A DNA stretch of 64,000 nucleotides, taken from contig LCLP01000001.1 in the NCBI GenBank assembly GCA_001002135.1, positions 8,417 through 72,416 on the forward strand, read 5' to 3'. This document shows positions 1 to 64,000 of the stretch, piece after piece. The stretch is from Candidatus Pacebacteria bacterium GW2011_GWA1_46_10 (GTDB taxonomy: Bacteria > Patescibacteriota > Microgenomatia > UBA1400 > PJMF01). Position numbers and translations under genes: made by a program. How positions within the stretch are numbered: position 1 is the first letter of the stretch; each line of letters opens with the position of its first letter. The notes below the pieces were generated by a model, which was not told the DNA's origin, made no database searches, and saw nothing but the letters and a program-made list of their open reading frames with translations.

Positions 1-82
1 AAAAAGGATTGATGATAAGGTAAAAATTGTTAAGAAAATTGCCAAAAAGTCACGAAAAAATAAAGCACTTTTCTACGCCGGT

Positions 83-1849
83 TTGGCGACGATGGCCCTG
101 GGTGGAATAGTACTTTTCCTCTGGGGAATATTTGCTGTCACTACTGTTTTTGCTCGCAAAGAAATCAGCGCTTTTTTGGCCGACGGATTGACAGTGGAGC
201 AGGTCTACCACTCTGGTCCTTGGTCTCAACTCCTCCAGTTTCAGGTTGGCTATTATCAGCGTTTGGTTGGGCCAGAGATACTGAGTGAAGGAGGAGAATT
301 GGCCGAGTTTGAACAAACGCTCTTGGGATTACAACAGGAAATGAAACGCCTCGATTTTCTGTCGGAGCAGTATTTTTTGGGAATCTTGGGACAAGGGGAG
401 ACTTCAGCTGAGTTTCCGCCAGAGCTGGCAGCTCAACTGGTGATTACCCAGCGTCGTTTGAGTGAAATGATTTTGGCGGTTGAGTCGTTAGGGCAATTCC
501 AAGTGAAAGAATCAGAGCGCTGGTTAACAGCCCTAAAGGATGAGCAACAACAGCTGGCGATTTTAACGCAGTTTCCAGAGGTATTTACCGGAGTTTTTGG
601 GGGTGGTGGGAAGAAAATATATGCTGTGTTGCTGGAAAATAACCTGGAACTGCGTCCGAGCGGCGGCTTTATTCAGGCGGTGGCTTTTCTGACCTTTGAC
701 CGTGGTTTGCTGACAGACAGTCAAGTGGTGAATGTGTACGACCTTGATAACCGTTTGCCTGGGGCAGTACAGGCTCCGGCTGAAATTCAGCGCTACTTAG
801 GTGAGTCGAATTGGTACTTGAGAGACAGCAACTGGAATCCGGACTTTAAATTGGCAGCCCAGCAAGCTGCTTGGTTTATTCAACAGGCGACTGGCGTGCG
901 GGTAGATGGGGTGTGGGCGCTCAATTACCAGGCTTTGCAAGTGATGCTGGCGGCGCTAGGGCCGATGGAGTTACCAGTCTATGACGAGGTATTAACAAGC
1001 GACAACGTACTGGAGAGGGTAGAGTTCCACTCTGATGACGAACTAGTTGGTGCTGGTCAGCCGAAAAAAGAGTATGCAGTCGCGGTTTTTTCTCAGCTGT
1101 TGCGTCAGCTTCAGGTCATTCCTTTTGAAAAAGCCGGTCAAGTGCTCACCGCTTTGGCTGAGGGTTTAGAAAATAAGCAGATTTTATTGAGTTTTGCCGC
1201 CACAGATCTCCAGGAAGCGATGAGAAAACTGGAGTGGAGTGGAGAGGTTATTAATCCGGTTTGTCCTACCCAGTTTTCACCACTAACTTGTCTGGTTGAC
1301 CAAGTTTTTCAAGTCGAAGCGAATATTAGCCTGAATCGAGTGAATGCCTACGTTCGCCGCGAAGTACGCCACGACATTGATTTGGGTGGTGAAAAAGTGA
1401 CTCACACTCGTACCATCACCCTGAAAAATAACGCACCCTCTCAGGGCTGGCCATTGGGAACATACAAGGCATATTTTCGCTTTGTACTTGACGAGGAGGC
1501 CCAGCCAACCGGCGCGGCCGTTAACGGCAAAAAGCTGGCTGGAGAAAGTCTGGCTGTGTACTCAGAAAGAGGACGTAAAGTGGTCGGAGTGCCGGTGGCA
1601 GTGCCGCCGCAGGGGACAGCTACTTTGGAGTTGTCATATGTGACTGAGACGGTTCCCGTCGGCCCATTCTCTTACTTACTGTTTGATCAGAAGCAGGCGG
1701 GGGTAGCCAATACCCCTATTACTATTACCTTTTACAACCCTGATCACGAACCAACGTTAATTGCGCCAACAGCCAAGGTTTATGATAATTCGCTGGAGTT
1801 TTCACTTACCCAGACAGACCATCTTTTTGTCGGCGCTAGTTTCCAATAA
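83..1849 (+). CDS. N-terminally membrane-anchored hypothetical protein (DUF4012-like). The reading frame is open back to nt 2, so the gene may begin upstream of the window.
   Basis: 588-aa ORF with an N-terminal TM segment (IVLFLWGIFAVTTVF). The motif LLENNLELRPSGGFIQAVAFL resembles, from memory, the DUF4012 'NNAELRPtGG' core. The ORF track used a TTG start; an ATG lies at 92. Confidence 0.5.
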   Translation: MATMALGGIVLFLWGIFAVTTVFARKEISAFLADGLTVEQVYHSGPWSQLLQFQVGYYQRLVGPEILSEGGELAEFEQTLLGLQQEMKRLDFLSEQYFLGILGQGETSAEFPPELAAQLVITQRRLSEMILAVESLGQFQVKESERWLTALKDEQQQLAILTQFPEVFTGVFGGGGKKIYAVLLENNLELRPSGGFIQAVAFLTFDRGLLTDSQVVNVYDLDNRLPGAVQAPAEIQRYLGESNWYLRDSNWNPDFKLAAQQAAWFIQQATGVRVDGVWALNYQALQVMLAALGPMELPVYDEVLTSDNVLERVEFHSDDELVGAGQPKKEYAVAVFSQLLRQLQVIPFEKAGQVLTALAEGLENKQILLSFAATDLQEAMRKLEWSGEVINPVCPTQFSPLTCLVDQVFQVEANISLNRVNAYVRREVRHDIDLGGEKVTHTRTITLKNNAPSQGWPLGTYKAYFRFVLDEEAQPTGAAVNGKKLAGESLAVYSERGRKVVGVPVAVPPQGTATLELSYVTETVPVGPFSYLLFDQKQAGVANTPITITFYNPDHEPTLIAPTAKVYDNSLEFSLTQTDHLFVGASFQ

Positions 1850-2114
1850 AAAATTTTGGCGTTCTCAGTTAACCATAAATTTCATGATTTTTTCATTTTG
1901 GCGTGAGACACTGAAAGGTTTTCACGTGAGCCTAGGAAGATTTTGGGATATTTGGCTTAAAAAGCGTATTCACCAGTCCATTTTTGATATTTTTACTGAC
2001 AGTTGCCAATTCTTAATTTGATACTAAAAGATTCACTTATCAAAATCGTTGATTTGACCAGACTTTTTCGTGTTAGAATAGGCGCTCGAGTTGATGAGTT
2101 GAAGAAAACGAACG

Positions 2115-2840
2115 ATGACACAAACTACTTTTAAAGTCGAAAAACGAGCCGCTGAAAAACCAAAACATCTGCGCCGACAAGGTCTTGTGCCTGGTAATAT
2201 TTTTGGCAAAGATGGCTCGATTGCCGTACAGATGCCGGCTCGTGAGTTTGACGATCTCTATCAAGAGGTTGGCGAAACAGGGCTGATTTATTTGGCAGTA
2301 GCAGGCAGTCAAAAGCAACACCCAGTATTGGTCGATGAAGTGCAGACTGACCCGGTTGATGGTCACTATGTCCACGTGGCCTTCAAACAAGTGGCTTTAA
2401 CCGATAAGATCACGGCCGAGGTGCCGGTGGAGGTGATGGGCAAGTTTGAAGTACCAGAGGCGGTGATGGTAGTGGTCAAAGATGAGATTGAGGTTGAGGC
2501 TTTACCAACCGACTTGCCGGAAAAATTCGAGGTGGACGTCTCAACCCTCACGGCAATTGGTCAAATGATTACCTATAAAGATCTTCACTATGATCGCAGC
2601 AAAGTTGCCCTTATTTTGGGAGAAGAGGGTGAGGAGGAGCCAGTGGTGCTGGTTCAAGAACAGCGCGAGGAAGAACCGGAGGAACTCCCGCCCGCTCCGC
2701 CAGCGGAGGGCGAAGAGGGCGTGGCGCCAGAGGGCGAACAGCCGGCTGAAGGTGAAGGCAAATCTGAAGAAAAACAGTCCGCTGAGGGCAAAGCGCCGGA
2801 GTCGGCGAAAGCAGCTGCTGAAAAGCCAGCCGAAAAATAA
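2115..2840 (+). CDS. rplY: 50S ribosomal protein L25 / general stress protein Ctc form, with an acidic Glu/Pro/Ala-rich C-terminal tail
   Basis: N-terminal 'TFKVEKRAAEKPKHLRRQGLVPGNIFGK...' is typical of L25/Ctc. The two-domain length (241 aa) fits the Ctc form. Low-complexity EGE/PAE tail. Confidence 0.85.
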   Translation: MTQTTFKVEKRAAEKPKHLRRQGLVPGNIFGKDGSIAVQMPAREFDDLYQEVGETGLIYLAVAGSQKQHPVLVDEVQTDPVDGHYVHVAFKQVALTDKITAEVPVEVMGKFEVPEAVMVVVKDEIEVEALPTDLPEKFEVDVSTLTAIGQMITYKDLHYDRSKVALILGEEGEEEPVVLVQEQREEEPEELPPAPPAEGEEGVAPEGEQPAEGEGKSEEKQSAEGKAPESAKAAAEKPAEK

Positions 2841-3278
2841 TTATTTCAGGAAAAAATCTCTGTTTGGATCGATGTAAAGGGCTAAATTTAAGTATTGGCT
2901 TGCCTTTTCATATTCTTGATTAGCTTGTGCCAGGATGGCTAGGTTGAGGTATTCGGCTTGGGAATGAAAATCATGGCTTTGACTGGTTTGGAGATATTCT
3001 TGGACAGTGAGCGGTAACTTAGTTGTTTCGATCGTCACCGGTACCGGAGCAACTTCATCACTGGCGGAGAGGTTGAGCGGTAGCTTTGGAGTGGGTTGAG
3101 GCTGGGGATTTGGCAGCAGCTGCCACCACGCACTCAGAGCAAGAATAATCAAGGTAAGGACAATGTTGATGAAAGTTATTCTCTTTAACCCTAAGGAGAA
3201 AATGGTGGCGTGAGAAAGAGTGTGGAGGTAGGTAGTAATAAGACGCAGTAAAAAGAAGGGGAATCGAAGCCGCCACAT
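2841..3278 (-). CDS. hypothetical small membrane protein with a TPR-like C-terminal repeat (start uncertain; overlaps the valS stop)
   Basis: ORF with a TM segment (INIVLTLIILALSAWW) and a 'YLNLAILAQANQEYEKASQYLNLALYIDPN' TPR-like repeat. No homology anchor. Confidence 0.25.
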   Translation of the reverse strand: MWRLRFPFFLLRLITTYLHTLSHATIFSLGLKRITFINIVLTLIILALSAWWQLLPNPQPQPTPKLPLNLSASDEVAPVPVTIETTKLPLTVQEYLQTSQSHDFHSQAEYLNLAILAQANQEYEKASQYLNLALYIDPNRDFFLK

Positions 3279-3285
3279 AACAGCT

Positions 3286-5640
3286 TTATTGTGCCAAAGA
3301 ATCGGTCGGCCAGGAAGCACCGATTAATGTTGGTTCGACAGTAAGATCGTGTTGACGTAGTACTTGCCAAACGGCTTCAGTGACAAAGGGCACGAACGGG
3401 TGCATTAACTTTAAAAATACTCTGAGACCGGTGAGTAGTTGCTGACCGCCCAGTTTATTGGCCTTACCAAGCTCGATGCACTCATCGCAGTACCAGTGCC
3501 AAAACTGGTTGTAAACGGTGTCTGCTGCTAAACCGATTTGAAATTGATTGAGGTTTTGAGTGATAGTTTGAATGGTTTGGGACAGCTTTTTTGCAAATTG
3601 TTGATTGAGTTTTTTTTCACCGGTTTGGTTTTTATCCAGATGTCCTAGGATAAAGCGGCTGGCGTTCCAGATTTTATTCGTTAAGTTGCGGCCGGCGCGA
3701 AAATCTTGTTCACCGACCGCTTTGTCTAAACCCGCGGTCGAACGAATCACCAGTGCCATTCTCAGCGCGTCAGCACCGTATTTTTCGGCTACAGTCAGGG
3801 GGTTGACCACATTACCCTTACTCTTACTCATTTTCTGTCCCTTGGCGTCTCTGATCAGTCCGTGCAGATAAATGTCGGTAAAGGGTAATTGACCGGTGGC
3901 ATATTGCCCCATAAAAAGCATGCGCATGACCCAGAAAACCAAAATGTCATAGGCGGTTTCCATTACTTGGGTGGGATAGAAGCGTTTAAAGTCTTCCTTT
4001 GACAGACTTTTCAGCGTCGTGAACGGCCATTGGGATGAGCTGAACCAAGTATCAAGCGTGTCGGTTTCTTGAAGATACTCCGCGCCAGGGGAGTCGGTTG
4101 AAAGAACATACTCGGCTTTCAGGGGTGCACGCAGCTCTTGCAAGCCTTGATTAATTGTTTTGATTGAGTGGGTTTTAAGGAGTTCACTGATCTGACCGCT
4201 GGTTTTTTGACCAGCTTGGTTAAGAAAAGTGACCAGGAGATCGGGGTTTGTTTTCGTTGAGTACCACGCCGGCATGCGAATGCCCCAAACGATTTGGCGA
4301 GAGATGTTCCAGTCATTGAGATTTTTCAGCCAGTGTTTAAGGGTTTTATCGTAACCAGCCCCATATACTCGGAATTTTTTGTTTTTCAAATTTTGTAAAA
4401 CCGGTTCAACCAATGGTTTTACCTTGATGAAAAACTGAGGCAAGGGGAGTGGCTCGATGGGATTTTGGCAACGATAACAAACAGCGATGGTATTGGTGTA
4501 GTTGGGGTTGTAGTCGACCAACAGACCATCTTTCATCAAGTCCTCCCTCATTTCCTCGTGCATCTGTTTGACTTTGAGGCCATGATATTTTTGCGCCCGT
4601 TGCCAGTATTTGGTCTTGAGTGCTTTGGCTTGACTACTCAAGTTTTTATTGACGGGGTTTTCTGGATCATTAGCCGGATCGTTCAGAAACCATGAAAAAT
4701 CCATTCTACCCTGGAGTGTGATAATCGGAGTGACTGGTAAGTGATGTTTTTTACCGAGTTCAAAATCATGTGGATCATGAGCTGGCGTGACCTTCATGAT
4801 GCCGGTGCCAAACTCCGGGTCCACGTGTTCATCGGCGATGACTGTCATTTTGGTTGGGCCGAGTAAACCCAGTACCTCGAGGGTCTGACCGATGTGTTTT
4901 TTATATCGCTTGTCCTTGGGATTAACAGCTAACGCTGTATCACGGAACTTAGTTTCTGGGCGGGCAGTGGCAATGACAAATGGGCCATATTTGATTTTGT
5001 AAAAACCAGCCGGCCGTTGTTCGTGTTCCACCTCAAGGTTGGAAAAGGCGGTCCCACAGTGAGTACAATAGTTAACGAGCTGTTCGTCTCGATAGAGCAG
5101 ACCGTCTTGGTGGAGTTTGAGGAGTGTTTTAAGGGCTTCGTCAACCGCTTTTTTATCAAGGGTAAAAACAAATCGTGACCAGTCGGCGCTCGCCCCCAGT
5201 TTTTTCATTTGATCCAGCGCTACGCCGGAGTTTTCCTGCACATAGTCCCCAATCATTTGATAGAGGGTTTCTCGGTCAAAATCAAAGCGGCTCTTCCCCT
5301 CCTTTTTGAGTTTCTTTTCAAACACAAACTGCGTTTCAATACCGGCATGATCAGTGCCGGGCAGCCACAGCGCATCGTCGCCCAGCATCCGGTGAAAGCG
5401 AATCAAGATGTCTTCGATGGTTACAAACATGGCGTGACCCACGTGGAGTGGGTCATTGGCATTGGGTGGGGGCATGATGATCGTGAATGGTTTTTGCCCC
5501 TTTCCTCGAGTTTTAGCGGGGGCGAAGGCGCCGCTTTTTGCCCAAAGTTGGTAGATTTTAGCTTCGGTTTGGCTGTGATCGTAACGTGAATCCATACGCC
5601 AAATTGTATCACGCTCCCTCTGGAAAGATGCAAAAAGCAT
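3286..5640 (-). CDS. valS: valine--tRNA ligase (class I aminoacyl-tRNA synthetase)
   Basis: HIGH-type motif 'PPPNANDPLHVGHA' and KMSKS motif 'KMSKSKGNVV'. Overall ValRS-like layout. 784 aa, which is shortish. Confidence 0.85.
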   Translation of the reverse strand: MLFASFQRERDTIWRMDSRYDHSQTEAKIYQLWAKSGAFAPAKTRGKGQKPFTIIMPPPNANDPLHVGHAMFVTIEDILIRFHRMLGDDALWLPGTDHAGIETQFVFEKKLKKEGKSRFDFDRETLYQMIGDYVQENSGVALDQMKKLGASADWSRFVFTLDKKAVDEALKTLLKLHQDGLLYRDEQLVNYCTHCGTAFSNLEVEHEQRPAGFYKIKYGPFVIATARPETKFRDTALAVNPKDKRYKKHIGQTLEVLGLLGPTKMTVIADEHVDPEFGTGIMKVTPAHDPHDFELGKKHHLPVTPIITLQGRMDFSWFLNDPANDPENPVNKNLSSQAKALKTKYWQRAQKYHGLKVKQMHEEMREDLMKDGLLVDYNPNYTNTIAVCYRCQNPIEPLPLPQFFIKVKPLVEPVLQNLKNKKFRVYGAGYDKTLKHWLKNLNDWNISRQIVWGIRMPAWYSTKTNPDLLVTFLNQAGQKTSGQISELLKTHSIKTINQGLQELRAPLKAEYVLSTDSPGAEYLQETDTLDTWFSSSQWPFTTLKSLSKEDFKRFYPTQVMETAYDILVFWVMRMLFMGQYATGQLPFTDIYLHGLIRDAKGQKMSKSKGNVVNPLTVAEKYGADALRMALVIRSTAGLDKAVGEQDFRAGRNLTNKIWNASRFILGHLDKNQTGEKKLNQQFAKKLSQTIQTITQNLNQFQIGLAADTVYNQFWHWYCDECIELGKANKLGGQQLLTGLRVFLKLMHPFVPFVTEAVWQVLRQHDLTVEPTLIGASWPTDSLAQ

Positions 5641-5678
5641 GATTCTGGTCAGTAATTTCGACTTACTATTCTCAGTAT

Positions 5679-6380
5679 ATGAAAGCTATTCCGACTCACA
5701 TTGCCATCATTATGGACGGGAATCGCCGTTGGGCTCGTCGCCATGGTTTGAAAACGGTCCTTGGCCATCGGTATATGGTGGAGAAAGGGCTCAAGCGGGT
5801 AGTGCGGACAGCCAAAGCATTAGGGGTGAAGTACTTAACACTCTGGGCTTTGAGTACCGAAAATTGGGATCGTGATCCAGCGGAAATTCGTTACTTGATG
5901 AAGCTTTTCCGCGAACTCTTTACTTCTCAGGCGAAAGCGCTCCACCAAGAAAACGTCAAGTTGCGAACCATCGGTGACCTGTCGCGCTTTGACAAGGATA
6001 TTCGAGAGAATGTTAAAAAATGGGTTGATTTATCAAGAAAAAACAATGGAATTACAGTCACGCTGGCTCTCAACTACGGTGGCCGAGATGAAATGCTGCG
6101 CGCTATTCAGGCGTATGGCTCGGACGTGAAAAGCGGTAAGCTCAACGGCCACGCGCTGACGCAAAAACAGTTTGCCGCTTACTTGGATACTGCTGACTTG
6201 CCCGATCCAGATTTGATTATTCGTTCTGGCGGTGAGCAGCGCTTATCGGGCTTTTTGCTTTGGCAGAGTAATTATGCTGAGCTCTATTTTACAAAGACCT
6301 TAATGCCGGATTTTGACGCGGCGGCTTTGCGTAGAGCGGTCAGTGAGTTTGGTCGTCGCCAACGGCGATTTGGGAGGTAA
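5679..6380 (+). CDS. uppS: undecaprenyl (isoprenyl) diphosphate synthase, cis-prenyltransferase
   Basis: Signature 'HIAIIMDGNRRWARRHG', plus 'LTLWALSTENW' and a C-terminal 'RRFG'. Confidence 0.9.
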   Translation: MKAIPTHIAIIMDGNRRWARRHGLKTVLGHRYMVEKGLKRVVRTAKALGVKYLTLWALSTENWDRDPAEIRYLMKLFRELFTSQAKALHQENVKLRTIGDLSRFDKDIRENVKKWVDLSRKNNGITVTLALNYGGRDEMLRAIQAYGSDVKSGKLNGHALTQKQFAAYLDTADLPDPDLIIRSGGEQRLSGFLLWQSNYAELYFTKTLMPDFDAAALRRAVSEFGRRQRRFGR

Positions 6381-6410
6381 CTATTTTTCTAGTTATTGAA
6401 ACCGAAATAG

Positions 6411-6830
6411 TTAGATACCAGTTGATTCAGAGGAAGGAATTTTAAACTCTAAAATCGTCCTCACCCCAGTAAAATCAGCAATGAGATTGAGAATGATGAA
6501 CGCTGAGACCGCTACCACCAAGCCGATGATGGCGTAGGTAACTGAGTTTCTGCCTTTTTCCACCTGCTTGGTGTCGCCGCCGGAAACCAGTAATCGGAAA
6601 CTAGCGACGATCAACATGATAAAAGCAGTCACCCCAACCAAGGTGAGAAAAATCGACAGCACGTTGGCCAGCAAGCACTGTAAACCCTGGATAGTAGCCA
6701 CGGTTTCGTCAGTGGGACTAACACAGACCCCGCTCCATGGACTGGTTTGAGCAAAAACCGGAGAGACACTAGCGAGTTGGAGGCCGAGGAAAAAGAAAAC
6801 GATGGAGATGGTTTTACTCAGCAGTTTCAT
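6411..6830 (-). CDS. TrbC/VirB2-like T4SS pilin family protein, paralog 1 of 7
   Basis: Signal-peptide-like N-terminus, two TM helices flanking a conserved loop 'VSGGDTKQVEKGRNSVTYAIIGLVV'. Topology and size match conjugative pilins. Confidence 0.5.
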   Translation of the reverse strand: MKLLSKTISIVFFFLGLQLASVSPVFAQTSPWSGVCVSPTDETVATIQGLQCLLANVLSIFLTLVGVTAFIMLIVASFRLLVSGGDTKQVEKGRNSVTYAIIGLVVAVSAFIILNLIADFTGVRTILEFKIPSSESTGI

Positions 6831-6880
6831 GGCGTTGATTATACATAATCACTTATCTTTCATAAAAACTTCCTTTAACA

Positions 6881-6911
6881 AAAACCCCCGCCGGAAAAGA
6901 CGGGGGTTTTT
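6881..6911. terminator. bidirectional rho-independent terminator between pilin paralogs 1 and 2
   Basis: CCCCCG-(10 nt loop)-CGGGGG hairpin followed by TTTTT on the plus strand. The complement also forms a hairpin followed by a T-run, downstream of the minus-strand gene 6928..7329. Confidence 0.65.
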
Positions 6912-6927
6912 CGAGTTCCAGTTTTTT

Positions 6928-7329
6928 TTACCCATCGATGGTCCGAGTGTTAAACACTTCGTTCAAACCGCCGGAGAAGCCGAGGAAGTTCAACGCCAAA
7001 GTAAGGATGGCGTACGAAGCAGCGACGACGATCAGACCAATTACGGCCGAAGTAATTTTATTGCGTGCGCTCTCGGTTTTACCCTTATCTCCACCACTAG
7101 TGATCCATTCAATACCACCCCAGATGAGGTAAAGGAAAACTAATAAGGCGGCAATCACCATCACAAAACTTAAAACGCCATTGATGAGCTTCCCAAAGTC
7201 GGTGGCAAAACCTTGGCCGGGATCAACCGGTGTGTCAGTGATGCTTTCTGCGGCGACTGGCAGCGCGGCGGCCGCGAAACTGGCTACTGAAACGCTGGCT
7301 GAGAGGGCCAGTTTTTGCAGTTTATTCAT
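6928..7329 (-). CDS. TrbC/VirB2-like T4SS pilin family protein, paralog 2
   Basis: Signal peptide, then 'WITSGGDKGKTESARNKITSAVIGLIVVAASYAI' between two TM helices. Confidence 0.5.
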   Translation of the reverse strand: MNKLQKLALSASVSVASFAAAALPVAAESITDTPVDPGQGFATDFGKLINGVLSFVMVIAALLVFLYLIWGGIEWITSGGDKGKTESARNKITSAVIGLIVVAASYAILTLALNFLGFSGGLNEVFNTRTIDG

Positions 7330-7427
7330 AGTTCTCCTTTGTTACTTTTTGTTTCTTACTAACCTTAAGCTCGTATTATATCCATGTTTTGTTTTAAACG
7401 TCAAAAGCTTTCTGAGAGCAGTCTGTT

Positions 7428-7751
7428 TTAACAGCCACCGCCGAAGCTGAGAACACAAATATCCAATAGCTGTTGAATAATCATAAAGATAGCGGTTGAG
7501 GCAGCTAAAACAATCAGACCAGTGACGGCATTCATGATTTTGTTGCGCGCCCCCTCCACCTTGCTTTTATCACCCCCACTGGTGATCCACTCCACTGCTC
7601 CCCAGATAAGGTACAGCAAGACGAGTAGGGCGGCGATGGCCATCACGGCGCTCATCAGACCGCCCAGAAAAGAGCCAAAGTCACCGCCTGATCCTGGCAG
7701 ATCGGCTTGTTGCCCCGCTTCTTTTAGATCGATAGTAGTTGGTTCTGGCAT
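7428..7751 (-). CDS. TrbC/VirB2-like T4SS pilin family protein, paralog 3 (internal start chosen; the ORF is open to 7832)
   Basis: 'WITSGGDKSKVEGARNKIMNAVTGLIVLAAS' core. The longer ORF would overlap paralog 4 by 68 nt, so the Met at 7751 is preferred. Confidence 0.45.
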   Translation of the reverse strand: MPEPTTIDLKEAGQQADLPGSGGDFGSFLGGLMSAVMAIAALLVLLYLIWGAVEWITSGGDKSKVEGARNKIMNAVTGLIVLAASTAIFMIIQQLLDICVLSFGGGC

Positions 7752-7764
7752 ATGAGTGTAATTT

Positions 7765-8187
7765 TTATTCTGGCAATACGTCTGGTCTGGGTATGTCCAG
7801 GATACTAAAACTTTCTCCAAACAGTAAATCACTCAGGAAGTTAAGAATGACGAAAGTACCAACTAAGACAATTAAACCGATGACAGCTTGAGTGATCCGG
7901 TTGCGGGCATTTTCTAATTTTCCCTTGTCCCCGCCACTGACGATCCACTCGATTGCTCCCCAAATGAAAAGCACGATGGTAGCGATCGCGCCGATGGCCA
8001 GCATAGCCTTCCAGAGACCGACAAAGTAGTTGGCAAAGGCAGTACCTTCGTTAGCCAGTTCTGGGTCGGTGAGCTCTCCTTGCAATACTGGGTTTTTGAG
8101 CTGCGCCAGCGCTGTGCTGGTAGAGAAAAGCAAGAGCGAGAGGGTGGTTGAGGCGATGGTGGTAAGTTGGCGCAGCGATTTTTTCAT
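7765..8187 (-). CDS. TrbC/VirB2-like T4SS pilin family protein, paralog 4
   Basis: Signal peptide (ASTTLSLLLFSTSTALAQ) and 'WIVSGGDKGKLENARNRITQAVIGLIVLVGT' core. Confidence 0.5.
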   Translation of the reverse strand: MKKSLRQLTTIASTTLSLLLFSTSTALAQLKNPVLQGELTDPELANEGTAFANYFVGLWKAMLAIGAIATIVLFIWGAIEWIVSGGDKGKLENARNRITQAVIGLIVLVGTFVILNFLSDLLFGESFSILDIPRPDVLPE

Positions 8188-8194
8188 TCGATGA

Positions 8195-8605
8195 TTAAGT
8201 ACCCGGACTGAGGGGAGTGACTAGGTTTCTAATCTGGCCTGCTGGGTTGAGAAAGTCTAAGCCGATGATACCGCTCAGCAAACCAAGCAAACTGTATGAG
8301 GCGACGATGATAACCATGCCTAAAACGCCGTAGAGCATCCGGTTGCGGGCTTTCTCCAACTTACCTTTATCCCCACCACTAGTGATCCACTCGAAAGCGC
8401 CAAGAACGAAATAGACCACGAAAAAGAGTGAGGCCAACACGGTCATAAAGCCGATGAGATTGGAGATGAAGCTCTCTAAGTTTTCCAGCGCCGCCTCGCC
8501 AGTTTCGTCAGTACCCGATCTTTCACTAAAAGCGCTGGTGGGTGGGTCGAAGGTGCCAATATTGGTTGGTTGTTGAGCGATAAGAGAAAAAATATTGAGC
8601 ATCAC
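8195..8605 (-). CDS. TrbC/VirB2-like T4SS pilin family protein, paralog 5
   Basis: 'WITSGGDKGKLEKARNRMLYGVLGMVIIVAS' core between two TM helices. Confidence 0.5.
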   Translation of the reverse strand: MMLNIFSLIAQQPTNIGTFDPPTSAFSERSGTDETGEAALENLESFISNLIGFMTVLASLFFVVYFVLGAFEWITSGGDKGKLEKARNRMLYGVLGMVIIVASYSLLGLLSGIIGLDFLNPAGQIRNLVTPLSPGT

Positions 8606-9072
8606 CCACCCCCTATTACGGTAAAGCTGGGACTTAAAATGTACGTGGCGTCACCAAAAACCACTAGGCCGACGATCGCGGCCAGCGTATATGCTCCGAC
8701 GATCAAGGCAATGCCGACTAAACTGTAGGTCATTTTTTGAGAAGCTTCAGCGTGAGACTTGGCGTCACCAGTGGCGGTGATATATGTCCAACCAGCCAGA
8801 ATAAAATTGACCATCACCCACACCCCGGCGACAATCGTGCCAATCTTGATGATGTTGGAGAGAAACAAAATGAGGCCAATTTGTTCGCCGCTAGCGGCGT
8901 CGTATTTCTCTACTCCGGCGGGAGGACTGATGGTGCCAAAGATCTCATCAGTCTCACTACTTCCTTGGAGCCCCCCGCTGGCTCCACCCGGTTGGGCGAT
9001 CACGGCTTGAGCTTGGGCGGGGAAGATCGTGAAAAAGCAAACAGTCAGTGCCAGCGCAAAAAGTTTTTTCAT
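8602..9072 (-). CDS. divergent pilin-like two-TM protein, paralog 6
   Basis: Signal peptide (FFTIFPAQAQA), TM, 'ITATGDAKSHAEASQKMTYSLVGIALIVGAY', second TM. Same architecture with a weaker motif. 4-nt overlap with paralog 5. Confidence 0.4.
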   Translation of the reverse strand: MKKLFALALTVCFFTIFPAQAQAVIAQPGGASGGLQGSSETDEIFGTISPPAGVEKYDAASGEQIGLILFLSNIIKIGTIVAGVWVMVNFILAGWTYITATGDAKSHAEASQKMTYSLVGIALIVGAYTLAAIVGLVVFGDATYILSPSFTVIGGG

Positions 9073-9100
9073 GTATTTTAAGATTGTAGTATAGGTTTTC

Positions 9101-9442
9101 TTACAAGGGAATATCTGCCCCTGTGACTTGTTTAATAATCTGAACGACCCAGTACGCTATAAACATCACCACGATGCCTACTCCAGTCGTGAGCACGATT
9201 TTCATCGCTTCTTGAATACCCTTTTGTCCTTTGATCAAAAATTTATAGCCAGCCAGGATAACCATGATCATCACGGCAATGCCCGCGACTACAAATAGAT
9301 TTGGCACAATTAAGTTGACGAGAGTTGAGGGAGAAGTGTACACGTCTTTGACCGGCGTCCCGTCACTCAGGGTATAAGCACAGCCAAGTTCGAAGCCTGC
9401 TTCACTGCTGCCCGGGCTGGTGGCGCAACTACTTTCACTCAT
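9101..9442 (-). CDS. divergent pilin-like two-TM protein, paralog 7 (no obvious signal peptide)
   Basis: TM, 'KGQKGIQEAMKIVLTTGVGIVVMFIAYWV', TM. Same size class. First gene of the minus-strand array, divergent from the sigma factor gene. Confidence 0.35.
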   Translation of the reverse strand: MSESSCATSPGSSEAGFELGCAYTLSDGTPVKDVYTSPSTLVNLIVPNLFVVAGIAVMIMVILAGYKFLIKGQKGIQEAMKIVLTTGVGIVVMFIAYWVVQIIKQVTGADIPL

Positions 9443-9481
9443 TGGGTGGTATTATATCAACACATTACAGAGGAAAACCAC

Positions 9482-10021
9482 ATGATCTTACCAAAAAAAG
9501 AACGACAGCTGTTAGCTCGACTGCGCGCTGGCAGTAAGCAGGCTGTGCGGGAGTGGTTCGCCTTATTTTTCCCTTACTTGTTGCGGTTGGCCATCGGTAA
9601 AGTTCCCCACAGAGAAGATGCTGAGGAAATCGTGCAGGAGACGTTTATTAACTGTCTGAAACAACTGCCTCTTTTTCAAGAAAGAGCTCGGTTGCGAACG
9701 TGGATGGTCAGTATTTTGAACCACGAAATTGCAGATTATTATCGTCGCCGCTATGCCAAACGAGCACTGCAGGTTATTCCACTGGCCAATGTTTTAGTGG
9801 CTCAACCAGTGAAAAATGCGAGTGAAACCTCACTCAAGGTTCAACAAGTGTTGGCGCGGATGAGTACAAAGCGCCAAGAGTTGTTGTTATTGAAATATGT
9901 TGACAAACGGAAGGTAGTGGAGATTGCCCGTCGTTGGAACACGACGATTAAAGCGATTGAATCAGAGCTCTTTCGGGCTCGGCGCGAGTTTAGGCTTTTA
10001 TACTTACAGCTAGCTGATTAA
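9482..10021 (+). CDS. RNA polymerase sigma-70 family, ECF-type sigma factor (ORF open from 9446; the GAGGA-preceded ATG at 9482 is preferred)
   Basis: Region 2-like 'EIVQETFINCLKQLPLFQERARLRTWMVSILNHEIADYYRRR' and region 4-like 'QELLLLKYVDKRKVVEIARRWNTTIKAIESELFRARREFR'. Confidence 0.75.
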   Translation: MILPKKERQLLARLRAGSKQAVREWFALFFPYLLRLAIGKVPHREDAEEIVQETFINCLKQLPLFQERARLRTWMVSILNHEIADYYRRRYAKRALQVIPLANVLVAQPVKNASETSLKVQQVLARMSTKRQELLLLKYVDKRKVVEIARRWNTTIKAIESELFRARREFRLLYLQLAD

Positions 10022-10176
10022 AGCGGTGGGGCGGCCGCCTGTTTGCCAATATTTATGAAACGTAATCAGTTTTTAACCAAACTTACCCAAGAAGCGCAGT
10101 TGCAGGCCAAGATTTATTCTCACACGGTTGTTCCCAAACAACTTGAACCAGTCGCCAGTTTCATCGGCAACCATAC

Positions 10177-10593
10177 ATGGAAAGCATTATTGATCATTTC
10201 TGGTCTAATGGCTTTATTACAGGAGGTACGGCCGTTATGATGCTGCGTCAATTAATGCACATTGTGAGCTCTGTTGCCTATTCAGTTGCTCAGATTTCGC
10301 AAGGGTTATTTTTTCACCCGTACCAAACGATGCAGTCGCTGTTGCGGGAGAAAGTTTTTTTCTGGTTGACCCTGTTGCCGATGGGGATTTGGGTGGTAGC
10401 TCGGTTAGTATGGGGGTTAATGATTGTGCCGCTGGTGCGGCTGGTGTTTTCGTGTTCAGCGACCAACTTTTGGGGTTGTCAACTGATTCCGTTTTTTACT
10501 CATTGGTTGTGGTATTTTTGTGTACTGTGGCAGCTGGTGTTACTGTATCTGTTCGTGCGCTTCATATATGCTTTTGCCCAGGGTCGTGAATGA
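10177..10593 (+). CDS. hypothetical polytopic membrane protein
   Basis: Hydrophobic 138-aa ORF, 4-nt overlap with recF. An upstream out-of-frame ORF at 10043..10240 suggests a possible frameshift or alternative start. Confidence 0.45.
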   Translation: MESIIDHFWSNGFITGGTAVMMLRQLMHIVSSVAYSVAQISQGLFFHPYQTMQSLLREKVFFWLTLLPMGIWVVARLVWGLMIVPLVRLVFSCSATNFWGCQLIPFFTHWLWYFCVLWQLVLLYLFVRFIYAFAQGRE

Positions 10594-11660
10594 AAATTGC
10601 ACATATTTTTTTGCAGCACTTCCGTAACTTTGCGGAGTATGAAACCAAACTCAATAACGTGACGCTGTTGGTCGGCGGGAATGGGGCTGGTAAAACCTCG
10701 CTTGTCGAAGCGGCGTACTTGTTGTCTCATGGTGAAAGTTTCCGCGCGGAAAAAATCGATGAAATGATCGCTTTTGGTGAACCGTTAGCGAGAGTGACGG
10801 TGCGTTTGGGAGATGGTGAGAGCACCGATATTTTGGAGATGACGCTCACACGGGGCGTGGTGCAGGGGAAACGGTCACCAAAAAGACTCTATGCTATTAA
10901 TGGTGCTCGCAAGCGTCGGCAAAACTTTGTTGGCCGATTTTTGGCGGTAGTGTTTCAACCAGAGGATATGCGCTTGATCGAGGGTTCGCCATCTCGCCGC
11001 CGAAGCTTTGTGGATGATGTTTTGAAGCTCACCGAACCAAGCTATTTTCAGTCGCTCAGGACATACGAACAGGCGCTCAAGCGCATCAATAAGTTTTTGG
11101 AGTTGGTCAGAGAGAAGAAACAACCTCGTTCGGTTTTGACGTATTGGGAGTTGTTGATGGTTAAACACGGCCAATTTTTACAGGAGAAGCGCCAAGAGTT
11201 TTTCCACTTCCTCCATACCACCGGCGGGCCATTTGCTTTTGATGTGCGCTATCAATTGTCGGAAATTTCACCGGCGGTACTTGACTCTCACCGAGAACGG
11301 GCCATCGCCGCTGGTCATATGTTGATCGGTCCGCATAAGGACGATTTTGTCGTTTTTTTCACCGAAAAAAACCTTGAAGATCGCGACTTGTCAGCCTATG
11401 GTTCTCGCGGCCAACAGCGGCTGGGGGTGTTGTGGTTGAAAATGGGGGAGTTGCAGTTTTTGGAACACAAAAGAGATCAACAACCACTGCTTTTACTGGA
11501 CGACATTTTTTCGGAACTGGATGAGCGCTCGGAAAGCATGGTATTGGAGTTGATCGGGAAGTATCAAACAGTATTAACCACCGCCTCAAGCGCCACTAAA
11601 CAGTTTTTGGCAAAAAAGCTCAAGAATCTCTCGATCGTGAGAATGGAACGAGGTGGTTAA
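10590..11660 (+). CDS. recF: DNA replication and repair protein RecF
   Basis: N-terminus 'MKIAHIFLQHFRNFAEYE', Walker A 'GGNGAGKTSLVEAAYLL', and an SMC-like signature near the C-terminus 'SRGQQRLGVLWLKMGE...LLLDDIFSELDE'. Confidence 0.9.
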   Translation: MKIAHIFLQHFRNFAEYETKLNNVTLLVGGNGAGKTSLVEAAYLLSHGESFRAEKIDEMIAFGEPLARVTVRLGDGESTDILEMTLTRGVVQGKRSPKRLYAINGARKRRQNFVGRFLAVVFQPEDMRLIEGSPSRRRSFVDDVLKLTEPSYFQSLRTYEQALKRINKFLELVREKKQPRSVLTYWELLMVKHGQFLQEKRQEFFHFLHTTGGPFAFDVRYQLSEISPAVLDSHRERAIAAGHMLIGPHKDDFVVFFTEKNLEDRDLSAYGSRGQQRLGVLWLKMGELQFLEHKRDQQPLLLLDDIFSELDERSESMVLELIGKYQTVLTTASSATKQFLAKKLKNLSIVRMERGG

Positions 11661-12451
11661 GCTTTTTTGGCCTCTTTGAGGGTTTGCCAGAATAAAACGG
11701 GGATTACTTCTACCAGATCGCTGGCATTGAAGTAGTAACCGGTTTTTTCAAATAACTGTTCACCAGCCTTTTTGTTGATGTAACTGCCAACGACACAGGC
11801 TGTCAGGGCATCATTGGTGCAATAAAGGGCAGCCACCAGGCCAGCCAAGACGTCACCAGTCCCCCCCTTAGTCATCCCGGCGTTACCACCCTCGATCTTG
11901 ATTTTTTGCTGGCCGGTTTTGACAGTGTCGACTCGGCCCTTAAGCAGGATCACCGCTGGAATCACGTGTTCGCTGGCGAGTTTTTTTGCCACCATCATCA
12001 ACTCTCGTGAGTGGGGAGTGATGATGTGATGTGGCTTTAAGAGTTGTGGGTCAACCATTTGCAGGGCTCCAGCATCCAGCACCCACTTCTTGTCGGGGTA
12101 TTTTTTTAAAAGCCCATTGGTGATTTGTTCAGTTTCCGCCGCCCGCTCCATGCCGGGGCCGATCAGGACACAGTCAGCTTCACTAAGGTAGTGGTCAATT
12201 TCTTGGCGTGGCACCACGATGCCGTTCCAAAAATGACTCTTCGCTACCTGAATCAATTGATTGTTGCTAGGTACGGAAGAGTAAAAAACCATGTCCACGA
12301 ATTTGGCAGCGATGTCGAGACTCCACTTACTGGCGGCGTGAAAAAGCTCCGAGCCGCCAATAATCAGCAGCTTGCCGTTTTGTCCTTTGTGGGAGTCGGG
12401 GAGTGGCATTGAAATATTTTTAAAAAAAGGGAGGAGTGTTTTGGGAATCAT
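11657..12451 (-). CDS. nnrD: ADP-dependent NAD(P)H-hydrate dehydratase (YjeF C-terminal domain family)
   Basis: 'HKGQNGKLLIIGGS', 'GPGMERAAETEQI' and 'GGNAGMTKGGTGDVLAGLVAAL' are typical of YjeF_C carbohydrate-kinase-like proteins. Confidence 0.75.
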   Translation of the reverse strand: MIPKTLLPFFKNISMPLPDSHKGQNGKLLIIGGSELFHAASKWSLDIAAKFVDMVFYSSVPSNNQLIQVAKSHFWNGIVVPRQEIDHYLSEADCVLIGPGMERAAETEQITNGLLKKYPDKKWVLDAGALQMVDPQLLKPHHIITPHSRELMMVAKKLASEHVIPAVILLKGRVDTVKTGQQKIKIEGGNAGMTKGGTGDVLAGLVAALYCTNDALTACVVGSYINKKAGEQLFEKTGYYFNASDLVEVIPVLFWQTLKEAKKA

Positions 12452-12462
12452 TGCAGCTTTTT

Positions 12463-12774
12463 TTACTGTGGCTTCTTTTTTGTCATCAGTTGTTTTTGGG
12501 TGATGTCTTCTAGAGTTTTTTGCACCCGAGCTAACTGCATCGTGACGGTAACGGCCAGCAGGGTCATGATCACTGCATAAATAAACAGTGAAATGACACC
12601 GCTTTTTTCTCCTAAAAAGGGATTGATATAAGTTTCCACCGCGCTTTTGATCGCTTCATTCCAGGCGAGTGCCACCACCAGACCAAACCCGCTGGTAGCC
12701 AGCGTGACCATGTTTTTGACGATGGCCAGAGGGACTTCTTTGATTGAGTGAGGAGTCTTGAGATTACTAGCCAT
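12463..12774 (-). CDS. small hypothetical membrane protein
   Basis: 103-aa ORF with two hydrophobic helices. No recognizable motif. Confidence 0.4.
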   Translation of the reverse strand: MASNLKTPHSIKEVPLAIVKNMVTLATSGFGLVVALAWNEAIKSAVETYINPFLGEKSGVISLFIYAVIMTLLAVTVTMQLARVQKTLEDITQKQLMTKKKPQ

Positions 12775-12880
12775 AGCCGCATTATACCCGACTTTAACTG
12801 GGGTTTACCCAAGGTATTCTGGCAGAATCGGCGTGAAAAGCTAAAATTCCTTGCAAGTTTTGCCAGAATACCTTTAGAAT

Positions 12881-13978
12881 ATGATCAAAATGTATCAGCC
12901 AGTTTTCAGCATTACTCATAACCTTTTAACCTACATCGCCAATATTGAGGCCAGTAAAGCAGTGATTGATAACTCTCCATTGGTGCCGGCTTGGGAGGCC
13001 AGGTTCCGCGATGATGCGCTGGCCCGCACGGTGCACTTTGGCACCAAGATTGAGGGAAACGACCTCAGTCAGGAACAGGCTCAGCGCGTAATTCAACTTA
13101 AGGGGGTGTCTGATACTAAAGAAGTCTCGGAAAAAACCGGCGTCACGGCGCGTGAACGGGATATCCAAGAAGTCATTAACTACCGGAACGTCTTGCTCTG
13201 GATTGATCAACAAAAAGTGCTGGAGCGCAAACCTCAGTTGTCGGTCGACACGCTTCATACACTGCATTCACTGACGATGAAAGGTTTGGTTGATGAAGAG
13301 AGTGTGGGTGCTTTCCGCCAAAAACAAGTAGTAATTGAGGGAGTGGAAGGCAGCGGCGTGGTGTTTCGCCCGCCGGTTTCAGTTGAAGTGCCGTATTTAA
13401 TCGACGAGCTTTTTGCTTGGATTAACAGTCCGGAGGCCGCGCAGGTGCACCCGGTATTCCGTGCCGCGATCGTGCACTACCAGTTGGTGTACATTCACCC
13501 GTACGTGGAGGGCAATGGCCGCACCGCGCGGGCGATGGCGACTCTACTGATGTATTTGCTCGGGTACGATTTCAAACGCTTTTTCTCGCTGGAGCAATAT
13601 TACGACGGTGATGTCGATCGTTACTACAAAGCACTCTTGTCGGTCCAACAGCAACCGAGTGCGGATCTCACCTATTGGCTAGAATATTTTTGCTATGGGT
13701 TAGCCATTGAGATTGACAAAGTGAAGTCGCAGGTCCAGAAGTTGTCGAAAGATTTGAAAATGAAGAAAGAATTGGGGCGACAAGTGGCCTTATCGGAACG
13801 CCAAATTATTTTACTGGAAGTGTTGCAAAACCAGGGAGAAATTACTTCCGAAGACGCTCAGGAAGCTCTACCGAACGTCTCGGTTGACACCATTCTCAGA
13901 GACGTTCGCGATCTCATTCAAAAAGGAGTGGTCGAAAAGCGCGGTGTCACTAAGGGCGTGACCTATCGGTTGGCGTAA
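12881..13978 (+). CDS. Fic/DOC family protein (probable AMPylator or antitoxin-like), with a C-terminal winged-helix region
   Basis: Canonical Fic motif 'HPYVEGNGRTARAM' (HPFx[DE]GNGRxxR). 365 aa. Confidence 0.85.
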   Translation: MIKMYQPVFSITHNLLTYIANIEASKAVIDNSPLVPAWEARFRDDALARTVHFGTKIEGNDLSQEQAQRVIQLKGVSDTKEVSEKTGVTARERDIQEVINYRNVLLWIDQQKVLERKPQLSVDTLHTLHSLTMKGLVDEESVGAFRQKQVVIEGVEGSGVVFRPPVSVEVPYLIDELFAWINSPEAAQVHPVFRAAIVHYQLVYIHPYVEGNGRTARAMATLLMYLLGYDFKRFFSLEQYYDGDVDRYYKALLSVQQQPSADLTYWLEYFCYGLAIEIDKVKSQVQKLSKDLKMKKELGRQVALSERQIILLEVLQNQGEITSEDAQEALPNVSVDTILRDVRDLIQKGVVEKRGVTKGVTYRLA

Positions 13979-14015
13979 CCAACCTTTTGTTAATCTGTTA
14001 CAGTGAAAGTAGTGT

Positions 14016-15788
14016 ATGACTTTTGCTGACTTCGCCCAGCATTTGAAAAAAATTGAACCGACGAGCGCTCGGTTGGAAATTACCCGATTACTGGCTGATT
14101 TATTCAAAGACTTAAAAACTGAAGAGATTCCGCCGGCAGTTTACTTATCACTGGGTCGGTTAGTGCCGGAGTATCAGTCACTGGAATTTCAGTTGTCGAC
14201 CAAGATGATTTTGCGCGCACTGACCAAGCACATGGCCGAACGCCCCAAAGTCTACGGTGGCACTTCGAACAACTTATTTCACGAGGCTGATGACAGCAAC
14301 TATGGGCAACAGGTCAACAAACTTTACAAACAGACTGGTGACATTGGTGAAACTACCGAGCAATTGGTGACGAAGTCGTATCAAATAGGCAAACAACCAA
14401 GCTTGCTGGCGGTTTATGAACGCTTAACAGCCATCGCCAAAGAGAGTGGGACTGGTTCTCAAGAGCGCAAAGTGGCCGGTTTGTTGGCACTTTTTGACCA
14501 ACTCGACCCAACCTCTTTGCGCTTTGTGGCACGCATTGTAGTGGGGAAACTGCGCTTGGGTTTTTCGACCATGACGGTTTTAGATGCCTTGTCTTGGGTC
14601 AAACATGGTGACAAGTCAGACAGCAGCAAGTTGGAGGAATTGTTTCAGAAAAAAGCTGACTTGGGTTTGTTAGCTCAAACCTATTTAAAACACCCAGGCT
14701 TTCAAGTGGTAGAGCGGACCTATCAAATCGAACTGGGCGTGCCGATTGTGCCGGCACTTTGTCAGCGTCTCAACACCGCCAAAGAAATCACCGACAAAAT
14801 GGGCGAGGTCATTGTCGAGCCGAAATACGATGGTTTGCGAATTCAGATTCACCTGGGTGAAGAAAAAGCCAAGCGGTGGGTGCGCTCATTTACGCGCAAC
14901 CTGGAGGAGACTTCGCATATGTTTCCGGAACTGGCGGCCAACTTAAAAGATCTCAAGTGTCAAAGCGCTATTCTCGATGGGGAAGTGGTTGGCATTGATA
15001 AAAAGTCTGGCCGGATTTTACCATTTCAGGAAACTGCCACTCGCCGCCGCAAACATGGGGTGGAACGCAAGGCTGCTGAGTTGCCGGTGAAGTTTTTTTT
15101 GTTTGATATTTTGCAAAAAGATGGCAAAAGTTTAATTGACTCTCCCCTGTCGGAACGGAAAGCAATCTTGGCTGCCCTAGTAGATAACTCTACAGTTTTT
15201 GTGCTGACGCCATTTATGGTTACGAAAGATCCACAAGCACTGCATGCCTATCACGATCAGCAACTTCAGGAGGGTTTGGAAGGAGCCGTAATTAAACAGT
15301 ATGACTCAGTTTATAAGAGCGGCAGGAAGGGTTGGCGTTGGGTCAAAATCAAAGAAGAAGAAGGGACTGCCGGCAAGTTGAGTGACACCCTGGATTGTAT
15401 TGTGATGGGGTATTACAAAGGCCGTGGGAAACGAACGCAGTTTGGCGTGGGCGCTTTTTTGGTGGGTTTACTGGGTAAAGACGATAAGATTGTGACGGTA
15501 GCCAAGATTGGCACCGGTCTCACCGATGAGCAGTTTCGCGAACTCAAGCAGCGGATTGACCGATACGAAACCAAAAAAGCGCCCCCCCACTACGTGGTTC
15601 ACAGAAACCTTTTGCCAGATGGTTGGGTAGAGCCAGCACTGGTGGTGGAAGTGGCCGCCGACGAAATCACGCGCTCCCCTCTTCACTCAGCAGGAAAAGC
15701 GCTGCGCTTTCCTCGCTTGGTAAAGTTCAGGGATGACAAGCGTTGGCAGGACGCGACCACAGTCAGGGAGTTACTGACCATTCGTTAA
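14016..15788 (+). CDS. lig: ATP-dependent DNA ligase (archaeal/eukaryal LigI-like family)
   Basis: Adenylation motif I 'VIVEPKYDGLRIQIH' (KxDG), motif 'LDGEVVG', OB-domain region, and an N-terminal DNA-binding-domain-sized extension. 590 aa. Confidence 0.85.
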   Translation: MTFADFAQHLKKIEPTSARLEITRLLADLFKDLKTEEIPPAVYLSLGRLVPEYQSLEFQLSTKMILRALTKHMAERPKVYGGTSNNLFHEADDSNYGQQVNKLYKQTGDIGETTEQLVTKSYQIGKQPSLLAVYERLTAIAKESGTGSQERKVAGLLALFDQLDPTSLRFVARIVVGKLRLGFSTMTVLDALSWVKHGDKSDSSKLEELFQKKADLGLLAQTYLKHPGFQVVERTYQIELGVPIVPALCQRLNTAKEITDKMGEVIVEPKYDGLRIQIHLGEEKAKRWVRSFTRNLEETSHMFPELAANLKDLKCQSAILDGEVVGIDKKSGRILPFQETATRRRKHGVERKAAELPVKFFLFDILQKDGKSLIDSPLSERKAILAALVDNSTVFVLTPFMVTKDPQALHAYHDQQLQEGLEGAVIKQYDSVYKSGRKGWRWVKIKEEEGTAGKLSDTLDCIVMGYYKGRGKRTQFGVGAFLVGLLGKDDKIVTVAKIGTGLTDEQFRELKQRIDRYETKKAPPHYVVHRNLLPDGWVEPALVVEVAADEITRSPLHSAGKALRFPRLVKFRDDKRWQDATTVRELLTIR

Positions 15789-16651
15789 GTTTCTTCTGGC
15801 AGTAACTCACCTAAACTTTTCAACAGCTGTTTGGCCCGAGTGAGTTGTTTTTTTGAGGCTTTTTGGATAAACCTTTGCAAGTTAATAAACGGTGAGCGAG
15901 ATGGTCGGTCGTAGTATTTACCACCTTCCATGACGTAGCCATAGTTGTGGTGTTCAAAACTTTTACCCAGGATGTAGTTAAGTTGCGAGGCGGCCGCAAT
16001 GCGGGCCATTTTTAGTGAACCTTCTTTTTCAAATCGCCGTAGCGAGAAAAGATACCTGGGTTCGTGAAAAATTTTGAAATGGTAGCCGGCGGCGACACAG
16101 TCTTTGACGAACAGTGAGTCTTCGAAGATTTTTTGTTTTTCGTTAAACTTTACTTTTCTGGTTGCTGTTTTTTTGGCCCCGATCAGCGCTCCAATTGCCG
16201 CTTCCTTGCCGACAATATGGTAAAGTTCGTAGCCAAAGTTAATGGCCGAGTCGATGGTTTTACTGAGCGAGGTTTGCTGGTTTGTTTTAACCCAGGTGGT
16301 AAAAACGCCTGTTTGTGGATTTTTTTCCAGTTGATACTTAATTCCTTGCAGAAAGTAGTTTGGCAGCCGGTTATCAGCGTCCATGAAAATGACCCATTCT
16401 CCCCTGGCTAACTGAGCACCAGCATTCCTTTGGTTGGCGACGTTTTGTTTTTTGCTAACCTTAATTCTCAGCGGGAAACGCCTTTTAAACTGACTGGCTG
16501 CTTTGACGGTGTGGTCGTTTGAGTTTCCGTCGACATGAATCACTTCGAAGTTAGTCAAAGTTTGCTGGACCAAGTCTCCCAACAAGAGTGGGAGATACTT
16601 TTCTTCGTCCAGGGTAGGAATCACGATCGAGAAAAACGGTTTTTTAAACAT
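15785..16651 (-). CDS. family 2 glycosyltransferase (DPM1/GtrB-like polyprenol-phosphate sugar transferase type)
   Basis: 'FSIVIPTLDEEKYLPLLLGDL...VIHVDGNSNDHT' and 'IFMDADN' (DxD). Confidence 0.8.
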   Translation of the reverse strand: MFKKPFFSIVIPTLDEEKYLPLLLGDLVQQTLTNFEVIHVDGNSNDHTVKAASQFKRRFPLRIKVSKKQNVANQRNAGAQLARGEWVIFMDADNRLPNYFLQGIKYQLEKNPQTGVFTTWVKTNQQTSLSKTIDSAINFGYELYHIVGKEAAIGALIGAKKTATRKVKFNEKQKIFEDSLFVKDCVAAGYHFKIFHEPRYLFSLRRFEKEGSLKMARIAAASQLNYILGKSFEHHNYGYVMEGGKYYDRPSRSPFINLQRFIQKASKKQLTRAKQLLKSLGELLPEET

Positions 16652-16703
16652 AAAGTCAATGACATGTATCTGTCATATTGTAAATCACGCTACAATGATC
16701 GAC

Positions 16704-17216
16704 ATGAAGATACTTATTGGGTTAGGGAATCCGGGTCGGGAGTATCAGCGCTCACGCCATAATGTTGGTTTCCGCGTTCTTGAACTGTTAGCCAAAAAAC
16801 TAGACATCACTTTTACTGATTCGCCGAGGCTCTTTTCTCAAGTTGGCAAACTCAATGACTGGTTGTTGGTGAAACCGAAAACCTTCGTTAATGGTTCTGG
16901 TCAGGCGGTCAGGGCAGTACTCAATTTTTACAAACTTTCTCCGGCGGCGCTGACCGTGGTGCATGACGACTTGGATTTGCCCTTTGGCACTTGGAAAAGC
17001 CAATTTGGCACTGGTCCCAAAATTCATAATGGCTTACTGTCGATTTACCAAGCGCTAGGGACAAGAGACTTTACTCACCTCAGGATTGGGGTTGATAATC
17101 GAGCAGGGAAGCGAACGATGCTGGGAAAAGACTACGTGCTACAGCCTTTTTCCAGTCAAGAAGAACGAGAACTTCGTGTTGTTGTAGAAGAAGTGGTGAA
17201 ATATTTACTAGATTAG
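16704..17216 (+). CDS. pth: peptidyl-tRNA hydrolase
   Basis: 'MKILIGLGNPGREYQRSRHNVGF' and 'LRIGV' motifs. The ORF is open from 16659; the internal Met is preferred. Confidence 0.9.
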   Translation: MKILIGLGNPGREYQRSRHNVGFRVLELLAKKLDITFTDSPRLFSQVGKLNDWLLVKPKTFVNGSGQAVRAVLNFYKLSPAALTVVHDDLDLPFGTWKSQFGTGPKIHNGLLSIYQALGTRDFTHLRIGVDNRAGKRTMLGKDYVLQPFSSQEERELRVVVEEVVKYLLD

Positions 17217-17237
17217 AAATAGCTCTCAGCTGCCCGT

Positions 17238-18470
17238 ATGCAAAACCTTCGTTACTCTCATCAAGTTCTTTTTCCTCGCATTACAGTCGATAACTCGCGC
17301 AACATGAAAGTATTGTTTTCGATTCGTGTTTTGCGCGAACTGGCTAATAAACTGGCACTGTTTTTTTTACCGGTGTTTTTGTTTCAGCTCGGGATCTCAA
17401 CTCGATTTTTAGCTGCTTGGGGGCTGACAAGTTTTCAAAGTGGCGTGGTACTGCTGGCACTTTATTTTGCTGTGGCCAAGCTGATGGTGGTATTGTTGGC
17501 CATTCCGGCTGGCGACTTTATACGTCGCTATGGGTTTGCGGCCAGCCTCATGTTGTCTCACCTGTTGTATGCGGTGACGCTAATCGGTTTTCGGTTGGCG
17601 TTGGAAAACCTGAACTGGCTGTGGCTCGCGATTGCCACCGACGGGGTTAATTCCACTCTCATGTGGGGAAGTTTTAACACCCTTTTTTCCAAGGACGCGC
17701 GCAAAGCCCGGATGGGACGCGAGCTGGGGTTGATCCAAGCTTTATTGAATGTCATTTGGATGATTGCACCAGCTGTCAGTGGTATTGTCATTTTTATGTT
17801 TGGTTACGAGTCACTTTTTTCGGCTGGTTTGGTAATTGTGGGTATCAATATTTTGCTGGCGGCTTTCGTCACCGCCGCCCGTGAGCGAGACGACGTTAGT
17901 CTCAAAGAATTCTCGTGGTGGATTCGAGAGCGCCGGTTTGTGAAATTGAGTGCTTCGATTGGCGGTAAAACTATTCACGATCTGGCTATTTTCGTCTGGC
18001 CGTTGTATGTTTTTTTACTGTTGGGCAACACTGAGCGGGTAGGTATTTTGTATAGTTTGTCGTTTTTACTTTCGGTTATCATTGAGCTTTTTTTGAGTGA
18101 GAGAATCGATCACCACCATCGCCGTCGACCGTTTTATATTTCTGGTGGTATGTTGTCGGTCTTGTGGGCGCTGCGCTCTCAAGTTTTTACGCCGTGGGCA
18201 ATCGCTTTAGTCGACACCTTTGACAAGTTGACCGGCAATTATCACTGGTTGTTTTTTGACCGGTTGCTTTTCAACCGTGGCAAGGGGAGAGCGGCCTTGT
18301 CGTATTTTATTTACCGTGAGTTTATTGTGGGAGTGTCAGCGATGGGGTTTTGGTTGTTGTTTGCGCTCATTTTTCTCATTTGGCCGTTGGAATGGCGCGG
18401 GCTGTTTGCCTTGGCGGCGGTTGGCGTTTTATTGACGTTGTTGGTCAACAAAAAGCATGAGACGGTTTGA
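17238..18470 (+). CDS. MFS-type transporter-like polytopic membrane protein (alternative start 17304)
   Basis: About 12 hydrophobic segments. An MFS motif-A-like 'PAGDFIRRYGF' lies in the first cytoplasmic loop. Confidence 0.55.
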   Translation: MQNLRYSHQVLFPRITVDNSRNMKVLFSIRVLRELANKLALFFLPVFLFQLGISTRFLAAWGLTSFQSGVVLLALYFAVAKLMVVLLAIPAGDFIRRYGFAASLMLSHLLYAVTLIGFRLALENLNWLWLAIATDGVNSTLMWGSFNTLFSKDARKARMGRELGLIQALLNVIWMIAPAVSGIVIFMFGYESLFSAGLVIVGINILLAAFVTAARERDDVSLKEFSWWIRERRFVKLSASIGGKTIHDLAIFVWPLYVFLLLGNTERVGILYSLSFLLSVIIELFLSERIDHHHRRRPFYISGGMLSVLWALRSQVFTPWAIALVDTFDKLTGNYHWLFFDRLLFNRGKGRAALSYFIYREFIVGVSAMGFWLLFALIFLIWPLEWRGLFALAAVGVLLTLLVNKKHETV

Positions 18471-18487
18471 TGATATAAACTAGACTT

Positions 18488-18796
18488 ATGTCATCAGCTA
18501 AAAAATCCGGCGGTTTTCAATCAACCAAATCATTGTTTACGGACTTTAAACTGGCAGACAAGGGCGGCTATATTACCCAAGAATTTCAGGATTATGGGTA
18601 CCGATTGGCTGTGGCTTTGGACGACTTGGAACACAAAAGCTTGTATATCAAAATGGCTAAGGAAGTTGATCGCACGATTTTGGAAAAAGCGCTGGCGTTT
18701 GTCATTGACTCACAAGCAAAAAGTAAGCCGCGCCTATTTATGTGGAAAGTTAAGCAACTCAAAGAAGAACAAAACCGCTACAATGGGAAAAAATGA
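18488..18796 (+). CDS. hypothetical protein
   Basis: 102-aa soluble ORF, 4-nt overlap with the downstream GH3 gene. Confidence 0.4.
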   Translation: MSSAKKSGGFQSTKSLFTDFKLADKGGYITQEFQDYGYRLAVALDDLEHKSLYIKMAKEVDRTILEKALAFVIDSQAKSKPRLFMWKVKQLKEEQNRYNGKK

Positions 18797-19956
18797 AACA
18801 CTTTTCGACCAAATTCTTGATTTTTGTTTTATTGGTGGCGGCGATTTTGTCAGGCTATAACTACTTCAAAAGACCGTTTCTTGCTCGGTTTGGCAACTTA
18901 GAACAACAGTTGGAACTCGTCGAAACCCTGCCTGCGCCAGACCCCATCCAGCTGGCAGTCGATCAGTTAACCACTCGGGAAAAGGTACTTCAACTCATTG
19001 CTTATCCGGTGGTGTTGGAGACGAGCGAAGCGTCTTTGTCGGCCGAATTGGCCTGGATCGAGGCGAATCGCCCGGGGTTTGTGACGTTGTTTGGCAGTAG
19101 CATCGACGCTACTCCTGCCGCCCAATTCGTGCAGTCAACGCGTTTCACGGCTGGCTATTTGCCACTGATTGCGGTGGATCATGAGGGTGGAACGGTACAA
19201 CGGTTGAGTGGCGATGGTTTTACACGCCTGCCCAGTTGGCGGCAGGTTTGTCAGTTAGCCGCGTCAACAAGAAAAGAACTGTTTTCCCGATCAGCTCAAG
19301 AGTTGAGTCAGGTGGGAATCCAGCTTATTTTCTCCCCAGTGGTAGATGTTGCCCGTGACGGTTCGTTCTTGGGGAGCCGCGCTTGCTTAACAGAAGGTGA
19401 GGTAGTGAGCACGGCCACTGATTATATTCAGGAGTTTGCACGGTTTGGCGTTTTGTCAGTCATCAAACACTTTCCCGGTATTGGCTCAGTGACTCGTGAT
19501 CTTCACGACCAATTGGATAGCGTGGAGCTTGAGCCTCGGGATACGATTGTCTTTGACCGACTTTTAGGCACCTTTCCTAATATTGGAGTGATGACTACTC
19601 ACGTGGTTGTACCAGAGAGAACAGCTGGTGTGCCATGTAGTTTAAACGCGGCGTGCTTAGATCGTTTTCCGGCGAATTTTCCGCAAGTGGTGTTATTTAC
19701 GGATGCGCTGGAGATGCGCGCCGCCGGTTTGGTGGAAGGAGAAACCACTCCCAAGACACTGTCAACGGTAGCTACCCAAGCGCTGTTGGCCGGTAATGAT
19801 GTATTAGTGTTTGGTGAAACAATCAGCGCAGAAACTGTGGCAGAGGTGATTGCTGTTTTGGAAGAAAATTATATGGCCAACGAAAACTTCCGGCGACGGG
19901 TGGACGACAGTGTGACAAAGATCCTAAAACTTAAATTACCGCAGGAAGGAGAGTAA
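18793..19956 (+). CDS. glycoside hydrolase family 3 beta-N-acetylhexosaminidase (NagZ-like), N-terminally membrane anchored
   Basis: GH3 motifs 'IAVDHEGGTVQRL' and 'KHFPGIGSVTRDLH' (KHFPGHG-type). N-terminal TM helix. Confidence 0.8.
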   Translation: MKHFSTKFLIFVLLVAAILSGYNYFKRPFLARFGNLEQQLELVETLPAPDPIQLAVDQLTTREKVLQLIAYPVVLETSEASLSAELAWIEANRPGFVTLFGSSIDATPAAQFVQSTRFTAGYLPLIAVDHEGGTVQRLSGDGFTRLPSWRQVCQLAASTRKELFSRSAQELSQVGIQLIFSPVVDVARDGSFLGSRACLTEGEVVSTATDYIQEFARFGVLSVIKHFPGIGSVTRDLHDQLDSVELEPRDTIVFDRLLGTFPNIGVMTTHVVVPERTAGVPCSLNAACLDRFPANFPQVVLFTDALEMRAAGLVEGETTPKTLSTVATQALLAGNDVLVFGETISAETVAEVIAVLEENYMANENFRRRVDDSVTKILKLKLPQEGE

Positions 19957-20448
19957 GTGCGGCAGGCTAGTTTCTGGCAGCGGCTGGGTTTGAAAATCTT
20001 TGTTTTACTCTCTTACGTATCGTTATTTTTTTTCCTCATGCCGCTGAGTTGGCAACTGTTTTGGTTGGTGGTTGGGGTAGTGTGCGGAGTAGTTTTTTTA
20101 TTGGTTGATGAGTTAGTGGGCTTTCGTTGGTACCAAGAAAAGCCAGCAGACTCAACGTTGACCAAGCCGCGTTTTTTAGTTTCTCGTTCACCACTATTTC
20201 TGATTTCTTTGCCGCCGATCGCCCTCATGGTTTTCACCTCTTTTGGCAGTTTCTGGGCGACTGGAGTACTGGGTGGCATGATGTTGTGGTTGTTGTTGGA
20301 GATGGTGGAGTTACGCCGAGACAGTGTGGCATTTGACCGGCGATTTTTACCGACGATCAAAGGACAAGTTTCACCTCAACACATTCAGATGATTCTATTG
20401 AGTGGTTGGGCATTTTTTGTACTCCTACACTTATTGGTTATGATTTAA
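19957..20448 (+). CDS. hypothetical membrane protein (GTG start)
   Basis: Four hydrophobic segments. AGGAGA 6 nt upstream of the GTG. Confidence 0.45.
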   Translation: MRQASFWQRLGLKIFVLLSYVSLFFFLMPLSWQLFWLVVGVVCGVVFLLVDELVGFRWYQEKPADSTLTKPRFLVSRSPLFLISLPPIALMVFTSFGSFWATGVLGGMMLWLLLEMVELRRDSVAFDRRFLPTIKGQVSPQHIQMILLSGWAFFVLLHLLVMI

Positions 20449-20459
20449 GTTCGAAACGT

Positions 20460-21011
20460 ATGGAAGGAAAAGCTAATCAATTGGAAGAGGCAAGGCGCCA
20501 AGAAGTATTGGCGGAAATCGAGGATTGGAGAGCAAAGAACAAAAAAACAGATAGGCCATGGCAGAGCGAGCTAGCTAACTTTCACCTCCTATTACCTGAT
20601 CCTGAAAGTAGTTCAGGTAGTTTTATGACAGATCAATATGAAAGCATGGGTTTTCTAGATAGGCCACATGGCGAGTTCATAACTAATCCTGAGGAGAGAT
20701 CATTGCACAGTGAGCTATTTTTAGGACAAACCCCAAGAGAATTATTTCAAACGATTGACAATGTTATTAAAGACATCTCCTCCGTATCGCTGGTGGAAAT
20801 TCTGAAACTGGTGAGAGAAGAGCGCGCTTATGGAAATACTTTAAACGAGTCTTCTACTTCGTTTGTCGAAATGGATGACAATCACGAGTTAGAGCTTGAA
20901 GCAGCATTTGAAAGAAGTATTATCAAACTTAATGAGTTGAATATGTATGTTATGCCAATTTATATAGTTTTACGGGTGAAGGGTTACACTCATTATGATC
21001 TCACGTCGTAA
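20460..21011 (+). CDS. hypothetical soluble acidic protein
   Basis: ORF open from 20406; the internal Met (MEGKANQLEEARRQEV...) is preferred. No motif recognized. Confidence 0.35.
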   Translation: MEGKANQLEEARRQEVLAEIEDWRAKNKKTDRPWQSELANFHLLLPDPESSSGSFMTDQYESMGFLDRPHGEFITNPEERSLHSELFLGQTPRELFQTIDNVIKDISSVSLVEILKLVREERAYGNTLNESSTSFVEMDDNHELELEAAFERSIIKLNELNMYVMPIYIVLRVKGYTHYDLTS

Positions 21012-21462
21012 TGTTTTCTTTTGGTTAAAAATTATTTTAGGTGTTGGCATTGTTTTTTTATTCTTACTGTTGTTTTTAAGATTGAGAAATAATTTTTCTG
21101 ACCTACGTTCTTTTTCCGACCATTCAATCATTGCTTGGCAACTGGAAAACCAGCCGCTGAAAGTTGAGTTGGTCAACACTCCAGCAAGCATTACTCAGGG
21201 GTTGAGTGGGCGAACTGGACTAGATGGTATTGACGGTATGTTGTTTGTTTTTGACCAACCGGCTATTAGAACTTTTTGGATGAAAGGGATGGCAATGCCA
21301 ATCGATATTATTTGGCTTTACCAGGGAAAAGTTGTCGGTATCGAGCGTAATGTTCAGCCACCGCCTGAAGGGACTACAGACCAAGCATTAGAGCGATATC
21401 TGGCGCCACAGGTGGTGGACATGGTTTTGGAAACAGCACCTGGCAGGTTATCTTTACCTTAA
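20995..21462 (+). CDS. DUF192 (COG1430) family protein, N-terminally anchored
   Basis: 'LTQGLSGRTGLDGIDGMLFVFDQPAIRTFWMKGMAMPIDIIWL' matches the conserved core of DUF192. Confidence 0.7.
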   Translation: MISRRNVFFWLKIILGVGIVFLFLLLFLRLRNNFSDLRSFSDHSIIAWQLENQPLKVELVNTPASITQGLSGRTGLDGIDGMLFVFDQPAIRTFWMKGMAMPIDIIWLYQGKVVGIERNVQPPPEGTTDQALERYLAPQVVDMVLETAPGRLSLP

Positions 21463-21482
21463 CTCCCAGGCTCTTTTTTCTC

Positions 21483-22220
21483 TTGGGCAAACACAGTATT
21501 ATACGTACTGTGTCTGATACGCTTGCCCAACCGGCTACTGGCTTGGCTCATCGTCTAGTTGGTGACCCCAACTCGATGATTGGGGCGCTGATTAAGCGTG
21601 GCCTAACCGGTCAGGCAGTAACCTCTCAAGTTCAGCCTGGTGTTAATTCTTCTCCTCACGCAACTGCTCGCACAACTCCTGCTCTTGACACACTCGAACA
21701 AGTCTTGACTGAAGTAGAACAAACGAGTCAACAGCCGGTTGTCGACACGACAGGTGAAGGAGTGATGTCTCAGGTGATGCCGCAAGTGATGACACAGACT
21801 GCTGACTCACTTGATCCTCACAAACCGATGGTGGCCACCACGCAAAAAGAAAAAGTGGCGCCGGCGACTACCCTTGAACAGGTGGCGGTTGACGCGGTTG
21901 GCGGGGTGCAGCAAGTTGAAGTGGAACCCACGCCGGAGATCCCGCCGGAGGTTGAGAGCTATTTACAAAAAGTTGAGGAGCAACCAGAAACTGCTCCCAA
22001 AGAAATTGTGGTGGCCGATGGAATGCCAACCGCGCCAACCGATCACCAATACCCCGCCCAGCCCGTGGTAGTTTTGCCAATTACTCAAGCGGAAGAGCAG
22101 GCCGGCGCCAAGAAAAGTCCAAAGTTTAGTATTAGGTGGTTGGTGGAATGGAGTCGTAAGCTCATGAAAATGTTTGTGGGCAAAGTGATTTATCGGTCAG
22201 TGGAAGGGAGTGCTGCGTAA
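21483..22220 (+). CDS. low-complexity Pro/Gln/Val/Thr-rich protein with an amphipathic C-terminus, translationally coupled to the T4SS ATPase
   Basis: Disordered composition. The stop codon overlaps the start codon of the downstream ATPase (22220). Confidence 0.45.
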   Translation: MGKHSIIRTVSDTLAQPATGLAHRLVGDPNSMIGALIKRGLTGQAVTSQVQPGVNSSPHATARTTPALDTLEQVLTEVEQTSQQPVVDTTGEGVMSQVMPQVMTQTADSLDPHKPMVATTQKEKVAPATTLEQVAVDAVGGVQQVEVEPTPEIPPEVESYLQKVEEQPETAPKEIVVADGMPTAPTDHQYPAQPVVVLPITQAEEQAGAKKSPKFSIRWLVEWSRKLMKMFVGKVIYRSVEGSAA

Positions 22221-24556
22221 TGTTTTTGGAATCGCAGGGTTTTATCACCAGTGTTTCTTTGTTTTTTGCCAATCTTTTTTTATGGCTAGGGATGATTGGT
22301 GTCGCTCTGGTGCTTGGTTACCTGTTACTCCAATGGCTTAAGTATCGCAACCGCGAAGGGTATTCGCTAGATTTCGTGACACTGTTGGTACGCTTGCCGA
22401 AAGACAACGAAATTAAAGTTGACGCGGCCGAACAAATGTTTGCGGGGTTGTACGCCTTAAAACACCACGGCTTTTTCTCGTTTTTGAAGGCAGAGGAACT
22501 GATTAGTTTCGAAATTGTTGGTCTCAAAGAGGAGATTGCTTTCTATGTCAGTTGTCCAAGGAGAGTACGCGACTTGGTGGAAAAACAAATCCATGGTGCC
22601 TATCCTACCGCCGACATCAAAGAAACCGACGAGGTCAATATTTTCAGTGAAAAAGGCCGAGTGGCGTTTGCCTCACTGCGCCTTAAGCAGGCTAAATACT
22701 TGCCGGTTAAAACATATAAAGACTTGCCGACCGATGGTTTATCGCTGATCACGTCCGCTTTTTCCAAAATGGGCGACGGCGAAGGAGCGATTCTGCAAAT
22801 TCTGATTCACCCAGAGAGTCAAGGGTGGCAGCGCAAGGGCAGAAATTACATGAAGGAAGAGAAGAAACGTGAAGCCGACCCGCAAAAGGCTACCTATGGT
22901 CATGATCCCAAAGAAATGGAGGCTGTGACGACTAAGGTAGAAAAACCAGGCTTTCGAACCTCGATCAGAGTCGTGGTTTCCTCACCGCAAGTGGCAATGG
23001 CACAGTCGCACCTCAATAATATTGTGGGCGCTTTTTCGCAGTTTACTTCCGCGTATAACGAGTTTTGGCGCACGCGTTTCTATATCAAACATCTGTTTAT
23101 GGTTGATTTTATTTACCGCTACATGCCGCTTTTCGGCTGGCGGACATCGATTTTGAATACGGAAGAGTTGGCCACCATTTTTCACTTTCCCAACAAAACT
23201 GTTGAGACACACCATATCAAGTGGTTGATTGCCAAAAACGCACCGGCGCCCCACCAAGTTCCACAAGAAGGATTGTTCCTTGGTAAATCACTCTACCGAG
23301 GAGAGGTGCGCGAGGTGCACATGACTCTTAAAGACCGCCAACGCCATATGTACATTGTTGGGAAAACCGGCACTGGTAAATCAGAATTCTTGAAAGAAAT
23401 GGTCTTGCAGGATATTGCCAATGGTGAGGGGGTGTGTGCGGTGGATCCGCATGGCGAGTTTGTGGAAGAAGTGTTGCAGTTGATCCCACCGGAGCGCGCG
23501 GAGGATGTCATTTACTTTAACCCCTCTGACCTCACGCGGCCAATGGGGCTCAATATGATGGAGGCGGATACGGAAGAGCAAAAGCATTTTGTGGTCAGTT
23601 CAATTATTGGTTTGATGTACAAGCTGTATGATCCCCACCGCACCGGCATTATTGGGCCACGATTCGAGCACGCCATCCGGAATGCGATGTTGACCATTAT
23701 GTCCAAAGAAGGCTCGACATTTATCGAGCTGGTGCGGACCTTGACTGACCCCAAGTTTGTCGAGGAGATGCTGCCCTATGTCAAAGACCCGGTGGTGAAA
23801 CGATATTGGACCGATCAGATCGCCCAGACAAGCGATTTCCACAAGTCTGAAGTCTTGGACTACATTGTCTCCAAGTTTGGCCGCTTTGTAACCAACAAAA
23901 CCATGCGTAATATCATTGGTCAACCAAAGAGCGCCTTTAATTTCCGCAAAGCGATGGACGAGAAGAAGATTATTCTCTGTAACCTCTCCAAGGGTATCTT
24001 GGGTGAGGAAGACGCCAAGTTTCTTGGTTTGATCCTAGTACCAAAAGTCCTGACCGCGGCCATGAGTCGCCAGGATGTGCCGATGGATCAACGCACTGAC
24101 TTTTTCCTCTATGTCGACGAGTTTCAGAACTTTGCCACCGAGGATTTTGCCACTATCTTGTCAGAGGCCAGGAAATACAAGCTTAACCTAATTGTGGCTA
24201 ACCAGTTTATCGGCCAGATTGACGAAGAGGTCAAAAACGCGGTGTTTGGCAATGTTGGGACCATTATTTCTTTCCGAGTTGGTGTGACGGATGCCAATTT
24301 CCTTCAGCACGAGTTTACCCCAGTCTTCAACGAAACTGATCTAACCAACGTAGAGAAGTACCACGTTTACGTCAAGACGATCGTGAATAATGAGCCAATG
24401 CCTGCCTTCAGCATGTCGCTGGAGAAAGATATTGATGCCATCAAGGCCAAGATGAACCCCAAGTTGGCCGAGATGGTCAAGCAATTGTCCCGCTTAAAGT
24501 ACGGCAAGGACCGCGAGGTAGTGGAGGCAGAAATTCAGGTTCGGGCGCGGTTGTAA
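22220..24556 (+). CDS. type IV secretion system ATPase of the VirB4/VirD4 (TraC/TraG) P-loop superfamily, N-terminally membrane anchored
   Basis: Long N-terminal hydrophobic hairpin. Walker A 'VGKTGTGKSEFL', 'AVDPHGEF', Walker B 'FFLYVDEFQNFATEDFA', and a C-terminal 'GNVGTIISFRVG' region. 778 aa. Confidence 0.7.
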   Translation: MFLESQGFITSVSLFFANLFLWLGMIGVALVLGYLLLQWLKYRNREGYSLDFVTLLVRLPKDNEIKVDAAEQMFAGLYALKHHGFFSFLKAEELISFEIVGLKEEIAFYVSCPRRVRDLVEKQIHGAYPTADIKETDEVNIFSEKGRVAFASLRLKQAKYLPVKTYKDLPTDGLSLITSAFSKMGDGEGAILQILIHPESQGWQRKGRNYMKEEKKREADPQKATYGHDPKEMEAVTTKVEKPGFRTSIRVVVSSPQVAMAQSHLNNIVGAFSQFTSAYNEFWRTRFYIKHLFMVDFIYRYMPLFGWRTSILNTEELATIFHFPNKTVETHHIKWLIAKNAPAPHQVPQEGLFLGKSLYRGEVREVHMTLKDRQRHMYIVGKTGTGKSEFLKEMVLQDIANGEGVCAVDPHGEFVEEVLQLIPPERAEDVIYFNPSDLTRPMGLNMMEADTEEQKHFVVSSIIGLMYKLYDPHRTGIIGPRFEHAIRNAMLTIMSKEGSTFIELVRTLTDPKFVEEMLPYVKDPVVKRYWTDQIAQTSDFHKSEVLDYIVSKFGRFVTNKTMRNIIGQPKSAFNFRKAMDEKKIILCNLSKGILGEEDAKFLGLILVPKVLTAAMSRQDVPMDQRTDFFLYVDEFQNFATEDFATILSEARKYKLNLIVANQFIGQIDEEVKNAVFGNVGTIISFRVGVTDANFLQHEFTPVFNETDLTNVEKYHVYVKTIVNNEPMPAFSMSLEKDIDAIKAKMNPKLAEMVKQLSRLKYGKDREVVEAEIQVRARL

Positions 24557-24638
24557 ATCTCTCGATTTTTATTCGGTGTTTTTAATGACTAAGGTAGTTC
24601 ATTTTGCGTGATTCTTCGATTTTTTCTCGACTGATGGT

Positions 24639-24986
24639 GTGTTTCAAATGCCATCATCTGCTGAATACACTCGCTATAGTCACTCTCATGAGTTGGAACG
24701 TTACTGGGGAAAAAAAGGAGTGGTTTATTCGATCAGTACGGTTCACCATCCCAGTGCGGGATCAGAGTACCCGGTGAAAGCGCCGGCGGGCTTTGAGGCT
24801 TTGGCTCCATATGACATAGCTTTAATAGAGTTTCCGGATGGGAGTCGCCGCACTTTTATGGCGATGTCTAGTGAAAACTTGCAGACTGGTGACGAAGTGG
24901 AGTGTGTGGTTGGTGCCAATCCGCCGACGAGTGATGGAGCAATTATTCCGTATAAAATCAAAGTCCGCCGTCCGATTTCGTGTTGA
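24639..24986 (+). CDS. hypothetical protein
   Basis: 115-aa ORF with no recognizable motif. Confidence 0.4.
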   Translation: MFQMPSSAEYTRYSHSHELERYWGKKGVVYSISTVHHPSAGSEYPVKAPAGFEALAPYDIALIEFPDGSRRTFMAMSSENLQTGDEVECVVGANPPTSDGAIIPYKIKVRRPISC

Positions 24987-25149
24987 AATACTCCCTTGCT
25001 GAAAATGACACCCGATATCTGCACTGCAAATGCAAGGCAGATTTGAGGGATTGTTCTCACATCAACAACTCTATAAAAAGTAGCTTTTTGCATGATTTTT
25101 GAGATAATACGCGACAAATATCTACCCACTGTAGTGGGTATTTGTTTTT

Positions 25150-25746
25150 ATGCCAAAAGAATATCGGTCGGGCGTTATTGCTGTGCCAAGAACTCAAGCC
25201 GGTGAGATACTACTACTGCCGGTTCAACCTGAAGACGTCAACGGTAAAGATAAGCATGAGTGTGTTGCAGTTGGCAGAAACGAGGAGCCAGCTGGAGCGT
25301 ACGAAAAAATTCGTCCTGAGCAAAGGGGTTTTATTAGTGGCGCTATTAAGAAACCAGCAGATTGGCAAAATGGTATTCAGCAAGTTTTCTCGTCGGCACT
25401 GATTCGTGAGGCTAAGTCTGAATTAGGATTGACGATTTCTCCTGAAGCGATTAGTCCAGAGCCATTAGTCTTGGGACATATCGAGCAACGACGCAGTGGT
25501 GGTGAAGTAAGTTTCCTCGTGTTTCTGTTGGAAGTGACGATTTTCAGTGAGCAGCTTGAGTTTTTAGCAGAGAGAGCAAGAGAGATTAGACAGCAACTTG
25601 GCCTGCCAGCTGAAAAGGCAGAGAGTTTGGTGCGTTTGCTACCGAGTGAGGCGGCCGCATACCTGCAAGAAAATGGCAAGTTACTGCGGCCGGCGGCTCG
25701 TGAAGCGCTAACCAGGTACGCGGCCGCCCAGAATCTTTCTCTATGA
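25150..25746 (+). CDS. hypothetical protein, possibly a degenerate NUDIX-fold
   Basis: 'GVIAVPRTQAGEILLL' and 'ALIREAKSELGL' loosely resemble the NUDIX beta-strand and Nudix box (REx2EExG). The box is incomplete. Confidence 0.35.
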   Translation: MPKEYRSGVIAVPRTQAGEILLLPVQPEDVNGKDKHECVAVGRNEEPAGAYEKIRPEQRGFISGAIKKPADWQNGIQQVFSSALIREAKSELGLTISPEAISPEPLVLGHIEQRRSGGEVSFLVFLLEVTIFSEQLEFLAERAREIRQQLGLPAEKAESLVRLLPSEAAAYLQENGKLLRPAAREALTRYAAAQNLSL

Positions 25747-26546
25747 GAAAAAAGCCAATTACTCTCATTAAACTGGGTGGTTCAATCATCACTGATAAAG
25801 ACAGACCAATGTCAGTGAAGAGTAGCCGTTTGACTGCGTTAGTCAAGCAAATCAGGCGGGCGATGAAGGAGAAACCTGGTAAACAGTTCATTATTGGCCA
25901 CGGCTCTGGCAGTTTCGGTCATGTCCCAGCTAAACAGTACAAAACACTTGATGGTTTTGTGAATGGTCAAAGCCGACTAGGGATGGCGGTCGTACAGGAT
26001 GCGGCCGCTCAGCTTAACCGTCTGGTGGTGGCTGAATGCATCAAACATGGTATACCAGCAGTGACGTTTGCCCCTAGTAACACCCTGATTGTTGACAGTC
26101 GTCACGAAAAAGAAAATTTTTTTCAACTGCTTGAGTCATATTTGGCAAAAGGAATGCTTCCCATCACGTATGGTGATGTGGTGGTTGACCTTAAACAAGG
26201 TTGCACCGTGTGGTCTACCGAAGAGGTGTTTGCGCAGTTGGCTGGATGGTTGAGTAGGAAAGGGTATGCGGTTGACTCGGTTGTTCACGTGACACAAGTG
26301 GCTGGTTTTTTGGCTGAAAAGGGGAAAGTTATTCCGGAAATTACGGCCAAAACTTGGCCGGCGCTCAAGAAACATCTCTATAAAACCAAGGGTTTTGACG
26401 TCACCGGTGGGATGACGCTCAAGATTGAGGCCTCACTCAAACTGGCGGAAAAAGGGGTTAAATCAGTGATTTTATCAGGGGTCGCTGCTGATCATCTCTA
26501 CAGGTACTTGGTTGACAAAGCTTGGGTTGGGACAATGGTGGTTTGA
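25743..26546 (+). CDS. isopentenyl phosphate kinase-like amino-acid-kinase family protein
   Basis: N-terminus 'ITLIKLGGSIITDKD' and 'IIGHGSGSFGH' match the IPK / aspartokinase-fold signature. 267 aa. Confidence 0.65.
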   Translation: MRKKPITLIKLGGSIITDKDRPMSVKSSRLTALVKQIRRAMKEKPGKQFIIGHGSGSFGHVPAKQYKTLDGFVNGQSRLGMAVVQDAAAQLNRLVVAECIKHGIPAVTFAPSNTLIVDSRHEKENFFQLLESYLAKGMLPITYGDVVVDLKQGCTVWSTEEVFAQLAGWLSRKGYAVDSVVHVTQVAGFLAEKGKVIPEITAKTWPALKKHLYKTKGFDVTGGMTLKIEASLKLAEKGVKSVILSGVAADHLYRYLVDKAWVGTMVV

Positions 26547-26552
26547 AAAAAC

Positions 26553-26945
26553 TTACCTCTTTTTATACTCTCTGATTTTTGTCCAAATACTCCCCTTCAA
26601 CTCATCAACTGAGGAGAGGCGTTCTTCGTTTTTATGTCTGATGTAAACGATAGGCAAATGAGGGAACTCTTTGGCTTTTCTGATTTGATTTCTCCTGGTA
26701 GAAGTGATAGCGATCGGCATTTCTTGGTCTGGGAGTTTAATTAAAAAGTGGGCTTCTTGTTGGCCTGATGCTGAGTCAGCACTCACTCTTTCCCAACCGG
26801 TGATCGCTCCTTCCGCGACAAGACTTTGTAAGGCTTCTTCAAAACGCATGCCATAAATCAGGCTCAACCCTCTCACATCACCTTCTTTTAAGGCTTCTAT
26901 AAATTGCTCGTCCAGGCTTAGTTTCGAGGGGTTTTGTTCTGTCAC
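26553..26945 (-). CDS. hypothetical protein
   Basis: 130-aa soluble ORF. Confidence 0.4.
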   Translation of the reverse strand: MTEQNPSKLSLDEQFIEALKEGDVRGLSLIYGMRFEEALQSLVAEGAITGWERVSADSASGQQEAHFLIKLPDQEMPIAITSTRRNQIRKAKEFPHLPIVYIRHKNEERLSSVDELKGSIWTKIREYKKR

Positions 26946-26985
26946 TCGTTTAGTATATCTTACTTGGTCAATCCTGTTAACAAAC

Positions 26986-27669
26986 CTATACTACCACAAA
27001 CAGGTAGTAGTAATACCCAATCAAACCAGCGAGGCCAAACCAGACTTGGGTATAGGCCCAGCTGCGGATTTTTTCTTTTAAAAGTACAAAAGGAACGAGT
27101 GAGGTTAAAAGAGTTACTGCCAAAACGGCAAAAGTAATGGTTGGAGTAGCAAAAATGATCATCAACAGTGTCAAAGCCAGCAAGCCGGTGGACCACATTA
27201 ACTTGGTGTATTTAGTTTCCCGGTGACCAATTTTGTGGAAACTATCCGCAAAAAGAATAAATAAAACGGCCGCTACATATAACTGCCAGTGGTGTAAGCC
27301 GATCGGTAGAGAGAAAGGCAGGATGTAAATTGGGATGTTGCCTAATCCCTCTAACCGCTCCAACCAGAAGTTTTGTTTTTTCAGGATTGCTTGGAGATTA
27401 ACAACGACGTCTCCTAAGAGCGCCAGCGTGGTGACCAGCGGATAAAAATAAAAAGCCACTCCAGTCAGTAAAGCGGCGTGGGTAGGAAAGGGGCGTTTAT
27501 GTTCCAACCAGTCGTCAAAAGGCATCACCACGTATTGAATAATCAAGACGGAAGTCAGGTGAGCCCAGCCATAAAAACCAAACTTGAAATAAAATAAAAA
27601 CCCGGCCGCTGTTTCGCCGAGATTAACCAAGAAGTGTTTGAGGTCAGTTTTTAGATATTTGCCGTTCAC
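26986..27669 (-). CDS. hypothetical polytopic membrane protein
   Basis: Six or seven hydrophobic segments. No UbiA (NDxxDxxxD) or CDP-OH transferase motif found. Confidence 0.45.
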   Translation of the reverse strand: MNGKYLKTDLKHFLVNLGETAAGFLFYFKFGFYGWAHLTSVLIIQYVVMPFDDWLEHKRPFPTHAALLTGVAFYFYPLVTTLALLGDVVVNLQAILKKQNFWLERLEGLGNIPIYILPFSLPIGLHHWQLYVAAVLFILFADSFHKIGHRETKYTKLMWSTGLLALTLLMIIFATPTITFAVLAVTLLTSLVPFVLLKEKIRSWAYTQVWFGLAGLIGYYYYLFVVV

Positions 27670-27676
27670 CTTGAGT

Positions 27677-27994
27677 TTACTTTCGCTCGTAACTCTCCAC
27701 TACTTGTTTGCAATACAGATATTGACCGTACTCAACCGCTTTTTGTTGGAATGACGGTTCGCTTTCATCAACTTGTACGCTCTCACCGAGCACTTTTTTG
27801 GTCTCTGTCCCGAGTTCTTTCGCTTTTTCGGCCAGGCCACCTAAACTCTCCCGCGCGGTTTGCTGAAGGTCTTGGACCGCTTCTTTTGGCAAGGAGGCAA
27901 CTTCTTCAGCCAGAGAAATGTTGTTGCCTTGAGCGTAGACGTAAACAGCAGTCGCAGCCCCAATGATAGCAATGAGCGCGATGATTTTTTTCAC
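27677..27994 (-). CDS. small secreted or anchored hypothetical protein
   Basis: Signal peptide 'MKKIIALIAIIGAATAVYVYAQG'. Confidence 0.4.
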   Translation of the reverse strand: MKKIIALIAIIGAATAVYVYAQGNNISLAEEVASLPKEAVQDLQQTARESLGGLAEKAKELGTETKKVLGESVQVDESEPSFQQKAVEYGQYLYCKQVVESYERK

Positions 27995-28053
27995 GTTTTG
28001 AGTATAACGGTTTTGACGGGCAGTGGGCAGTTACTCTAAATTTGGAAGTGGAG

Positions 28054-29271
28054 TTATTCGTAACGCAGCGCCTCAATCGGGGAAAGCCGTGAGGCTCGTC
28101 GCGCCGGCGCTACCCCAAAGATAATCCCGACCACGGCTGAAACACCAAAAGCCAGCAACACTGCGCCTACCGTCACTTGTGCCGGGAAAAAGGCTTGCAA
28201 ACCCAGGGAGCCAAGGTAGGCGAGCGCCAGGCCAATTAAGCCGCCCGTGACGGACAACAAAGCTGACTCGATCAGGAACTGAAACAGAATCTGATTTGGT
28301 GTGGTACCCAAAGCTTTGCGCAGACCAATCTCACGCGTTCGCTCGGTGACTGACACCAACATGATATTCATAATGCCAATGCCGCCAACCAGTAGTGAAA
28401 TAGCGGCAATGCCGCCCAAGCCGGCAGTTAAAACCCCCAGAATACTGGTAATGGTGTTGAGAATTTCGGTCTGGTCAAAGACGCTAAACTCATCATCGTC
28501 TAGTCTCTCTGACAAAACATCTTCGATGGCACCGATGGCTGTTTGAATCTGGTTTTGGTCTTTGATTTTGACCACAATTTCCAAAATAGTTTGACTGTCG
28601 TAGAGATCAAAACCGGTTTCCAGCGGGATGTAAATATAGGTATCAAAAGATAGTCCACCGAAGGTGCCGCCTTGCTTTTCAGCTACACCCACCACTTTAA
28701 AAGTCTGGGTGCCCAGTTTGATGTTTTTACCGATCGGATCGATCTTGCCAAATAATGTATCCGCAATATCCCAACCGAGGACGGCTACCCGTTCCTTCCC
28801 CTGATCTTCAGTTTTGCTGAAAAACCGCCCTTTAGCCGTCCGGATATTGAGCATTTCTTCGTACTGATACGTCGTGTTGATGACACTAATGTTTTCCGTT
28901 TCGCCGCGGTAGCTGGCGGTATCAGCCTGCGAATTAAAGGGTATAGCAAAAGCGACGTGCTCACGGATACGCTCGATATCAGCGACGTCGCCCAAGCGTA
29001 ACTTATTGTTGCCGATGGCATTGATTTGCGAATCTCGGTCAAAGCCACCGCCCTCGCCGAAAACGTCTCCCGGGAAAACAATCACGTTATTGGAGCCCAG
29101 TGACTCAAACTCCTCGGTAATATACGCCTGTAAACCAGTCCCAATCGAGTTTAGTAAAACAACTGATGAAACGCCGATAATGACCCCTAACATGGTCAAA
29201 AAAGCCCGGCCCTTATTGACGATGATAGCTTTAAGAGCGACCAAAAACGTATTTTTTAAATTCATGTTCAT
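28054..29271 (-). CDS. ABC transporter permease, MacB/FtsX family
   Basis: N-terminal TM, large extracytoplasmic domain, C-terminal FtsX-like four-helix bundle. Typical 405-aa MacB permease layout. 4-nt overlap with the ATPase gene. Confidence 0.8.
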   Translation of the reverse strand: MNMNLKNTFLVALKAIIVNKGRAFLTMLGVIIGVSSVVLLNSIGTGLQAYITEEFESLGSNNVIVFPGDVFGEGGGFDRDSQINAIGNNKLRLGDVADIERIREHVAFAIPFNSQADTASYRGETENISVINTTYQYEEMLNIRTAKGRFFSKTEDQGKERVAVLGWDIADTLFGKIDPIGKNIKLGTQTFKVVGVAEKQGGTFGGLSFDTYIYIPLETGFDLYDSQTILEIVVKIKDQNQIQTAIGAIEDVLSERLDDDEFSVFDQTEILNTITSILGVLTAGLGGIAAISLLVGGIGIMNIMLVSVTERTREIGLRKALGTTPNQILFQFLIESALLSVTGGLIGLALAYLGSLGLQAFFPAQVTVGAVLLAFGVSAVVGIIFGVAPARRASRLSPIEALRYE

Positions 29272-29993
29272 ATTTTCATTTTTCCGTCGACGATTTTGCC
29301 ATCAATCAGACTAATATGTTGCTTAGCAATGTCTGCGACATCGTGTTCATGGGTGACCATGATGATGGTGCGGCCCTCTTTACTCAGTTGTTGCAGGATT
29401 TTCCTTACTTCTTCGCCGCTTTTGGAATCCAAGTTGCCGGTTGGTTCATCGGCAAAGATGATGGAGGGGTTATTGACCAGCGCTCGGGCAATGGCCACTC
29501 GTTGTTGTTGACCGCCCGATAACTGTGATGGCGTGTTATGTAATCGATCACCCAAACCGATCTTTTCCAGCATCACTTTAGCGCGCTCCAGCCTGGTTTT
29601 CTCATCGATGCCGGCGTAAACCAAGGGGAGCGCCACGTTTTCTAAGGCCGAAGTTTTGGCCAGCAAATTGTAGTTTTGGAAGACAAAACCAACTTCGCTG
29701 TTACGCAAATGCGCTCGCTCGACTTCGTTGTATTTAGTGGTATTTTTGCCATTAATCAAAATATGGCCGCTGGACGGAGTGGCCAGAATGCTGGCAACTT
29801 GCAAAAACGTTGACTTACCCGATCCGGAGGGACCCATCACCGAGAGGAAGTCACCTTCACGGACCCTGAGCGACACGCCGTCTAAGGCTTTGATCGTTTG
29901 AGTGCCGACCTCATACACCTTGGAGACGTTTTGTAACTCTAAGATGATTTTCTTGGTTGAACTTGATTTTTTTGACCGTTTGCTTTGAGGCAT
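29268..29993 (-). CDS. ABC transporter ATP-binding protein (MacB/LolD type)
   Basis: Walker A 'GPSGSGKST', signature 'LSGGQQQRVAIARAL', Walker B 'IIFADEPTGNLD', H-loop 'VTHEH'. Confidence 0.9.
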   Translation of the reverse strand: MPQSKRSKKSSSTKKIILELQNVSKVYEVGTQTIKALDGVSLRVREGDFLSVMGPSGSGKSTFLQVASILATPSSGHILINGKNTTKYNEVERAHLRNSEVGFVFQNYNLLAKTSALENVALPLVYAGIDEKTRLERAKVMLEKIGLGDRLHNTPSQLSGGQQQRVAIARALVNNPSIIFADEPTGNLDSKSGEEVRKILQQLSKEGRTIIMVTHEHDVADIAKQHISLIDGKIVDGKMKI

Positions 29994-30002
29994 TACATTC
30001 GA

Positions 30003-31046
30003 TTATTCGGGCAACAGTATTTCGTCTGACTCTGATAAGCCGCTCAAGACTTCTACTTTTTCGTCCGTTTCCAGGCCAAGCGTGATTTCTCGCTCCTCGT
30101 ACTCTTGCGGGCCGGTTCGCACGTCAACATACGTTTTACTATCACGCTCACGAGTGGCAATCAGCGGAATGGTCAGTGCGTCGGCTTTTTCAGTCAGCTT
30201 GATATCGACATCGCCGTTCATGCCGAGTCGATATTTTTCCAAGCCACTGAGCGTCTCAATCGGCAGTTCGACGATAAACACAGTCCCGCTGGTATCAGCG
30301 GTACTCAGGTAAGAGATATAGTTAACCGAAGAGTTGATACTTTCGCCTGGATAAGCGTCCAGTTCAATGACGGCGGTTTGACTAAGTTGAACATCGGCAA
30401 TGTCTGCCTCGTCGACCAGCGCCCGGAAAACAAGCGTATCGGGATTAACGATCAGAAATTTATCGGTGGCGGCAAGAGTTACCCCACTGACGTTAGTGGG
30501 TGACTGAACTAAAGTACCATTGATCGGTGAAGACATGACGGTATTGGCTACCGCGATGGCCGCAATCTCTACGTCGAGCACGGTGTTACTGAGATCGAGT
30601 TGGTTTTTATCTACCGTCCGCTCCTCGGCTTTATCAATAGTGCGGTCCTCAATGTCGTCCAGTTGTTGATCCCAATCGAGTCGTTCCTTGGAGTAAAGGT
30701 TGAGGTTTTTTTCTTGAGTTTTGGCCAGGCTCGCGGCATCGATTTGGGCGATGGTTTGCCATTTTTTGACTTGGTCGCCTTCTTTGGCGCCTAAGTACAC
30801 GACTTTACCGCCGGCCAGAAAGTGCATCGAGGCTTTTTCTTTGGCGTCTACCGTGCCAGAAACTGCTAGGGTTTTAATCAGTGTTTCGCGAGTGGGTGAA
30901 ATGAAAGTGAGTTGTGCTTGTCGTTGAGAGCGTGCGTAGACGAATCGGCCGACGAGTAACAAGACTATCAGCACGCCAATCACCCACCACCGCCTAAGTT
31001 TCCAGATTTTTTTGAGCTTTTTGACCAAAAGTTTGACGAATTTCAT
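30003..31046 (-). CDS. efflux periplasmic adaptor (HlyD/MacA-like membrane fusion protein)
   Basis: N-terminal TM anchor, coiled-coil-rich middle, beta-barrel-like C-terminus. Operon position upstream of the MacB-like pair. Confidence 0.7.
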   Translation of the reverse strand: MKFVKLLVKKLKKIWKLRRWWVIGVLIVLLLVGRFVYARSQRQAQLTFISPTRETLIKTLAVSGTVDAKEKASMHFLAGGKVVYLGAKEGDQVKKWQTIAQIDAASLAKTQEKNLNLYSKERLDWDQQLDDIEDRTIDKAEERTVDKNQLDLSNTVLDVEIAAIAVANTVMSSPINGTLVQSPTNVSGVTLAATDKFLIVNPDTLVFRALVDEADIADVQLSQTAVIELDAYPGESINSSVNYISYLSTADTSGTVFIVELPIETLSGLEKYRLGMNGDVDIKLTEKADALTIPLIATRERDSKTYVDVRTGPQEYEEREITLGLETDEKVEVLSGLSESDEILLPE

Positions 31047-31055
31047 GAAAGCCTA

Positions 31056-31088
31056 TTTTAATCCAGGCAGAGTTTTTAATCCAGGCAG
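31056..31088. repeat. direct repeat 'TTTTAATCCAGGCAG' x2 (18-nt period) immediately 3' of tRNA-Ile
   Basis: Seen directly: ttttaatccaggcag ag ttttaatccaggcag. Confidence 0.6.
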
Positions 31089-31106
31089 TTTTTATCAGAA
31101 ACAGGG

Positions 31107-31180
31107 TGCGTGCGCTAGGACTCGAACCTAGAACCACCAAGGTATAAGCTTGGTGCTCTAACCAATTGAGCTACACACGC
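31107..31180 (-). tRNA. tRNA-Ile with anticodon UAU (reads AUA); CCA not encoded
   Basis: 74-nt cloverleaf with acceptor GCGUGUG/CGCACGC, D-arm GCUC-AAUUGGUUA-GAGC, anticodon stem CCAAG/CUUGG with loop CUUAUAC, T-arm CUAGG-UUCGAGU-CCUAG, discriminator A. Confidence 0.8.
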
Positions 31181-31265
31181 AGGTCAATTAAAAGTGAATA
31201 GTTAAAAGTTTATAGAGTCTATTAACTATTAACTATGGACTTATTGCTTGCCTTGGAATTATAGC

Positions 31266-32021
31266 CTACAGGAGCAAGAGGAGGAGGGCGCCGACGCCAA
31301 GCGTGGCGATGCCAACCTGTAAATACCGCAACCAATCTGCTGGACCGGCAACTGGGAGTTCCTCTGGGATTTCCGGTTGAGTAGTGGGTTGAACAAGAGT
31401 TGGTCGGGCGCCACTAGTAGCTGCTGTTTCTTCGCCGGTTTGTTGGTTGATGGTGACATTAACACTGGCAGTGCTGGTGGAGTTAGCGCTGACGTTGACG
31501 TTCACGTCATTATCTTCTGGAGTGGGAGTAGGAGTTGGTTCTTCTGTTGGTGTTGGTGTAGGAGTGGGCTCTTGACAACAACTAGCGATGGACGGATTGG
31601 CGACACAAGCGGCCTCAAACTCTGGTTGAGCGCAATAAGTGTTGCCGTTATCAGCGGTGATACAAGTTAAACCATCCAGACAGTCGGCGTCAGTGTCGCA
31701 GGGACCGTAGCCACAAGCGGCCTGGGTTGTCACCTCGGAAACAGTAAAAGTCAGAGTGCAATTGGACGTTTGTTGAATGGCGGCCTCCGGGCGCGATTCA
31801 GGCACGTTCGGCGCCACTGGTCCTTGGGTGAGAAATTGTTTTTGCGAGATCAGCACACCAATAAAACCAAGGAAGAAAAACCCAGCTAAAGCCAGCACGC
31901 CGCTGATCAATTTCCAAGGAGAGATTGAGTTATTGGCGGGAGTCTGAGCCTTAACCGTTTTTACTATGGTTGGCTCTTTTTTCCTTGGAGCGGCTGGTGG
32001 GTTTTGATAAGTGTTCTCCAT
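31266..32021 (-). CDS. cell-surface protein: TM, Cys-rich domain, Pro-Thr linker, LPXTG-like (LPVAG) C-terminal sorting signal; paralog A
   Basis: N-terminal TM anchor, about 10 Cys, '(E)PTPTPTPTEEPTPTPTPE' linker, C-terminal 'ELPVAGPADWLRYLQVGIATLGVGALLLLLL'. Confidence 0.6.
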   Translation of the reverse strand: MENTYQNPPAAPRKKEPTIVKTVKAQTPANNSISPWKLISGVLALAGFFFLGFIGVLISQKQFLTQGPVAPNVPESRPEAAIQQTSNCTLTFTVSEVTTQAACGYGPCDTDADCLDGLTCITADNGNTYCAQPEFEAACVANPSIASCCQEPTPTPTPTEEPTPTPTPEDNDVNVNVSANSTSTASVNVTINQQTGEETAATSGARPTLVQPTTQPEIPEELPVAGPADWLRYLQVGIATLGVGALLLLLL

Positions 32022-32030
32022 TAGTTTTGA

Positions 32031-32897
32031 TTAGTTTTGGGTACAAACAGTTGGTGTATAACTTTCCCAGTTACACTCAGCGGTGGTGCCGCCATCTGGA
32101 CAGACGGCGCACTGGACAGCAAAGTCACCAGTTGAAGGAATGGTGTAACTGATATTGCTACTGCTAGTGGTGTATTGGAGTGGTTCGTTGTGGTACTCGC
32201 TACCGCACGGCCCCCAAATTCTGAATTGATAGTGATAACCGTCAGGCAGCGCGATGTTAGCCGAACAAGTGAAGCCGACTGTGTCACCTGGAGCTAGGCC
32301 GGCATCGTCGTTACCAGAGAGAACGATGGGATTGCCATCATTGGGGTCATACATCCCGATGTCGTAACACATCGGTCCACCTGGCAGCGTGGGGGTAGGG
32401 GTGTGGGTAGGAGTGGGGGTCGGAGTATGAGAAGGAGTTGGCGTTGGTATACGGGTGGGAGTGGGTGTTCGAGTCGGTCTTGGAGTGGGGGTAGGAGTGG
32501 GTGTTGGGAGAGTGTCCCCTGGGAAACAACCATCGCTACTACCGCAAACGTAGCCCGGCACGCAACAGGTCATCCCGAAGCCTTGCCAGTTAGTGCAGTA
32601 ACTTCTTCCTTGAGCCTCGCAAGAGGCTTTAATAGTGTCGTCACACTCAGTGCCGGTACAGGCGTCTCCACCAAGACAGTGACAGTTTTCTGGCTGACCT
32701 CCACAAGCGTTTGGGTCACCGATCGTACATTCGTAGTTTTCATCATAAGCTGGACCAGCGGCTTGTTGGCGCAAGTCTTGACTGATTCGGGAAAGGTAAA
32801 GCCCTACTGCTGCGCCAATCAGGAGCATCAGTAATAAAGCTCCCCCGAGGAGGAGTGAGCGGGTTCGTTGGGCAGTTGAGGGAGTAGGGTTGGCCAC
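32031..32897 (-). CDS. cell-surface protein: TM, Cys-rich domain, long Pro-Thr linker, Cys-containing beta-rich C-terminal domain; paralog B (no LPXTG)
   Basis: Shares the TM plus 'SQDLRQQAAGP' juxtamembrane segment and Cys-rich module with paralogs A and C. 'TPTPTPTPRPTRTPTPTRIPTPTPSHTPTPTPTHTPTPT' linker. Confidence 0.6.
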   Translation of the reverse strand: MANPTPSTAQRTRSLLLGGALLLMLLIGAAVGLYLSRISQDLRQQAAGPAYDENYECTIGDPNACGGQPENCHCLGGDACTGTECDDTIKASCEAQGRSYCTNWQGFGMTCCVPGYVCGSSDGCFPGDTLPTPTPTPTPRPTRTPTPTRIPTPTPSHTPTPTPTHTPTPTLPGGPMCYDIGMYDPNDGNPIVLSGNDDAGLAPGDTVGFTCSANIALPDGYHYQFRIWGPCGSEYHNEPLQYTTSSSNISYTIPSTGDFAVQCAVCPDGGTTAECNWESYTPTVCTQN

Positions 32898-33044
32898 TCG
32901 GTTGCTTTCAGCTATTGGTGCTGAGGAATAGCATACAGAGGTTTTCTGGCTAGGGTCAAGCAGACTGATCTCAGTAGCAGTTTTGGTTTGGAAAAGAAAT
33001 GAGCGCGGTTTTGTCGCCCAGCTTGTCGGTTAGTGACTGTCAAA

Positions 33045-33863
33045 CTAAAGGAAGAGCAGCAGTAGCGCGCCGGCGCCAAGGACACCCAGGCCGATCTGCA
33101 GGTATTTCAGCCAATCTTCCGGACCGGTTTGGGGCAGTTCACTAGGGAGAGTGGGTTGACCGCCGGTAGTGGTACTAGTGCCGCCGGTACTAGTTCCTTC
33201 ATTGAGGGTGACGTTGGCCTCAGCATTGCTGGACGAGTCAGCAGTAGCAATTATGTTAGTGTCGTCGCCACCACCACCGACACCATCACCTGGTGTGGGG
33301 GTTGGTTCCACTGTAGGTGTTGGTTCTTCTGTGGGTGTCGGAGTAGGAACATTACTCGGCGTTGGGGTTGGAGTGAGGGTTGGTGTATGAGTGGGGGTAG
33401 GAGTTGGTGCGGCGTCCTCAGTTGTTCGGCAAACACAGTCGCCATCCGACTGTGCCCGGCAAGTGCCGTAGGGCGCGTTGTTACCACAGCGATCGCCGGG
33501 ATCTTTGCCCTGACATTGAGCGGCAGAGCCTGGGCCGCAACCGCCGCTGGGTATGGGAGTGGGAGTGGTGATCGGGTGTTCATACACTGATGCCTGTTGA
33601 CGTAAATCCTGGTTGAGTTTAATGAGATATAAACCGACGCCGCTGCCAATGACCAGCAGCAGTAAAAGCGCCCCGGCTAAGATATATTTACCAGACAGTT
33701 TGCCTTTCTTTTGCGGTGGCGGGGTGGAATCAGCTGTTTGACCTGCTGGAGTCGGTTGATCATTGACCGCCGGAGTTTGTCCGGGATCAGTTGGCAGATC
33801 ATCCGGCAGATTTGGTGGCAACGGTGAAACTGGTGAAGGTGAAGAGCCAACGACGTTGATCAT
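33045..33863 (-). CDS. cell-surface protein: TM, Cys-rich domain, Pro-Thr linker, LPQTG sorting signal; paralog C
   Basis: Long Pro-rich N-terminal tail, TM, 'NQDLRQQAS', Cys-rich module, 'PTPTPTHTPTLTPTPTPSNVPTPTPTEEPTPTVEPTPTPG' linker, C-terminal 'LPQTGPEDWLKYLQIGLGVLGAGALLLLFL'. Confidence 0.65.
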   Translation of the reverse strand: MINVVGSSPSPVSPLPPNLPDDLPTDPGQTPAVNDQPTPAGQTADSTPPPQKKGKLSGKYILAGALLLLLVIGSGVGLYLIKLNQDLRQQASVYEHPITTPTPIPSGGCGPGSAAQCQGKDPGDRCGNNAPYGTCRAQSDGDCVCRTTEDAAPTPTPTHTPTLTPTPTPSNVPTPTPTEEPTPTVEPTPTPGDGVGGGGDDTNIIATADSSSNAEANVTLNEGTSTGGTSTTTGGQPTLPSELPQTGPEDWLKYLQIGLGVLGAGALLLLFL

Positions 33864-34099
33864 AGAAAGTATAATTTTCTTCTAAGCTAAAATAGTACGC
33901 TATTTGCTAGAGTTTAGTAAAGAGTTAATTAATAGCGCTCACCAGCCCAAATTTGTTTTAATCAGTGTAAGCTGCAACTAACCTCTTATTGACTGGACAG
34001 CTGGTGCTGTTGGCCAAGGCCGACGGGGTTAATCATAAAGTGTGAATGCTTGCGTTGTTTACTACAGCTGTGCGATAGTTTCAAAGTTATGATGGGGTT

Positions 34100-34774
34100 A
34101 TGCAACTAAACTTATTAAAATTTAAAGTTTTGTCAAATTTTGCTTTTCTGCCTTGGGTAAAACGGAGCTTTATTTTTTTACGTCTCGCCAGTTGTCCGTT
34201 TATGGAGTTGATAACTTACCTACCAAAGAAAGGCAAGTTACTTGATGTTGGCACTGGGTTCGGATTATTGCCTTTATTACTTAAACAGCACAACTCCCAA
34301 TTGCAAATTATTGGTATTGATCCAGATGCCGAGCGCATTAAGCTGGCTCGGCAAGCCAATCAAAATCTTAGTAATTTTCAGTTTCAAGTAGGCACAGTAC
34401 TAGATCTAGACTTGCGACAAACTTTTACAGTCGCAACCTTGGTGGATGTTTTGTACTTACTTCCCCAAAGCGAAAAAATAAAAACCATTCAAGCAGTGTA
34501 TCGATTACTTGAACCAAATAGTTTGTTAGTCATCAAAATCAATGACAAATCTTTTAGTCTCAGCTATTTTTTCACTTGGTTGCAAGAAAAAATGACGGTA
34601 CAGATTTTTAAGGAAACCACTACCAATTTCCCTGGTTTATATTTTGAAAATGCGGCGGAAGTGAGCGAACTGTTGGAAAACAATGGTTTCCAAGTACAAA
34701 AAAGGGTGAAACTTAAAACTCCGTTCCCCTTTTTCCACCCGCATTGGTTAGTGGTTGCACAAAAGAAAAACTAA
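34100..34774 (+). CDS. class I SAM-dependent methyltransferase
   Basis: Motif I 'LLDVGTGFGLLPLLL', motif post-I 'IIGIDPD', motif II-like 'FTVATLVDVLYLL'. Confidence 0.75.
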   Translation: MQLNLLKFKVLSNFAFLPWVKRSFIFLRLASCPFMELITYLPKKGKLLDVGTGFGLLPLLLKQHNSQLQIIGIDPDAERIKLARQANQNLSNFQFQVGTVLDLDLRQTFTVATLVDVLYLLPQSEKIKTIQAVYRLLEPNSLLVIKINDKSFSLSYFFTWLQEKMTVQIFKETTTNFPGLYFENAAEVSELLENNGFQVQKRVKLKTPFPFFHPHWLVVAQKKN

Positions 34775-34785
34775 TAACATGAGTT

Positions 34786-36339
34786 TTACCGAACATTCAT
34801 TACCAAAATCGGCGTTTGGAAAGAACCGATGGTTTTTTCCAAAATGAAGGTCTCGCCGTAATAGTTTCGATTAATTTTTTCCTCAAAACTAGTAAAGCAG
34901 TCATTGATGGAAAAATTGCTGTTTACCTGATGACAAATTACGTACAGAGTAACCAAGTTAGTTTTCGATCGGCGGGTAGCTTTGCTGGTTTCAGGATCAA
35001 TATCCACCAGATATTCTCCAGTCAATTTTTCCAAATTGTACCAGTAATAAGAGGTTTCCCAACCATAAGGGTCGTAGTGACTGATGGCTAACAGGTCAAT
35101 ATCAGTAAGAGGCAATTGTTTTTGATGGGCGTCATTTAAGATTCCTGTGGCTGCTTGACGAGCAGCGGTGATAGTGGATGCGCCCGTCAGTCTCATACTA
35201 GTCAAATTAGTTTTAAGTAAAAATGCTGATAAAAAAATAATTGCTATGACAAAAACTGTGTTTTTTAATTGACCCAATAATGCACTCAACCAGAGTAATA
35301 AAAAGGGAGTGACAACCAATAAATAAGCGCGCGAAAATATGGGAAGTGTTTCCTGAATTAAAATAGCTATCAAAACGGCAGGCAGGAAGCTGAAAAGAAA
35401 TAGTAAAATTATTCCCTTGCTATGAGCTTTTAGGGTTTTGTTGAAATTTGCCAATACTGCGGCACTGATAAAAAAAGCGAAGAAAATGATGTCGTTTTTA
35501 GTTTCTGAAGATGGGAAATAAAGAAACACTTGCTTGAGGCTCAGAGTTAATCGTTCACCTAATTTCGAAGTAGCTATGGCTGTCTGTGACTGCTGATAAT
35601 ACTGGCCGATTATTTGAAATCTGGCCCAGTCATATTTCACTTCGACTAATAAAATGGGCAAATAAATTGCCACTGCCCCTAAAGTGAAGATAATTATTGC
35701 TCTGATTGGTTTAGCGAGATTTTTTAATTCACGAACAAAAAGAATAGCCTTGAGGGGTATGAGTAGGTACATGGGTGGATAAAACTGGGTAGCTAGTAAA
35801 CTGATGAGAACGGCACTGATAAAAAAATTTTCTCTTTTACCTTGCTTGAAAAGGGCGAATAAATAGAGAGCAATTGTGTCAAAAAAAATGGCAATAACAG
35901 GTTGTGAGGCCCAAGTGGAAGTGTAGAGCATGGTGGGCAAAAAAAGGGCTAAGACGAGGACAGCCATGCCAGTTTTTTGATTGAAGAAGATGCAAGCTAT
36001 CCGATAAAGAAAATAAGCTTGTAATAAATTAATGACAGTAAAAATCAAAATATATCCTTCTGGAGTTTGTAGTCCAATGAGATAAATTAAAGTTAGAAAA
36101 TAGTATCCCAATGGCGAGTTATGTAAGAGGTATTTATCGTCAGTATCTAAAGCACTAATTTCTCCCAACTCTGGAAATTTACCATATTTAATCAGGCGTT
36201 CCGCCGTCAGTAGTTGCACTCCCTCATCTCCGGCAATTGTTTCGAAATGGCTCCAATTGATTAATCTAAAAACAGCGCCGATTAAAAAAAACAGCCCGAT
36301 AATTATTAAAGTTTTGTTTTTTAAAATAATTTTTACCAT
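34786..36339 (-). CDS. GT-C fold glycosyltransferase, PMT/ArnT-like (GT39/GT83 family, PMT_2-type)
   Basis: About 12 TM segments. A conserved acidic 'AGDEG' motif in the first extracytoplasmic loop (the DE motif of the PMT/ArnT family). 517 aa. Confidence 0.6.
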   Translation of the reverse strand: MVKIILKNKTLIIIGLFFLIGAVFRLINWSHFETIAGDEGVQLLTAERLIKYGKFPELGEISALDTDDKYLLHNSPLGYYFLTLIYLIGLQTPEGYILIFTVINLLQAYFLYRIACIFFNQKTGMAVLVLALFLPTMLYTSTWASQPVIAIFFDTIALYLFALFKQGKRENFFISAVLISLLATQFYPPMYLLIPLKAILFVRELKNLAKPIRAIIIFTLGAVAIYLPILLVEVKYDWARFQIIGQYYQQSQTAIATSKLGERLTLSLKQVFLYFPSSETKNDIIFFAFFISAAVLANFNKTLKAHSKGIILLFLFSFLPAVLIAILIQETLPIFSRAYLLVVTPFLLLWLSALLGQLKNTVFVIAIIFLSAFLLKTNLTSMRLTGASTITAARQAATGILNDAHQKQLPLTDIDLLAISHYDPYGWETSYYWYNLEKLTGEYLVDIDPETSKATRRSKTNLVTLYVICHQVNSNFSINDCFTSFEEKINRNYYGETFILEKTIGSFQTPILVMNVR

Positions 36340-36363
36340 TTAGAGGATTCTCGCTCACTAATT

Positions 36364-37473
36364 TTATTGCTGTTTGATTAAATTAAGCACACTCAAACAG
36401 TCTTCTAAATTACCAGCATAGCAGTCATAACGATATTGATATTGAACAATGCTAAGTAAAATAATGATGGCCCAAAAAACCATTGGTTTTTTTATAAATA
36501 CTTGCAGTAGGGCCAAAAAAAGCAAGTAAAAAACTGGCAAAATCGGCAGGATATGTCTGGGCAAGAGGTAACCAAGTTTAGTTATCATCAGTAGAGTTGG
36601 TAACGATACAGCACCCAAAACCAATGCTAGGGTGATCACTTCTTTAATGGTTTTGATAAGTTTCTTACTAAACATTAACATTACAACACTAGAACCAGAA
36701 ATGAGATACCGTCCCTGACGGACAGTGATATAAGTAATGGCGTCCCACAGACTTTGCCATGGTTGCTCGTCATAAAATCTTTCTGGTGAGTAAACCCACC
36801 AACCGGCAATCGATGCGTGTATGTATAACCAGACTACAGTCATAACAGGTAGCGGTGAAATATAACGTATTAACCAAGAGAGTTTGTTTGTGATGCCTTT
36901 TTCCAAAAATAAATAAACTCCGGCTGCTAGGGTAATAAAAAGTGCGTTGTCAACTCTGAATAAAATAGCCAAGATAGCAATTAAAGTGAAGCTAAAATAT
37001 TTTTTCTTGATTAAAAAAATGACACTTAAAAAACGCAGAGCAGCCCCAACGATCTCAAAATAAACGAGATGAGTTTGAGCTATAAAAAGCGGATTGGTGA
37101 GAAATAAAACTACCAAAGCCTGGCCAATTTTTTTACTGGCTATACTTTTGCCCAAAAAATACATCACCACCAGGAAAAACAGCGATAAAAATAAACTTAA
37201 TAAATGAATAAAAAAGAGATGATTAGTGGTTAGTTTGATAATAAAAGCGATTATCAACGGCAATAAAAAAGTATGAGGATAATCGCTGCCACCAAAGTAT
37301 GAAAAAAGATTGCCAGTTTGAGCAATAGCATAACCTGCAGGGACCAGAAACCAGGCAGTGTCCCAGTAGAAAGGGAGAGAAAAGCTTTTTTTAGTTGACA
37401 AGAGTAAAACAATTGTTACCCCCAACCAAAAAAGCATATCCTGCCAACTAACTTTTTTAGTTGTTTTAGTCAT
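36364..37473 (-). CDS. polytopic membrane protein, probable second GT-C-like glycosyltransferase (start uncertain; ORF open to 37506)
   Basis: 10 or more TM segments, 'WDTAWF' in the first loop. Operon partner of the PMT/ArnT-like gene and the GT2-YdjC fusion. Confidence 0.4.
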   Translation of the reverse strand: MTKTTKKVSWQDMLFWLGVTIVLLLSTKKSFSLPFYWDTAWFLVPAGYAIAQTGNLFSYFGGSDYPHTFLLPLIIAFIIKLTTNHLFFIHLLSLFLSLFFLVVMYFLGKSIASKKIGQALVVLFLTNPLFIAQTHLVYFEIVGAALRFLSVIFLIKKKYFSFTLIAILAILFRVDNALFITLAAGVYLFLEKGITNKLSWLIRYISPLPVMTVVWLYIHASIAGWWVYSPERFYDEQPWQSLWDAITYITVRQGRYLISGSSVVMLMFSKKLIKTIKEVITLALVLGAVSLPTLLMITKLGYLLPRHILPILPVFYLLFLALLQVFIKKPMVFWAIIILLSIVQYQYRYDCYAGNLEDCLSVLNLIKQQ

Positions 37474-38845
37474 ATAAACTTCCCGGATGAGTAATTTGAA
37501 CATCAAAGAATAATTTAGATTTTTGTTTGGGATGTATAAGCAACAGTTGTTTCAAGTTCAGTAGTGTTTGTAGCAACAAAAAAGGTAAATACTTTTGTGG
37601 CCGCAAACGAAGGTAGTTGGTAGTAGAACTTGTACCCCTAATTTGGACTTGATGCTGAGCCGCCATTTCTTCCACTATTTGCTTGATTGGAAAAAAGGTG
37701 TGAAGGTGTTGCTCTGAATCTAGGTAATTGACAGCAAAGCCCAATTTTTTTAAATATTTGAACTGGTTAGTAAATTCTAGCTTTACTTCGGTCAGCTTTA
37801 CTTGTCCAAAAAAAAGCTTAGTTAATAAAACTGGCAAAGAAAAAAAGTTCCCTTGCTGGTCTATTAGGGAACTGACCAATTTTTGTATAGTGATAGGCTT
37901 TCCTCTGGTTAAATTGAGATGAAGACCGATCTTGACTGATCGTTGGTAAGCAAGCAATTTTCGACTATCTATTGTGGAAACAAGATTTACTAAAACGGAC
38001 ACACCAGTCAGATTTTTAGCGGCCGCTTGATCAATTACAGCCTCATTAACAACTGACGATAAACCATAATCATCAGCAATAACTGGTAGACGGCTTAATT
38101 GATTGTTTGAATTATTAGATAAATAACCGCCGAGTTTAAAGGTGATTATTCTCCATAAATCAATGAGTGTGAGTCGAACTCTTCGCCAAGAAGTATAACG
38201 AGTTGGTCGCAATTCCCTCACAACAACAGGAACCTCCTGGAGACTTTGTTTTTGTTGGCAAAGCTTTAACAGTAATTCTGTATCCAGCAGCTCATGTTTG
38301 ACGGAGCACGCTCTTAAAGTTTTTATCAGAGCTGGAGTACTACGAAATGCTTTTAAACCATGAGTGTCTGTACCGGGGTATGAAAATAACATCTTGAGCG
38401 ATTGATGAAAAATTTTGGTTTGAATTTGGCGAAGTAATCCACGGTGGTCTTGGCTTTCACGTAATGTTTTTGAGCCTACCACGATTTCGTATTTATCGAG
38501 CAATTTTTTTGCCTGGGAAATGAAATTCGAATTGAAAAAATCAATATTTAAGACATAGATTTTTTGGCCTAAAGCGCTCAAAATCCCGTGTTTAAGAGCT
38601 TGGCCATAAGAAGCCTGACTAATGCGCAAATTACGTAAACCAGGATATTTTTTAGCGAGCCTTTGCATAGTTGCCCAGGTTTGATCAGTGCTGCCGTTTT
38701 CGATTAGTAACACTTCAAATTGAGTAAAATAGTTTTTTTCTAATAACTGGTAAAAAAGCTTTAATTGAGGGGAGAGATAAGAAGCTTCATTATAAACAGG
38801 AAATATAAAGCTATGTCGAACTGAGGAATGGACATTGTTACTCAT
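37466..38845 (-). CDS. bifunctional fusion: N-terminal family 2 glycosyltransferase, C-terminal YdjC/ChbG-like carbohydrate deacetylase
   Basis: GT2 'SFIFPVYNEASYL...LLIENGSTDQT'. YdjC-type 'SRLPVIADDYGLSSVVNEAVIDQAAAKNLTGVSVLVNLVST' starting around residue 235. Confidence 0.7.
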   Translation of the reverse strand: MSNNVHSSVRHSFIFPVYNEASYLSPQLKLFYQLLEKNYFTQFEVLLIENGSTDQTWATMQRLAKKYPGLRNLRISQASYGQALKHGILSALGQKIYVLNIDFFNSNFISQAKKLLDKYEIVVGSKTLRESQDHRGLLRQIQTKIFHQSLKMLFSYPGTDTHGLKAFRSTPALIKTLRACSVKHELLDTELLLKLCQQKQSLQEVPVVVRELRPTRYTSWRRVRLTLIDLWRIITFKLGGYLSNNSNNQLSRLPVIADDYGLSSVVNEAVIDQAAAKNLTGVSVLVNLVSTIDSRKLLAYQRSVKIGLHLNLTRGKPITIQKLVSSLIDQQGNFFSLPVLLTKLFFGQVKLTEVKLEFTNQFKYLKKLGFAVNYLDSEQHLHTFFPIKQIVEEMAAQHQVQIRGTSSTTNYLRLRPQKYLPFLLLQTLLNLKQLLLIHPKQKSKLFFDVQITHPGSLYD

Positions 38846-38906
38846 GAATGAGTGTTATCATAGTTTTTGAAACTATCAAGGTCAATTAAATAGAATCTGG
38901 GAGGAA

Positions 38907-41444
38907 ATGAGTTTTTTTTTACCAACTAAGCATTTAATTAATCAGACGAGGCGTCAAAAGCAAACTCAACTACATCAGTTGGAAAACAAGCTTAAAAAAA
39001 GCCGCTCATTAAATGAGTATCTGCGCGCTCTTGATAGGTGGGGCCAATTAAATACATTAGTTTTTGCCAAAATTTATAAAGAAATTTTTTCTAAAAAAGA
39101 GAAACTCCATAGCTCACTTTGTGTTTCAGGAAGTTATGCGAGCGGCAGCTTAACATGCAGGTCAGATCTTGACGTTGTGTTATTTTACGATTCGCGTTTT
39201 TTGCCAAAGCGTGATGTAGAGAGAAAAATACAAAGTTTTTTATCAGTAGTTCAGCCGCTGGTGGGCAAAGCTGATTATATTATTTTTGACACAAATCAAG
39301 CTTCTAGTTCAGATTTTTTTGACACTGTAAACCCATTTTTACTAAACTTTTTCTTGATACACTCTTTTATTTCGGGCAATCAACAGCTTTATAGAGAAAC
39401 AGCTAACAACCTAGCTAAAAATGAAAAAATTACCCAGCAACTGGTGGAGTTTATTTATGTTCACAAACAGCTTCCCAAGTTCGGTTTTACTGAAAATACC
39501 CAGTTTCACGTTAAAATTTCTCCGGGAGGGCTTTTAACGCTTACTTTAGCTTTTCATTTTTTGCGGTCATCAAAGTTTTTTTCTCAAGATTTAAGCTTGA
39601 TTGAAGTTCTCAGAAATCTCAATCAACTTAAGGAATTTTCTAGAAAAGAGTGCTTAGCAGTGATTGATTCTTTTAAATTATTGCGTTTTGTAAAAAGTGA
39701 GTTAGAAATTATCAGCAATTCTGATCAGGTCCCGGTTAAAGAAGAGCTCCTATTTAAAATAAGCCAAAGAAATAATTGGATTCCCGACGGAAAGATTTTA
39801 TACACCGCAATCAACAGAGCCAGAAGAACTATTCTTAATTTTGATGAAAAAATTCAATCAATGATTTTGGATAAGCTCGGAATTGATAAAAAAAAGCTTC
39901 TCCAATTTTATAAAAATCAAAAAAACTGGGAAAAGCTCATAAGCGATACTGAAAAACCTTTTTACAACACCATCTTTGCTTGGACAACCAATAATCCTGT
40001 AGTGAGCGAGGGGCTTTTTTACCAAACAGAAAAAAAATCGACCCCTTTTTTGCTGGGGTTGATGCAAAACCCGATCACCCCTGGCAAGATACTTAATAAG
40101 GTGGAAATTCTTAGTAGAGATACTCAATACCTTAAAGTAAGAAATCGCTTTTTGCTTTATCACCCGTTTCTGATGAAAAAAACACTATTGCGAATGGTGA
40201 CAAAAGATTGGAGTGCATTTCTGTCATTTGTCCACACATTGCGGAATAAGATTTTTCAACAAGTTTTGTGGCTTCTTTCAAAATTAAAATTCTTCGGTTT
40301 AAGAAAGGTTTTTTATGCGGCAAAGGACTTCACTCTTTTTCTTAAAAAGATACATTTATCAAATGACATAGTGTTTTTGTCAAAAAGCAAGAAGGAGGAA
40401 ATACTATCGAGTTTTGTAAAAGAGCTATCTCGTCTAGAGATGGTTGAAGCGGTTTACAACATAGGAAGGAAGAAATATGTTTCGGGAATATCGGATTTAG
40501 ATTTAGTGGTGATAGTCAAAAAGAGTGGTAGTTATTCTTCGCTCAAAAAGGTTTTTTACCAATATCGAGCTAGTTTTAAGTCACAGTCCTATTTGTTTGA
40601 GCATTTTCCTTTTGTTGTCACTCGCAGCCTCTTTGTCGCACTCACTCGTTTTGGCATAATTCCACATCTCAACCACGATCTAACCGAACGTTTGCAGTGT
40701 TTATACGCCAAAAAAGATTTTAGTCAGCCTGAAATAACTGTGAGCGGACAACAGTACAGGCTCTCTTTGTTGGAGCATTATTTTCTTTCTATTTGGTCAA
40801 ACAATCTTACCTTGAGGTATCAGTCAGCAGTTTCTCTCAGGCTCATGATTAAAAGGGTAGAAAAGCTCTTTTTGAATTTTTGTCAATTTTGGCAGTTTCA
40901 AAATCCACCCCCGATCCTTTCGGAAAATGGTTTTTATCAGGAAATGGAGTTAAAAATTTCCAAGACCATTAAAAGTATTCTTAAAACAATATCTAACAAA
41001 GAGATACTTTCGTTTTCCCAGCATGCTGCTCTCTTTCAAATATGGCAGGAGATTGACCAGGCATTTGAAAAGGAAATCAATAACTACTTGCAAGAAACTT
41101 TTCCTGGTAATAGTTTATTATTACCACTTGTGTCTGGTCGCAATCAGTTTGCGGACACCCTTTTTCTGCATATACCAAATCGACAGTTATTTTTTTGGAG
41201 ACTTTTGAAATACTGGTTAGGGAAACAAAAGATTTTGTTAATGAATCATCGATATTTGCTTTATTTCAATACTGTTTTTCAAGATAACCAACCTTTAGGC
41301 AGCAAAAGGTTGAGTTCACTCATTAAAGAAAGGAGAAAGACTAGAATGGCTTGGTACTCTTTTTTAGAAGAAGGGGATTTAATTACATGGAGTAATAGAC
41401 CTTATTTTTATGAGATTTATCAAAAGTATAGGGAAGTTTCTTAA
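38907..41444 (+). CDS. large protein with two GlnE/GlnD-type nucleotidyltransferase motifs (double-NTase, GlnE-like architecture); function unknown
   Basis: Motif 1 'LCVSGSYASGSLTCRSDLDVVLFYD' (around residue 70) and motif 2 'VYNIGRKKYVSGISDLDLVVIV' (around residue 520) both fit the G-x-G...S-D-[IL]-D-[LV] Pol-beta NTase signature as seen in GlnE/GlnD. The two lie about 450 aa apart, as in GlnE halves. Confidence 0.45.
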   Translation: MSFFLPTKHLINQTRRQKQTQLHQLENKLKKSRSLNEYLRALDRWGQLNTLVFAKIYKEIFSKKEKLHSSLCVSGSYASGSLTCRSDLDVVLFYDSRFLPKRDVERKIQSFLSVVQPLVGKADYIIFDTNQASSSDFFDTVNPFLLNFFLIHSFISGNQQLYRETANNLAKNEKITQQLVEFIYVHKQLPKFGFTENTQFHVKISPGGLLTLTLAFHFLRSSKFFSQDLSLIEVLRNLNQLKEFSRKECLAVIDSFKLLRFVKSELEIISNSDQVPVKEELLFKISQRNNWIPDGKILYTAINRARRTILNFDEKIQSMILDKLGIDKKKLLQFYKNQKNWEKLISDTEKPFYNTIFAWTTNNPVVSEGLFYQTEKKSTPFLLGLMQNPITPGKILNKVEILSRDTQYLKVRNRFLLYHPFLMKKTLLRMVTKDWSAFLSFVHTLRNKIFQQVLWLLSKLKFFGLRKVFYAAKDFTLFLKKIHLSNDIVFLSKSKKEEILSSFVKELSRLEMVEAVYNIGRKKYVSGISDLDLVVIVKKSGSYSSLKKVFYQYRASFKSQSYLFEHFPFVVTRSLFVALTRFGIIPHLNHDLTERLQCLYAKKDFSQPEITVSGQQYRLSLLEHYFLSIWSNNLTLRYQSAVSLRLMIKRVEKLFLNFCQFWQFQNPPPILSENGFYQEMELKISKTIKSILKTISNKEILSFSQHAALFQIWQEIDQAFEKEINNYLQETFPGNSLLLPLVSGRNQFADTLFLHIPNRQLFFWRLLKYWLGKQKILLMNHRYLLYFNTVFQDNQPLGSKRLSSLIKERRKTRMAWYSFLEEGDLITWSNRPYFYEIYQKYREVS

Positions 41445-41452
41445 TTTTAAAT

Positions 41453-42220
41453 TCAAGCTTTTTCCGAATCTTTTTTGTAGAGCTCTATTACTTCTATTCC
41501 ACCGTCTTCAACGACCTTTCCTTGCTCTAGCCAAATAATTCTTGTGCAGTTATTTTTAAGATAATCTAGCCAATGGCTGACACTAACAATAGTTTTTCCT
41601 TGTTTAAAAAAACTGTTAATTTTTTTTAAAGATTTTTCTCTAAACTCTTGATCGCCAACAGCGATCGCTTCATCTAGCAGTAAAATATCTGGATTAGAGT
41701 GTACGGCGATAGAAAATCCTAACCGAAGAGACATACCAGAAGAGTAGGTATAGAGCGGCGAATCGATAAATTTTTTTAGACCACTAAACTGAACAATTTG
41801 TGTGAAATTTTGTTCTATTTCTTCTTTTGCCATACCAATTATCAAGCCGTTCAAAAAAATATTCTCTTCACCGGTGAGTTCTGGGTGAAAACCAGCTTCT
41901 AGTTCAATCAAAGAAACTACTTTGCCTTTAACCACTACTTTGCCTGAATCAGGAGTAGCAATTCCAGCGGCGATTTTCAACAAAGTAGTTTTACCGGAGC
42001 CGTTGGGACCAATAATGCCAACTTTCTCCCCCTGGGAAATGGTGAGAGAGATACCACGTAACGCCTGAAATCTTTCTCTAGATTCCAAGCCAAATAGTGT
42101 CCCTACTAGGGTAGGTTTTTGGTGTTTTAAGGTATAACTTTTGGCTACGTTTTGGAACTGGATAGCTGCTTGGCGGTTGGTAGATTGGGAGACACTCTTT
42201 TTTTTCATCACTACATCCAA
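41453..42220 (-). CDS. ABC transporter ATP-binding protein, TagH/Wzt-like (teichoic acid / polysaccharide exporter)
   Basis: Walker A 'GIIGPNGSGKTTLLKI', signature 'YSSGMSLRLGFSIAVH', Walker B 'LLLDEAIAVGDQEF'. Pattern typical of ABC-2 polysaccharide exporters. Confidence 0.85.
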   Translation of the reverse strand: MDVVMKKKSVSQSTNRQAAIQFQNVAKSYTLKHQKPTLVGTLFGLESRERFQALRGISLTISQGEKVGIIGPNGSGKTTLLKIAAGIATPDSGKVVVKGKVVSLIELEAGFHPELTGEENIFLNGLIIGMAKEEIEQNFTQIVQFSGLKKFIDSPLYTYSSGMSLRLGFSIAVHSNPDILLLDEAIAVGDQEFREKSLKKINSFFKQGKTIVSVSHWLDYLKNNCTRIIWLEQGKVVEDGGIEVIELYKKDSEKA

Positions 42221-42966
42221 TCATCAAAGTACTGTTCTTCCTTTTTAAAAACCAACAATCCCAACACCACTACCACTAAGGTTAAAGAAAGGGGAATAAG
42301 TAATGATTGACCAAAGGAAAAAGTTTCTGGTACGCCAAAGGCAGCTCTAAACAACTGAATAATAAGTGTCATGGGGTTTAGTACCAATAATTGTTGTAGT
42401 TGATGTGGCAAGATTTCTGGTGAGTAGATGATTGGGGTAGTGTAAAACCACAATGGGAGTAGGGCTTTGGTAAAAAAGTCAACGTCTCTAAACTTGACAT
42501 TTAAACTAGAGAAGAGCAGAGAAATGCCGGCAGTAAAAAAGAATAGCCAACTCACTGCCGCGGCCAGTAAGACAGCATTAACTGAGAAACCTGTAAATGG
42601 TAGCACCAGCAACAAACCAATAGAGAGATGGAGAAGGTTGGACAAAATGAGTGAGATCACTAGTGACTCTCTAGGGAATGCGGCTTTTTTGATTAAATAT
42701 CTTTCATACACGAATAATGGTGTAGCCTTGGAGAAGCTGGTAGTGAAAAAACTCCAAGGAAGTAGTCCTAAAAAGAGGTATAGGAAGTAGTTCTCAGTTC
42801 GAAAACCAGGGATAAACTGAAAAACCAAACCAATGACTAACATCTGTAAAAGAGGGTTGGCTACAATCCATAAAAATCCTAATGCGGCGTGTTTATATCT
42901 TCCCTTAATTTCCCGGCTAGTAAGAGCTAGAGTGAAGTCCAACCAATTTTGCCATTGCTTTACCAT
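42211..42966 (-). CDS. ABC-2 type transporter permease, TagG/Wzm-like
   Basis: Six-TM 251-aa permease immediately upstream of the TagH-like ATPase, with a 10-nt overlap. Confidence 0.8.
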   Translation of the reverse strand: MVKQWQNWLDFTLALTSREIKGRYKHAALGFLWIVANPLLQMLVIGLVFQFIPGFRTENYFLYLFLGLLPWSFFTTSFSKATPLFVYERYLIKKAAFPRESLVISLILSNLLHLSIGLLLVLPFTGFSVNAVLLAAAVSWLFFFTAGISLLFSSLNVKFRDVDFFTKALLPLWFYTTPIIYSPEILPHQLQQLLVLNPMTLIIQLFRAAFGVPETFSFGQSLLIPLSLTLVVVVLGLLVFKKEEQYFDDWM

Positions 42967-44129
42967 TTACGCGCTCCTTTTTGTTCGGAGTTTTGAATAA
43001 CCTTGGAGATATTTATTATCTTGTTTTTCCAACCGTTTGCTAGAGAAAGTTTACGCTGCCATTGCCCTACTTGAGAAGATTGCCGGCGAGTGAGTAGTGA
43101 TGTAATGGTTGTTTGCCAACTTTTGAGAGAAGGTTCTATTTTTACCAAGTTTGAAAACCTTTTGAGTTCAAGAATAGGGGCAGTAATAACTGGTTTTTTG
43201 CAATAGAAATACTCGAATAACTTCATTGGGTAGGAGTATTTAACGAGTAATTGCTTAGTATCGTAGGGAATAAGGCAAACATCAAACTGCTTAATGATGT
43301 TGGGAATTTCCCGTCGATCAGTACTTTGGCCGACTATCACGTTGGGCAGTTTTTTTAATGTATGAAGCTGTCGAGTGGTTTCAAGTTTATTTTCAAGAGA
43401 CATTTCTTGTACTGGTCCCCAGAGTACAAATTGCCACTGAGGGTTTCGTTTGATAAGTCGGTAGAGTAAAGCAAAGTCCAGCCGGTGGTCGATGGCGCCA
43501 ACATAACCAATGAGCGGTTTGTCTTTAGGAAATTTGGCTTTAGTTGTTTTGGGTTTAGCAAAGTCAGTTAACCGAAACCCTTGTGGTACTACTGCCGTTG
43601 GTCGGCGGGTGGTGGAGTGATGTTTGGCAAGCACTGCTGAATTAACAAAGAAAAAATCCACTTGTTTGATGAGTTTTTTTTCTTGAGTTTGCAACAGTTT
43701 TCGTAATTTTGGCTGGCGATGCCAGACGTAATCAACGCAGTCGTACAAAGCAATGAGTTTCGGGAAAGCCCACTTAACTTTGGGGTAAAACCAAAATCCT
43801 GGATCAAACAGCCATAAAATGGCCTGTTTTTTAGTAAGACCATCACGCAGTAGTAGGTACCAAATATTTAACAATTGGTTGAGTTTCTCAATCCCAGCTA
43901 ACCGCCGGACAGGAATCAGGTAGCGCGGTTGGTAAAACAAAATGTTCCGTCGGTGAGGAAATTGTTGTTTAGGTTTGGGTTTAAGCCAAAATCGTGCATC
44001 GGGTTGAATATAAGCGATAACCAAATTGTTTTTAGCCAGTTCCAGGCAGGTTTGCCACTGATAGTCAGCTGACCAATTCCAAGGCAATTGAAAAGGGATG
44101 ATTATTAAACTGTTTTTAAGCACGATCAA
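42960..44129 (-). CDS. glycosyltransferase, GT-B fold (group 1 / GT4-like)
   Basis: C-terminal 'PMKLFEYFYCKKPVIT' matches the GT4 'E-x7-E'-region nucleotide-sugar binding motif. 'LIGYVGAIDHRLDFALL'. Confidence 0.6.
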   Translation of the reverse strand: MIVLKNSLIIIPFQLPWNWSADYQWQTCLELAKNNLVIAYIQPDARFWLKPKPKQQFPHRRNILFYQPRYLIPVRRLAGIEKLNQLLNIWYLLLRDGLTKKQAILWLFDPGFWFYPKVKWAFPKLIALYDCVDYVWHRQPKLRKLLQTQEKKLIKQVDFFFVNSAVLAKHHSTTRRPTAVVPQGFRLTDFAKPKTTKAKFPKDKPLIGYVGAIDHRLDFALLYRLIKRNPQWQFVLWGPVQEMSLENKLETTRQLHTLKKLPNVIVGQSTDRREIPNIIKQFDVCLIPYDTKQLLVKYSYPMKLFEYFYCKKPVITAPILELKRFSNLVKIEPSLKSWQTTITSLLTRRQSSQVGQWQRKLSLANGWKNKIINISKVIQNSEQKGARKW

Positions 44130-45654
44130 CCCTCGCCTGTTTTCGACTTAACGTACTCAACCCAGCATACAAGAAAAAGTAAGAAGAAAGTTCCGGGTGA
44201 TTGAGGAAAATGGGGTAAAACATGGCGCAGAGCACGTAGATGCCCACTGCCAGGCTATATTCTTTGATTACACTCTGTTTTAGATACAAGAAAAACGGTC
44301 TCACTGTGGTGTAAACCAACATGAAAAAGAAAAAGGCGCCTACCATGCCGGTTTCAGCTAAGAGCTGAAAAAGTAAGTTGTGGGGATACGTTGGGTCAAA
44401 CACGAGTTGTTCTCCGGTAAATTCGGTAGCAAAGTAGTAAGGAGAAAGGTTAATACCAACCCCAAACCATGGGTTGCCCAACGCTAATCTAGCGGCGTAT
44501 TGAATCATGGCTAAACGGTAGGTGCCACTCCCATATTGGGTGAAAACATCAGTTAGAGTTTCAAGCCTTCTAGTAAGATAAGGAGCTAAAGCAGTGGCAA
44601 CAATTAAGGCCACCACTACTGTGCCGGCAAACAGTTTAGGATGATTCTTGAAGTTTAAATTTGGTTTGTTTTTTCGCCAAAACCACCAAGTCAGTCCCGC
44701 CAGCCACAGCCACACGCCATATAAAATCCGGCTACCGGTAAAAATAAGCGCTACACTTCCCACCCCTAATCCAAACCAGCCAAGTGTGTTAAGGATATGG
44801 CGCTGATCAGTGTGTCGTTTTCGGAGAACTAAGGGTAGTATGATCGCCATTTGCATCAACAAAAAAGTGCCCAGAATACTGGGCTCAAAAAAGGTGCCAG
44901 TAACACGCAGTAAACCAAGGTCCTCTGAAGCTAGGATACCGAATTGAGCTCCTGGTAAATAAACTTCAAGGTCTTTTCCGAGTGGTCCGCCGGATATTCG
45001 TTGGGCAATCACCCAGCTTGACTCAAACAGCAACGCTGCCAGTGCAACGCTCAGCACGAGTTTTTTGAGTTGCGTCTTTTGATGAGCAAATAGCAAAAGC
45101 GGCAATACCATCAATGCCATCATTCTTACCAGTTGTAGTGCAGACAGCCAACTTACCTCAGGGGCTACGCTCAGCGTGCCGCTGAAAACCACCCAAATAA
45201 TAAAAAGTGCCAGCCACCAGAATGGTTGCAGCTTTTTGAGCGTGGCGCCGATGGAGGTAACTATGGTTTTGTTTCGAAGGTATAAATATCCCAGTACACC
45301 CAGAAAAATATCAGCAAGGTAGACCGGAAAAAAGTAACTAATGTCAAACAGCACCCAGCGCTCGATACTTTCTTTGGGTAGCAGTAGGAGTTGGTAAGCT
45401 CGCCCCTTGGGAAACAACAGTGTTGCCAATAAACCAGCAAAAAGCGACAGTTTAAAGTTTTTAGTCAAGCGAAAGATGACGAGCCAATATAAAAAAGTCA
45501 GTAAAAAAAGTGTGCGGTTGTTAATACTGAAATACAGGCTAAAATAATAAAATAGCGTGGCGGAAAAAAGTTGAAGTGGGGGAGAAAAAGCTACTGCGAC
45601 TGTTCGGCCAATAAAGCTTTTTGATATAGTACGCAATAGTTTCATGAAATTCAT
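44116..45654 (-). CDS. polytopic membrane protein, possible O-antigen polymerase/ligase-like (Wzy_C-type)
   Basis: 12 or more TM segments, 512 aa, located inside the glycan cluster. No definitive motif read. Confidence 0.35.
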   Translation of the reverse strand: MNFMKLLRTISKSFIGRTVAVAFSPPLQLFSATLFYYFSLYFSINNRTLFLLTFLYWLVIFRLTKNFKLSLFAGLLATLLFPKGRAYQLLLLPKESIERWVLFDISYFFPVYLADIFLGVLGYLYLRNKTIVTSIGATLKKLQPFWWLALFIIWVVFSGTLSVAPEVSWLSALQLVRMMALMVLPLLLFAHQKTQLKKLVLSVALAALLFESSWVIAQRISGGPLGKDLEVYLPGAQFGILASEDLGLLRVTGTFFEPSILGTFLLMQMAIILPLVLRKRHTDQRHILNTLGWFGLGVGSVALIFTGSRILYGVWLWLAGLTWWFWRKNKPNLNFKNHPKLFAGTVVVALIVATALAPYLTRRLETLTDVFTQYGSGTYRLAMIQYAARLALGNPWFGVGINLSPYYFATEFTGEQLVFDPTYPHNLLFQLLAETGMVGAFFFFMLVYTTVRPFFLYLKQSVIKEYSLAVGIYVLCAMFYPIFLNHPELSSYFFLYAGLSTLSRKQARVDRA

Positions 45655-46462
45655 TATACAGAACCGTTTTTTGAGAAGATTGAATGTCTTTGATCTGGTA
45701 GTGGTGGCGGTTTTACTCCTAGTTTTAGGATCGTTTTTTTGGCTTCGTGTTTCACGGAAGACCGAGTGGATTGCACTGCGTCTAGTGGTGACTAATGATG
45801 CGTGGTGGTACGAAGGCTCTGCCCCTCAATGGTGGTATGCAGAAGGGTTGACTACTGGGCAGACCGCTAAAAATACGTTTGGTGAGACAATCGCCGAGAT
45901 TACCAACGTTCAAAGTTTTGATGTAGGAGCGTATTATCGTCGTGCTTTTATTGATTTAAAAGTTAAGGGCTACTACGACGCCAAACGTGGGATCTACATG
46001 TATAATTACCAGCCGCTCCAGATTGGCAAACCACTTGATCTTACTTTTGGCAAGAACAATGTCCGTGGGATTGTCACTTATATTGAAAACGCACCACAGG
46101 TTTTTACAGAGAAAACGATTGAAGTTTTTATTCCCGCTGTCCGTTTATGGGTAGCTCAGTCTTACAAGGAAGGAGTGGAGATGCGGGATTCTGAAGGGAG
46201 GACTCTCGCTAAAGTTCTCTCAGTGTCGATTACGCCAACCACGGCGCAAGAAGTGGTGAATGTTTTTCCAGATGTTGCTGAAGTAAAGTTTGCCCCTGAC
46301 CAGTTTTATGATCTAAGACTAACACTCTCTCTTCAAACCTTTGAAAGTGGGGGGGTGAGCTACTTTGTCGACCGAGCCGCTATTAAAGTGGGCGAACGGA
46401 TTTGGTTTCAGTTTCCGCAGACCGTTGTGCGCCAAGCTGAAATTACCCGCATTATCGAGTAA
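45644..46462 (+). CDS. hypothetical N-terminally anchored protein
   Basis: Single N-terminal TM followed by a soluble about 240-aa domain. Confidence 0.45.
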   Translation: MKFIIQNRFLRRLNVFDLVVVAVLLLVLGSFFWLRVSRKTEWIALRLVVTNDAWWYEGSAPQWWYAEGLTTGQTAKNTFGETIAEITNVQSFDVGAYYRRAFIDLKVKGYYDAKRGIYMYNYQPLQIGKPLDLTFGKNNVRGIVTYIENAPQVFTEKTIEVFIPAVRLWVAQSYKEGVEMRDSEGRTLAKVLSVSITPTTAQEVVNVFPDVAEVKFAPDQFYDLRLTLSLQTFESGGVSYFVDRAAIKVGERIWFQFPQTVVRQAEITRIIE

Positions 46463-47645
46463 TTTGTTGATACTTGGTTAAAAATTGTTGATTCCCTTTT
46501 TCACGATGATGGTGAGCAACATAGGTTAATCCCGACCGGCGAAGCTTTTTTTGTAAAGCGGTTGATTGGAGTACGCGAATGACCGCTCGAGCAAATTTAT
46601 CCGGCTGATCAACAATTAAACACTCTTGGTTATGGCGAACTGCGAGGCCTTCCACGCCCAAGTTGGTGGTAACTATAGGTAGGCTTGCAGACAAAGCAGT
46701 TAAACTTTTTAACCGCAGTCCGCCGCCCATGCGAAAAGGAAGGACAAAAACATCTGCTCGAGCAAGGAATGGTTCGAGATCAGCTTGATAACCATGTAGA
46801 AAAACATTTTTCTTCTTGGATAAAGTTTTTTCAAAAGGCGGGTGTGAGCGACCGACAACGTGAAACTCAACACCAGGGATCTTCTTTTCTATCGTGGGTA
46901 GCATTTTATTGATAAACCATCCCACCGCGTCTTCGTTGGGCGGCCAGCCGAGAGTGCCGACAAAGAGAATGGTAGGATTTTTAGAGCGCTTTTTCTTAAT
47001 TGGCCGCGCTGGATAAACCAGCGGCTGAGCCGCCACATGTTTCACTCCAAAGATTTTTTCCAACCGTTTTTTTTCTGGCTCAGAAATAGCAAAGACAAAA
47101 TCAAACTTAGGCAGGGTTTTTCTTTCATAAAGGTAAGTCAGCACCATTTCGATCAGTAAATACAACTTGCGCGTTGGTTTGGTCGTACTCACAAATCTGG
47201 TCCAGTAAAGATAAGTTTCCACGTTGTGATGCTCTAAAATCCATTTTTCTTTTTTAATCTCCGGCAAGTATTGGGCCGTGTTCAGGTGGTCAACGTGAAT
47301 GATAGCTGGTTGAAACTCTTTTATTTTTCTTTGAATAAAAGCGCTGGCGGGAGGATGGGTGTATTGGAAAACGTAATGTGGAATGCCGCGCAGAAAGTGG
47401 CTGAATAAATTCAAAAGATCATCTTTCACGGAAGCAAGAATGGTAGAACTATAGAAAACTTTCAGTTTGATACCGGCGTCGGTTAGAACTTTTATATCTT
47501 TGTCAGCCGGTTTTTCCTCGGAGATGAAAACAGCAAAAACTTGGTATTTTTTCGCCAACGTCAAAACAGTGTTGAGGGTTTTTATTTTTCCGCCCGAATC
47601 AGGTGGAGAAGGGAATAGCTGGCTCAGATACAGCATTTTTTTCAT
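46452..47645 (-). CDS. family 4 glycosyltransferase (GT-B)
   Basis: 'KNVFLHGYQADLEPFLARADVFVLPFRMGGGLRLKSLTALSASLPIVTTNLGVEGL' is the classic GT4 C-terminal motif. Confidence 0.85.
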   Translation of the reverse strand: MKKMLYLSQLFPSPPDSGGKIKTLNTVLTLAKKYQVFAVFISEEKPADKDIKVLTDAGIKLKVFYSSTILASVKDDLLNLFSHFLRGIPHYVFQYTHPPASAFIQRKIKEFQPAIIHVDHLNTAQYLPEIKKEKWILEHHNVETYLYWTRFVSTTKPTRKLYLLIEMVLTYLYERKTLPKFDFVFAISEPEKKRLEKIFGVKHVAAQPLVYPARPIKKKRSKNPTILFVGTLGWPPNEDAVGWFINKMLPTIEKKIPGVEFHVVGRSHPPFEKTLSKKKNVFLHGYQADLEPFLARADVFVLPFRMGGGLRLKSLTALSASLPIVTTNLGVEGLAVRHNQECLIVDQPDKFARAVIRVLQSTALQKKLRRSGLTYVAHHHREKGNQQFLTKYQQITR

Positions 47646-48403
47646 TGTTTTTTGAGTAGATCACCAATAAGTTGTTTGATAATAAGCAAGCTAAAAAGGG
47701 TGTTAAATAAAAAATACCGTTTTGCCAATCGTTTTGGTTCTTGGGCAAATCTAAATAACCATTCCAAGCCGATCGATTGCAACCAGGATGGAGCCTGTCT
47801 GACCTTGCCGGTCATAAAGTCGAAGGCGGCACCAACACCGATCGCCACGGCCTGTTTGAGCTTCGGTGCGGCTTTCATCATCCACTGTTCTTGGAAAGGA
47901 CAACCCAGGCCGACAAAGACTATTTTTGCTTGTGAAGTGTTGATTTGTTTGATGATGTGTCGATTTTTTTCGTCAGGAATTGGCCTGATTGGTGTGTCTA
48001 ACTGGCCGACGATTTTTAGACTGGGAAATGTGTTTTGTAAGACTTGTTTGAGTTGCTGGCTTTGACCTTTAGCCCCACCGAGTAGAAATATTGGCCAGCG
48101 CTTTTGCACTGCTTTTTGACAAACCAGCTTCATTAGGTCAGGCCCGTAAACGCGTTCAACTGGTCGCTGACCATACAGTTTCAAAAGCCACGCAAGCGGC
48201 ATGCCATCGGGAGTGACTAACCCTGCTTGGTTAACTCCCTTAAGTAGTTGGAGGTCAGCCTGACACTCCATGATTAAGTGAACAGCTGCCACACACACGT
48301 AGTGTGGTTGACGGTTTTTAACCCATGAGGAGATGGTTTTGATGGTCAGTGAATACGTAAGGACAGAGACGTTTACCCCGAGAATATTAGTGGCTTTGTT
48401 CAT
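47642..48403 (-). CDS. tagA: WecB/TagA/CpsF family glycosyltransferase (GT26; N-acetylmannosaminyltransferase-like)
   Basis: 'ILGVNVSVLTYSLTI...PHYVCVAAVHLIMECQ...LVTPDGMPLAWLLKLYG...IFLLGGAKG...IVFVGLGCPFQEQWM' follows the TagA/WecG pattern. Confidence 0.8.
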   Translation of the reverse strand: MNKATNILGVNVSVLTYSLTIKTISSWVKNRQPHYVCVAAVHLIMECQADLQLLKGVNQAGLVTPDGMPLAWLLKLYGQRPVERVYGPDLMKLVCQKAVQKRWPIFLLGGAKGQSQQLKQVLQNTFPSLKIVGQLDTPIRPIPDEKNRHIIKQINTSQAKIVFVGLGCPFQEQWMMKAAPKLKQAVAIGVGAAFDFMTGKVRQAPSWLQSIGLEWLFRFAQEPKRLAKRYFLFNTLFSLLIIKQLIGDLLKKQ

Positions 48404-49424
48404 ATTCGATGATCTCGTCGATAATTTGATTAAGCGACTTAGTAATACGCCATTTTGGATAGGCTTTTTTAAATTTCGCTAAATTAGTGGTATAGCAGAT
48501 GTGGTCGCCAGTACGATGTTTAGGTGTGTAAGTGATTTTTGGCTTGATAGCCAGTTTTTTGGAAACGGTTTCGATCAACTCCAAAATTGAGGCATTGTTT
48601 TTGGTGCCCCCACCCAAGTTAAAAACGGTTCCTTGTGGTGGTTTTTTAATGATCTCATGTATAGCAGTAGCCACGTCGTAGGCGTCAATTTGATCACGTA
48701 CTTGTTTCCCTTTATAACCAATGATTTGATAACTGTTGGTGTGAACTAAAGATTTAATCAGGTAAGACAGAAAACCGTGTAACTTAACTGAGTGGTGGGC
48801 TACACCAGTGACACAACCGAGGCGCAGACAGGTGGTTTTTAGGCCAAAGTACCGGCCGTATTCTTGGACGTAAAGATCGGCTGCAGCTTTGCTGGCGCCC
48901 ATCAGTGAGTGGAGGTTTTGGTCGATGGACATGGTTTCATCTATGCCTTGAAAATGTTGATCGGCAAACCTGTAGCGTTTGGCTAGTTCCTTGAGTGGGA
49001 GGCGATTAGGATTGTCACCATAAACTTTATTGGTACTGGTAAAAATGAAAGTAGCCCCAGGACTGAAGTTTCGAACCGCCTCAAGTAAAGTGAGGGTGCC
49101 CTCAGTATTTATTTCAAAATCTAAGCGAGGAATTTCAGCGGCTTTGTCATGACTTGGTTGACCAGCACAGTGAATAACAGCGTCAAATTTTTCCTTTTTA
49201 AACAACGCGTTTATTTTTTTAACCTCTCTGATGTCTACATCAAAGTGAGTGTAATGAGGAAACTTTTGCAATGATTTTTTGGTTGAAGAGGTCGTGGCTT
49301 TTTTACCAAAAAAACTTGAGCGCATATTGTTATCAATGCCGAAGACTCGGTGCTTTTTCTCGAGGAAATACCGAGTTGCTGTGGAGCCGATCAGGCCAGT
49401 GGAGCCGGTAATACAAATTTTCAT
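48387..49424 (-). CDS. NAD-dependent nucleotide-sugar epimerase/dehydratase (SDR family)
   Basis: Rossmann 'MKICITGSTGLIGSTATRYF' (GxxGxxG). A YxxxK region near 'YGRYFGLKTT' is plausible. 345 aa. Confidence 0.8.
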   Translation of the reverse strand: MKICITGSTGLIGSTATRYFLEKKHRVFGIDNNMRSSFFGKKATTSSTKKSLQKFPHYTHFDVDIREVKKINALFKKEKFDAVIHCAGQPSHDKAAEIPRLDFEINTEGTLTLLEAVRNFSPGATFIFTSTNKVYGDNPNRLPLKELAKRYRFADQHFQGIDETMSIDQNLHSLMGASKAAADLYVQEYGRYFGLKTTCLRLGCVTGVAHHSVKLHGFLSYLIKSLVHTNSYQIIGYKGKQVRDQIDAYDVATAIHEIIKKPPQGTVFNLGGGTKNNASILELIETVSKKLAIKPKITYTPKHRTGDHICYTTNLAKFKKAYPKWRITKSLNQIIDEIIEYEQSH

Positions 49425-49431
49425 ACTTTCT

Positions 49432-50583
49432 TTATGGCTGTTTTCGTTGTTTGAGCAATTGCCTATTAATCGTTGTCAAAAATTGTTGTCGAAAAATGTT
49501 TTCGGAGAACCGCTGAGCCTGTTTGGTGCAGGCGATAGTTGACCATGATTTCTGCTCAAACGTTTTAACTGCTCTGGTCAGAGATTTTAGCGAATATTTA
49601 TTAAACAACAAGCCTGTTTTACCATGACTGACTGTCTCCCTGACACCGCCAGAAGCATAAGCAATCACTGGCACACCATAACTCATTGCTTCAACTGGCA
49701 CTAGACCAAAGTCTTCTTCGACCGCGCCGTAAACCAGGGCTTTAGTATCTTTGTATATTTTGCTGATGTTTTTGTCGGTGAGAAAACCCTTGAAGATGAT
49801 GTGGGACTGAGCGAGTTTTTGAAGTCGTTTTTTTTCTGAGCCTTCACCAACAACTACGAGCGGTTTTTTCAACTGGTTAAAGGCCCTGATAACTAATTCC
49901 GCTCCTTTTTGCTTGACCAACCTGGAATGAAAAAGATAGTATTTTGGACTAACAGTACGCTTGACGGTTTTGTTTTTAGGCAATATTACTGGAGGATAGA
50001 TGACTTGACTTGCCCGCTGGTAGTATTTGGCGATTCTTTGTTGGGTGGTTTTGGAGTTAGTGATTAGGATGTCTGGGCGTTGGGCGGCTTGATAGTCAAT
50101 TTTTCTCAACGCTGTCAAAAAACCAGCAAATAGCCATTTAAAAAGTGGCTTTTTTAGCCAACTCATTTCGTTGAATTCTTGGTAAAGGTAGCGCGGTGGA
50201 GTATGAATATAGGCTATGTGTAGGGTTGGTTGCTGAGTTTTCACTGATTTGGCTGAGAATGAGTGAGATGAAGAAATAACTAAATTGTACTGACTTAAGT
50301 TAAGTTGACGCCAATACCATAAAATAAACGGCTTAATAAAACTGACGTATTTTTCCGGCCATACAACTAGGTTGAAAATCGAGGTGAAAACGCGATGTTT
50401 TTGGCGCAGTTTCTTTAAATATGGCTTCCTGATTAAGGGAATGTAAACATCAGCTTGCGGAAAGAGGGTGAGCAAACTGAGCAAAACTCGTTCTGCCCCA
50501 CCTTGGTAAAGATAACTGTCGTGAACAATGGCCACCGACATTTTTTTTAACTGGTGTTGTTTTGAGAGTTTAGCTTGCCTCAT
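49432..50583 (-). CDS. family 4 glycosyltransferase (GT-B)
   Basis: 'GGAERVLLSLLTLFP' at the N-terminus and 'EDFGLVPVEAMSYGVPVIAYASGGVRETV' at the C-terminus. Confidence 0.85.
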   Translation of the reverse strand: MRQAKLSKQHQLKKMSVAIVHDSYLYQGGAERVLLSLLTLFPQADVYIPLIRKPYLKKLRQKHRVFTSIFNLVVWPEKYVSFIKPFILWYWRQLNLSQYNLVISSSHSFSAKSVKTQQPTLHIAYIHTPPRYLYQEFNEMSWLKKPLFKWLFAGFLTALRKIDYQAAQRPDILITNSKTTQQRIAKYYQRASQVIYPPVILPKNKTVKRTVSPKYYLFHSRLVKQKGAELVIRAFNQLKKPLVVVGEGSEKKRLQKLAQSHIIFKGFLTDKNISKIYKDTKALVYGAVEEDFGLVPVEAMSYGVPVIAYASGGVRETVSHGKTGLLFNKYSLKSLTRAVKTFEQKSWSTIACTKQAQRFSENIFRQQFLTTINRQLLKQRKQP

Positions 50584-53247
50584 AATCCAAACTTGGTTGT
50601 CTACGACAGCGTACGTAATATGATACCTTCTTTTATAATCACTCCGTCGATCTTTTCGGTTTTTTTGATTCTTATTTTGTTGCTGGGCGATTCCTTTTTA
50701 CGTTGGTACTTGATTGGTTTTTTGGCCCTTTTTTTTCTGTTAGCCAGGAAAAATCTTGACTTTAGCTGGGTCAAATATCAGCAGCGACCACTTTTTTTGT
50801 GGGGAATTTTTTTGGGGCTAGCTATAGTTTCTGCGTTTTTTACCCACAACGTGCCGCTCAGTTTAGAGTCGCTGGCGTATTATGGGTTTGCATTTCTGGT
50901 GTTTGTGACAGCTTTGTCGGTGCCGTTGACCAAATCTGTTAAAGAACAACTGTCTTTTTTTGTGGTGTTTATCGGATTCACGCTGTCGTTATTAAGTTTA
51001 TTACTGCTGTTTAACCGTAGTTTGGCCGCTTCTTTGCCGGGGATGAATTTACTGTACCCCACGTACGGCCACAATCATTTAGCGGCTTTTTTGTTACTGG
51101 TTTTACCATTGGGGTGGCGACTGGTGTTGTTTTCGCGACCGCAAGGACAGCGATCTTTGTTTGCAGTGGCTGTTATTACTACTGTTGTTGTGACACTAGC
51201 GTTGCTTTTGAGCTTCGGCCGCACGGCGCTTTTTTTAGGTATTTTGGAGTTAACGATTATCTGGTTTTTTGCTTGGCGCTTCCGTTCCAAGGAGAATGTT
51301 CGAGGTCTTTTGTTTAGGGTAGGGTTACCACTAGTGGTGTTGGCCTTTTTATTTGTTTTTGGCGCCAAGATGTATTTTTCGTATCGGTCGGTTGTCGATA
51401 GTAATTTTATTTGTCCGGTGCCCAGTTGGGCAACTCACAAACTGTGTAAACCGTTTGATACTGAGCTTCGGCTGCTTTATTTTGGTCAGGCGATCAGCGC
51501 GATGAAGGAGTACCCCTTTAATGGGTATGGTCCAGGTACTTTTCAACTTATTAACGAAAAATATCAACAACTGCCTTTTGTTGACACGGCGTATGCCCAT
51601 AATCACTTTCTTCAAACAGGAGCGGAAATGGGAATCGTGGCTGGGGCGATTTTCTTACTGTTGATACTGACTTTATACTGGCGAGCTTTTCAAGTTGTTT
51701 TTCTTAACCGATCGGCAAAGGAAAAAACTTTTAGTTTTAATAAGGCGCTGTATATCAGTGCCGCCGGCTCTTTTTTGAATGCTTGGTTGGATTTTGACTG
51801 GAATTACATTGGTATTTTTACCTTGACGCTTTTTTACCTGGGATTGATTTTGCGTCAGACAAGTACATTCAAAAGAACCAATTGGCGGTTTTATTTTCCG
51901 GTGTCGTTCGTTTCAAAAATGATTGCTTTGGGGTTGTTTACACTAGCAGGGCTTTATATATTCGTTGAATTTTTGACGAGAACTGGTCGGGTGAGGGCAG
52001 CTTTCGACGTTTTCCCGTATTTCAAGGAGCATTTGAAGGTTTTTGAAGCAGAAAGGAAGTCTTTTTCTCCGTCCCAACAGCAGCAATTTTTGTCGTTGTA
52101 TAGGTATCGTCCTACTGCTTACTTTTTTGTTGAGAAACTGCCTGTGGAAGCAGTTTTTGCCGAGGCGAGAGAAGAAATATTTCGCCTTAATCCTTGGCAA
52201 AATCTCTCCTCAAAAGACATTGACTGGTATTTGGAGCATGGTGACTATCAAGCTGCCGATCAAAATTTGACGGCATTAATTGACCGAGTGGAACACGCTG
52301 AGCAGTACTATGATTACCGGCTTGGATTTACCAGAAAAATGGTATTAGTAAATCAGCGGCTTACTCTAGCTGATTATTACCTCCAAATTGGCAACCCACA
52401 AAAAGGCGCGCAGTACTATTTATGGGCGCGCAGTACAGAGCCCTGGATTTTTGACCACCGTTTACCGCCGGTAAATGATCAGTCCAAGGCTGATTTAATA
52501 GAGTTTTTATTGGTGGTTGATCCGTTGGAACCGCAGTGGTGGGGAAGACATTATCAAAACTTAGTCGGTTGGTATTTTCAGGTTTTTTCGTCTGCTGTAA
52601 AGAGTGGCGATGAAGAACAAATGCAATTTTGGTTTGAACTAATCGATGAAAAGTTCACTAATCTAACACTCAGACTGTGGGAGATGGGGAGTGAGTGGTT
52701 GGCTGATTCAGTGCAAACTGCTGTAGGAACCCAAGATCAAGCGTTGGCCAAGCAAAAAGTTGACCAATGGTTTAAGCTCTGGGAACTTTATAGAGGAAGA
52801 GTTAAGGATAATACTCAACTTAATCAAGCCGAAACTCAGTTGGCGGAAGAGTTAGTGAGAGTAAGTGGGTCAGCTCTCTCTCCATCTTTAGAGCAGAGTC
52901 TGCAAGCGGCTGCTGATGAATACTTGGCTGTAAAAGACGTGGACTTCGCGGAGAAGTCACTGACTCTTTTGGCTCAGCGGCCTGGCGAGAACTACTGGTG
53001 GAAAGCACAGCTTGGTCATTTTTACGTTTTTCTGGCTGATCAAGCTCACACGGCTGATGAAAAAACTCAATGGCGAGTTAAAGCGGTTAAAGCCTTTGAT
53101 GATTGTTTAGCGGCTTTCCGTGGCGATCATGATGACTGTGCTGGTGGTAAAGCTGACCTACAAGCGGGTACACCATTTGTGGGACGCTATACTCAAGTCA
53201 GTCAAATCATTCAGGGAAAAAAGCGCTGGCAGGATTTTAGCGATTGA
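50575..53247 (+). CDS. O-antigen ligase (Wzy_C) domain membrane protein fused to a large C-terminal helical, TPR-like extracytoplasmic domain
   Basis: About 12 TM N-terminal half containing 'YAHNHFLQTGAEMGIVAGAIFLL' (O-antigen ligase family H-N...E-G motif). The C-terminal 450 aa is helical-repeat rich. 890 aa. Confidence 0.6.
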   Translation: MPHNPNLVVYDSVRNMIPSFIITPSIFSVFLILILLLGDSFLRWYLIGFLALFFLLARKNLDFSWVKYQQRPLFLWGIFLGLAIVSAFFTHNVPLSLESLAYYGFAFLVFVTALSVPLTKSVKEQLSFFVVFIGFTLSLLSLLLLFNRSLAASLPGMNLLYPTYGHNHLAAFLLLVLPLGWRLVLFSRPQGQRSLFAVAVITTVVVTLALLLSFGRTALFLGILELTIIWFFAWRFRSKENVRGLLFRVGLPLVVLAFLFVFGAKMYFSYRSVVDSNFICPVPSWATHKLCKPFDTELRLLYFGQAISAMKEYPFNGYGPGTFQLINEKYQQLPFVDTAYAHNHFLQTGAEMGIVAGAIFLLLILTLYWRAFQVVFLNRSAKEKTFSFNKALYISAAGSFLNAWLDFDWNYIGIFTLTLFYLGLILRQTSTFKRTNWRFYFPVSFVSKMIALGLFTLAGLYIFVEFLTRTGRVRAAFDVFPYFKEHLKVFEAERKSFSPSQQQQFLSLYRYRPTAYFFVEKLPVEAVFAEAREEIFRLNPWQNLSSKDIDWYLEHGDYQAADQNLTALIDRVEHAEQYYDYRLGFTRKMVLVNQRLTLADYYLQIGNPQKGAQYYLWARSTEPWIFDHRLPPVNDQSKADLIEFLLVVDPLEPQWWGRHYQNLVGWYFQVFSSAVKSGDEEQMQFWFELIDEKFTNLTLRLWEMGSEWLADSVQTAVGTQDQALAKQKVDQWFKLWELYRGRVKDNTQLNQAETQLAEELVRVSGSALSPSLEQSLQAAADEYLAVKDVDFAEKSLTLLAQRPGENYWWKAQLGHFYVFLADQAHTADEKTQWRVKAVKAFDDCLAAFRGDHDDCAGGKADLQAGTPFVGRYTQVSQIIQGKKRWQDFSD

Positions 53248-53875
53248 AGAAAGAAAGTAAAATTGCTTTTATTGAAAGCAGGATTTGTTTTAGATCTTCT
53301 CCGACACCGCCTTTGACCACTGTGGCTTCTTCTAATTCTTGCCAGCGTTTTAACGTATGATGTTTTTCTTTGGAAAATGCCCACTGTGAAAACACTCCTG
53401 GTTTCACTTGTTCCCGCCACGCCCGCCACGCTGGCGGTAAACCTTCGGCCTCAGGGACCGGCAGCGGCCGGGGTCCCACGAAACTCATCTCTCCTTTGAG
53501 AATATTCCATAACTGCGGTAACTCATCCAGGCCGGTGCGAGCCAACCACTTGCCGATCCCGACAAATCGAGGATCGTTGTGGATCTTAAACATCGGTGCC
53601 GGCGCTTCGTTGAGGTGCTGATATTTACGTTTGAGCATGGCGGCATTTTTAGTCATGGTGCGTAGCTTAAGTAGGGTAAAAACTTTACCGTTTTGACCAG
53701 TGCGGCGTTGTTTAAAAAGAATTGGTCGACCAGTAGTAATAAAAATAATCAGGTTGAGAATGAATAAAACGGGACTTAGTAAAACCAGCAGCAAGAGTGC
53801 AGTTGCAAAATCGAAAGTTCTTTTTTGGGGAGAAAAGTAATAGGGGTGTATCTGCATAAAGAATGAGTATAACAA
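53237..53875 (-). CDS. polyprenyl-phosphate sugar phosphotransferase (small PglC/WbaP-C-terminal-type bacterial sugar transferase)
   Basis: 'KRTFDFATALLLLVLLSPVLFIL...GRPILFKQRRTGQNGKVFTLLKLRTM...FKIHNDPRF...LDELPQLWNILKGEMSFVGPRP'. Confidence 0.85.
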   Translation of the reverse strand: MLYSFFMQIHPYYFSPQKRTFDFATALLLLVLLSPVLFILNLIIFITTGRPILFKQRRTGQNGKVFTLLKLRTMTKNAAMLKRKYQHLNEAPAPMFKIHNDPRFVGIGKWLARTGLDELPQLWNILKGEMSFVGPRPLPVPEAEGLPPAWRAWREQVKPGVFSQWAFSKEKHHTLKRWQELEEATVVKGGVGEDLKQILLSIKAILLSFFNR

Positions 53876-53930
53876 AAGACTCGGGTATGATATACTTCAC
53901 GGATTCTGAAAGAAAGGGGACGCATGCCAT

Positions 53931-55313
53931 ATGGCTACTCAAAAGAAAGGGGCTACTAAAAAATCAACTGCTCAAGTGAAGAAAACAGCATCGTCTGTTG
54001 CGAAGCCAAAAACTCCCGCCAAAACGAAGTCTCCTACCAAAACAAAATCCCCCGCGAAAGTAAAATCCACTCCGAAAAAGACTGACTTGAAAGCGACTGT
54101 TGTTGAGCCAGTCGAGGTTGTAGAGCCAGCCAAACCGGTTAAAGCTGCTGAAACGGCTGGTCAGCCAACCAAAGCGACTCCTAAAGCCGCCGGCAAGTCA
54201 GGTAAAAAACCCCAAACCATGGACGAACTACTGGCTCAATCCAATTACAGTTTGGTCGTGCCGCAAAAAGGTGAGGTTTTAAAGGGCAAAATCACCGCGA
54301 AAAATAAAAAAGTGTTACTGGTTGACCTTGGCGCCAAAACTGAGGGAGTGGTGAGCGATAAAGAGTACGACTTTGCCTCTGAGTTTATCAAAGACCTCAA
54401 AGTTGGTGATGAAATCAGCGCTTTGATTGTTAATCCTGAGAACGACCGCGGCCAAGTAGTGTTATCACTCAGAAGCGCTGCGTCTGATGCCAAGTGGGAA
54501 TACTTTGAGCAGGCCATGGAAAGTGATGAAACACTGGAAGCCAAAGGAGTGGAAGTGAATCGCGGCGGTTTGATCGTCGTGGTCAATGGAGTCAGGGGCT
54601 TTGTGCCTTCTAGCCAATTCGGCCGTGAGTTTGTTGGCAAAATTAATCAACTGCAGGGTGAAACCATTCAAGTGAAAGTGATCGAGGTGGATCGCGAGAA
54701 AAACCGCTTGATTTTCTCGGAGCGTCACGTCAGCGAGGCCAAAGAGTTGGCTCAAAAAGATGAGGCTTTGAAAAAAGTAGTCGATGGCCAAGTTTATGAG
54801 GGAGTAGTGTCTGGGGTGATGCACTTTGGTCTGTTTGTCACGGTCGAGGTGCCGGTGGATGATCAAAAAGATAAAGATGACAAACCAAAGAACATTGGCT
54901 ACGTTGAGGGTCTGGTTCACATCTCGGAAATCAGTTGGGAAAAAGTCAATCACCCCAAAGATTACCACAACGTTGGTGACCGAATTAAGGTTAAAGTCTT
55001 GGGTATTGATGAACGCACTAACAAATTGAACTTGTCGATCAAACAACTAGTGGATGACCCCTGGATCACGATCGGCGAGAAATATCCGGCTGGCACTACC
55101 TTTACCGGCAAAGTAACTCGAGTTGAGTCGTTTGGAGTGTTTGTCAATGTTGAGCCTGGAGTCGATGGTTTGATTCACTCCAGCAAACTGGATCAGAGTA
55201 AAGAGCTTACAGTGGGTGACGAAGTGACGGTCAACGTGGAGAATGTTGTCCCACAACAGCGCCGGATGAGTTTGAGCGTGGTTTTAACTGAAGTCCCGAT
55301 GGGTTACAAATAA
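53931..55313 (+). CDS. rpsA: 30S ribosomal protein S1 (four S1 domains) with a Lys/Ala/Pro-rich N-terminal extension
   Basis: Repeated S1 OB-fold motifs ('GEVLKGKITAKNKKVLLVDLG', 'IQVKVIEVDREKNRLIFSER', 'GQVYEGVVSGVMHFGLFVTVE', 'GTTFTGKVTRVESFGVFVNV'). Confidence 0.8.
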   Translation: MATQKKGATKKSTAQVKKTASSVAKPKTPAKTKSPTKTKSPAKVKSTPKKTDLKATVVEPVEVVEPAKPVKAAETAGQPTKATPKAAGKSGKKPQTMDELLAQSNYSLVVPQKGEVLKGKITAKNKKVLLVDLGAKTEGVVSDKEYDFASEFIKDLKVGDEISALIVNPENDRGQVVLSLRSAASDAKWEYFEQAMESDETLEAKGVEVNRGGLIVVVNGVRGFVPSSQFGREFVGKINQLQGETIQVKVIEVDREKNRLIFSERHVSEAKELAQKDEALKKVVDGQVYEGVVSGVMHFGLFVTVEVPVDDQKDKDDKPKNIGYVEGLVHISEISWEKVNHPKDYHNVGDRIKVKVLGIDERTNKLNLSIKQLVDDPWITIGEKYPAGTTFTGKVTRVESFGVFVNVEPGVDGLIHSSKLDQSKELTVGDEVTVNVENVVPQQRRMSLSVVLTEVPMGYK

Positions 55314-55382
55314 AGGCCATAAGTAAAATAAAGCTTGATTCCTCAATCCCATTTAGTGTCTTTTCCATGATATAATAGGCTC

Positions 55383-55562
55383 ATGGCGAAGCAACGGATG
55401 ATCGTGACTGACGATCAATTACTGATCGACATGAACCTTTTGTTTAATGCAATTCGTGAGGCAGGCGGTGATTGGGAAAAAGTGGAGGCAGATATGAATG
55501 AATATCTGGCTTCTATCCAAGCAATGTCTGGCACGCACGAACAGAGCAAACCGAAGAAATAA
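55383..55562 (+). CDS. possible small ORF (59 aa), not in the supplied ORF track
   Basis: ATG...TAA open frame 'MAKQRMIVTDDQLLIDMNLLFNAIREAGGDWEKVEADMNEYLASIQAMSGTHEQSKPKK'. No RBS check done. Confidence 0.2.
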   Translation: MAKQRMIVTDDQLLIDMNLLFNAIREAGGDWEKVEADMNEYLASIQAMSGTHEQSKPKK

Positions 55563-55602
55563 ACGTAACAACGTTTTCTTTCAGCCTGCGTTAAGGAAAA
55601 TT

Positions 55603-56232
55603 ATGGCAAAGACTCAAATTCCCTACGTTATTACCTGTGGTGATGAGGGTGTGCAGGTTAATGTTGGAGTCCGATTGGCTTTTGTCGGTGCTGGTTACGA
55701 GTTGCCAGGTTTTCACGAGGTGGTTAAAATTCTCAAGAAATTATTTGGTAGCAAGCTATACATCGTTTCCAATCAAGAAAATGACTGGGTAAAACAGAAA
55801 ATGAACCTCTCAGATTGGGAGCAGACGAATGCTTCTGCCCAACAGCAAATTGAGGCGTTGGCTGACAAAGAACGATTGCTATATGTCGGCTATTTACCTT
55901 TTGCCGATCCCAAAAAACTCAAGTACGGCATTAAAGGTCACATGGTGCGCCCTAAGAAAGTGCACGTGGCCAATAAAATTTGTTTTACTCTTGGCGGTGG
56001 TGAGCAGATCTACAACCTTGGTTGCTATCGAATCAGCGCTGATTGGGTAGGGAGTGCACCCAAAAATTTGGTTGAGCAAGTTATCAAGCCACAAGTCGAG
56101 TTTTACAAGAAACTTTCGTCTGGTAAGTTGCAACTGGTATACGAATTGGGTGGTGAACTGGGTGAAAAAATAGCCAAAAAAAACCTCAAAAGTTTACAGA
56201 AAATTGGTTTAAAGCCAGTGCCTTTATCTTAA
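55603..56232 (+). CDS. hypothetical protein (ORF open from 55498; the AAGGA-preceded ATG at 55603 is preferred)
   Basis: 'aaggaaaattATG' RBS spacing. 209 aa, no motif recognized. Confidence 0.45.
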   Translation: MAKTQIPYVITCGDEGVQVNVGVRLAFVGAGYELPGFHEVVKILKKLFGSKLYIVSNQENDWVKQKMNLSDWEQTNASAQQQIEALADKERLLYVGYLPFADPKKLKYGIKGHMVRPKKVHVANKICFTLGGGEQIYNLGCYRISADWVGSAPKNLVEQVIKPQVEFYKKLSSGKLQLVYELGGELGEKIAKKNLKSLQKIGLKPVPLS

Positions 56233-56276
56233 GTTTTCAAATTTTTTAAAAAAGTGTCGCTTTCATCTTGATGGAG

Positions 56277-56305
56277 TTGCAAGTTTTTCGTTTGCTCGCT
56301 ATAAT
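56277..56305 (+). promoter_or_regulatory. consensus sigma-70-type promoter of the tRNA-Ala-23S-5S operon
   Basis: TTGCAA - 17 nt - TATAAT read directly, about 110 nt upstream of tRNA-Ala. Confidence 0.6.
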
Positions 56306-56415
56306 AAGCCTCTCTGTTCGGGAAAACAGAAAATTGATATTCTCGCTTCGACCGCCGCCTTGGCGGGGTCGAGAGCAGAATCCCTCACCCGATAGTTGAA
56401 AAAAAACAGTGGCAC

Positions 56416-56489
56416 GGGCCCTTAGCTCAGTTGGCTAGAGCGCTACATTTGCAATGTAGAGGTCAAGGGTTCGAGCCCCTTAGGGTCCA
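56416..56489 (+). tRNA. tRNA-Ala (anticodon UGC)
   Basis: 74-nt cloverleaf. Acceptor GGGCCCU/AGGGUCC with the G3:U70 Ala identity pair. Anticodon loop UUUGCAA, T-loop UUCGAGC, discriminator A. Confidence 0.9.
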
Positions 56490-56647
56490 CAGGATTCTAG
56501 GGCTGTTTGTTATTCGTTCTCTGGCAACCTCACCGGGTTGTGCTGAGAGCGAACAACAAGCAGCTCACACTGTTTGACGCTCCTTAAAAAGTGAAGAGAA
56601 TTGTCATTTGAAATAGATACATTCGTCGAGAATGAAAATTATTTCGC

Positions 56648-59513
<2,866 letters not shown>

Positions 59514-59614
59514 GAAATTTTGTTCTTTGACGCATGTAATTACAAGATGACAAACACTCTTCACTTTTTAGGGAGCGAAAGCTCTTTTAAATATCTTTTA
59601 AAAAAAGCGTTTTA

Positions 59615-59732
59615 TTCTGGTCTCTAGAGCGAGGTGGTACCAACTCTTCCCATCCCGAACAGAGTCTTGAAACGCCTCAGCGCTGACAATAGTTTTCCCT
59701 TGTTGGAAAGCGAAGATAGGTCGAGGCCAGAA
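59615..59732 (+). rRNA. rrf: 5S ribosomal RNA
   Basis: 'CCCATCCCGAACAGAG...GAAAC' loop motifs. Helix I pairing between the 5' TTCTGGTC and 3' GGCCAGAA ends. About 118 nt. Confidence 0.8.
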
Positions 59733-59752
59733 TCAAGCGCTTTTTTTATTTT
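59733..59752. terminator. short palindrome plus T-run after 5S (weak bidirectional terminator)
   Basis: AAGCGCTT palindrome followed by TTTTTTT. Confidence 0.35.
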
Positions 59753-60015
59753 CCGTAGACTTGTTTGTGAGTGCCCATGCTAAAGAAATAATATTGATTA
59801 TCACTGATAAATACCAACCTAAAATTTTTATCAACTGAAATGCTCCAAACATTTTTTAAACTGCCGTGCAATTTGTGCAAGCGCAGTGATGGATGTCGAG
59901 GGTTGATTTGGAAAACTTTTAATTGTTTTTTGACTTTTGAAAAAAGTTGACGATCGTTATGTTTGAGGTGTCGGAGTTGTCTCTGGAAAGTGGAGCTAAA
60001 AGTAATTGGTTTCAT
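59746..60015 (-). CDS. type II toxin-antitoxin system toxin, RelE/ParE (YoeB/YafQ-like) superfamily
   Basis: 89 aa. 'HPSLRLHKLHGSLKNVWSISVDKNFRLVFISDN...GTHKQVY' matches the RelE-fold conserved pattern. 4-nt ATGA overlap with the upstream gene. Confidence 0.7.
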   Translation of the reverse strand: MKPITFSSTFQRQLRHLKHNDRQLFSKVKKQLKVFQINPRHPSLRLHKLHGSLKNVWSISVDKNFRLVFISDNQYYFFSMGTHKQVYGK

Positions 60016-60344
60016 AAGTTGTTGAAGTATTCATCCAGGTCGCCAACTTCAACAGCCTGATTCCTTTCTTTTAGTGCTTGTTTATACCACTTTTTCATTA
60101 AATCGGAGGTGGGAAAACTGGGATAGGCGATATCGCGTACGTCATTAATGATCAAATTTTTGACATAAGAAGACAAACTCAAGCCAAGCTTGTTGGCTTT
60201 AACTTGCAGATAAGACTGCAATTGTACTGGTAAAGTAACCCGTAATTGGGCGTTTTGAACTTGCATATGACTATAATACGACACTATTTTGTCTTTTTCA
60301 AGTCTTTTTATAGGCAATATTAATAGTGCTTGATTTTTAGCCAA
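60012..60344 (-). CDS. cognate antitoxin, ribbon-helix-helix (RelB/ParD-like); alternative start at 60266
   Basis: 'QLRVTLPVQLQSYLQVKANKLGLSLSSYVKNLI' fits an RHH beta-strand plus two helices. Position and overlap with the toxin gene. Confidence 0.5.
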   Translation of the reverse strand: MAKNQALLILPIKRLEKDKIVSYYSHMQVQNAQLRVTLPVQLQSYLQVKANKLGLSLSSYVKNLIINDVRDIAYPSFPTSDLMKKWYKQALKERNQAVEVGDLDEYFNNL

Positions 60345-61399
60345 GCCAGTTCTTCCGCCAAAGCCCTGTTACCGATTTCCAATCTTTCAAGTAAATCTGG
60401 AGCTTTATCAACTTGATAACGTTTTATTCGTAAGGCCATCTTGGAAATGGTGTAGCGTAAGCGATAAAAGTGAAATCTTTCTTCGTAGTCATCTGGTAAT
60501 TTGGCGATTTCTGTGTAGCCTCTCATGAAGTTTTCTATCCGTGCTAAATCAAAAAAAGTGGACCAGCAGGCAAGGTCGGCTACTGGATCGCCAGCATGAC
60601 ACTCATCCCAGTCCAGTACGCCCGTTAAAGTTTTGCCATCGGTCAATAAATTCCAATCCGCGAAGTCGTTTTGGATGAGGCGGGAATCATTAGGTGGTTC
60701 AAAGTTTTTTTCTGCGAAGATTTTTTTGAAGTTATTTGCTTGCTCGATATTAATAATTTTATAGCGTCTGAGCCGTTGGATGTTTTCGTCGAGACCAGCG
60801 TGAATAAAATCATGATACGAACGGTGTAAACCAATCAGCTTACCATTTTTTGCTTGCTGATTGTTAAAAGGTCCAAAACCTTCAACTTTTATTTCATGAA
60901 TCTTAGCCATTGTTTTCCCGCATTCATAAAGCAGTTGTTTTTCTAAAGACTTGTCTTTGGCAAGCAGGACGTCCATTGTGATACCACTAGCTTGAGTCAT
61001 CAGCACAAAATCCATATCTTCAGTTGTTTTTGATTCATGCACTTCAAGGATAAGTGGCACGGGGATAGCATGTTTTTTTGCCAATTTTAGAACCAGTTTT
61101 TCCACGAAAAAGTAGCCATTTTTCACGCCAGCAGGGTGCATCCTGACAACGTAAGGTTTGCCGTTGATCAGGATTTTTCGGACGATATTAACATTCCCTT
61201 TTACCACGTTTTCATCTGGAGATTCGATTTTAATGGAGTTTATCCCGCCAAGTGAAGTAAGGCCGTTTTTGAGTATAGTTTCAAGCACGGTGGCGGGTGT
61301 GTCATGTCGTTGTAAGAAAATTCGTTGGTAGTCTTCGGGGGATAAATTTCGGTCAGTTTGCCAGTAAAAGCAGTCTGAGCGGTCGGTGAGATCAAGCAT
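60320..61399 (-). CDS. aminoglycoside phosphotransferase / choline-kinase-like (APH family) kinase
   Basis: Brenner-like 'LIQNDFADWNLL' catalytic loop and 'VLDWDECHAGDPVADLA' (DFG-like) typical of the APH/ChoK fold. Confidence 0.7.
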   Translation of the reverse strand: MLDLTDRSDCFYWQTDRNLSPEDYQRIFLQRHDTPATVLETILKNGLTSLGGINSIKIESPDENVVKGNVNIVRKILINGKPYVVRMHPAGVKNGYFFVEKLVLKLAKKHAIPVPLILEVHESKTTEDMDFVLMTQASGITMDVLLAKDKSLEKQLLYECGKTMAKIHEIKVEGFGPFNNQQAKNGKLIGLHRSYHDFIHAGLDENIQRLRRYKIINIEQANNFKKIFAEKNFEPPNDSRLIQNDFADWNLLTDGKTLTGVLDWDECHAGDPVADLACWSTFFDLARIENFMRGYTEIAKLPDDYEERFHFYRLRYTISKMALRIKRYQVDKAPDLLERLEIGNRALAEELAWLKIKHY

Positions 61400-61405
61400 T
61401 ATTTT

Positions 61406-61645
61406 TTACAGCCCAAATACAAAGTACAAAAACAGTCCTGTAGTCAGCGACAGGTGTAACCAGCCGAGGAAAGAAATTTCCAGTTCCAGTGGGGTAATCA
61501 GGGTTCTTTTCATCACGGAAATCTGGCGGATAACAACGAAAGCGAAGGCAAAGTAAAGTGCGCCGCCAATAATGAAGAGCAACTTGACTAACATTAAGAT
61601 GGCGGTTTGAGCGCCGGTGCCGGCAAGGTCAAAGCCAAAGTTCAT
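61406..61645 (-). CDS. small two-TM membrane protein
   Basis: 79-aa hydrophobic ORF, 4-nt overlap with the upstream gene. Confidence 0.4.
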   Translation of the reverse strand: MNFGFDLAGTGAQTAILMLVKLLFIIGGALYFAFAFVVIRQISVMKRTLITPLELEISFLGWLHLSLTTGLFLYFVFGL

Positions 61646-62352
61646 TGTACCCTCCCTTCTGCTTTTTCCCGCTCTTCCTCCAGTAACAACTCATTAAGGA
61701 GTGCTGCTACTCTGGCTGGGTGAGGGATATTTTCAAATTGGATCTCTCGTTGTTCGCCAGCAGTTTGAATGTAGACCGTGCCGTAGTCCAGCACTGACGC
61801 CAGGAAACCACCGGTTTTGGAGCTGATATCCTGAATGACATCGATCTTAGCGGAGGAAACGTCTTTGAAAAGCAGTGAAACAAAATCAACATCGATCACT
61901 CGCTCGTCGGTGATGATAAAAACACTGTAAAACCAAATAAGAAAAGTAGCCAAGGCGTAACTAAAAGTTAACAGATACCACCCCAAATTGAGACCGAGAA
62001 TGTATGAACCAGGCAAGAAGCTGGTAAAAAAACTACTCCCGGAGAGAAGTGGGAGTACCACTGCCACAGTGATAATCACGACTTGTTTTAAAAGTGTAAT
62101 CGGGTGAGGTCGTAACAGGAGAATAATTTGTTCATCGCTAGTTTGGGTGTCGAATGAAGTTCTCTCAGGCTTGGGCATGTATGAGCGCCAGTGGCTTCTG
62201 GTTGGCCTTTCTTTGCGCATTACCGCTGAATATTCGTCGACACTACGAGACTTTTTTACCTTACCAATATGAGTAAGTTTAGTGGTTGGTGTTTTGTGGG
62301 GAGAAGCTGGAGTTTTGGCCGGAGAGGTAAAAATATCAGGCATGAGTATCAA
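61642..62352 (-). CDS. membrane protein with a bacterial PH (YdbS/YdbT, DUF304-like) domain
   Basis: Two TM helices followed by 'ITDERVIDVDFVSLLFKDVSSAKIDVIQDIS...GTVYIQTAGEQREIQFENIPHP', typical of bPH_2. Confidence 0.5.
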   Translation of the reverse strand: MILMPDIFTSPAKTPASPHKTPTTKLTHIGKVKKSRSVDEYSAVMRKERPTRSHWRSYMPKPERTSFDTQTSDEQIILLLRPHPITLLKQVVIITVAVVLPLLSGSSFFTSFLPGSYILGLNLGWYLLTFSYALATFLIWFYSVFIITDERVIDVDFVSLLFKDVSSAKIDVIQDISSKTGGFLASVLDYGTVYIQTAGEQREIQFENIPHPARVAALLNELLLEEEREKAEGRVQ

Positions 62353-62409
62353 TTATACACGTTCGAATCGGTGCTAGTCATTTGAGAGGAGATTTGATAT
62401 CTTCAAAGG

Positions 62410-63162
62410 ATGCCAAGAAAAACCCGCTCCCCAAAAAAATCTGCCCGGTCAACTACAGCTACGAGTGTGCTGGCCGCCAGGCTTGCTACTGCGGCGAAAA
62501 AGCCAAATACTTCAGTGATTGAGCGTTTACTTGGTTTCTTTCGTTTTTCCAGGGTACGGGGATTTTTTGGTCAGCGAAGGAATGTGATTTTCACTGTCGT
62601 CATTTTGGTAATACTTATTTTGCTGTATTTACTCAAAAGTGTGCTGATTGTGGCTGTGGTCAATGGTCAACCAATTTATCGCTGGACAGTCGTTACTCAA
62701 CTGGAAAAACAGGGTGGGCAGCAAATGTTGGACTCGTTGGTGGTCGAAGCGCTGGTTAAACAAGCAATTAAGAGTGCCGGCGTTGAAGCTGATCAAGCAG
62801 AAATCGACGCGCGTATCACGGAGATTGAAAATCAACTCACTCAACAGGGTATGACGCTCGAAACAGCGCTGGAGCAGGAAGGTTTGACCAGGAGAGAGCT
62901 GGAAGATAACCTCAAGTTGCAATGGGCGGCTGAGCAGTTGGTGGCCAGTTCTGTGACGGTTTCTGAGGAAGAAATAGATACCTATCTTGAGAATAATCAA
63001 GAGTTTTTGCCGACCGACATGACTGAGGAAGAACTGCGAACCACGGTGCGCGAACAACTGTATAGCAGCAAACTCAGTGAGGCAATTGGCCAATGGGTGG
63101 AAGACCTGCGATCTAAAGCACAGATTCTCTATCTTAAGGAGTATCAACCGGTTGGTTTTTAA
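62410..63162 (+). CDS. N-terminally anchored SurA/PrsA N-terminal-domain-like chaperone (no PPIase domain)
   Basis: TM anchor followed by a helical domain with 'EIDARITEIENQL...LETALEQEGLTRRELEDNLKLQWAAEQL...VREQLYSSKLSEAIGQWVEDLRSKAQI'. Confidence 0.55.
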   Translation: MPRKTRSPKKSARSTTATSVLAARLATAAKKPNTSVIERLLGFFRFSRVRGFFGQRRNVIFTVVILVILILLYLLKSVLIVAVVNGQPIYRWTVVTQLEKQGGQQMLDSLVVEALVKQAIKSAGVEADQAEIDARITEIENQLTQQGMTLETALEQEGLTRRELEDNLKLQWAAEQLVASSVTVSEEEIDTYLENNQEFLPTDMTEEELRTTVREQLYSSKLSEAIGQWVEDLRSKAQILYLKEYQPVGF

Positions 63163-63168
63163 GAACAG

Positions 63169-64000
63169 TTAATTTTTCAGCACCGCGAGAAACGCCTCTT
63201 GGTTGAGTTCGACTTTACCAATTGATTTCATTTTCTTTTTGCCCTTACTCTGTTTCCTGAGTAACTTCATGCGGCGCGTCACATCGCCGCCGTAGAGTTT
63301 GGCCGTCACGTCCTTGCGATAGGCTTTTAGGGTTTCGCGAGCAATGATTTTGCCGCCAATGGCTGCTTGGATCGGTACTTCAAACATCTGGCGGGGGATG
63401 ATTTCTTTGAGTTTTTTTACCAATGAGCGGCCTTTTTCCTCTGCTTTGTCTGTTACGGCGATAAAACTCAAAGCCTCTACCACTTCATGGTTAATGAGAA
63501 TATTGACCTTCACGGCATCGACGTTTTTGTACCCAGTGATCTCGTATTCCAATGAGGCAAAACCAGAGCTGGCGGATTTGAGTAAATCATGGAAATCGGT
63601 GATTAACTCAGCGAGAGGGAGGGCGTATTCCAGTCGGACGCGGGTGCCAGTGTGGGTGGTGTTCAAGAGTGTACCGCGTTTTTCTCTGGTCAGCTTATAA
63701 ATGGTTGGAATATAGTTTGCCGGGGTGAAGATCATGGCTTTGGTCATTGGTTCTTTGATCAGTTCAATCGAACTGGGATCCGGAAATTCAGCGGGACTAT
63801 TAACAGTAAAAGTTTTACTTTGTTTGTTGACGATTTGGTAACTGACCGAAGGGGCCGTGGCAATCAGATCGAGGTCAAACTCTCTTGTCAGTCGTTCGCG
63901 GACAATCTCGGCGTGAAAAATGCCCAAAAAACCCACGCGCAGTCCATTTCCCAGTGCCGCGGAGTGAGTAGGTTTGCTTTGTAAGGCTGAGTCGTGCAAT
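63169..64000 (-). CDS. lepA: elongation factor 4 (LepA), C-terminal portion; the gene continues beyond the window end
   Basis: The LepA-specific C-terminal domain 'EVPIQAAIGGKIIARETLKAYRKDVTAKLYGGDVTRRMKLLRKQSKGKKKMKSIGKVELNQEAFLAVL' is highly conserved. Confidence 0.9.
   Translation of the reverse strand, partial: LHDSALQSKPTHSAALGNGLRVGFLGIFHAEIVRERLTREFDLDLIATAPSVSYQIVNKQSKTFTVNSPAEFPDPSSIELIKEPMTKAMIFTPANYIPTIYKLTREKRGTLLNTTHTGTRVRLEYALPLAELITDFHDLLKSASSGFASLEYEITGYKNVDAVKVNILINHEVVEALSFIAVTDKAEEKGRSLVKKLKEIIPRQMFEVPIQAAIGGKIIARETLKAYRKDVTAKLYGGDVTRRMKLLRKQSKGKKKMKSIGKVELNQEAFLAVLKN

Follow-up and report, generated by a model that had tools for sequence, protein, structure and literature searches.

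A VirB4/VirD4-clade ATPase with a membrane anchor and a small upstream partner in Patescibacteria: a candidate unlinked motor of type IV secretion

Coupling proteins of the VirD4/TrwB/TraD type (T4CPs) combine an N-terminal membrane anchor, usually of two transmembrane (TM) helices, with a motor of the FtsK/HerA superfamily that carries a Walker A and a DE Walker B motif and accommodates an all-alpha domain. The VirB4/TrwK/TraC ATPases join an N-terminal domain to a RecA-type C-terminal domain, and VirB4 is encoded within the T4SS cluster together with VirB3, VirB6 and VirB8. Patescibacteria possess a separate, bona fide VirB4, such as SEML1_0008 in Southlakia, where the T4SS is essential and a coupling protein has not been recognised in it. 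Arrays of VirB2-like pilins have been described in Microgenomatia, the pilins within an array being divergent (~25% identity), and exaptation of t4cp genes has been raised in the same study (PMC12102498).

Here, we analysed a window of 64,000 nucleotides from a Candidatus Pacebacteria genome, in which a 778-aa ATPase (22220-24556, plus strand) directly follows a small partner gene. The two overlapping genes form a conserved module, which we tentatively interpret, with a probability of about 45%, as a coupling or energising ATPase that serves the patescibacterial T4SS from an unlinked locus.

Sequence and predicted structure of the ATPase

The ATPase is identical to the GenBank hypothetical protein DIV47_00590 from a Candidatus Pacebacteria MAG. 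Its domains are ordered DUF8128, TrwB_AAD_bind/DUF87 and TraG-D_C, and the precomputed annotation of this exact match and of all close homologues lists PF26449, PF10412 and PF01935. With a DUF8128 (PF26449) N-domain followed by a P-loop motor in a protein of ~780 aa, it belongs to the DUF8128 patescibacterial ATPase family. The catalytic motifs are intact in the 778-aa translation: GKTGTGKS at residues 381-388, DPHGE at 409-413 and VDEFQNF at 632-638.

The TrwB_AAD_bind model of Pfam matched at 33.2 bits (cutoff 20.5) and TraG-D_C marginally, at 22.2 bits (cutoff 22.0); in other family members TrwB_AAD_bind reached up to 72.5 bits, and T4SS-DNA_transf was also matched. A profile search of PDB sequences matched TrwB and DotL (E 2e-6), whereas no VirB4 chain was retrieved with the ATPase at E ≤ 10. 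The VirB4 models gave no PF03135 (CagE_TrbE_VirB) match and only a sub-threshold AAA_10 score (16.3 bits, cutoff 27.5). PGAP and CONJScan-type searches assigned the T4CP label, with the NCBIfam T4CP equivalogs remaining far under their cutoffs (SXT_TraD, 47.4 vs 366; conju_CD1115, 38.7 vs 250). Judged by sequence, the ATPase is a member of the T4SS ATPase clade rather than FtsK or HerA, as had been proposed in a preliminary description of this DNA. A best match to FtsK/SpoIIIE or HerA, which that description had named as evidence against its proposal, was not obtained: among solved structures, TrwB and DotL, both coupling proteins, come closest to the ATPase in sequence.

We examined the domain plan in an AlphaFold model (pLDDT 83.4). 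The TM hairpin claimed previously is instead a single anchor: hydropathy peaks in one hydrophobic stretch (residues 8-39), the model has one continuous helix at residues 3-42 (22226..22345, plus strand), and each homologue likewise contains one such stretch. An alpha/beta domain follows at residues 52-320 (22373..23179, plus strand), corresponding to DUF8128 and closing with an invariant ELATxFHFPN motif; its predicted structure resembles the VirB4 N-terminal fold with moderate TM-scores of 0.41-0.49. The TM segment ahead of this domain may recall the arrangement of VirB3-VirB4 fusions. The RecA-type motor occupies residues 350-735 (23267..24424, plus strand) and includes Walker A (GKTGTGKS, 23360-23383), a helical insert (residues 452-580, 23573-23959) and Walker B (FLYVDE, 24104-24121), all on the plus strand. 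A C-terminal helical tail in the model (residues 738-777; 24431..24550, plus strand) is moderately conserved (0.33 identity among diverse homologues) and is replaced in saccharibacterial orthologues by an extension of ~240 residues.

The choice between VirB4 and VirD4, which the preliminary description had left undecided, thus has a mixed answer: the ATPase is a hybrid with a VirB4-like domain plan and a VirD4-like motor sequence, and is not simply one or the other. It shares with T4CPs the membrane anchor, the superfamily motor with both Walker motifs (the B motif in its DE form), and a helical insert where their all-alpha domain sits. Unlike them, it is anchored by a single TM helix where two are usual, interposes ~270 residues of VirB4-like N-domain between anchor and motor, lacks an adjoining relaxase or T4SS gene, and is chromosomal, apparently vertically inherited and conserved far above the rest of its neighbourhood. 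With VirB4/TrwK/TraC it shares the two-domain plan of an N-terminal domain and a RecA-type C-terminal domain, but its sequence gives no detectable hit with VirB4 models and it is encoded outside a T4SS cluster.

The partner gene and the surrounding locus

The ORFs and motifs described previously are real, as is the proposed geometry of translational coupling. At the junction (22202..22222, plus strand), an SD-like GGAAGGGAG (22202-22210) precedes the sequence TAATG, in which the partner stop (22218-22220) and the ATPase ATG (22220-22222) overlap by one base. An identical 1-nt overlap is present in one related locus (L004), with short gaps or overlaps elsewhere. The partner had been described as a 245-aa protein, which holds for the longest ORF (TTG start, 21483-22220, plus strand); however, the start is most likely the GTG at 21510, giving 236 aa (21510..22220, plus strand), since its product begins MSDT... 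and thereby agrees with homologous proteins at the N-terminus.

The partner was matched by none of the Pfam, NCBIfam and PADLOC models. We identified 225 homologues, many of which share contigs with ATPase homologues. The earlier view of a simply disordered protein does not hold: the N-terminal two thirds are low-complexity and variable in sequence and length, but the last ~100 residues (21915..22217, plus strand) are strongly conserved and contain all 18 invariant columns in an alignment of 20 homologues. This C-terminal module comprises an acidic helix (EVESYLQKVE), strands (EIVVADG and PVVVLPIT) and, at 22122-22175, an amphipathic helix that is basic and rich in Trp (KFSIRWLVEWSRKLMKMF); the hydrophobic moment of the protein peaks within this module (0.62). 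It is homologous to the products of upstream genes across Microgenomatia (hhalign 99.6%). Most loci have a small same-strand ORF directly upstream of the ATPase, and recognisable partner families cover ~50 of the loci. We regard the partner as a conserved adaptor-like protein and not merely a disordered one.

Upstream of the partner lies, as claimed, a DUF192 gene (155 aa, 20995-21462, plus strand; PF02643, E 1.9e-21), but it adjoins the ATPase locus only in the six closest loci (L001-L006); its linkage is clade-specific and the gene falls outside the conserved module. A 201-aa ORF (20406-21011), which the preliminary description had placed in the locus, had no Pfam match and no homologue among the related loci.

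Seven paralogous VirB2-like T4SS_pilin ORFs (6411..9442, minus strand) form the array that had been noted at a distance of 12 kb; it lies ~11.5 kb upstream of the ATPase locus, and five of its members pass PF18895 whereas all seven match a family HMM. Apart from the window, pilin arrays occur near the ATPase in just one Dojkabacteria-like clade (L037, L041 and L046), which is about the level expected by chance. The array may belong to the same pathway, but its linkage to the ATPase does not exceed chance. A Pfam scan of the ~57 larger ORFs of the window found housekeeping, transport and polysaccharide genes and no relaxase, integrase, VirB4 or VirB6. This agrees with the earlier assignment to a chromosomal region free of mobile-element genes. 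By contrast, the suggestion of a minimal T4SS split between the pilin array and the ATPase operon was not upheld: VirB4, VirB6 and other core genes are absent from the window, the proximity of the pilins is near chance, and a second FtsK/HerA-type ATPase, VirB4 included, was found within 10 kb of the ATPase gene in none of 80 related loci.

Distribution of the family and its apparent counterparts in Southlakia

At E ≤ 1e-30 the family has 5,763 representatives, with matches in at least 600 species genomes. The best 80 loci span Microgenomatia, Dojkabacteria, WWE3, Saccharibacteria and Parcubacteria-type lineages, and the family tree has three large clades that mirror major lineages; the family looks vertically inherited across Patescibacteria. 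The ATPase is 80% identical to that of L001, as compared with 39-64% for the enzyme and transporter neighbours that the two loci share, and is under extreme purifying selection.

Saccharibacterial ATPases share ~40% identity with the window protein and follow a partner gene of a different sequence family. Their loci run YifB (minus), partner (~139 aa), ATPase (~1020 aa), a 190-aa gene (minus), DUF11 (minus) and GyrB, an order that, together with the gene sizes, reproduces SEML1_0138 to SEML1_0145 of Southlakia epibionticum ML1. From this synteny and from gene size, SEML1_0142 is the apparent counterpart of the ATPase and SEML1_0141 that of the partner. The pair resembles that of the window in having a small gene ahead of the ATPase, as in Saccharibacteria loci of the same family, and SEML1_0142 has a P-loop domain from about residue 381, preceded by ~300 residues without an assigned domain; ATPases of its type differ in their ~40% identity and the C-terminal extension.

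In Southlakia, the only species tested, SEML1_0142 was called ES/ES/ES, class I essential at T0, and SEML1_0141 GD/ES/ES, essential with zero insertions (Wang et al. 2023, PMC10633639, Tables S1, S2). In that study the family of SEML1_0142 was flagged as core and Patescibacteria-enriched, and the pair is absent from the main text.

A second T4CP-like paralogue, of the SEML1_0293 type, occurs in L045, L048 and L054, where the second copies score 800-860 bits against the family HMM. It is of similar length and of the same overall family, but it forms a separate clade in the tree and follows a sigma-like or HARE-HTH gene rather than a small partner. This copy is non-essential in Southlakia (PMC10633639) and is probably the one called non-essential in PMC12102498.

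A proposed T4SS role and its alternatives

In the T4SS reading, the ATPase would be a membrane-anchored and presumably hexameric motor of the VirB4/VirD4 clade, built from one TM helix, a domain like the VirB4 N-terminus, and a RecA motor with its motifs and helical insert. The small cytoplasmic partner would probably dock on the ATPase or the membrane through its amphipathic C-terminal module, from which the variable acidic linker would project. Together they would work with a T4SS-like machine of VirB3/4/6/8 and VirB2-like pilins encoded elsewhere, and ATP would drive a macromolecule, protein or DNA, through it at the site of host-cell contact. Such a role would not be conjugation, as had been suggested before and in line with PMC12102498. 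In favour of this reading are the clade assignment, the core-gene distribution, the upstream partner and the essentiality in Southlakia; moreover, the essential Southlakia T4SS has no recognised coupling protein, and of 5,713 T4CP homologues in Patescibacteria only 148 are found close to virB4. Against it stand the lack of genetic linkage to T4SS genes (80 loci, 10 kb), the class I call for SEML1_0142 versus class II for most T4SS genes, a conservation far above what the divergent pilins would lead one to expect, and the VirB4-like N-domain, which canonical coupling proteins lack.

Ranked second, and nearly as likely, is a housekeeping translocase independent of the T4SS: in the ancestor of Patescibacteria, a VirB4/VirD4-type ATPase of ancient origin would have been exapted to an essential membrane-associated task of its own. 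It could act at the membrane on DNA, either chromosomal or incoming, or extract or insert envelope proteins, with the partner as its adaptor. The gene never adjoins T4SS genes (0/80 loci) and is conserved at the level of a core gene, and such exaptation has been raised for t4cp genes (PMC12102498). T4CP homologues were present in 2,918 of 3,035 assemblies (96%) versus 2,417 (80%) for VirB4, so a T4SS may be missing from some genomes that retain T4CP homologues. In Southlakia the apparent counterpart falls into class I, like DnaG, RpoD and GyrB, whereas most T4SS genes, including the VirB4 gene SEML1_0008, are class II (PMC10633639); however, this timing class varies with gene length and insertion density. 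Recurrent neighbours also have DNA- or division-related functions (XerC/D-like recombinase in 18 loci, DivIC in 15, DnaX in 11 and GyrB in 9), but they vary by class, are mostly on the opposite strand or kilobases away, and may merely reflect a core gene among core genes. A DNA-binding or other substrate-specific domain was not found in the ATPase, and its closest characterised relatives all function within T4SSs.

More doubtful is the idea of a third, hitherto unrecognised class of T4SS-type ATPase, core and essential in all Patescibacteria, that would combine a VirB4-like N-domain, a VirD4-like motor and a TM anchor, would always be accompanied by a small adaptor, and would move host-derived macromolecules across the single membrane of the episymbiont. 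If true, its cargo could be, for example, host DNA as a nucleotide source, or effectors, and the absence of a coupling protein as well as the essentiality of a T4SS in these organisms would be accounted for.

That the ATPase substitutes for FtsK/SpoIIIE or HerA in chromosome segregation, dimer resolution or DNA end processing is improbable. These proteins share the superfamily and the generic DUF87 P-loop region with the ATPase, DUF87 (the HerA central domain) scoring 34 bits, level with TrwB_AAD_bind, and many loci of Microgenomatia have the XerC/D-like recombinase and DivIC downstream of the ATPase. However, FtsK_SpoIIIE (PF01580) scored 18.2 bits, under its cutoff of 24, the ATPase has no FtsK gamma domain, four-TM FtsK N-terminus or HAS barrel, and no NurA-like neighbour was found in the window or the related loci. 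The VirB4-like N-domain and a separate, canonical four-domain FtsK in Southlakia (SEML1_0096), itself essential, largely refute this role.

Finally, a mobile-element remnant or cargo, or a defence ATPase of the HerA/DndH/MADS type, as might be read from the PGAP name 'type IV secretory system conjugative DNA transfer family protein' and from weak PADLOC matches confined to the ATPase (mad8 at 56 bits; HerA; DndH) with none among its neighbours, is refuted for practical purposes, given a window free of relaxase, integrase and mad, dnd or other defence partner genes, a GC content equal to that of the flanks, conserved housekeeping synteny, a tree that mirrors the major lineages, the extreme purifying selection, and the essentiality of the apparent Southlakia counterpart.

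Locus organization and domain architecture of the ATPase

The 778-aa ATPase is encoded at 22220-24556 (+) and is identical in sequence to the GenBank hypothetical protein DIV47_00590 from a Candidatus Pacebacteria MAG. Its translation includes GKTGTGKS, DPHGE and VDEFQNF at the positions given in the preliminary description of this locus. The small gene directly upstream encodes the partner protein (ORF of 245 aa, 21483-22220, +) and is itself preceded, as had also been noted, by a DUF192 gene (155 aa, 20995-21462, +; PF02643, E 1.9e-21). Partner and ATPase genes meet at a TAATG junction that lies nine bases downstream of an SD-like GGAAGGGAG, making the suggested translational coupling of the two plausible. 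The GC content of the locus is that of its flanks, and a promoter and terminator scan gave no signal above shuffled expectation. An additional 201-aa ORF at 20406-21011 (+) had no Pfam match and no homologue in the related loci; it is possibly specific to this lineage, or no gene at all. The gene for prolipoprotein diacylglyceryl transferase (LGT) occupies its position in close relatives.

By sequence, the ATPase groups with coupling proteins of the VirD4/TrwB/TraD type (T4CPs). TrwB_AAD_bind, DUF87 and TraG-D_C scored above their Pfam thresholds and FtsK_SpoIIIE below its own; the NCBIfam equivalogs were all far under cutoff, with T4CP models ranking top. In a sequence search of solved structures, the only clear matches were TrwB and DotL, HerA was weaker, and VirB4 and FtsK were absent. 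More distant family members matched TrwB_AAD_bind at 68-72 bits and, in addition, T4SS-DNA_transf. The assignment to the T4SS clade thus stood, since the best match was neither FtsK nor HerA.

We then considered predicted structures, whose underlying homologues share at least 52% identity. The full-length AlphaFold model of the ATPase had a pLDDT of 83.4, and behind the top of its fold comparison came DptH (26.8), TrwB (26.3), HerA (23.5) and DotL (23.4), with FtsK and TcpA near 15. The protein begins with a single TM helix, and not with the hairpin initially proposed. Between this helix and the motor lies an N-domain of about 270 residues, corresponding to Pfam DUF8128 (PF26449), an entry for which our literature search found no papers. 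When the N-domain was modelled separately (pLDDT 87, pTM 0.86), every one of the top 13 Foldseek matches was a TrwK/VirB4 chain (E 8e-8 to 6e-5, TM 0.41-0.49), although the similarity is distant, at 7-10% identity. The predicted architecture of the ATPase thus joins an N-domain of VirB4 type to a motor of T4CP type, and the question of whether it is VirB4 or VirD4 is answered by a hybrid, VirB4-like in domain plan and VirD4-like in motor sequence.

Conservation of the ATPase and its partner

A search of 1.84 billion representatives with the ATPase returned 5,763 cluster representatives at E <= 1e-30, and a scan in which one genome represented each species found matches in at least 600 species genomes. 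The best 80 of these at least 600 loci came from Microgenomatia, Dojkabacteria, WWE3, Saccharibacteria, Berkelbacteria and several Parcubacteria-type lineages, with 38-88% identity over the full length. In a neighbour-joining tree, the family formed three large clades that match major lineages, which suggests vertical inheritance, and a second paralogue formed a clade of its own. The ATPase shares 80% identity with its orthologue at L001, one of the related loci, and the remaining sizeable genes common to both are far less conserved, with 51% for DNA ligase, 43% for Pth, 39% for GH3, 42% for DUF192, 56% for MacB and 64% for an ABC ATPase. Among diverse homologues, conservation was highest in the motor and its helical insert (about 0.5 identity, against 0.34 for the N-domain). 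The invariant positions included Walker A, the DE of Walker B and further catalytic residues. These comparisons show that the ATPase is under very strong constraint.

In most loci, the ATPase start coincides with, or lies close to, the end of a small ORF on the same strand. For the partner encoded here, our preferred start is the GTG at 21510, which is most likely the true one and gives 236 aa. The protein had been described as disordered, but its variable low-complexity region is followed by a C-terminal module, about 100 residues long, that is strongly conserved. The upstream ORFs of this clade and across Microgenomatia are homologous (hhalign 99.6%) and have in common an acidic helix, a strand (...V.LP.T...) and an amphipathic helix that is basic and rich in Trp. 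The Parcubacteria-type partner belongs to a different conserved family (...WLK.IPGVNKFFLEQEAKIKTDKI...), and the Saccharibacteria partner to a third (...DLIEKEWV.KAK...DPY...LKADYLKKRY...). No homology among the three families was detectable; hhalign of the Microgenomatia type against either of the others gave nothing, with probabilities below 1%, leaving a common ancestry of all upstream partners without support. The three may be analogous, or may have become too divergent for a relationship to be detected, and the conserved trait is thus not one sequence family but a small upstream gene whose product varies in its N-part and is helical in its C-part. The analysis characterizes the ATPase as a membrane-anchored T4SS-clade enzyme with intact catalytic motifs and a dedicated small partner. 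We infer that the ATPase forms a hexamer and that the partner docks via its C-terminal module.

The wider neighbourhood differs among lineages. DUF192 adjoins the ATPase locus only in the six closest loci (L001-L006), and for this reason we rejected it as a functional partner. In many other Microgenomatia and in Dojkabacteria (within L007-L034, L037, L040 and L046), a tyrosine recombinase of XerC/D type, encoded on the opposite strand, lies downstream (18 loci) and a DivIC/FtsB-like gene beyond it (15 loci), for example at 13139 and 14045 in L008; this arrangement is absent from the window. DnaX is found downstream in Parcubacteria-type loci and GyrB in Saccharibacteria. None of the 80 loci carries a second FtsK/HerA-type ATPase within 10 kb. 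The second paralogue occurs at L045 (3587-6163), L048 (15684-18611) and L054 (13972-17193), directly following a sigma70_r4/HARE-HTH gene in each.

Apparent Southlakia counterparts and proposed function of the ATPase

The Saccharibacteria loci read YifB(-), partner (about 139 aa), ATPase (about 1020 aa), a 190-aa gene(-), DUF11(-) (about 537 aa) and GyrB, and SEML1_0138 to SEML1_0145 of Southlakia epibionticum ML1 follow the same order, strand and size. From this synteny, SEML1_0142 appears to be the Southlakia member of this ATPase family. Wang et al. (PMC10633639) list SEML1_0142 in their Tn-seq table as one of the 61 genes of essentiality class I; its 9-11 tolerated insertions would be expected to fall in the C-terminal extension specific to that lineage. 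SEML1_0141 is scored GD/ES/ES with zero insertions recovered; the main text of that study mentions neither gene and states that no coupling protein could be recognised in the Se T4SS. Literature and synteny together thus indicate that the apparent orthologue of the ATPase is essential in Southlakia. The other T4CP-like gene, SEML1_0293, is non-essential (PMC10633639) and lies beside a sigma factor (SEML1_0294), the same arrangement as that of the second paralogue in the related loci.

The role of the essential T4SS of Patescibacteria, which form a large share of bacterial diversity, is still unsettled (PMC11665869). A survey of 3,035 assemblies found 5,713 T4CP homologues in 2,918 of them, 148 near virB4, and VirB4 in 2,417; such homologues are viewed as possibly exapted, and the ML1 t4cp is treated as non-essential (PMC12102498). 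That statement fits SEML1_0293 only, SEML1_0142 being class I essential. We tentatively propose, with a probability of roughly 0.45, that the ATPase would serve as an unlinked coupling or energising ATPase of a patescibacterial T4SS-like machine. The main rival, an essential translocase independent of any T4SS, is a serious if less probable explanation: four observations favour it, namely an ATPase gene without linkage to T4SS genes, a distribution wider than that of VirB4, conservation at the level of core genes, and class I essentiality, whereas most Southlakia T4SS genes are class II (PMC10633639). Readings as an FtsK or HerA equivalent, a mobile-element enzyme or a defence component are largely excluded; the defence reading was rejected, and FtsK replacement was rejected given the FtsK_SpoIIIE and FtsK fold scores and the separate, essential, canonical four-domain FtsK of Southlakia (SEML1_0096; PMC10633639).

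Patescibacterial T4CP homologues, pilin arrays and DUF8128 as a Pfam entry are already known. In the searchable literature, we found no report of the split into an essential and a non-essential family, and no description of the VirB4-like N-domain, the widespread upstream partner or the degree of ATPase conservation. The two paralogue families can now be told apart, the one studied here apparently being that of SEML1_0142, whose small companion gene is also essential; the ATPase now has a concrete predicted architecture. The question becomes a specific one, a patescibacterial T4SS coupling motor versus an independent essential translocase, for which SEML1_0141 and SEML1_0142 offer a defined pair of Southlakia targets to study by depletion, pull-down and cryo-ET.

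The pilin array and other features of the window

The pilin array that had been paired with the ATPase as the other half of a minimal T4SS is real and comprises seven VirB2-like paralogues at 6411-9442 (-). The seventh (8602-9072, -) is missed by Pfam T4SS_pilin and scores 146 bits against an HMM of the whole array, in which it was itself among the training sequences. The array lies 11.5 kb from the ATPase, and arrays within 10 kb occur only in L037, L041 and L046, which belong to one clade; such proximity is about what chance would give, and we rejected it as an argument for linkage. A Pfam scan of about 57 larger ORFs in the window identified housekeeping, transport and polysaccharide genes and no relaxase, integrase, VirB4 or VirB6, in line with the reported lack of relaxase and integrase genes.

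A tRNA-Ala(TGC), a full 23S rRNA (56649-59512) and a 5S rRNA (59616-59732) lie together at 56416-59732. Within the window, protein genes and no 16S gene are found upstream of the 23S-5S pair, from which the 16S therefore appears unlinked. A tRNA-Ile at 31104-31181 (-) has the anticodon TAT (UAU), the less common means of reading AUA codons. Finally, a block at 34000-42000 has a GC content of 35-38%, compared with about 47% elsewhere; it carries glycosyltransferase, PMT_2, YdjC and nucleotidyltransferase genes within a larger polysaccharide cluster at 34-54 kb and could represent a surface-glycan island that is variable or was acquired.

Follow-up and report, generated by a model that had tools for sequence, protein, structure and literature searches.

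On balance, we favor the view that three neighboring minus-strand genes of Candidatus Pacebacteria GW2011_GWA1_46_10, here called A, B, and C, encode wall-sorted surface proteins, two of which end in an LPXTG-type signal of a new form, C-B-A being the Pacebacteria version of a core cassette of Microgenomates. Microgenomates are a large uncultured group, and the building of their envelope and their attachment to partners are at stake here; the cassette belongs to their conserved core genome and carries the GenBank misnames 'sigma-70' and 'chitinase'. All three open reading frames are present where they had been predicted in the window (the whole 64 kb stretch of DNA that was analyzed, part of a 573 kb contig), and all their features listed below lie on the minus strand. 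Gene C (33045..33863, 272 aa, KKU18192.1, misnamed 'sigma-70 family') is followed by gene B (32031..32897), which encodes 288 aa when read from a GTG start and was called at 265 aa as 'Chitinase' (KKU18191.1), and by gene A (31266..32021, 251 aa, KKU18190.1), which starts 9 nt past the stop codon of B. No Pfam or NCBIfam model covers this gene set, and the weak matches to MAP17, DNER_C, GltJ, SslE, and internalin were rejected as low-complexity noise. For the hallmarks of sortase-assembled pilins (CnaA/CnaB isopeptide domains, pilin-motif Lys, E-box), no Pfam or NCBIfam matches were obtained with A, B, or C; distant A-type orthologues carry DUF11 or RrgB-type domains.

An N-terminal tail with a TM helix, as well as a PT-rich linker, are found in all three proteins, as the original prediction had it. 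Judged from their sequences, A, B, and C are mosaics, each a different and individually conserved component, and not the whole-length paralogs for which they had been taken. In BLASTP comparisons the match between A and C is limited to the last 76 aa (E 8e-17), and the E values are 1.4 for B with C and 5 for A with B. The N-terminal anchor, consisting of the TM helix and QDLRQQA, is common to C and B; the latter segment had been assigned to A as well, which carries SQKQFLTQGPVAPNVPESRPEA...C.L.F.V instead. In turn, the supposedly common Cys-rich module proved to be of three unrelated types, shuffled among homologues, and the actual numbers of cysteines are 9 in A, 19 in B, and 6 in C, as opposed to the expected 8–14. 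The linkers had been described as near-perfect DNA repeats, whereas TRF detects a single period-12 array with 66% matches, located in the linker of B. The hits P0024, P0026, P0027, P0030, and P0031 were discarded, as they aligned through the PT linkers only.

Protein C begins with a 'MINVVGS' cytoplasmic tail, followed by a type I anchor, a 6-Cys module, a PT linker, an S/T/N-rich segment, and the C-terminal signal. The anchor (33591..33686) comprises the TM helix YILAGALLLLLVIGSGVGLYLI and the juxtamembrane KLNQDLRQQA, and residues 58–93 form a single unbroken helix in the AF2 model. The 6-Cys module CGPGSAAQCQGKDPGDRCGNNAPYGTCRAQSDGDCVC (33429..33539), modeled with pLDDT of ~90, is found again in P0002, P0005, P0006, and P0012. 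After the PT linker (33291..33410) and the S/T/N-rich segment, the chain ends with the sorting signal ELPQTGPEDWLKYLQIGLGVLGAGALLLLFL-COOH (33048..33140), the hydrophobic end of which is modeled as a helix (residues 249–271), with an overall pTM of 0.26. Identity among C orthologues is 50–73% in the N-terminal anchor, 23–46% in the middle of the protein, and 69–88% in the C-terminal signal. A fold search with C returned no PDB fold match, with all E >= 2.7. In the Pacebacteria loci, the cassette opens with the orthologue of C.

Protein B consists of a type I anchor, a 12-Cys module, a PT linker, and a C-terminal Ig-like domain, and lacks the C-terminal signal. Its TM helix with SRISQDLRQQA (32760..32858; helix 9–47 in the AF2 model) leads to the 12-Cys module (32526..32729), also present in P0019, P0022, and L004_10891, and to the PT linker of 43 aa (32382..32510), which contains the period-12 array mentioned above. 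The C-terminal domain (32034..32381), with 7 cysteines, is indeed a Cys-containing β domain, as had been proposed; AF2 predicts seven strands (pLDDT ~80, range 70–87) and Foldseek finds generic Ig/FnIII folds, consistent with an Ig-like β-sandwich. This domain is kept in the B-type genes of 19 loci. Its match to the PKD family of Pfam (PF00801) scores 11.6 bits, below the gathering cut-off of 23.5 bits (E 0.3), and the AF2 alignment of B was thin because a search with the C-terminal domain gave two matches only.

Protein A is built of a type II anchor, a conserved Cys strand, an 8-Cys module, a PT linker, an S/T/N-rich segment, and the C-terminal signal. In its N-terminal module (31740..31916), the TM helix is followed by SQKQFLTQGPVAPNVPESRPEA and then by SNCTLTFTV, which contains the unpaired Cys88. 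The element APNAPxSxPxA, with a Cys 5–12 residues downstream, is present in 52 of the 53 type II representatives. Between one and three copies of the 8-Cys module (31575..31715) are carried by P0017, P0022, P0029, and L005_11919. The C-terminal signal ELPVAGPADWLRYLQVGIATLGVGALLLLLL-COOH (31269..31361) is an LPxAG variant.

The ends of A and C are homologous, as had been claimed, with ELPVAGPADW and ELPQTGPEDW, respectively, followed by a Gly/Leu hydrophobic end devoid of basic residues. Their description as LPXTG-like holds for C, which scores 17.2 with the LPXTG_anchor model TIGR01167 (cut-off 15.9), and not for A, which stays below the threshold of that model with no match at E<=1. According to a search of proteins clustered at 50% with a profile built on the final ~45 aa, at least 205 representatives, with sizes of 30–1504 aa, carry the signal, always at the extreme C terminus. 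The consensus is LPx[T/S]GPEDWxxYLxxGLGxLGxGALLLLFL-COOH, in which ~19 hydrophobic residues after the motif reach the last residue. The same 45-aa profile retrieved only 8 short fragments from a set of 5.8 billion proteins. The absence of a basic tail noticed in the original prediction extends over the whole lineage: of 147 representatives, 146 have no Lys, Arg, or His among their final 14 residues. A Lys is placed on the outer side of the C-terminal helix in 137. The motif itself is conserved among homologues, LPx[T/S/A]G being present in 125 of the 147 (75 with LPxTG, 46 with LPxSG, and 4 with LPxAG). The remaining 22, such as VVVPTESGPADW and ELVKAGPADW, keep the downstream part, which means that the part that a sortase would discard is the best conserved. 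Among 94 signal-bearing proteins, domains include DUF11 (26–30), RrgB-type isopeptide fimbrial domains (20), and bMG10 (15); TIGR01167 is not among the 25 listed of the 31 NCBIfam families on these proteins. These other domains are typical of sortase substrates. The original reading of the products as proteins of the surface or envelope, with a C-terminal signal that is sortase-like but lacks a basic tail, is supported, and the signature offers a searchable entry to the likely surface proteome of Microgenomates, with at least 205 protein clusters.

In the mechanism that we favor, each protein would be inserted into the membrane by an N-terminal signal anchor that is not cleaved, of type I (TM helix and QDxRQQA) in C and B and of type II (TM helix and QKQ..APNAPESxPxA with the Cys strand) in A. 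The tails preceding the TM helix are 13–59 aa long, the helix continues into the helical conserved motif in AF2 models, and no AxA-type cleavage site was seen near the end of the N-terminal helix on reading the sequences. Cleavage as a signal peptide is made less likely by the long tails and by the helical nature of the juxtamembrane motifs, so that a sortase product would remain tethered to the membrane by its N terminus. Outside the cell, the small Cys-rich modules would fold through disulfide formation, and the PT linkers may act as extended, possibly glycosylated, spacers across the wall. The ends of A and C would form a lineage-specific sorting signal, made up of LPx[T/S/A]G, GP(E/A)DW, Lys, and a Gly-zipper hydrophobic helix with no cytoplasmic tail. 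Cleavage of the signal and linkage to the wall would most likely be performed by a Microgenomates sortase, whereas B, lacking the signal, would present its distal Ig-like domain and would probably be joined to A through one unpaired Cys on each partner. Such an assembly could serve in adhesion or as an envelope scaffold.

No sortase gene was detected in the window by motif, phmmer, or Pfam searches, the last covering 40 ORFs of the window, nor by TLxTC-type motifs and phmmer in 53 related loci totaling 710 kb; the phmmer queries, SrtA of S. aureus and of S. pyogenes, were run against 1311 ORFs. The sortase family fam000526 is described as 'near ubiquitous in Microgenomates', and MdbA-like/VKOR disulfide machinery as enriched in CPR (PMC6744442). 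One closed Microgenomates genome encodes a sortase (PMC7143001). A sortase in Candidatus Pacebacteria GW2011_GWA1_46_10 is expected from these group-wide literature reports.

The Microgenomates signal resembles that of Gram-positive LPXTG proteins (TIGR01167) in that LPx[T/S]G and the hydrophobic stretch following it close the protein, and in its presence on proteins with DUF11 and isopeptide-pilin domains, as well as in its hosts, which are monoderm and reported to encode sortase. It differs by the lack of a positively charged tail, by the near-invariant segment that follows the motif (GPEDW-x2-YL-x-x-GLGxLGxGALLLLFL), and by a Pro that is not obligatory; the N terminus, in turn, appears to be a signal anchor, with a long tail and conserved motifs next to the membrane, in place of a cleavable signal peptide. 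For sortase biology, this raises the question of how a signal functions without a charged tail and with its supposedly discarded part the most conserved. Like PEP-CTERM/exosortase, PGF-CTERM/archaeosortase, and GlyGly-CTERM/rhombosortase signals, it combines a short motif with a C-terminal TM helix and is lineage-restricted, highly stereotyped, and carried by many unrelated proteins; those signals, however, end in a basic cluster and have different motifs, and candidates for an exosortase, archaeosortase, or rhombosortase were seen beside none of the loci. An analogy, and no more than that, can be drawn with eukaryotic GPI-anchor signals, whose predicted cleavage site also consists of small residues and which share the short polar spacer and the hydrophobic stretch reaching the last residue with no cytoplasmic tail, but which differ in the domain of life and in the enzyme; lipid remodeling is not implied for Microgenomates. 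Pro/Thr linkers between small disulfide-rich or β-sandwich modules are shared with secreted proteins of Actinobacteria that are O-mannosylated by Pmt, although A, B, and C showed neither a catalytic module nor a known carbohydrate-binding one. A weakly PMT_2-like GT-C gene next to the cassette is reminiscent of the same setting and is the basis for a possible glycosylation of the linkers; it scores 21.6 bits, below the cut-off, gave no match in a PDB sequence search, and is adjacent in locus L014 as well, but is not conserved in most loci. Pam pili are CPR-specific surface structures of Ig-like domains found in Microgenomatia, some components of which have a C-terminal TM anchor (bioRxiv 10.64898/2026.03.03.709456). 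The Ig-like domains are a point of likeness, but the Pam-pilus operon was rejected as a relative, having ordinary signal peptides, an ATP synthase/CorB context, and no LPXTG-like signal.

A possible but less probable explanation is that A and C are permanent membrane proteins with two anchors, on which no sortase acts. Their C-terminal Gly-zipper TM helix would stay in the membrane, packed on the similarly patterned helix of a type I anchor, either its own or that of B, and the variable ectodomain would form a loop tethered at both ends. Conservation that peaks after the putative cleavage site, the loss of LPx[T/S/A]G in 15% of members, and a helix with no basic tail and with an outer-side Lys in 137/147 would all agree with such an arrangement, as would the lack of a sortase gene linked to any of the 53 loci. 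On reading the sequences, the N-terminal TM helix (…LLLLLVIGSGVGLYL, inside to outside) and the C-terminal one (YLQIGLGVLGAGALLLLFL, outside to inside) are mirror images, with Gly-rich outer and Leu-rich inner halves, but the corresponding helix of A-type proteins is different and has no GxGxG pattern. A plain anchor would have no need of LPx[T/S/A]G, which 85% of the proteins retain; the classic sortase-substrate domains and the near-ubiquity of sortase reported for Microgenomates (PMC6744442) also speak against this explanation.

The number of extracellular cysteines is odd in all 53 type II (A-type) representatives (range 7–37) and in 22 of 26 B-type proteins, whereas 46 of 60 type I proteins with the signal have an even number. 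The odd counts in A-type and in most B-type proteins suggest a disulfide link between A and B, and the strictness of the rule in A leads to the prediction, simple to test, that A and B form a covalent complex. We can tentatively speculate, at somewhat lower probability than for the two-anchor arrangement, that the cassette specifies an undescribed Microgenomates-specific surface structure, in which a disulfide-linked A-B heterodimer is combined with a new class of C-terminal sorting signal and a MacB-type machine may help. The fixed Cys of A, located in the alternating-hydrophobic C-x-L-x-F-x-V, would then pair with the spare Cys of the Ig-like domain of B, perhaps together with strand complementation, and the invariant post-motif helix is proposed either to be recognized by a CPR-specific sortase or another enzyme, or to pair with the N-terminal helix of type I anchors.

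More than 30 loci keep the genes in the order (C)-B-A-(C'), with B and A adjacent or overlapping. The elements that follow the cassette, again in more than 30 loci of Microgenomates, are tRNA-Ile(UAU), found here at 31104-31181 of the minus strand, as had been annotated, and an MFP-ABC-MacB operon, with MacB orthologues 55–77% identical. In the window, this operon (28054..31046, minus strand) encodes an HlyD-type MFP (30003-31046; HlyD_D23, 6e-12), an ABC ATPase (29268-29993; ABC_tran, 7e-34), and a MacB_PCD/FtsX permease (28054-29271; MacB_PCD, 1e-44; FtsX, 3e-20), a domain content (Pfam) corresponding to a MacB-type tripartite ABC system. It is followed on the same strand by a conserved small TM protein (27677..27994) with a C-terminal YGxYxYCKQVVxxYE. 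The collinear region extends to rpsA and tRNA-Ala upstream and to a DUF87/TrwB ATPase downstream. Rfam, promoter, and terminator scans of 30.5–34.5 kb returned the tRNA alone, other signals being at chance level.

LolCDE and Aat-type systems, which handle membrane-tethered proteins, belong to the MacB family. By this token, the cassette proteins might be clients of the adjacent machine, extracted, released, or assembled by ATP-driven mechanotransmission, and the operon with its small protein does follow the cassette in ~30 loci. We nevertheless consider this unlikely. The cassette and the pump are parted by a tRNA gene, which most lineages have on the other strand, and so form separate transcription units, their adjacency may reflect general synteny of a wholly collinear region, and signal-bearing genes are found elsewhere in the genome with no pump (L015, L016).

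Helices with a Gly-rich, helix-destabilizing outer half preceded by small residues are typical substrates of rhomboids, and the C-terminal helix of the signal fits this description with its GLGxLGxG; the LP motif is also dispensable in 15% of members. Still, it is very improbable that the helix is cut by an intramembrane protease, in rhombosortase-type sorting, instead of being handled by a sortase: neither a rhomboid nor another candidate enzyme turned up in the flanks, the basic cluster of known GlyGly-CTERM signals is absent, and the conserved LPx[T/S]G would be left unexplained.

The context reading of the original prediction, an adhesin island gained recently by integration at tRNA-Ile, is refuted by the synteny, even if the genes adjoin the tRNA and their GC content (0.49–0.53) is slightly above that of the surroundings, since the same cassette, tRNA, and neighbors recur in more than 30 divergent loci and the GC excess is due to the ACN/CCN codons of the PT linkers. 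The cassette is present at the same tRNA in every related locus with sufficient flank, there is no integrase among the neighbors and no tRNA-derived flanking repeat, and the cassette is thus part of the Microgenomates core genome and not mobile. The direct repeat reported next to the tRNA exists as an 18-nt tandem of 2.3 copies (31056-31094, in the interval that separates the tRNA from the next gene) that is absent in relatives, and not as a flanking pair. The truly variable segment is the neighboring low-GC glycan cluster at 34–54 kb.

Three minus-strand ORFs fill positions 31266–33863 of the window and encode proteins of 251 aa (A, 31266–32021), 288 aa (B, 32031–32897, with a GTG start) and 272 aa (C, 33045–33863). 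The best-supported reading of these genes is that they form a cassette in the core genome that encodes envelope or surface proteins. Their GenBank counterparts, located on a contig of 573,566 bp, are KKU18190.1 (A) and KKU18192.1 (C), both identical to the ORFs called here, as well as KKU18191.1 (B), a call of 265 aa that shares a 90% cluster with the 288-aa version and probably starts too late, cutting the TM helix. GenBank labels B as 'Chitinase' and C as 'RNA polymerase sigma factor, sigma-70 family', spurious names that stem from low-complexity matches; in neither protein did Pfam and NCBIfam scans find a chitinase or sigma-factor domain. Three independent assemblies carry the whole region as identical DNA; in one of them, GCA_003524865.1, B is called at 107 aa and A is uncalled.

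The original prediction described the anatomy of these proteins mostly correctly, including the three ORFs, the TM helices, Cys-rich modules, PT linkers, and signal ends of A and C. Protein C starts with a 59-aa tail (MINVVGS…), followed by a TM helix, the segment KLNQDLRQQA, a 6-Cys module, a PT linker, and an S/T/N-rich segment, and ends with ELPQTGPEDWLKYLQIGLGVLGAGALLLLFL-COOH. In B, a short tail and a TM helix lead to SRISQDLRQQA, a 12-Cys module, a 43-aa PT linker, and a 116-aa C-terminal domain with 7 Cys. In A, the tail and TM helix are followed by SQKQFLTQGPVAPNVPESRPEA, SNCTLTFTV, an 8-Cys module, a PT linker, and an S/T/N-rich segment, with ELPVAGPADWLRYLQVGIATLGVGALLLLLL-COOH at the end. 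The QDLRQQA segment, predicted in all three, is thus present in B and C, whereas A carries a different module instead. Signal-bearing proteins in general sort into two N-terminal classes. Type I, to which C and B belong, has a basic cluster, often preceded by a 'MIN…' tail, and a TM helix ending with GGGxGxYL, and then QDxRQQA. Type II, to which A belongs, has a TM helix ending with GVLIAQRQ, then PVAPNAPESxPxA, and then a Cys in a C-x-L-x-F-x-V strand, found in 52 of 53 proteins at 5–12 residues (most often 8) past the motif. In each of C and B, AF2 predicts a single unbroken helix spanning the TM segment and QDLRQQA. The 6-Cys module of C is modeled with pLDDT of about 90, and a fold search with this model gave no match in the PDB; AF2 and Foldseek identify the C-terminal domain of B as a 7-strand Ig/FnIII-like sandwich.

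Comparison of the three proteins by BLASTP does not bear out their proposed paralogy. A aligns with C over the final 76 aa and nowhere else (E 8e-17), B and C (E 1.4) have nothing in common beyond their anchor motif and PT stretch, and A and B align with E of 5; judged by sequence, all three are mosaics rather than whole-length paralogs. In place of a single common Cys-rich module there are three differing types, each seen again, shuffled, among other family members, and the DNA of the PT linkers, expected to consist of near-perfect repeats, contains one loose period-12 array with 66% matches.

A profile of the C-terminal signal (44 positions, last ~45 aa), scored against 1.84 billion representative proteins, matched 205 proteins (E ≤ 1e-3), 89 of them with E ≤ 1e-10. 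These proteins comprise 30–1504 aa, and in nearly all of them the match reaches the last residue. The consensus is QPxLPxELPQTGPEDWxNWLKAGLxTLGxGAxLLLLL. Among the 147 listed proteins of sufficient length, the pentapeptide is LPxTG in 75, LPxSG in 46, and LPxAG in 4, with none of these present in 22 (for example, VVVPTESGPADW, ELVKAGPADW, and VEYVTGPEDW). Lys or Arg stands just before the helix in 137 of them, and the predicted lack of a basic tail is both real and general, with K, R, and H absent from the last 14 residues in 146. In the orthologues of C from Pacebacteria, identity is 69–88% in the signal, 50–73% in the anchor region, and 23–46% in the middle of the protein. Domains found in the 94 signal-bearing proteins scanned include DUF11 (26–30), RrgB-type isopeptide fimbrial domains (20), bMG10 (15), and DUF7927 (6), companions that are typical of sortase substrates; the 25 families that Pfam and NCBIfam detected most often in this set include none specific to the signal or to either N-terminal module. 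Single type I signal-bearing genes are also found outside the cassette (L015:9281-10132, beside tRNA-Ser on the contig of the cassette locus L010, and L016:9089-10111, in the assembly of L009 but on a different contig), and therefore the signal is not restricted to the cassette. This variant of the sorting signal is new and the conserved cassette around it previously undescribed, which makes both relevant to work on sortases and on the CPR envelope.

In the mechanism that we propose, a Microgenomates sortase would handle the sorting of A and C via the divergent LPXTG-type signal, and B, anchored in the membrane, would serve as a partner protein displaying its Ig-like domain, probably joined to A by a disulfide. 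Since the N-terminal anchors look uncleavable, a processed protein would span both membrane and wall. No sortase was detected in the window with the TLxTC motif, with phmmer using two class A sortases as approximate queries, or with Pfam across 40 ORFs, and none was found in 53 related loci (710 kb, partly redundant). Housekeeping sortases are mostly unlinked to their substrates, so a missing linked sortase is weak counter-evidence. Méheust et al. 2019 (PMC6744442) describe one sortase family as 'near ubiquitous in Microgenomates' and report enrichment of an MdbA-like/VKOR disulfide system in CPR, and a sortase gene is present in a closed Microgenomates genome (PMC7143001); our literature search found no paper tying LPXTG to these taxa. 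The signal is unusual, with no basic tail, a conserved Lys at the outer side of the helix, a replaceable Pro in the motif, and a nearly invariant part that is just what a sortase would discard. Together with the seemingly uncleavable anchors, these features leave room for an alternative in which the C-terminal helix stays permanently in the membrane as a functional TM segment.

The proposed link between A and B comes from cysteine parity downstream of the juxtamembrane motif. The number of Cys is odd in all 53 type II representatives (range 7–37; binomial p 2e-16, kinship ignored), and 46 of the 60 signal-carrying type I proteins have an even number; among cassette genes, the count is odd in 20/20 A-type and 22/26 B-type. 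In the window, A has Cys88 and the 8-Cys module, and B has 12 + 7. As the modules hold even numbers of Cys, A has one to spare, the fixed Cys of the C-x-L-x-F-x-V strand, and another is left in the Ig-like domain of B. The simplest reading would be that one disulfide joins the products of these coupled genes.

Related loci were gathered with homologues of C and, using the signal as query, from GTDB genomes (Pacebacteria, Woesebacteria, and 'Paceibacterota' by name) and from JGI metagenomes. The order that these loci share is an optional type I gene with signal, B-type (type I without signal, ending with an Ig-like Cys domain), A-type (type II with signal), a second optional type I gene with signal, and tRNA-Ile(UAU). 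B-type and A-type genes adjoin or overlap, with a gap of 9 nt in the window. After the tRNA come an HlyD-type MFP, an ABC ATPase, a MacB_PCD/FtsX permease, and a small TM protein; the collinear block also has rpsA and tRNA-Ala(UGC) on its upstream side and, on the downstream side, a DUF87/TrwB-like ATPase. The MacB orthologues are only 55–77% identical to the window copy, and therefore the arrangement is old. It is possible that the cassette proteins are linked to the adjacent MacB machine, although such a link cannot be told apart from general synteny. The small TM protein (27677–27994, minus strand), with an invariant C-terminal YGxYxYCKQVVxxYE and no Pfam family, is conserved as the fourth gene, past MacB, in ~27 loci. 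The genes that keep their synteny with the cassette region even in distant loci are those of a DUF87/TrwB-type ATPase, which also carries DUF8128, and of a DUF192 protein, together with a 245-aa ORF that lacks annotation (window 22220–24556, plus strand, and 20995–22220). Other Microgenomates lineages have, between cassette and tRNA, either of two further conserved genes that are absent from the window, one for ~175 aa with '…MQPHSMCA…' (L028:10163-10687, L032:8133-8660, L038:10133-10657) and the other for a ~235-aa TM protein with '…TIPT.FDP…C.(E/Q)Y…SP.G.Y.AFEDL' (L035:6980-7687, L048:3802-4488, L053:5725-6495, L043:2092-2817).

A tRNA-Ile with the anticodon UAU is rare in bacteria. The window copy (31104–31181, minus strand) occupies the same intergenic position beside the cassette as its counterparts in more than 30 Microgenomates loci (within L004–L053); Pacebacteria have it on the strand of the cassette, and nearly all other loci on the opposite one. 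This conserved synteny, with no integrase among the cassette neighbours and no tRNA-derived flanking repeat at the window cassette, rules out the predicted tRNA-integrated island. The direct repeat noted beside the tRNA does exist, as an 18-nt tandem (CTGCCTGGATTAAAAAC-like, 2.3 copies, 31056–31094) in the spacer that separates the tRNA from the start codon of the MFP gene, but it is not a flanking repeat and is private to this genome, being missing from the equivalent spacer of six related loci. A sub-threshold Rfam match to 'Plastid-ycf2' (41 bits vs. gathering score of 65.7; 31106–31180, plus strand), antisense to the tRNA, is most likely an artefact of tRNA-like structure.

The variable segment looks like the envelope-glycan cluster rather than the cassette. 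This cluster (34100–53875, low GC of 0.34–0.45) intervenes in the window between the cassette and rpsA/tRNA-Ala, whereas in other lineages an rpsA homologue lies less than 10 kb from the cassette, so the cluster looks inserted or variable. Its genes encode a methyltransferase, GT2+YdjC, NTP_transf_2, ABC2/ABC, Wzy_C, and Bac_transf, as well as a weakly PMT_2-like GT-C at 34786–36339.

Follow-up and report, generated by a model that had tools for sequence, protein, structure and literature searches.

A surface-glycan assembly locus in a Candidatus Pacebacteria genome: a lineage-conserved core and a low-GC add-on

The 20-kb block at positions 34100–53875 of the window (the entire 64,000-nucleotide stretch of DNA analysed here) is a real surface-sugar assembly locus, made of known parts. 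It stems from Candidatus Pacebacteria GW2011_GWA1_46_10, an ultra-small groundwater bacterium of the CPR, and comprises two layers, i.e. a lineage-conserved core of ~12 kb (42.2–53.9 kb) and a low-GC add-on of ~8 kb (34.1–42.2 kb). In functional terms, we consider it fairly probable that an ABC-dependent line for a lipid-linked glycan is combined with an add-on transmembrane glycosylation module. The block is tiled by 16 ORFs with almost no intergenic space, and as most of these recur in unchanged order in other genomes, where their homologues are 30–78% identical, they are real genes and not chance reading frames. Strand switches divide them into 8 same-strand runs, so that the "at least six transcription units" of a preliminary description of this DNA stands. 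Housekeeping genes (rpsA, a tRNA) border the block, and rpsA (53931–55313) directly follows the last gene, an adjacency seen in none of the relatives. Families were assigned with Pfam and NCBIfam profiles and PDB sequence matches, complemented by AF2 and Foldseek for a 512-aa membrane protein. No protein of the locus reached an equivalog cut-off of NCBIfam. This profile search largely upheld the gene inventory proposed earlier, with three of its claims failing.

Based on gene families, the fold of the 512-aa protein, synteny and composition, we infer an order of steps, the sugars, an acceptor and roles for the individual Wzy_C proteins. Initiation is attributed to a small monotopic phosphoglycosyltransferase (212 aa; 53237..53875, − strand; Bac_transf 157.5 bits), which is PglC-like as described previously and features a single hydrophobic helix at the N-terminus and readable GLDELPQ and VGPRP motifs. 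Judged by its sequence, it is the putative initiator on polyprenyl phosphate and would load a sugar phosphate onto undecaprenyl phosphate; an undecaprenyl-diphosphate synthase for the carrier lipid (UppS, 5679–6380) is encoded in the same window. The glycan would then be lengthened in the cytoplasm by a GT26 enzyme and three GT4-type enzymes. The GT26 enzyme (253 aa; 47642..48403, − strand) belongs to the WecG/TagA/CpsF family, as proposed, with PF03808 at 200 bits and the superfamily model TIGR00696 at 180 bits (cut-off 69). In a related locus (L035) it is fused to a GT4, thus WecG and GT4 appear functionally linked. GT4_383 (383 aa; 49432..50583, − strand; Glycos_transf_1 117 bits) is 41–50% identical to its counterparts in relatives and usually neighbours TagA, and GT4_397 (397 aa; 46452..47645, − strand; Glyco_trans_1_4 95 bits) has copies of 30–76% identity. 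The third enzyme (389 aa; 42960..44129, − strand; Glycos_transf_1 35 bits) is TuaH-like, TuaH being its best NCBIfam match (78 bits; cut-off 550). Most loci reaching past Wzy_C have it as the neighbour of that gene, at 39–66% identity; a GT2 takes its place in L033 and L021/L035. Three GT-B/GT4-type enzymes are thus accounted for, but the fourth GT-B expected earlier was not recovered. A modified nucleotide sugar would be provided by the SDR epimerase (345 aa; 48387..49424, − strand; Epimerase 139 bits), correctly recognised before, whose closest structures are CDP-tyvelose 2-epimerases (PDB 9rl0, E 2.5e-40; 1orr, E 1e-35), ahead of RmlB (3e-20). Its stop codon overlaps the start codon of the TagA gene.

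Export of the finished lipid-linked glycan would proceed via a Wzm/Wzt pair, in line with the ABC-2 exporter described before. The ATPase (255 aa; 41453..42220, − strand; ABC_tran 84 bits) lacks a C-terminal carbohydrate-binding extension, is 52–73% identical in relatives and matches TagH (224 bits) and Wzt (180 bits) best among NCBIfam models, both below the equivalog cut-offs. The Wzm-like permease (251 aa; 42211..42966, − strand; ABC2_membrane 56.8 bits) gave matches to galactan Wzm and KpsM, both also under cut-off. The presence of two O-antigen-ligase-like membrane proteins was borne out. The AF2 model of the first, the 512-aa Wzy_C protein (44116..45654, − strand; 63.7 bits; pLDDT 86.6, pTM 0.90), has the ligase WaaL (7TPG, E 2e-6) as its sole significant Foldseek match in the PDB. 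Its family profile matches PDB 9rmk, "Oligosaccharyltransferase" (E 1.2e-5), and His425 and Arg residues are invariant among 45 homologues. It is predicted to be a glycan ligase or O-oligosaccharyltransferase. The second (890 aa; 50575..53247, + strand; Wzy_C 60.7 bits) combines ~10 TM helices with a ~420-aa C-terminal domain predicted to be extramembrane, for which a TPR match was not significant (E 0.57). A search of PDB sequences returned no match. The two are only distant paralogues (34% over 67 aa, E 0.002), and orthologues of the longer protein occur in L034 (53%) and L033 (27%). One or both of these WaaL-fold Wzy_C proteins would move the glycan to a non-LPS acceptor, a step in which a DUF4330-related protein (272 aa; 45644..46462, + strand) probably helps. 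The latter carries an N-terminal TM anchor and an all-beta domain, predicted to be extramembrane, and its gene is always divergent from the Wzy_C gene.

Initiator, glycosyltransferases, Wzm/Wzt and WaaL-fold proteins are hence all present for a lipid-linked polymer built in the cytoplasm, exported and ligated, as suggested at the outset. The coexistence of an ABC route and a WaaL-like ligase is not an unusual hybrid, but the standard logic of ABC-dependent O-polysaccharides and of slg clusters. In the latter, Gram-positive S-layer glycan loci, a WbaP-type initiator occurs together with Wzm/Wzt and an O-oligosaccharyltransferase of the Wzy_C type (PMC2943079). As proposed for the locus here, they couple ABC export to Wzy_C ligation onto a non-LPS acceptor and are the closest characterised single-membrane precedent, with which the earlier idea of S-layer or protein glycosylation agrees.

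One of the two Wzy_C proteins could be a polymerase. A Wzy-dependent pathway of the teichuronic-acid or capsule type, with one Wzy_C protein as a TuaE-like repeat-unit polymerase, the DUF4330-like protein as chain-length or co-polymerase partner and the ABC-2 transporter serving another step, would accommodate the two divergent Wzy_C proteins, an initiator of TuaA/WbaP type, weak TuaH-like (78 bits) and TuaC-like (52 bits) matches of two glycosyltransferases, and the invariable pairing of the Wzy_C gene with a gene for a single-pass membrane protein. It nevertheless appears unlikely, given that a Wzx/MOP-family flippase is absent from the 16 genes and from the Pfam-annotated neighbourhoods of relatives, most of which have a Wzm/Wzt pair alongside the core. 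Moreover, the structural and profile matches of the 512-aa protein point to a ligase or oligosaccharyltransferase, and the DUF4330-like model bears no resemblance to polysaccharide co-polymerases.

For the ABC-dependent line, the most likely acceptors would be Ser/Thr residues of neighbouring Pro/Thr-rich, sortase-anchored proteins, the alternative being another wall component. Outside the 20-kb block, three tandem genes (31266..33863, − strand) encode surface proteins that are Cys-rich and Pro/Thr-rich in translation. Two of the three end in sortase-type signals (LPVAG and LPQTG, each with a hydrophobic tail), and the NCBIfam model LPXTG_anchor scores 17.2 against a cut-off of 15.9. They are candidate acceptors from gene neighbourhood only. 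In L036, this family sits between MacB-HlyD and the glycan core, and the adjacency could simply mirror its own synteny with MacB-HlyD.

The add-on opens with a soluble SAM-dependent methyltransferase (224 aa; 34100..34774, + strand; Methyltransf_23 54 bits; GC3 0.37), which co-travels with the next three genes in L007/L032 at 57% identity. The first of these encodes a polytopic 517-aa protein with ~8 or more TM helices (34786..36339, − strand) and an acidic GDEG motif right behind TM1. Its PMT_2 score of 21.6 bits falls below the gathering score of 26.1, and PDB sequences gave no match; still, the L032 orthologue (49% identity) has a precomputed PMT_2 match, and L033_519, a PMT_2 protein, is a homologue (E 7e-11). 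On this evidence it is a probable GT-C glycosyltransferase. The adjacent polytopic protein TM380 (380 aa; 36364..37506, − strand) matched no family in Pfam, NCBIfam or PDB; its orthologue in L007/L032 is 67% identical and occupies an equal position within the block. Previously counted as a second GT-C, it reached only 15% probability in an hhalign profile comparison with the GT-C family, and that assignment was dropped. A flippase for the module was not identified, and TM380 is possibly the flippase or a membrane partner. The GT2-YdjC fusion (459 aa, no TM; 37466..38845, − strand; Glycos_transf_2 45.8 bits, YdjC 111.6 bits) is present as claimed. It shares the motifs DDYG, HLNL and EQHLH with its L032 orthologue, and N-I-D occupies the expected DxD position in both. 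For the YdjC domain, the matching structures are 2i5i and 7vi8. The fusion is predicted to join a polyprenyl-phosphate HexNAc synthase to a carbohydrate de-N-acetylase. In the second layer, the GT2 domain would produce undecaprenyl-P-HexNAc, from which the YdjC domain would strip the acetyl group in the fashion of NaxD, a YdjC-family Und-P-GalNAc deacetylase (PMC11279074). The lipid-linked amino sugar would be flipped, possibly by TM380, and the GT-C would, outside the membrane, transfer this cationic hexosamine onto either the exported glycan or protein. GT-A/flippase/GT-C systems provide a precedent (PMC8035078). "Arn-like" is imprecise for such a GT-A plus GT-C system with a NaxD-type deacetylase, as ArnA, ArnB and ArnD are missing; among matches of the GT2 domain, non-lipid GT2s (6p61, GalT1 5hea, 5tze) outscore ArnC (9bhc/8vxh).

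The same module might represent protein O-glycosylation of the actinobacterial, Ppm1/Pmt-like kind, placing single sugars on Pro/Thr-rich proteins independently of the ABC polymer. The sole family signal of the GT-C protein is PMT_2 (protein O-mannosyltransferase-like), the solved structure that the GT2 domain matches best is a dolichol-P-mannose synthase (5mlz), and the module directly adjoins the surface-protein genes in this window. We regard this as quite unlikely, however, since the only other genome with the module carries it inside the glycan core, between GT4_397 and the DUF4330-like gene, and away from surface-protein genes, the YdjC domain suggests hexosamine instead of mannose, and GtlB and GttB exemplify PMT_2-type GT-C enzymes that decorate wall polymers (PMC8035078).

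Relatives were found through homologues of the 512-aa protein, and only those whose DNA spans the region in question were counted. GT4_397, the DUF4330-like gene on the opposite strand and Wzy_C are syntenic in every one of them, down to ~30% identity, with the TuaH-like GT4 next in most as a fourth core gene. Recurrent neighbours of these genes are TagA, GT4_383, Wzm/Wzt, another long Wzy_C and Bac_transf, and the gene content around the core differs between genomes. In L011/L025/L036, the MacB-ABC-HlyD flank is 61–80% identical, the core glycosyltransferase and ligase genes 29–47% and the Wzm/Wzt exporter 55–68%. Where MacB and its ABC-ATPase are 73–80% identical (HlyD 61–62%), the core lies at an equal site by MacB-HlyD and the surface-protein genes. 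The chromosomal site is fixed, and its content diverges fast. Conversely, only one relative (L007/L015/L032) has the block of methyltransferase, GT-C, TM380 and GT2-YdjC, located between GT4_397 and the DUF4330-like gene, unlike its place here. Composition separates the layers as well. GC3 amounts to 0.35 in the left and 0.42 in the right segment against 0.50 ± 0.055 in the flanks, and tetranucleotides of the right segment correlate with the flank at r = 0.95, the value also obtained in the internal control, against 0.87 for the left, which correlates better (0.92) with loci of low-GC Pacebacteria.

The preliminary description framed the whole 20 kb as an accessory island, read here as horizontally acquired and strain-variable. 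GC below that of the flanks throughout, the housekeeping borders with their unshared rpsA adjacency and the variable surroundings of the core speak for it. The idea is very unlikely all the same: for ~12 of the 20 kb (42.2–53.9 kb), tetranucleotides are native and order and site are conserved, all 8 assemblies of the species examined, from different samples, share an identical arrangement including the add-on, and integrase genes and boundary repeats are absent. No Pacebacteria genome above 95% ANI was found in which the 42–54 kb segment is missing or replaced by an unrelated cassette. The notion of mosaic assembly holds for the left third. Only 34.1–42.2 kb behaves as a putative accessory acquisition, though fixed in the species; as its borders show no repeats, integrase or tRNA junction, we base this on composition and the differing position in one relative only.

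Least plausible is a wall-teichoic-acid-type pathway, in which TagA- and TagGH-like proteins make and export a poly-ol-phosphate polymer for attachment to peptidoglycan, as this label, to which the strong GT26 match and the TagH hit of the ATPase gave rise, is contradicted by a Bac_transf initiator in place of TagO/WecA, by the absence of TagB/TagF glycerophosphotransferase, TagD/TarIJ cytidylyltransferase and LCP ligase (16 proteins; 46 window ORFs, Pfam), by unreached equivalog cut-offs for TarA (96 vs 350) and TagH (224 vs 538), and by a wealth of GT4 enzymes and Wzy_C proteins foreign to such synthesis. On our reading, the locus is neither a wall-teichoic-acid nor an Arn pathway.

The remaining gene of the left segment encodes a soluble near-orphan protein of 845 aa without TM helices (38907..41444, + strand). 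The double-NTase architecture proposed for it stood in part: the N-terminal domain matches NTP_transf_2 at 30 bits (Pol-beta-type NTase motif), but the second NTase-like motif, GISDLDLVVIV, lies in a region for which an HMM search gave nothing even at E ≤ 10. PADLOC returned no significant match. The motif G-x-SD[IL]D is common to a few unannotated proteins. Only 13 proteins among 1.84 billion representatives were recovered at E ≤ 1e-3, and a single homologue covers the full length, at 48% identity; it comes from L014, where its gene likewise lies beside the ABC ATPase.

The interval 34100-53875 is filled by 16 genes with almost no gaps, as judged from ORF listing and HMM scans. The scans largely bore out the gene inventory of the preliminary description, recovering a PglC-like Bac_transf phosphoglycosyltransferase (157.5 bits; 53237-53875), a GT26 enzyme of the WecG/TagA type (200 bits; 47642-48403), an SDR protein (48387-49424), a methyltransferase (34100-34774), an ABC-2 exporter, a GT2-YdjC fusion (37466-38845) and two Wzy_C proteins of 512 aa (Wzy_C_512, 44116-45654) and 890 aa (Wzy_C_890, 50575-53247). 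The earlier count of four GT-B enzymes is reduced to three, i.e. two strong GT4 enzymes (GT4_397, 46452-47645, and GT4_383, 49432-50583) and one weak, TuaH-like GT4-type enzyme (42960-44129). The genes form eight runs on alternating strands, so that the estimate of at least six transcription units holds. Overall, what had been observed in this stretch was largely right and its interpretation partly right (see below).

Synteny was assessed over ±10 kb around Wzy_C_512 homologues in 7 genome loci and 18 metagenome loci (L numbers in the following), against which all window proteins were searched by tblastn; five further neighbourhoods were available with precomputed Pfam annotation. GT4_397, a DUF4330-like gene on the opposite strand (45644-46462) and Wzy_C_512 kept their order in every relative with DNA spanning these genes, and this core order was retained down to 30-35% identity. 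The TuaH-like GT4 follows directly after Wzy_C in most relatives, and is replaced by a GT2 in L033 and L021/L035, while TagA, GT4_383 and the exporter pair lie close to the core in most relatives. A fuller order (long Wzy_C, GT4, SDR, TagA, variable slot, GT4, DUF4330-like, Wzy_C, GT4, Wzm, Wzt) was seen again in L034 (66% identity) and L010, and in modified form in L033. In L035 (Ga0212092_1000030, 6086-7942 (+)), a GT4_383-like and a WecG/TagA-like enzyme are fused into a protein of 618 aa, a Rosetta-stone link which speaks for a functional coupling of these two neighbouring enzymes in the window's locus.

In the window, no gene occupies the variable slot between GT4_397 and the DUF4330-like gene; in L007, L014, L011 and L025 this slot is filled with 3.7-5.2 kb of unrelated genes. 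L034 carries a 1043-aa beta-propeller protein between TagA and GT4_397. In L033, FdtA, DegT and GT2 genes and a pair encoding a no-Pfam protein and a PMT_2 protein surround the same core (16856-19640 and 19677-21410), and in L036 the slot contains, at 10837-15966, genes for a PLP-dependent decarboxylase, a methyltransferase, and QueC-like and MazG-like proteins. Differing decoration genes around a common core suggest that each lineage probably tailors its own glycan differently. The left flank of the window (MacB, ABC ATPase, HlyD and a surface-protein family) recurs 3-5 kb from the core in L011, L025 and L036, where the efflux proteins are 61-80% identical to those of the window, Wzm/Wzt 55-68%, and the core glycosyltransferase and ligase proteins 29-47%. 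The gene rpsA adjoins the locus in no relative examined. The conserved efflux flank combined with low core identity shows that the chromosomal site is fixed and that its glycan genes evolve rapidly, in the manner of O-antigen or cwps loci; by these identities, the proteins of the glycan line have diverged much faster than neighbouring housekeeping-type genes.

The composition of the locus is not uniform. Genes flanking it have a GC3 of 0.50 ± 0.055, and 8-kb control chunks give tetranucleotide correlations with the left flank of r = 0.94-0.96, signatures being corrected for base composition before correlation. The segment 42211-53875 (GC3 0.42; r = 0.95) is indistinguishable from these controls in its tetranucleotide signature. 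The segment 34100-42220 has a GC3 of 0.35 (0.32-0.37) and r = 0.87 with the left flank; its correlation with the loci of low-GC Pacebacteria (L007 and L014) is higher, at r = 0.92. By these measures, the 12 kb on the right appear native, and the 8 kb on the left appear foreign or differently evolving. A search of 33000-43500 for direct and inverted repeats returned only short AT-rich chance matches, and the boundary of the low-GC segment shows no repeats, integrase or junction tRNA. Elsewhere in the window, two genes at 20406-21462 (+), encoding a 201-aa protein without family and a 155-aa DUF192 protein, have a GC3 of 0.35-0.39, which is as low as that of the add-on segment and well under the window mean of 0.50; they may represent a second small foreign patch.

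From gene order and composition together, the region is best described as an envelope-glycan locus that is conserved in the lineage, keeps a fixed site and diverges fast, with a low-GC add-on of 8 kb attached to it, and this description replaces the single mosaic accessory island proposed before. Wzy_C_512 is 100% identical to the hypothetical protein UX28_C0001G0057 of GW2011_GWA1_46_10, whose CPR/Patescibacteria genome lies on a contig of 573,566 bp. This species recurs in many groundwater and sediment assemblies, in which rpsA and the neighbouring genes are identical. All eight assemblies that encode an identical neighbouring protein, from different samples, have the same arrangement, add-on included, i.e. 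no strain-level presence or absence was seen among them.

The add-on block comprises the methyltransferase, a putative GT-C transferase (517 aa, 34786-36339), the 380-aa protein TM380 (36364-37506) and the GT2-YdjC fusion. Among the loci compared by tblastn, it occurs only in Pacebacteria RIFOXYA1_FULL_38_18 (L007/L015/L032; 48-67% identity), named as a 38% GC genome. There the block lies inside the variable slot, in the window outside the core, so that it behaves as a four-gene module moving as a unit. Two GT-C transferases had been proposed for it. One stands as a candidate: the 517-aa protein scores 21.6 bits with PMT_2, below the gathering score of 26.1, its L032 orthologue does score with PMT_2, and a GDEG motif follows TM1. 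TM380 as a second GT-C is unsupported, as nothing matched it in Pfam, NCBIfam or the PDB and its hhalign comparison with the GT-C family reached 15% probability.

The GT2 domain of the fusion (45.8 bits) has its best solved-structure match in the polyprenyl-phosphate glycosyltransferase DPMS (5mlz). ArnC structures (9bhc/8vxh; PDB ArnC E 0.008) rank under several non-lipid GT2s (6p61, 5hea, 5tze), and the ArnC equivalog reaches 20 bits against a cut-off of 529. The DxD position reads N-I-D or N-V-D in two orthologues, and the fusion protein has no TM helices. The YdjC domain (111.6 bits) matches the carbohydrate deacetylases 2i5i and 7vi8, with conserved DDYG and His motifs. No flippase family of the GtrA, Wzx or ArnEF type was detected in the module, TM380 being without family. 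Two precedents bear on its function: NaxD, a YdjC-superfamily enzyme, deacetylates undecaprenyl-P-GalNAc before a GT-C enzyme transfers GalN (PMC11279074), and GT-A/flippase/GT-C systems are the usual route of post-export polymer decoration in single-membrane bacteria (PMC8035078). Together with the structure matches, these lead to the prediction that the module would add a free-amine hexosamine outside the membrane, the YdjC substrate presumably being lipid-linked.

The neighbouring 845-aa protein (38907-41444) was found by tblastn, among the loci compared, only in L014 (48%), where it too adjoins the ABC ATPase. It had been described as a double-NTase protein, of which the N-terminal NTase motif is HMM-supported; the second is a G-x-SD[IL]D motif common to few unannotated proteins and without HMM support. 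An exhaustive phmmer search gave 13 weak matches and a word-index search the protein itself only. These distant relatives belong to no Pfam family, scans of the two halves at E<=10 gave nothing more, and neither BLAST of the N-half against the C-half nor PADLOC was significant.

Glycan assembly would start with the Bac_transf protein of 212 aa, in which a single N-terminal helix is combined with the DE and PRP motifs typical of small monotopic phosphoglycosyltransferases. The SDR protein matches CDP-tyvelose 2-epimerase in the PDB at E 2.5e-40, versus about 1e-20 for dehydratases or GalE, and its gene ends in a stop codon that overlaps the GT26 start codon; from the two observations it would provide the TagA-like enzyme with a C2-epimerised nucleotide sugar. 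The locus has no classical UDP-GlcNAc 2-epimerase. The exporter pair consists of overlapping genes for a permease (42211-42966; ABC2_membrane, 56.8 bits) and an ATPase (41453-42220; ABC_tran, 84.3 bits) with TagH, Wzt and Wzm as best NCBIfam matches, and is conserved close to the core in relatives. The Wzt protein has 255 aa, a YSSGM signature and no C-terminal carbohydrate-binding domain. None of the 16 locus proteins matches a Wzx/MOP-type family (TM380 again being without family), and no chain terminator was found, the only methyltransferase in the locus belonging to the add-on block.

Ligation of the exported polymer would fall to the Wzy_C proteins, with domain matches of 63.7 bits (512 aa) and 60.7 bits (890 aa). 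The AF2 model of Wzy_C_512 (pLDDT 86.6, pTM 0.90) has the O-antigen ligase WaaL (7TPG, E 2e-6) as its only significant PDB neighbour, and the family profile matches PDB 9rmk, an "Oligosaccharyltransferase", at E 1.2e-5. His425 and several Arg residues are invariant in 25 homologues. The Wzy_C domain with conserved His and Arg residues fits O-OTases of the PglL/PilO/WsaB type and WaaL equally, without separating them. Wzy_C_890 shares 34% identity over 67 aa with Wzy_C_512 and is an old paralogue of it, with a predicted extra-membrane C-terminal domain of ~420 aa. TPR repeats, a feature of PglL and WsfB, were sought in these 420 aa and rejected (TPR_16 E 0.57, not significant). The DUF4330-like protein is membrane-anchored and all-beta, and has no informative structural neighbour.

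A single membrane is generally assumed for CPR cells, so that a lipid A-core acceptor is not expected. Just upstream of the locus, three genes at 31266-33863 (-) encode signal-anchored, Cys-rich surface proteins with long Pro/Thr linkers, two of the three ending in a sorting signal (LPVAG or LPQTG). The same tandem family lies between HlyD and the glycan core in L036 (2824-6612), with the endings LPQSG/LPKSG-PEDWLKYLQIG. Between genomes whose glycan genes share no more than 30-47% identity, the sorting signal, LPQ(T/S)G-PEDWL(K/R)YLQ(I/V)G followed by a hydrophobic tail, is conserved to a striking degree. By gene neighbourhood only, these Pro/Thr-rich proteins are the best candidate acceptors.

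In its architecture the locus comes closest to the "conserved backbone plus variable decoration" of rhamnose-rich wall-polysaccharide loci: Epa, GAC and lactococcal cwps likewise combine a conserved cassette for an ABC-exported backbone with variable decoration genes at one chromosomal site (PMC9574508, PMC7188991). It differs from these in having no rhamnose synthesis genes or LCP, in its initiator, and in the presence of Wzy_C in the conserved part. The closest functional precedent would be the slg clusters of Geobacillus stearothermophilus NRS 2004/3a and Paenibacillus alvei, which encode WsaP/WsfP, glycosyltransferases, Wzm/Wzt and WsaB/WsfB (PMC2943079), a likeness drawn at the level of protein families. 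Common to both are a single membrane, a WbaP/Bac_transf-type initiator, cytoplasmic glycosyltransferases, Wzm/Wzt and a Wzy_C transferase with a non-LPS acceptor; ManNAc transferases are also used in P. alvei. Unlike slg, the locus has no rml genes or identified S-layer gene, encodes two Wzy_C proteins instead of one, is arranged on alternating strands rather than as one operon, and shows no demonstrable TPR in the long Wzy_C. The slg literature consulted describes no counterpart of the conserved DUF4330-like protein.

ABC-dependent O-polysaccharides (E. coli O8/O9a, Klebsiella O2a type) share the Und-PP polymer finished in the cytoplasm, Wzm/Wzt and a WaaL-fold ligase. They are initiated by WecA as opposed to a PglC-type enzyme, and are built on the lipid A-core acceptor not expected in CPR; compared with O9a, moreover, the locus Wzt ends without the carbohydrate-binding domain, and a WbdD-like terminator was not found. 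For the add-on, FlmF2/NaxD/FlmK of Francisella provides a parallel, with a GT2, a YdjC-family deacetylase for lipid-linked HexNAc and a GT-C transferase; LgmABC of Bordetella follows the same undecaprenyl-phosphate hexosamine route in lipid A modification. The locus departs from the Francisella system in that GT2 and YdjC are fused, the acceptor is not expected to be lipid A, a methyltransferase and TM380 travel with the module, and the GT2 DxD position is N-x-D. In the multi-component transmembrane glycosylation systems CsbB/GtcA/YfhO, GtlA/GtlB, GacI-L and CsdAB, a GT-A forms a C55-P-sugar that passes via a flippase to a GT-C, often of the PMT_2 type; this GT-C decorates the already exported wall polymer of Gram-positive bacteria, and the backbone pathway to which such modules are added is itself conserved (PMC8035078). 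Here, the locus differs by having no recognisable GtrA/Wzx flippase, an extra deacetylase domain, and a GT-A without TM helices.

The WTA-like module proposed previously fares less well. The TagA protein exceeds the GT26 superfamily model (180 against a cut-off of 69) and stays below the TarA equivalog (96 bits against 350); none of the locus proteins reaches an NCBIfam equivalog cut-off. The initiator is Bac_transf, with no PF00953 TagO/WecA counterpart; TagB/TagF and TagD/TarIJ gave no matches among the locus proteins (Pfam, NCBIfam) or the 46 window ORFs (Pfam), nor did LytR_cpsA_psr (LCP) among the same 46 ORFs scanned with Pfam. For the genes covered by these scans, assignment as a wall teichoic acid pathway is therefore rejected, and so is the Arn-like module, as ArnA, ArnB and ArnD are missing and the block contains no formyltransferase/decarboxylase, DegT aminotransferase or PF01522 deacetylase.

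All parts of the locus come from known families and their catalytic logic is known; it thus extends established biology without introducing a new principle. Features not seen in the systems described so far are the CPR setting, the invariant DUF4330-like partner of a WaaL-fold protein, the paired Wzy_C proteins, the GT2-YdjC fusion moving with GT-C, methyltransferase and TM380, and the orphan NTase-like 845-aa protein. Our literature search found no experimental work on CPR/Patescibacteria envelope glycans and no paper describing such loci. In the Pacebacteria lineage, a conserved ABC-dependent glycan line that includes WaaL-fold ligases occupies a fixed site beside a sortase-type surface-protein family, and decoration modules, the GT2-YdjC/GT-C block among them, enter and leave this locus. 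CPR surfaces are thought to mediate host attachment and phage exposure. One joint reading, which we regard as rather improbable, holds that the four-gene core (GT4_397, DUF4330-like, Wzy_C_512 and TuaH-like GT4) plus Wzm/Wzt would be a lineage-specific, Pacebacteria-type CPR machine linking an ABC-exported polymer to the Cys-rich, Pro/Thr-rich LPQ(T/S)G-PEDWLKYLQIG proteins, with the DUF4330-like protein as a new acceptor-presenting partner and a swappable GT2-YdjC/GT-C module tuning surface charge through a free-amine hexosamine, the fast-diverging locus acting as a serotype-like determinant of host or phage interactions of these ultra-small cells. The PglC-like enzyme, GT26, the two Wzy_C proteins, the DUF4330-like partner and the GT2-YdjC fusion are targets for heterologous reconstitution, and the locus is suggested as a strain-typing marker in metagenomes.

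The remainder of the window encodes housekeeping functions (a class I aminoacyl-tRNA synthetase, ribosomal protein L25, peptidyl-tRNA hydrolase, RecF, rpsA and LepA) and the MacB-HlyD efflux set (28054-31046). A tRNA-Ile(UAU) gene lies at 31104-31181 (-) (ARAGORN "tat"; Rfam tRNA, 72.8 bits). In most bacteria, AUA is read by a lysidine-modified CAU tRNA, so that a genomic UAU tRNA-Ile is uncommon; it may be a sign that this CPR lineage has lost TilS. A tRNA-Ala(UGC)-23S-5S unit spans 56416-59732 (+), with a full-length 23S match at 56649-59512 and no intron. Upstream of it there is no 16S gene, the place being taken by rpsA and a 244-aa hypothetical protein, and the rRNA operon therefore appears unlinked from the 16S gene. 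Directly after the 5S rRNA, a two-gene pair at 59795-60315 (-) encodes an 89-aa protein with weak YafQ/HigB-like toxin matches and an 84-aa partner, taken from the precomputed annotation of L001 and converted to window coordinates; judged by these matches it is probably a toxin-antitoxin pair. About 10 kb upstream of the glycan locus, a gene at 22220-24556 (+) encodes a 778-aa VirD4/TrwB-like coupling ATPase with TrwB_AAD_bind, DUF87 and TraG-D_C domains, and DUF8128 in the precomputed annotation. Further envelope-related genes are scattered over the window, encoding a DUF4012 protein (83-1849 (+)), undecaprenyl-diphosphate synthase (5679-6380 (+)), a stand-alone GT2 (15785-16651 (-)) and a NagZ-like GH3 hydrolase (18793-19956 (+)).
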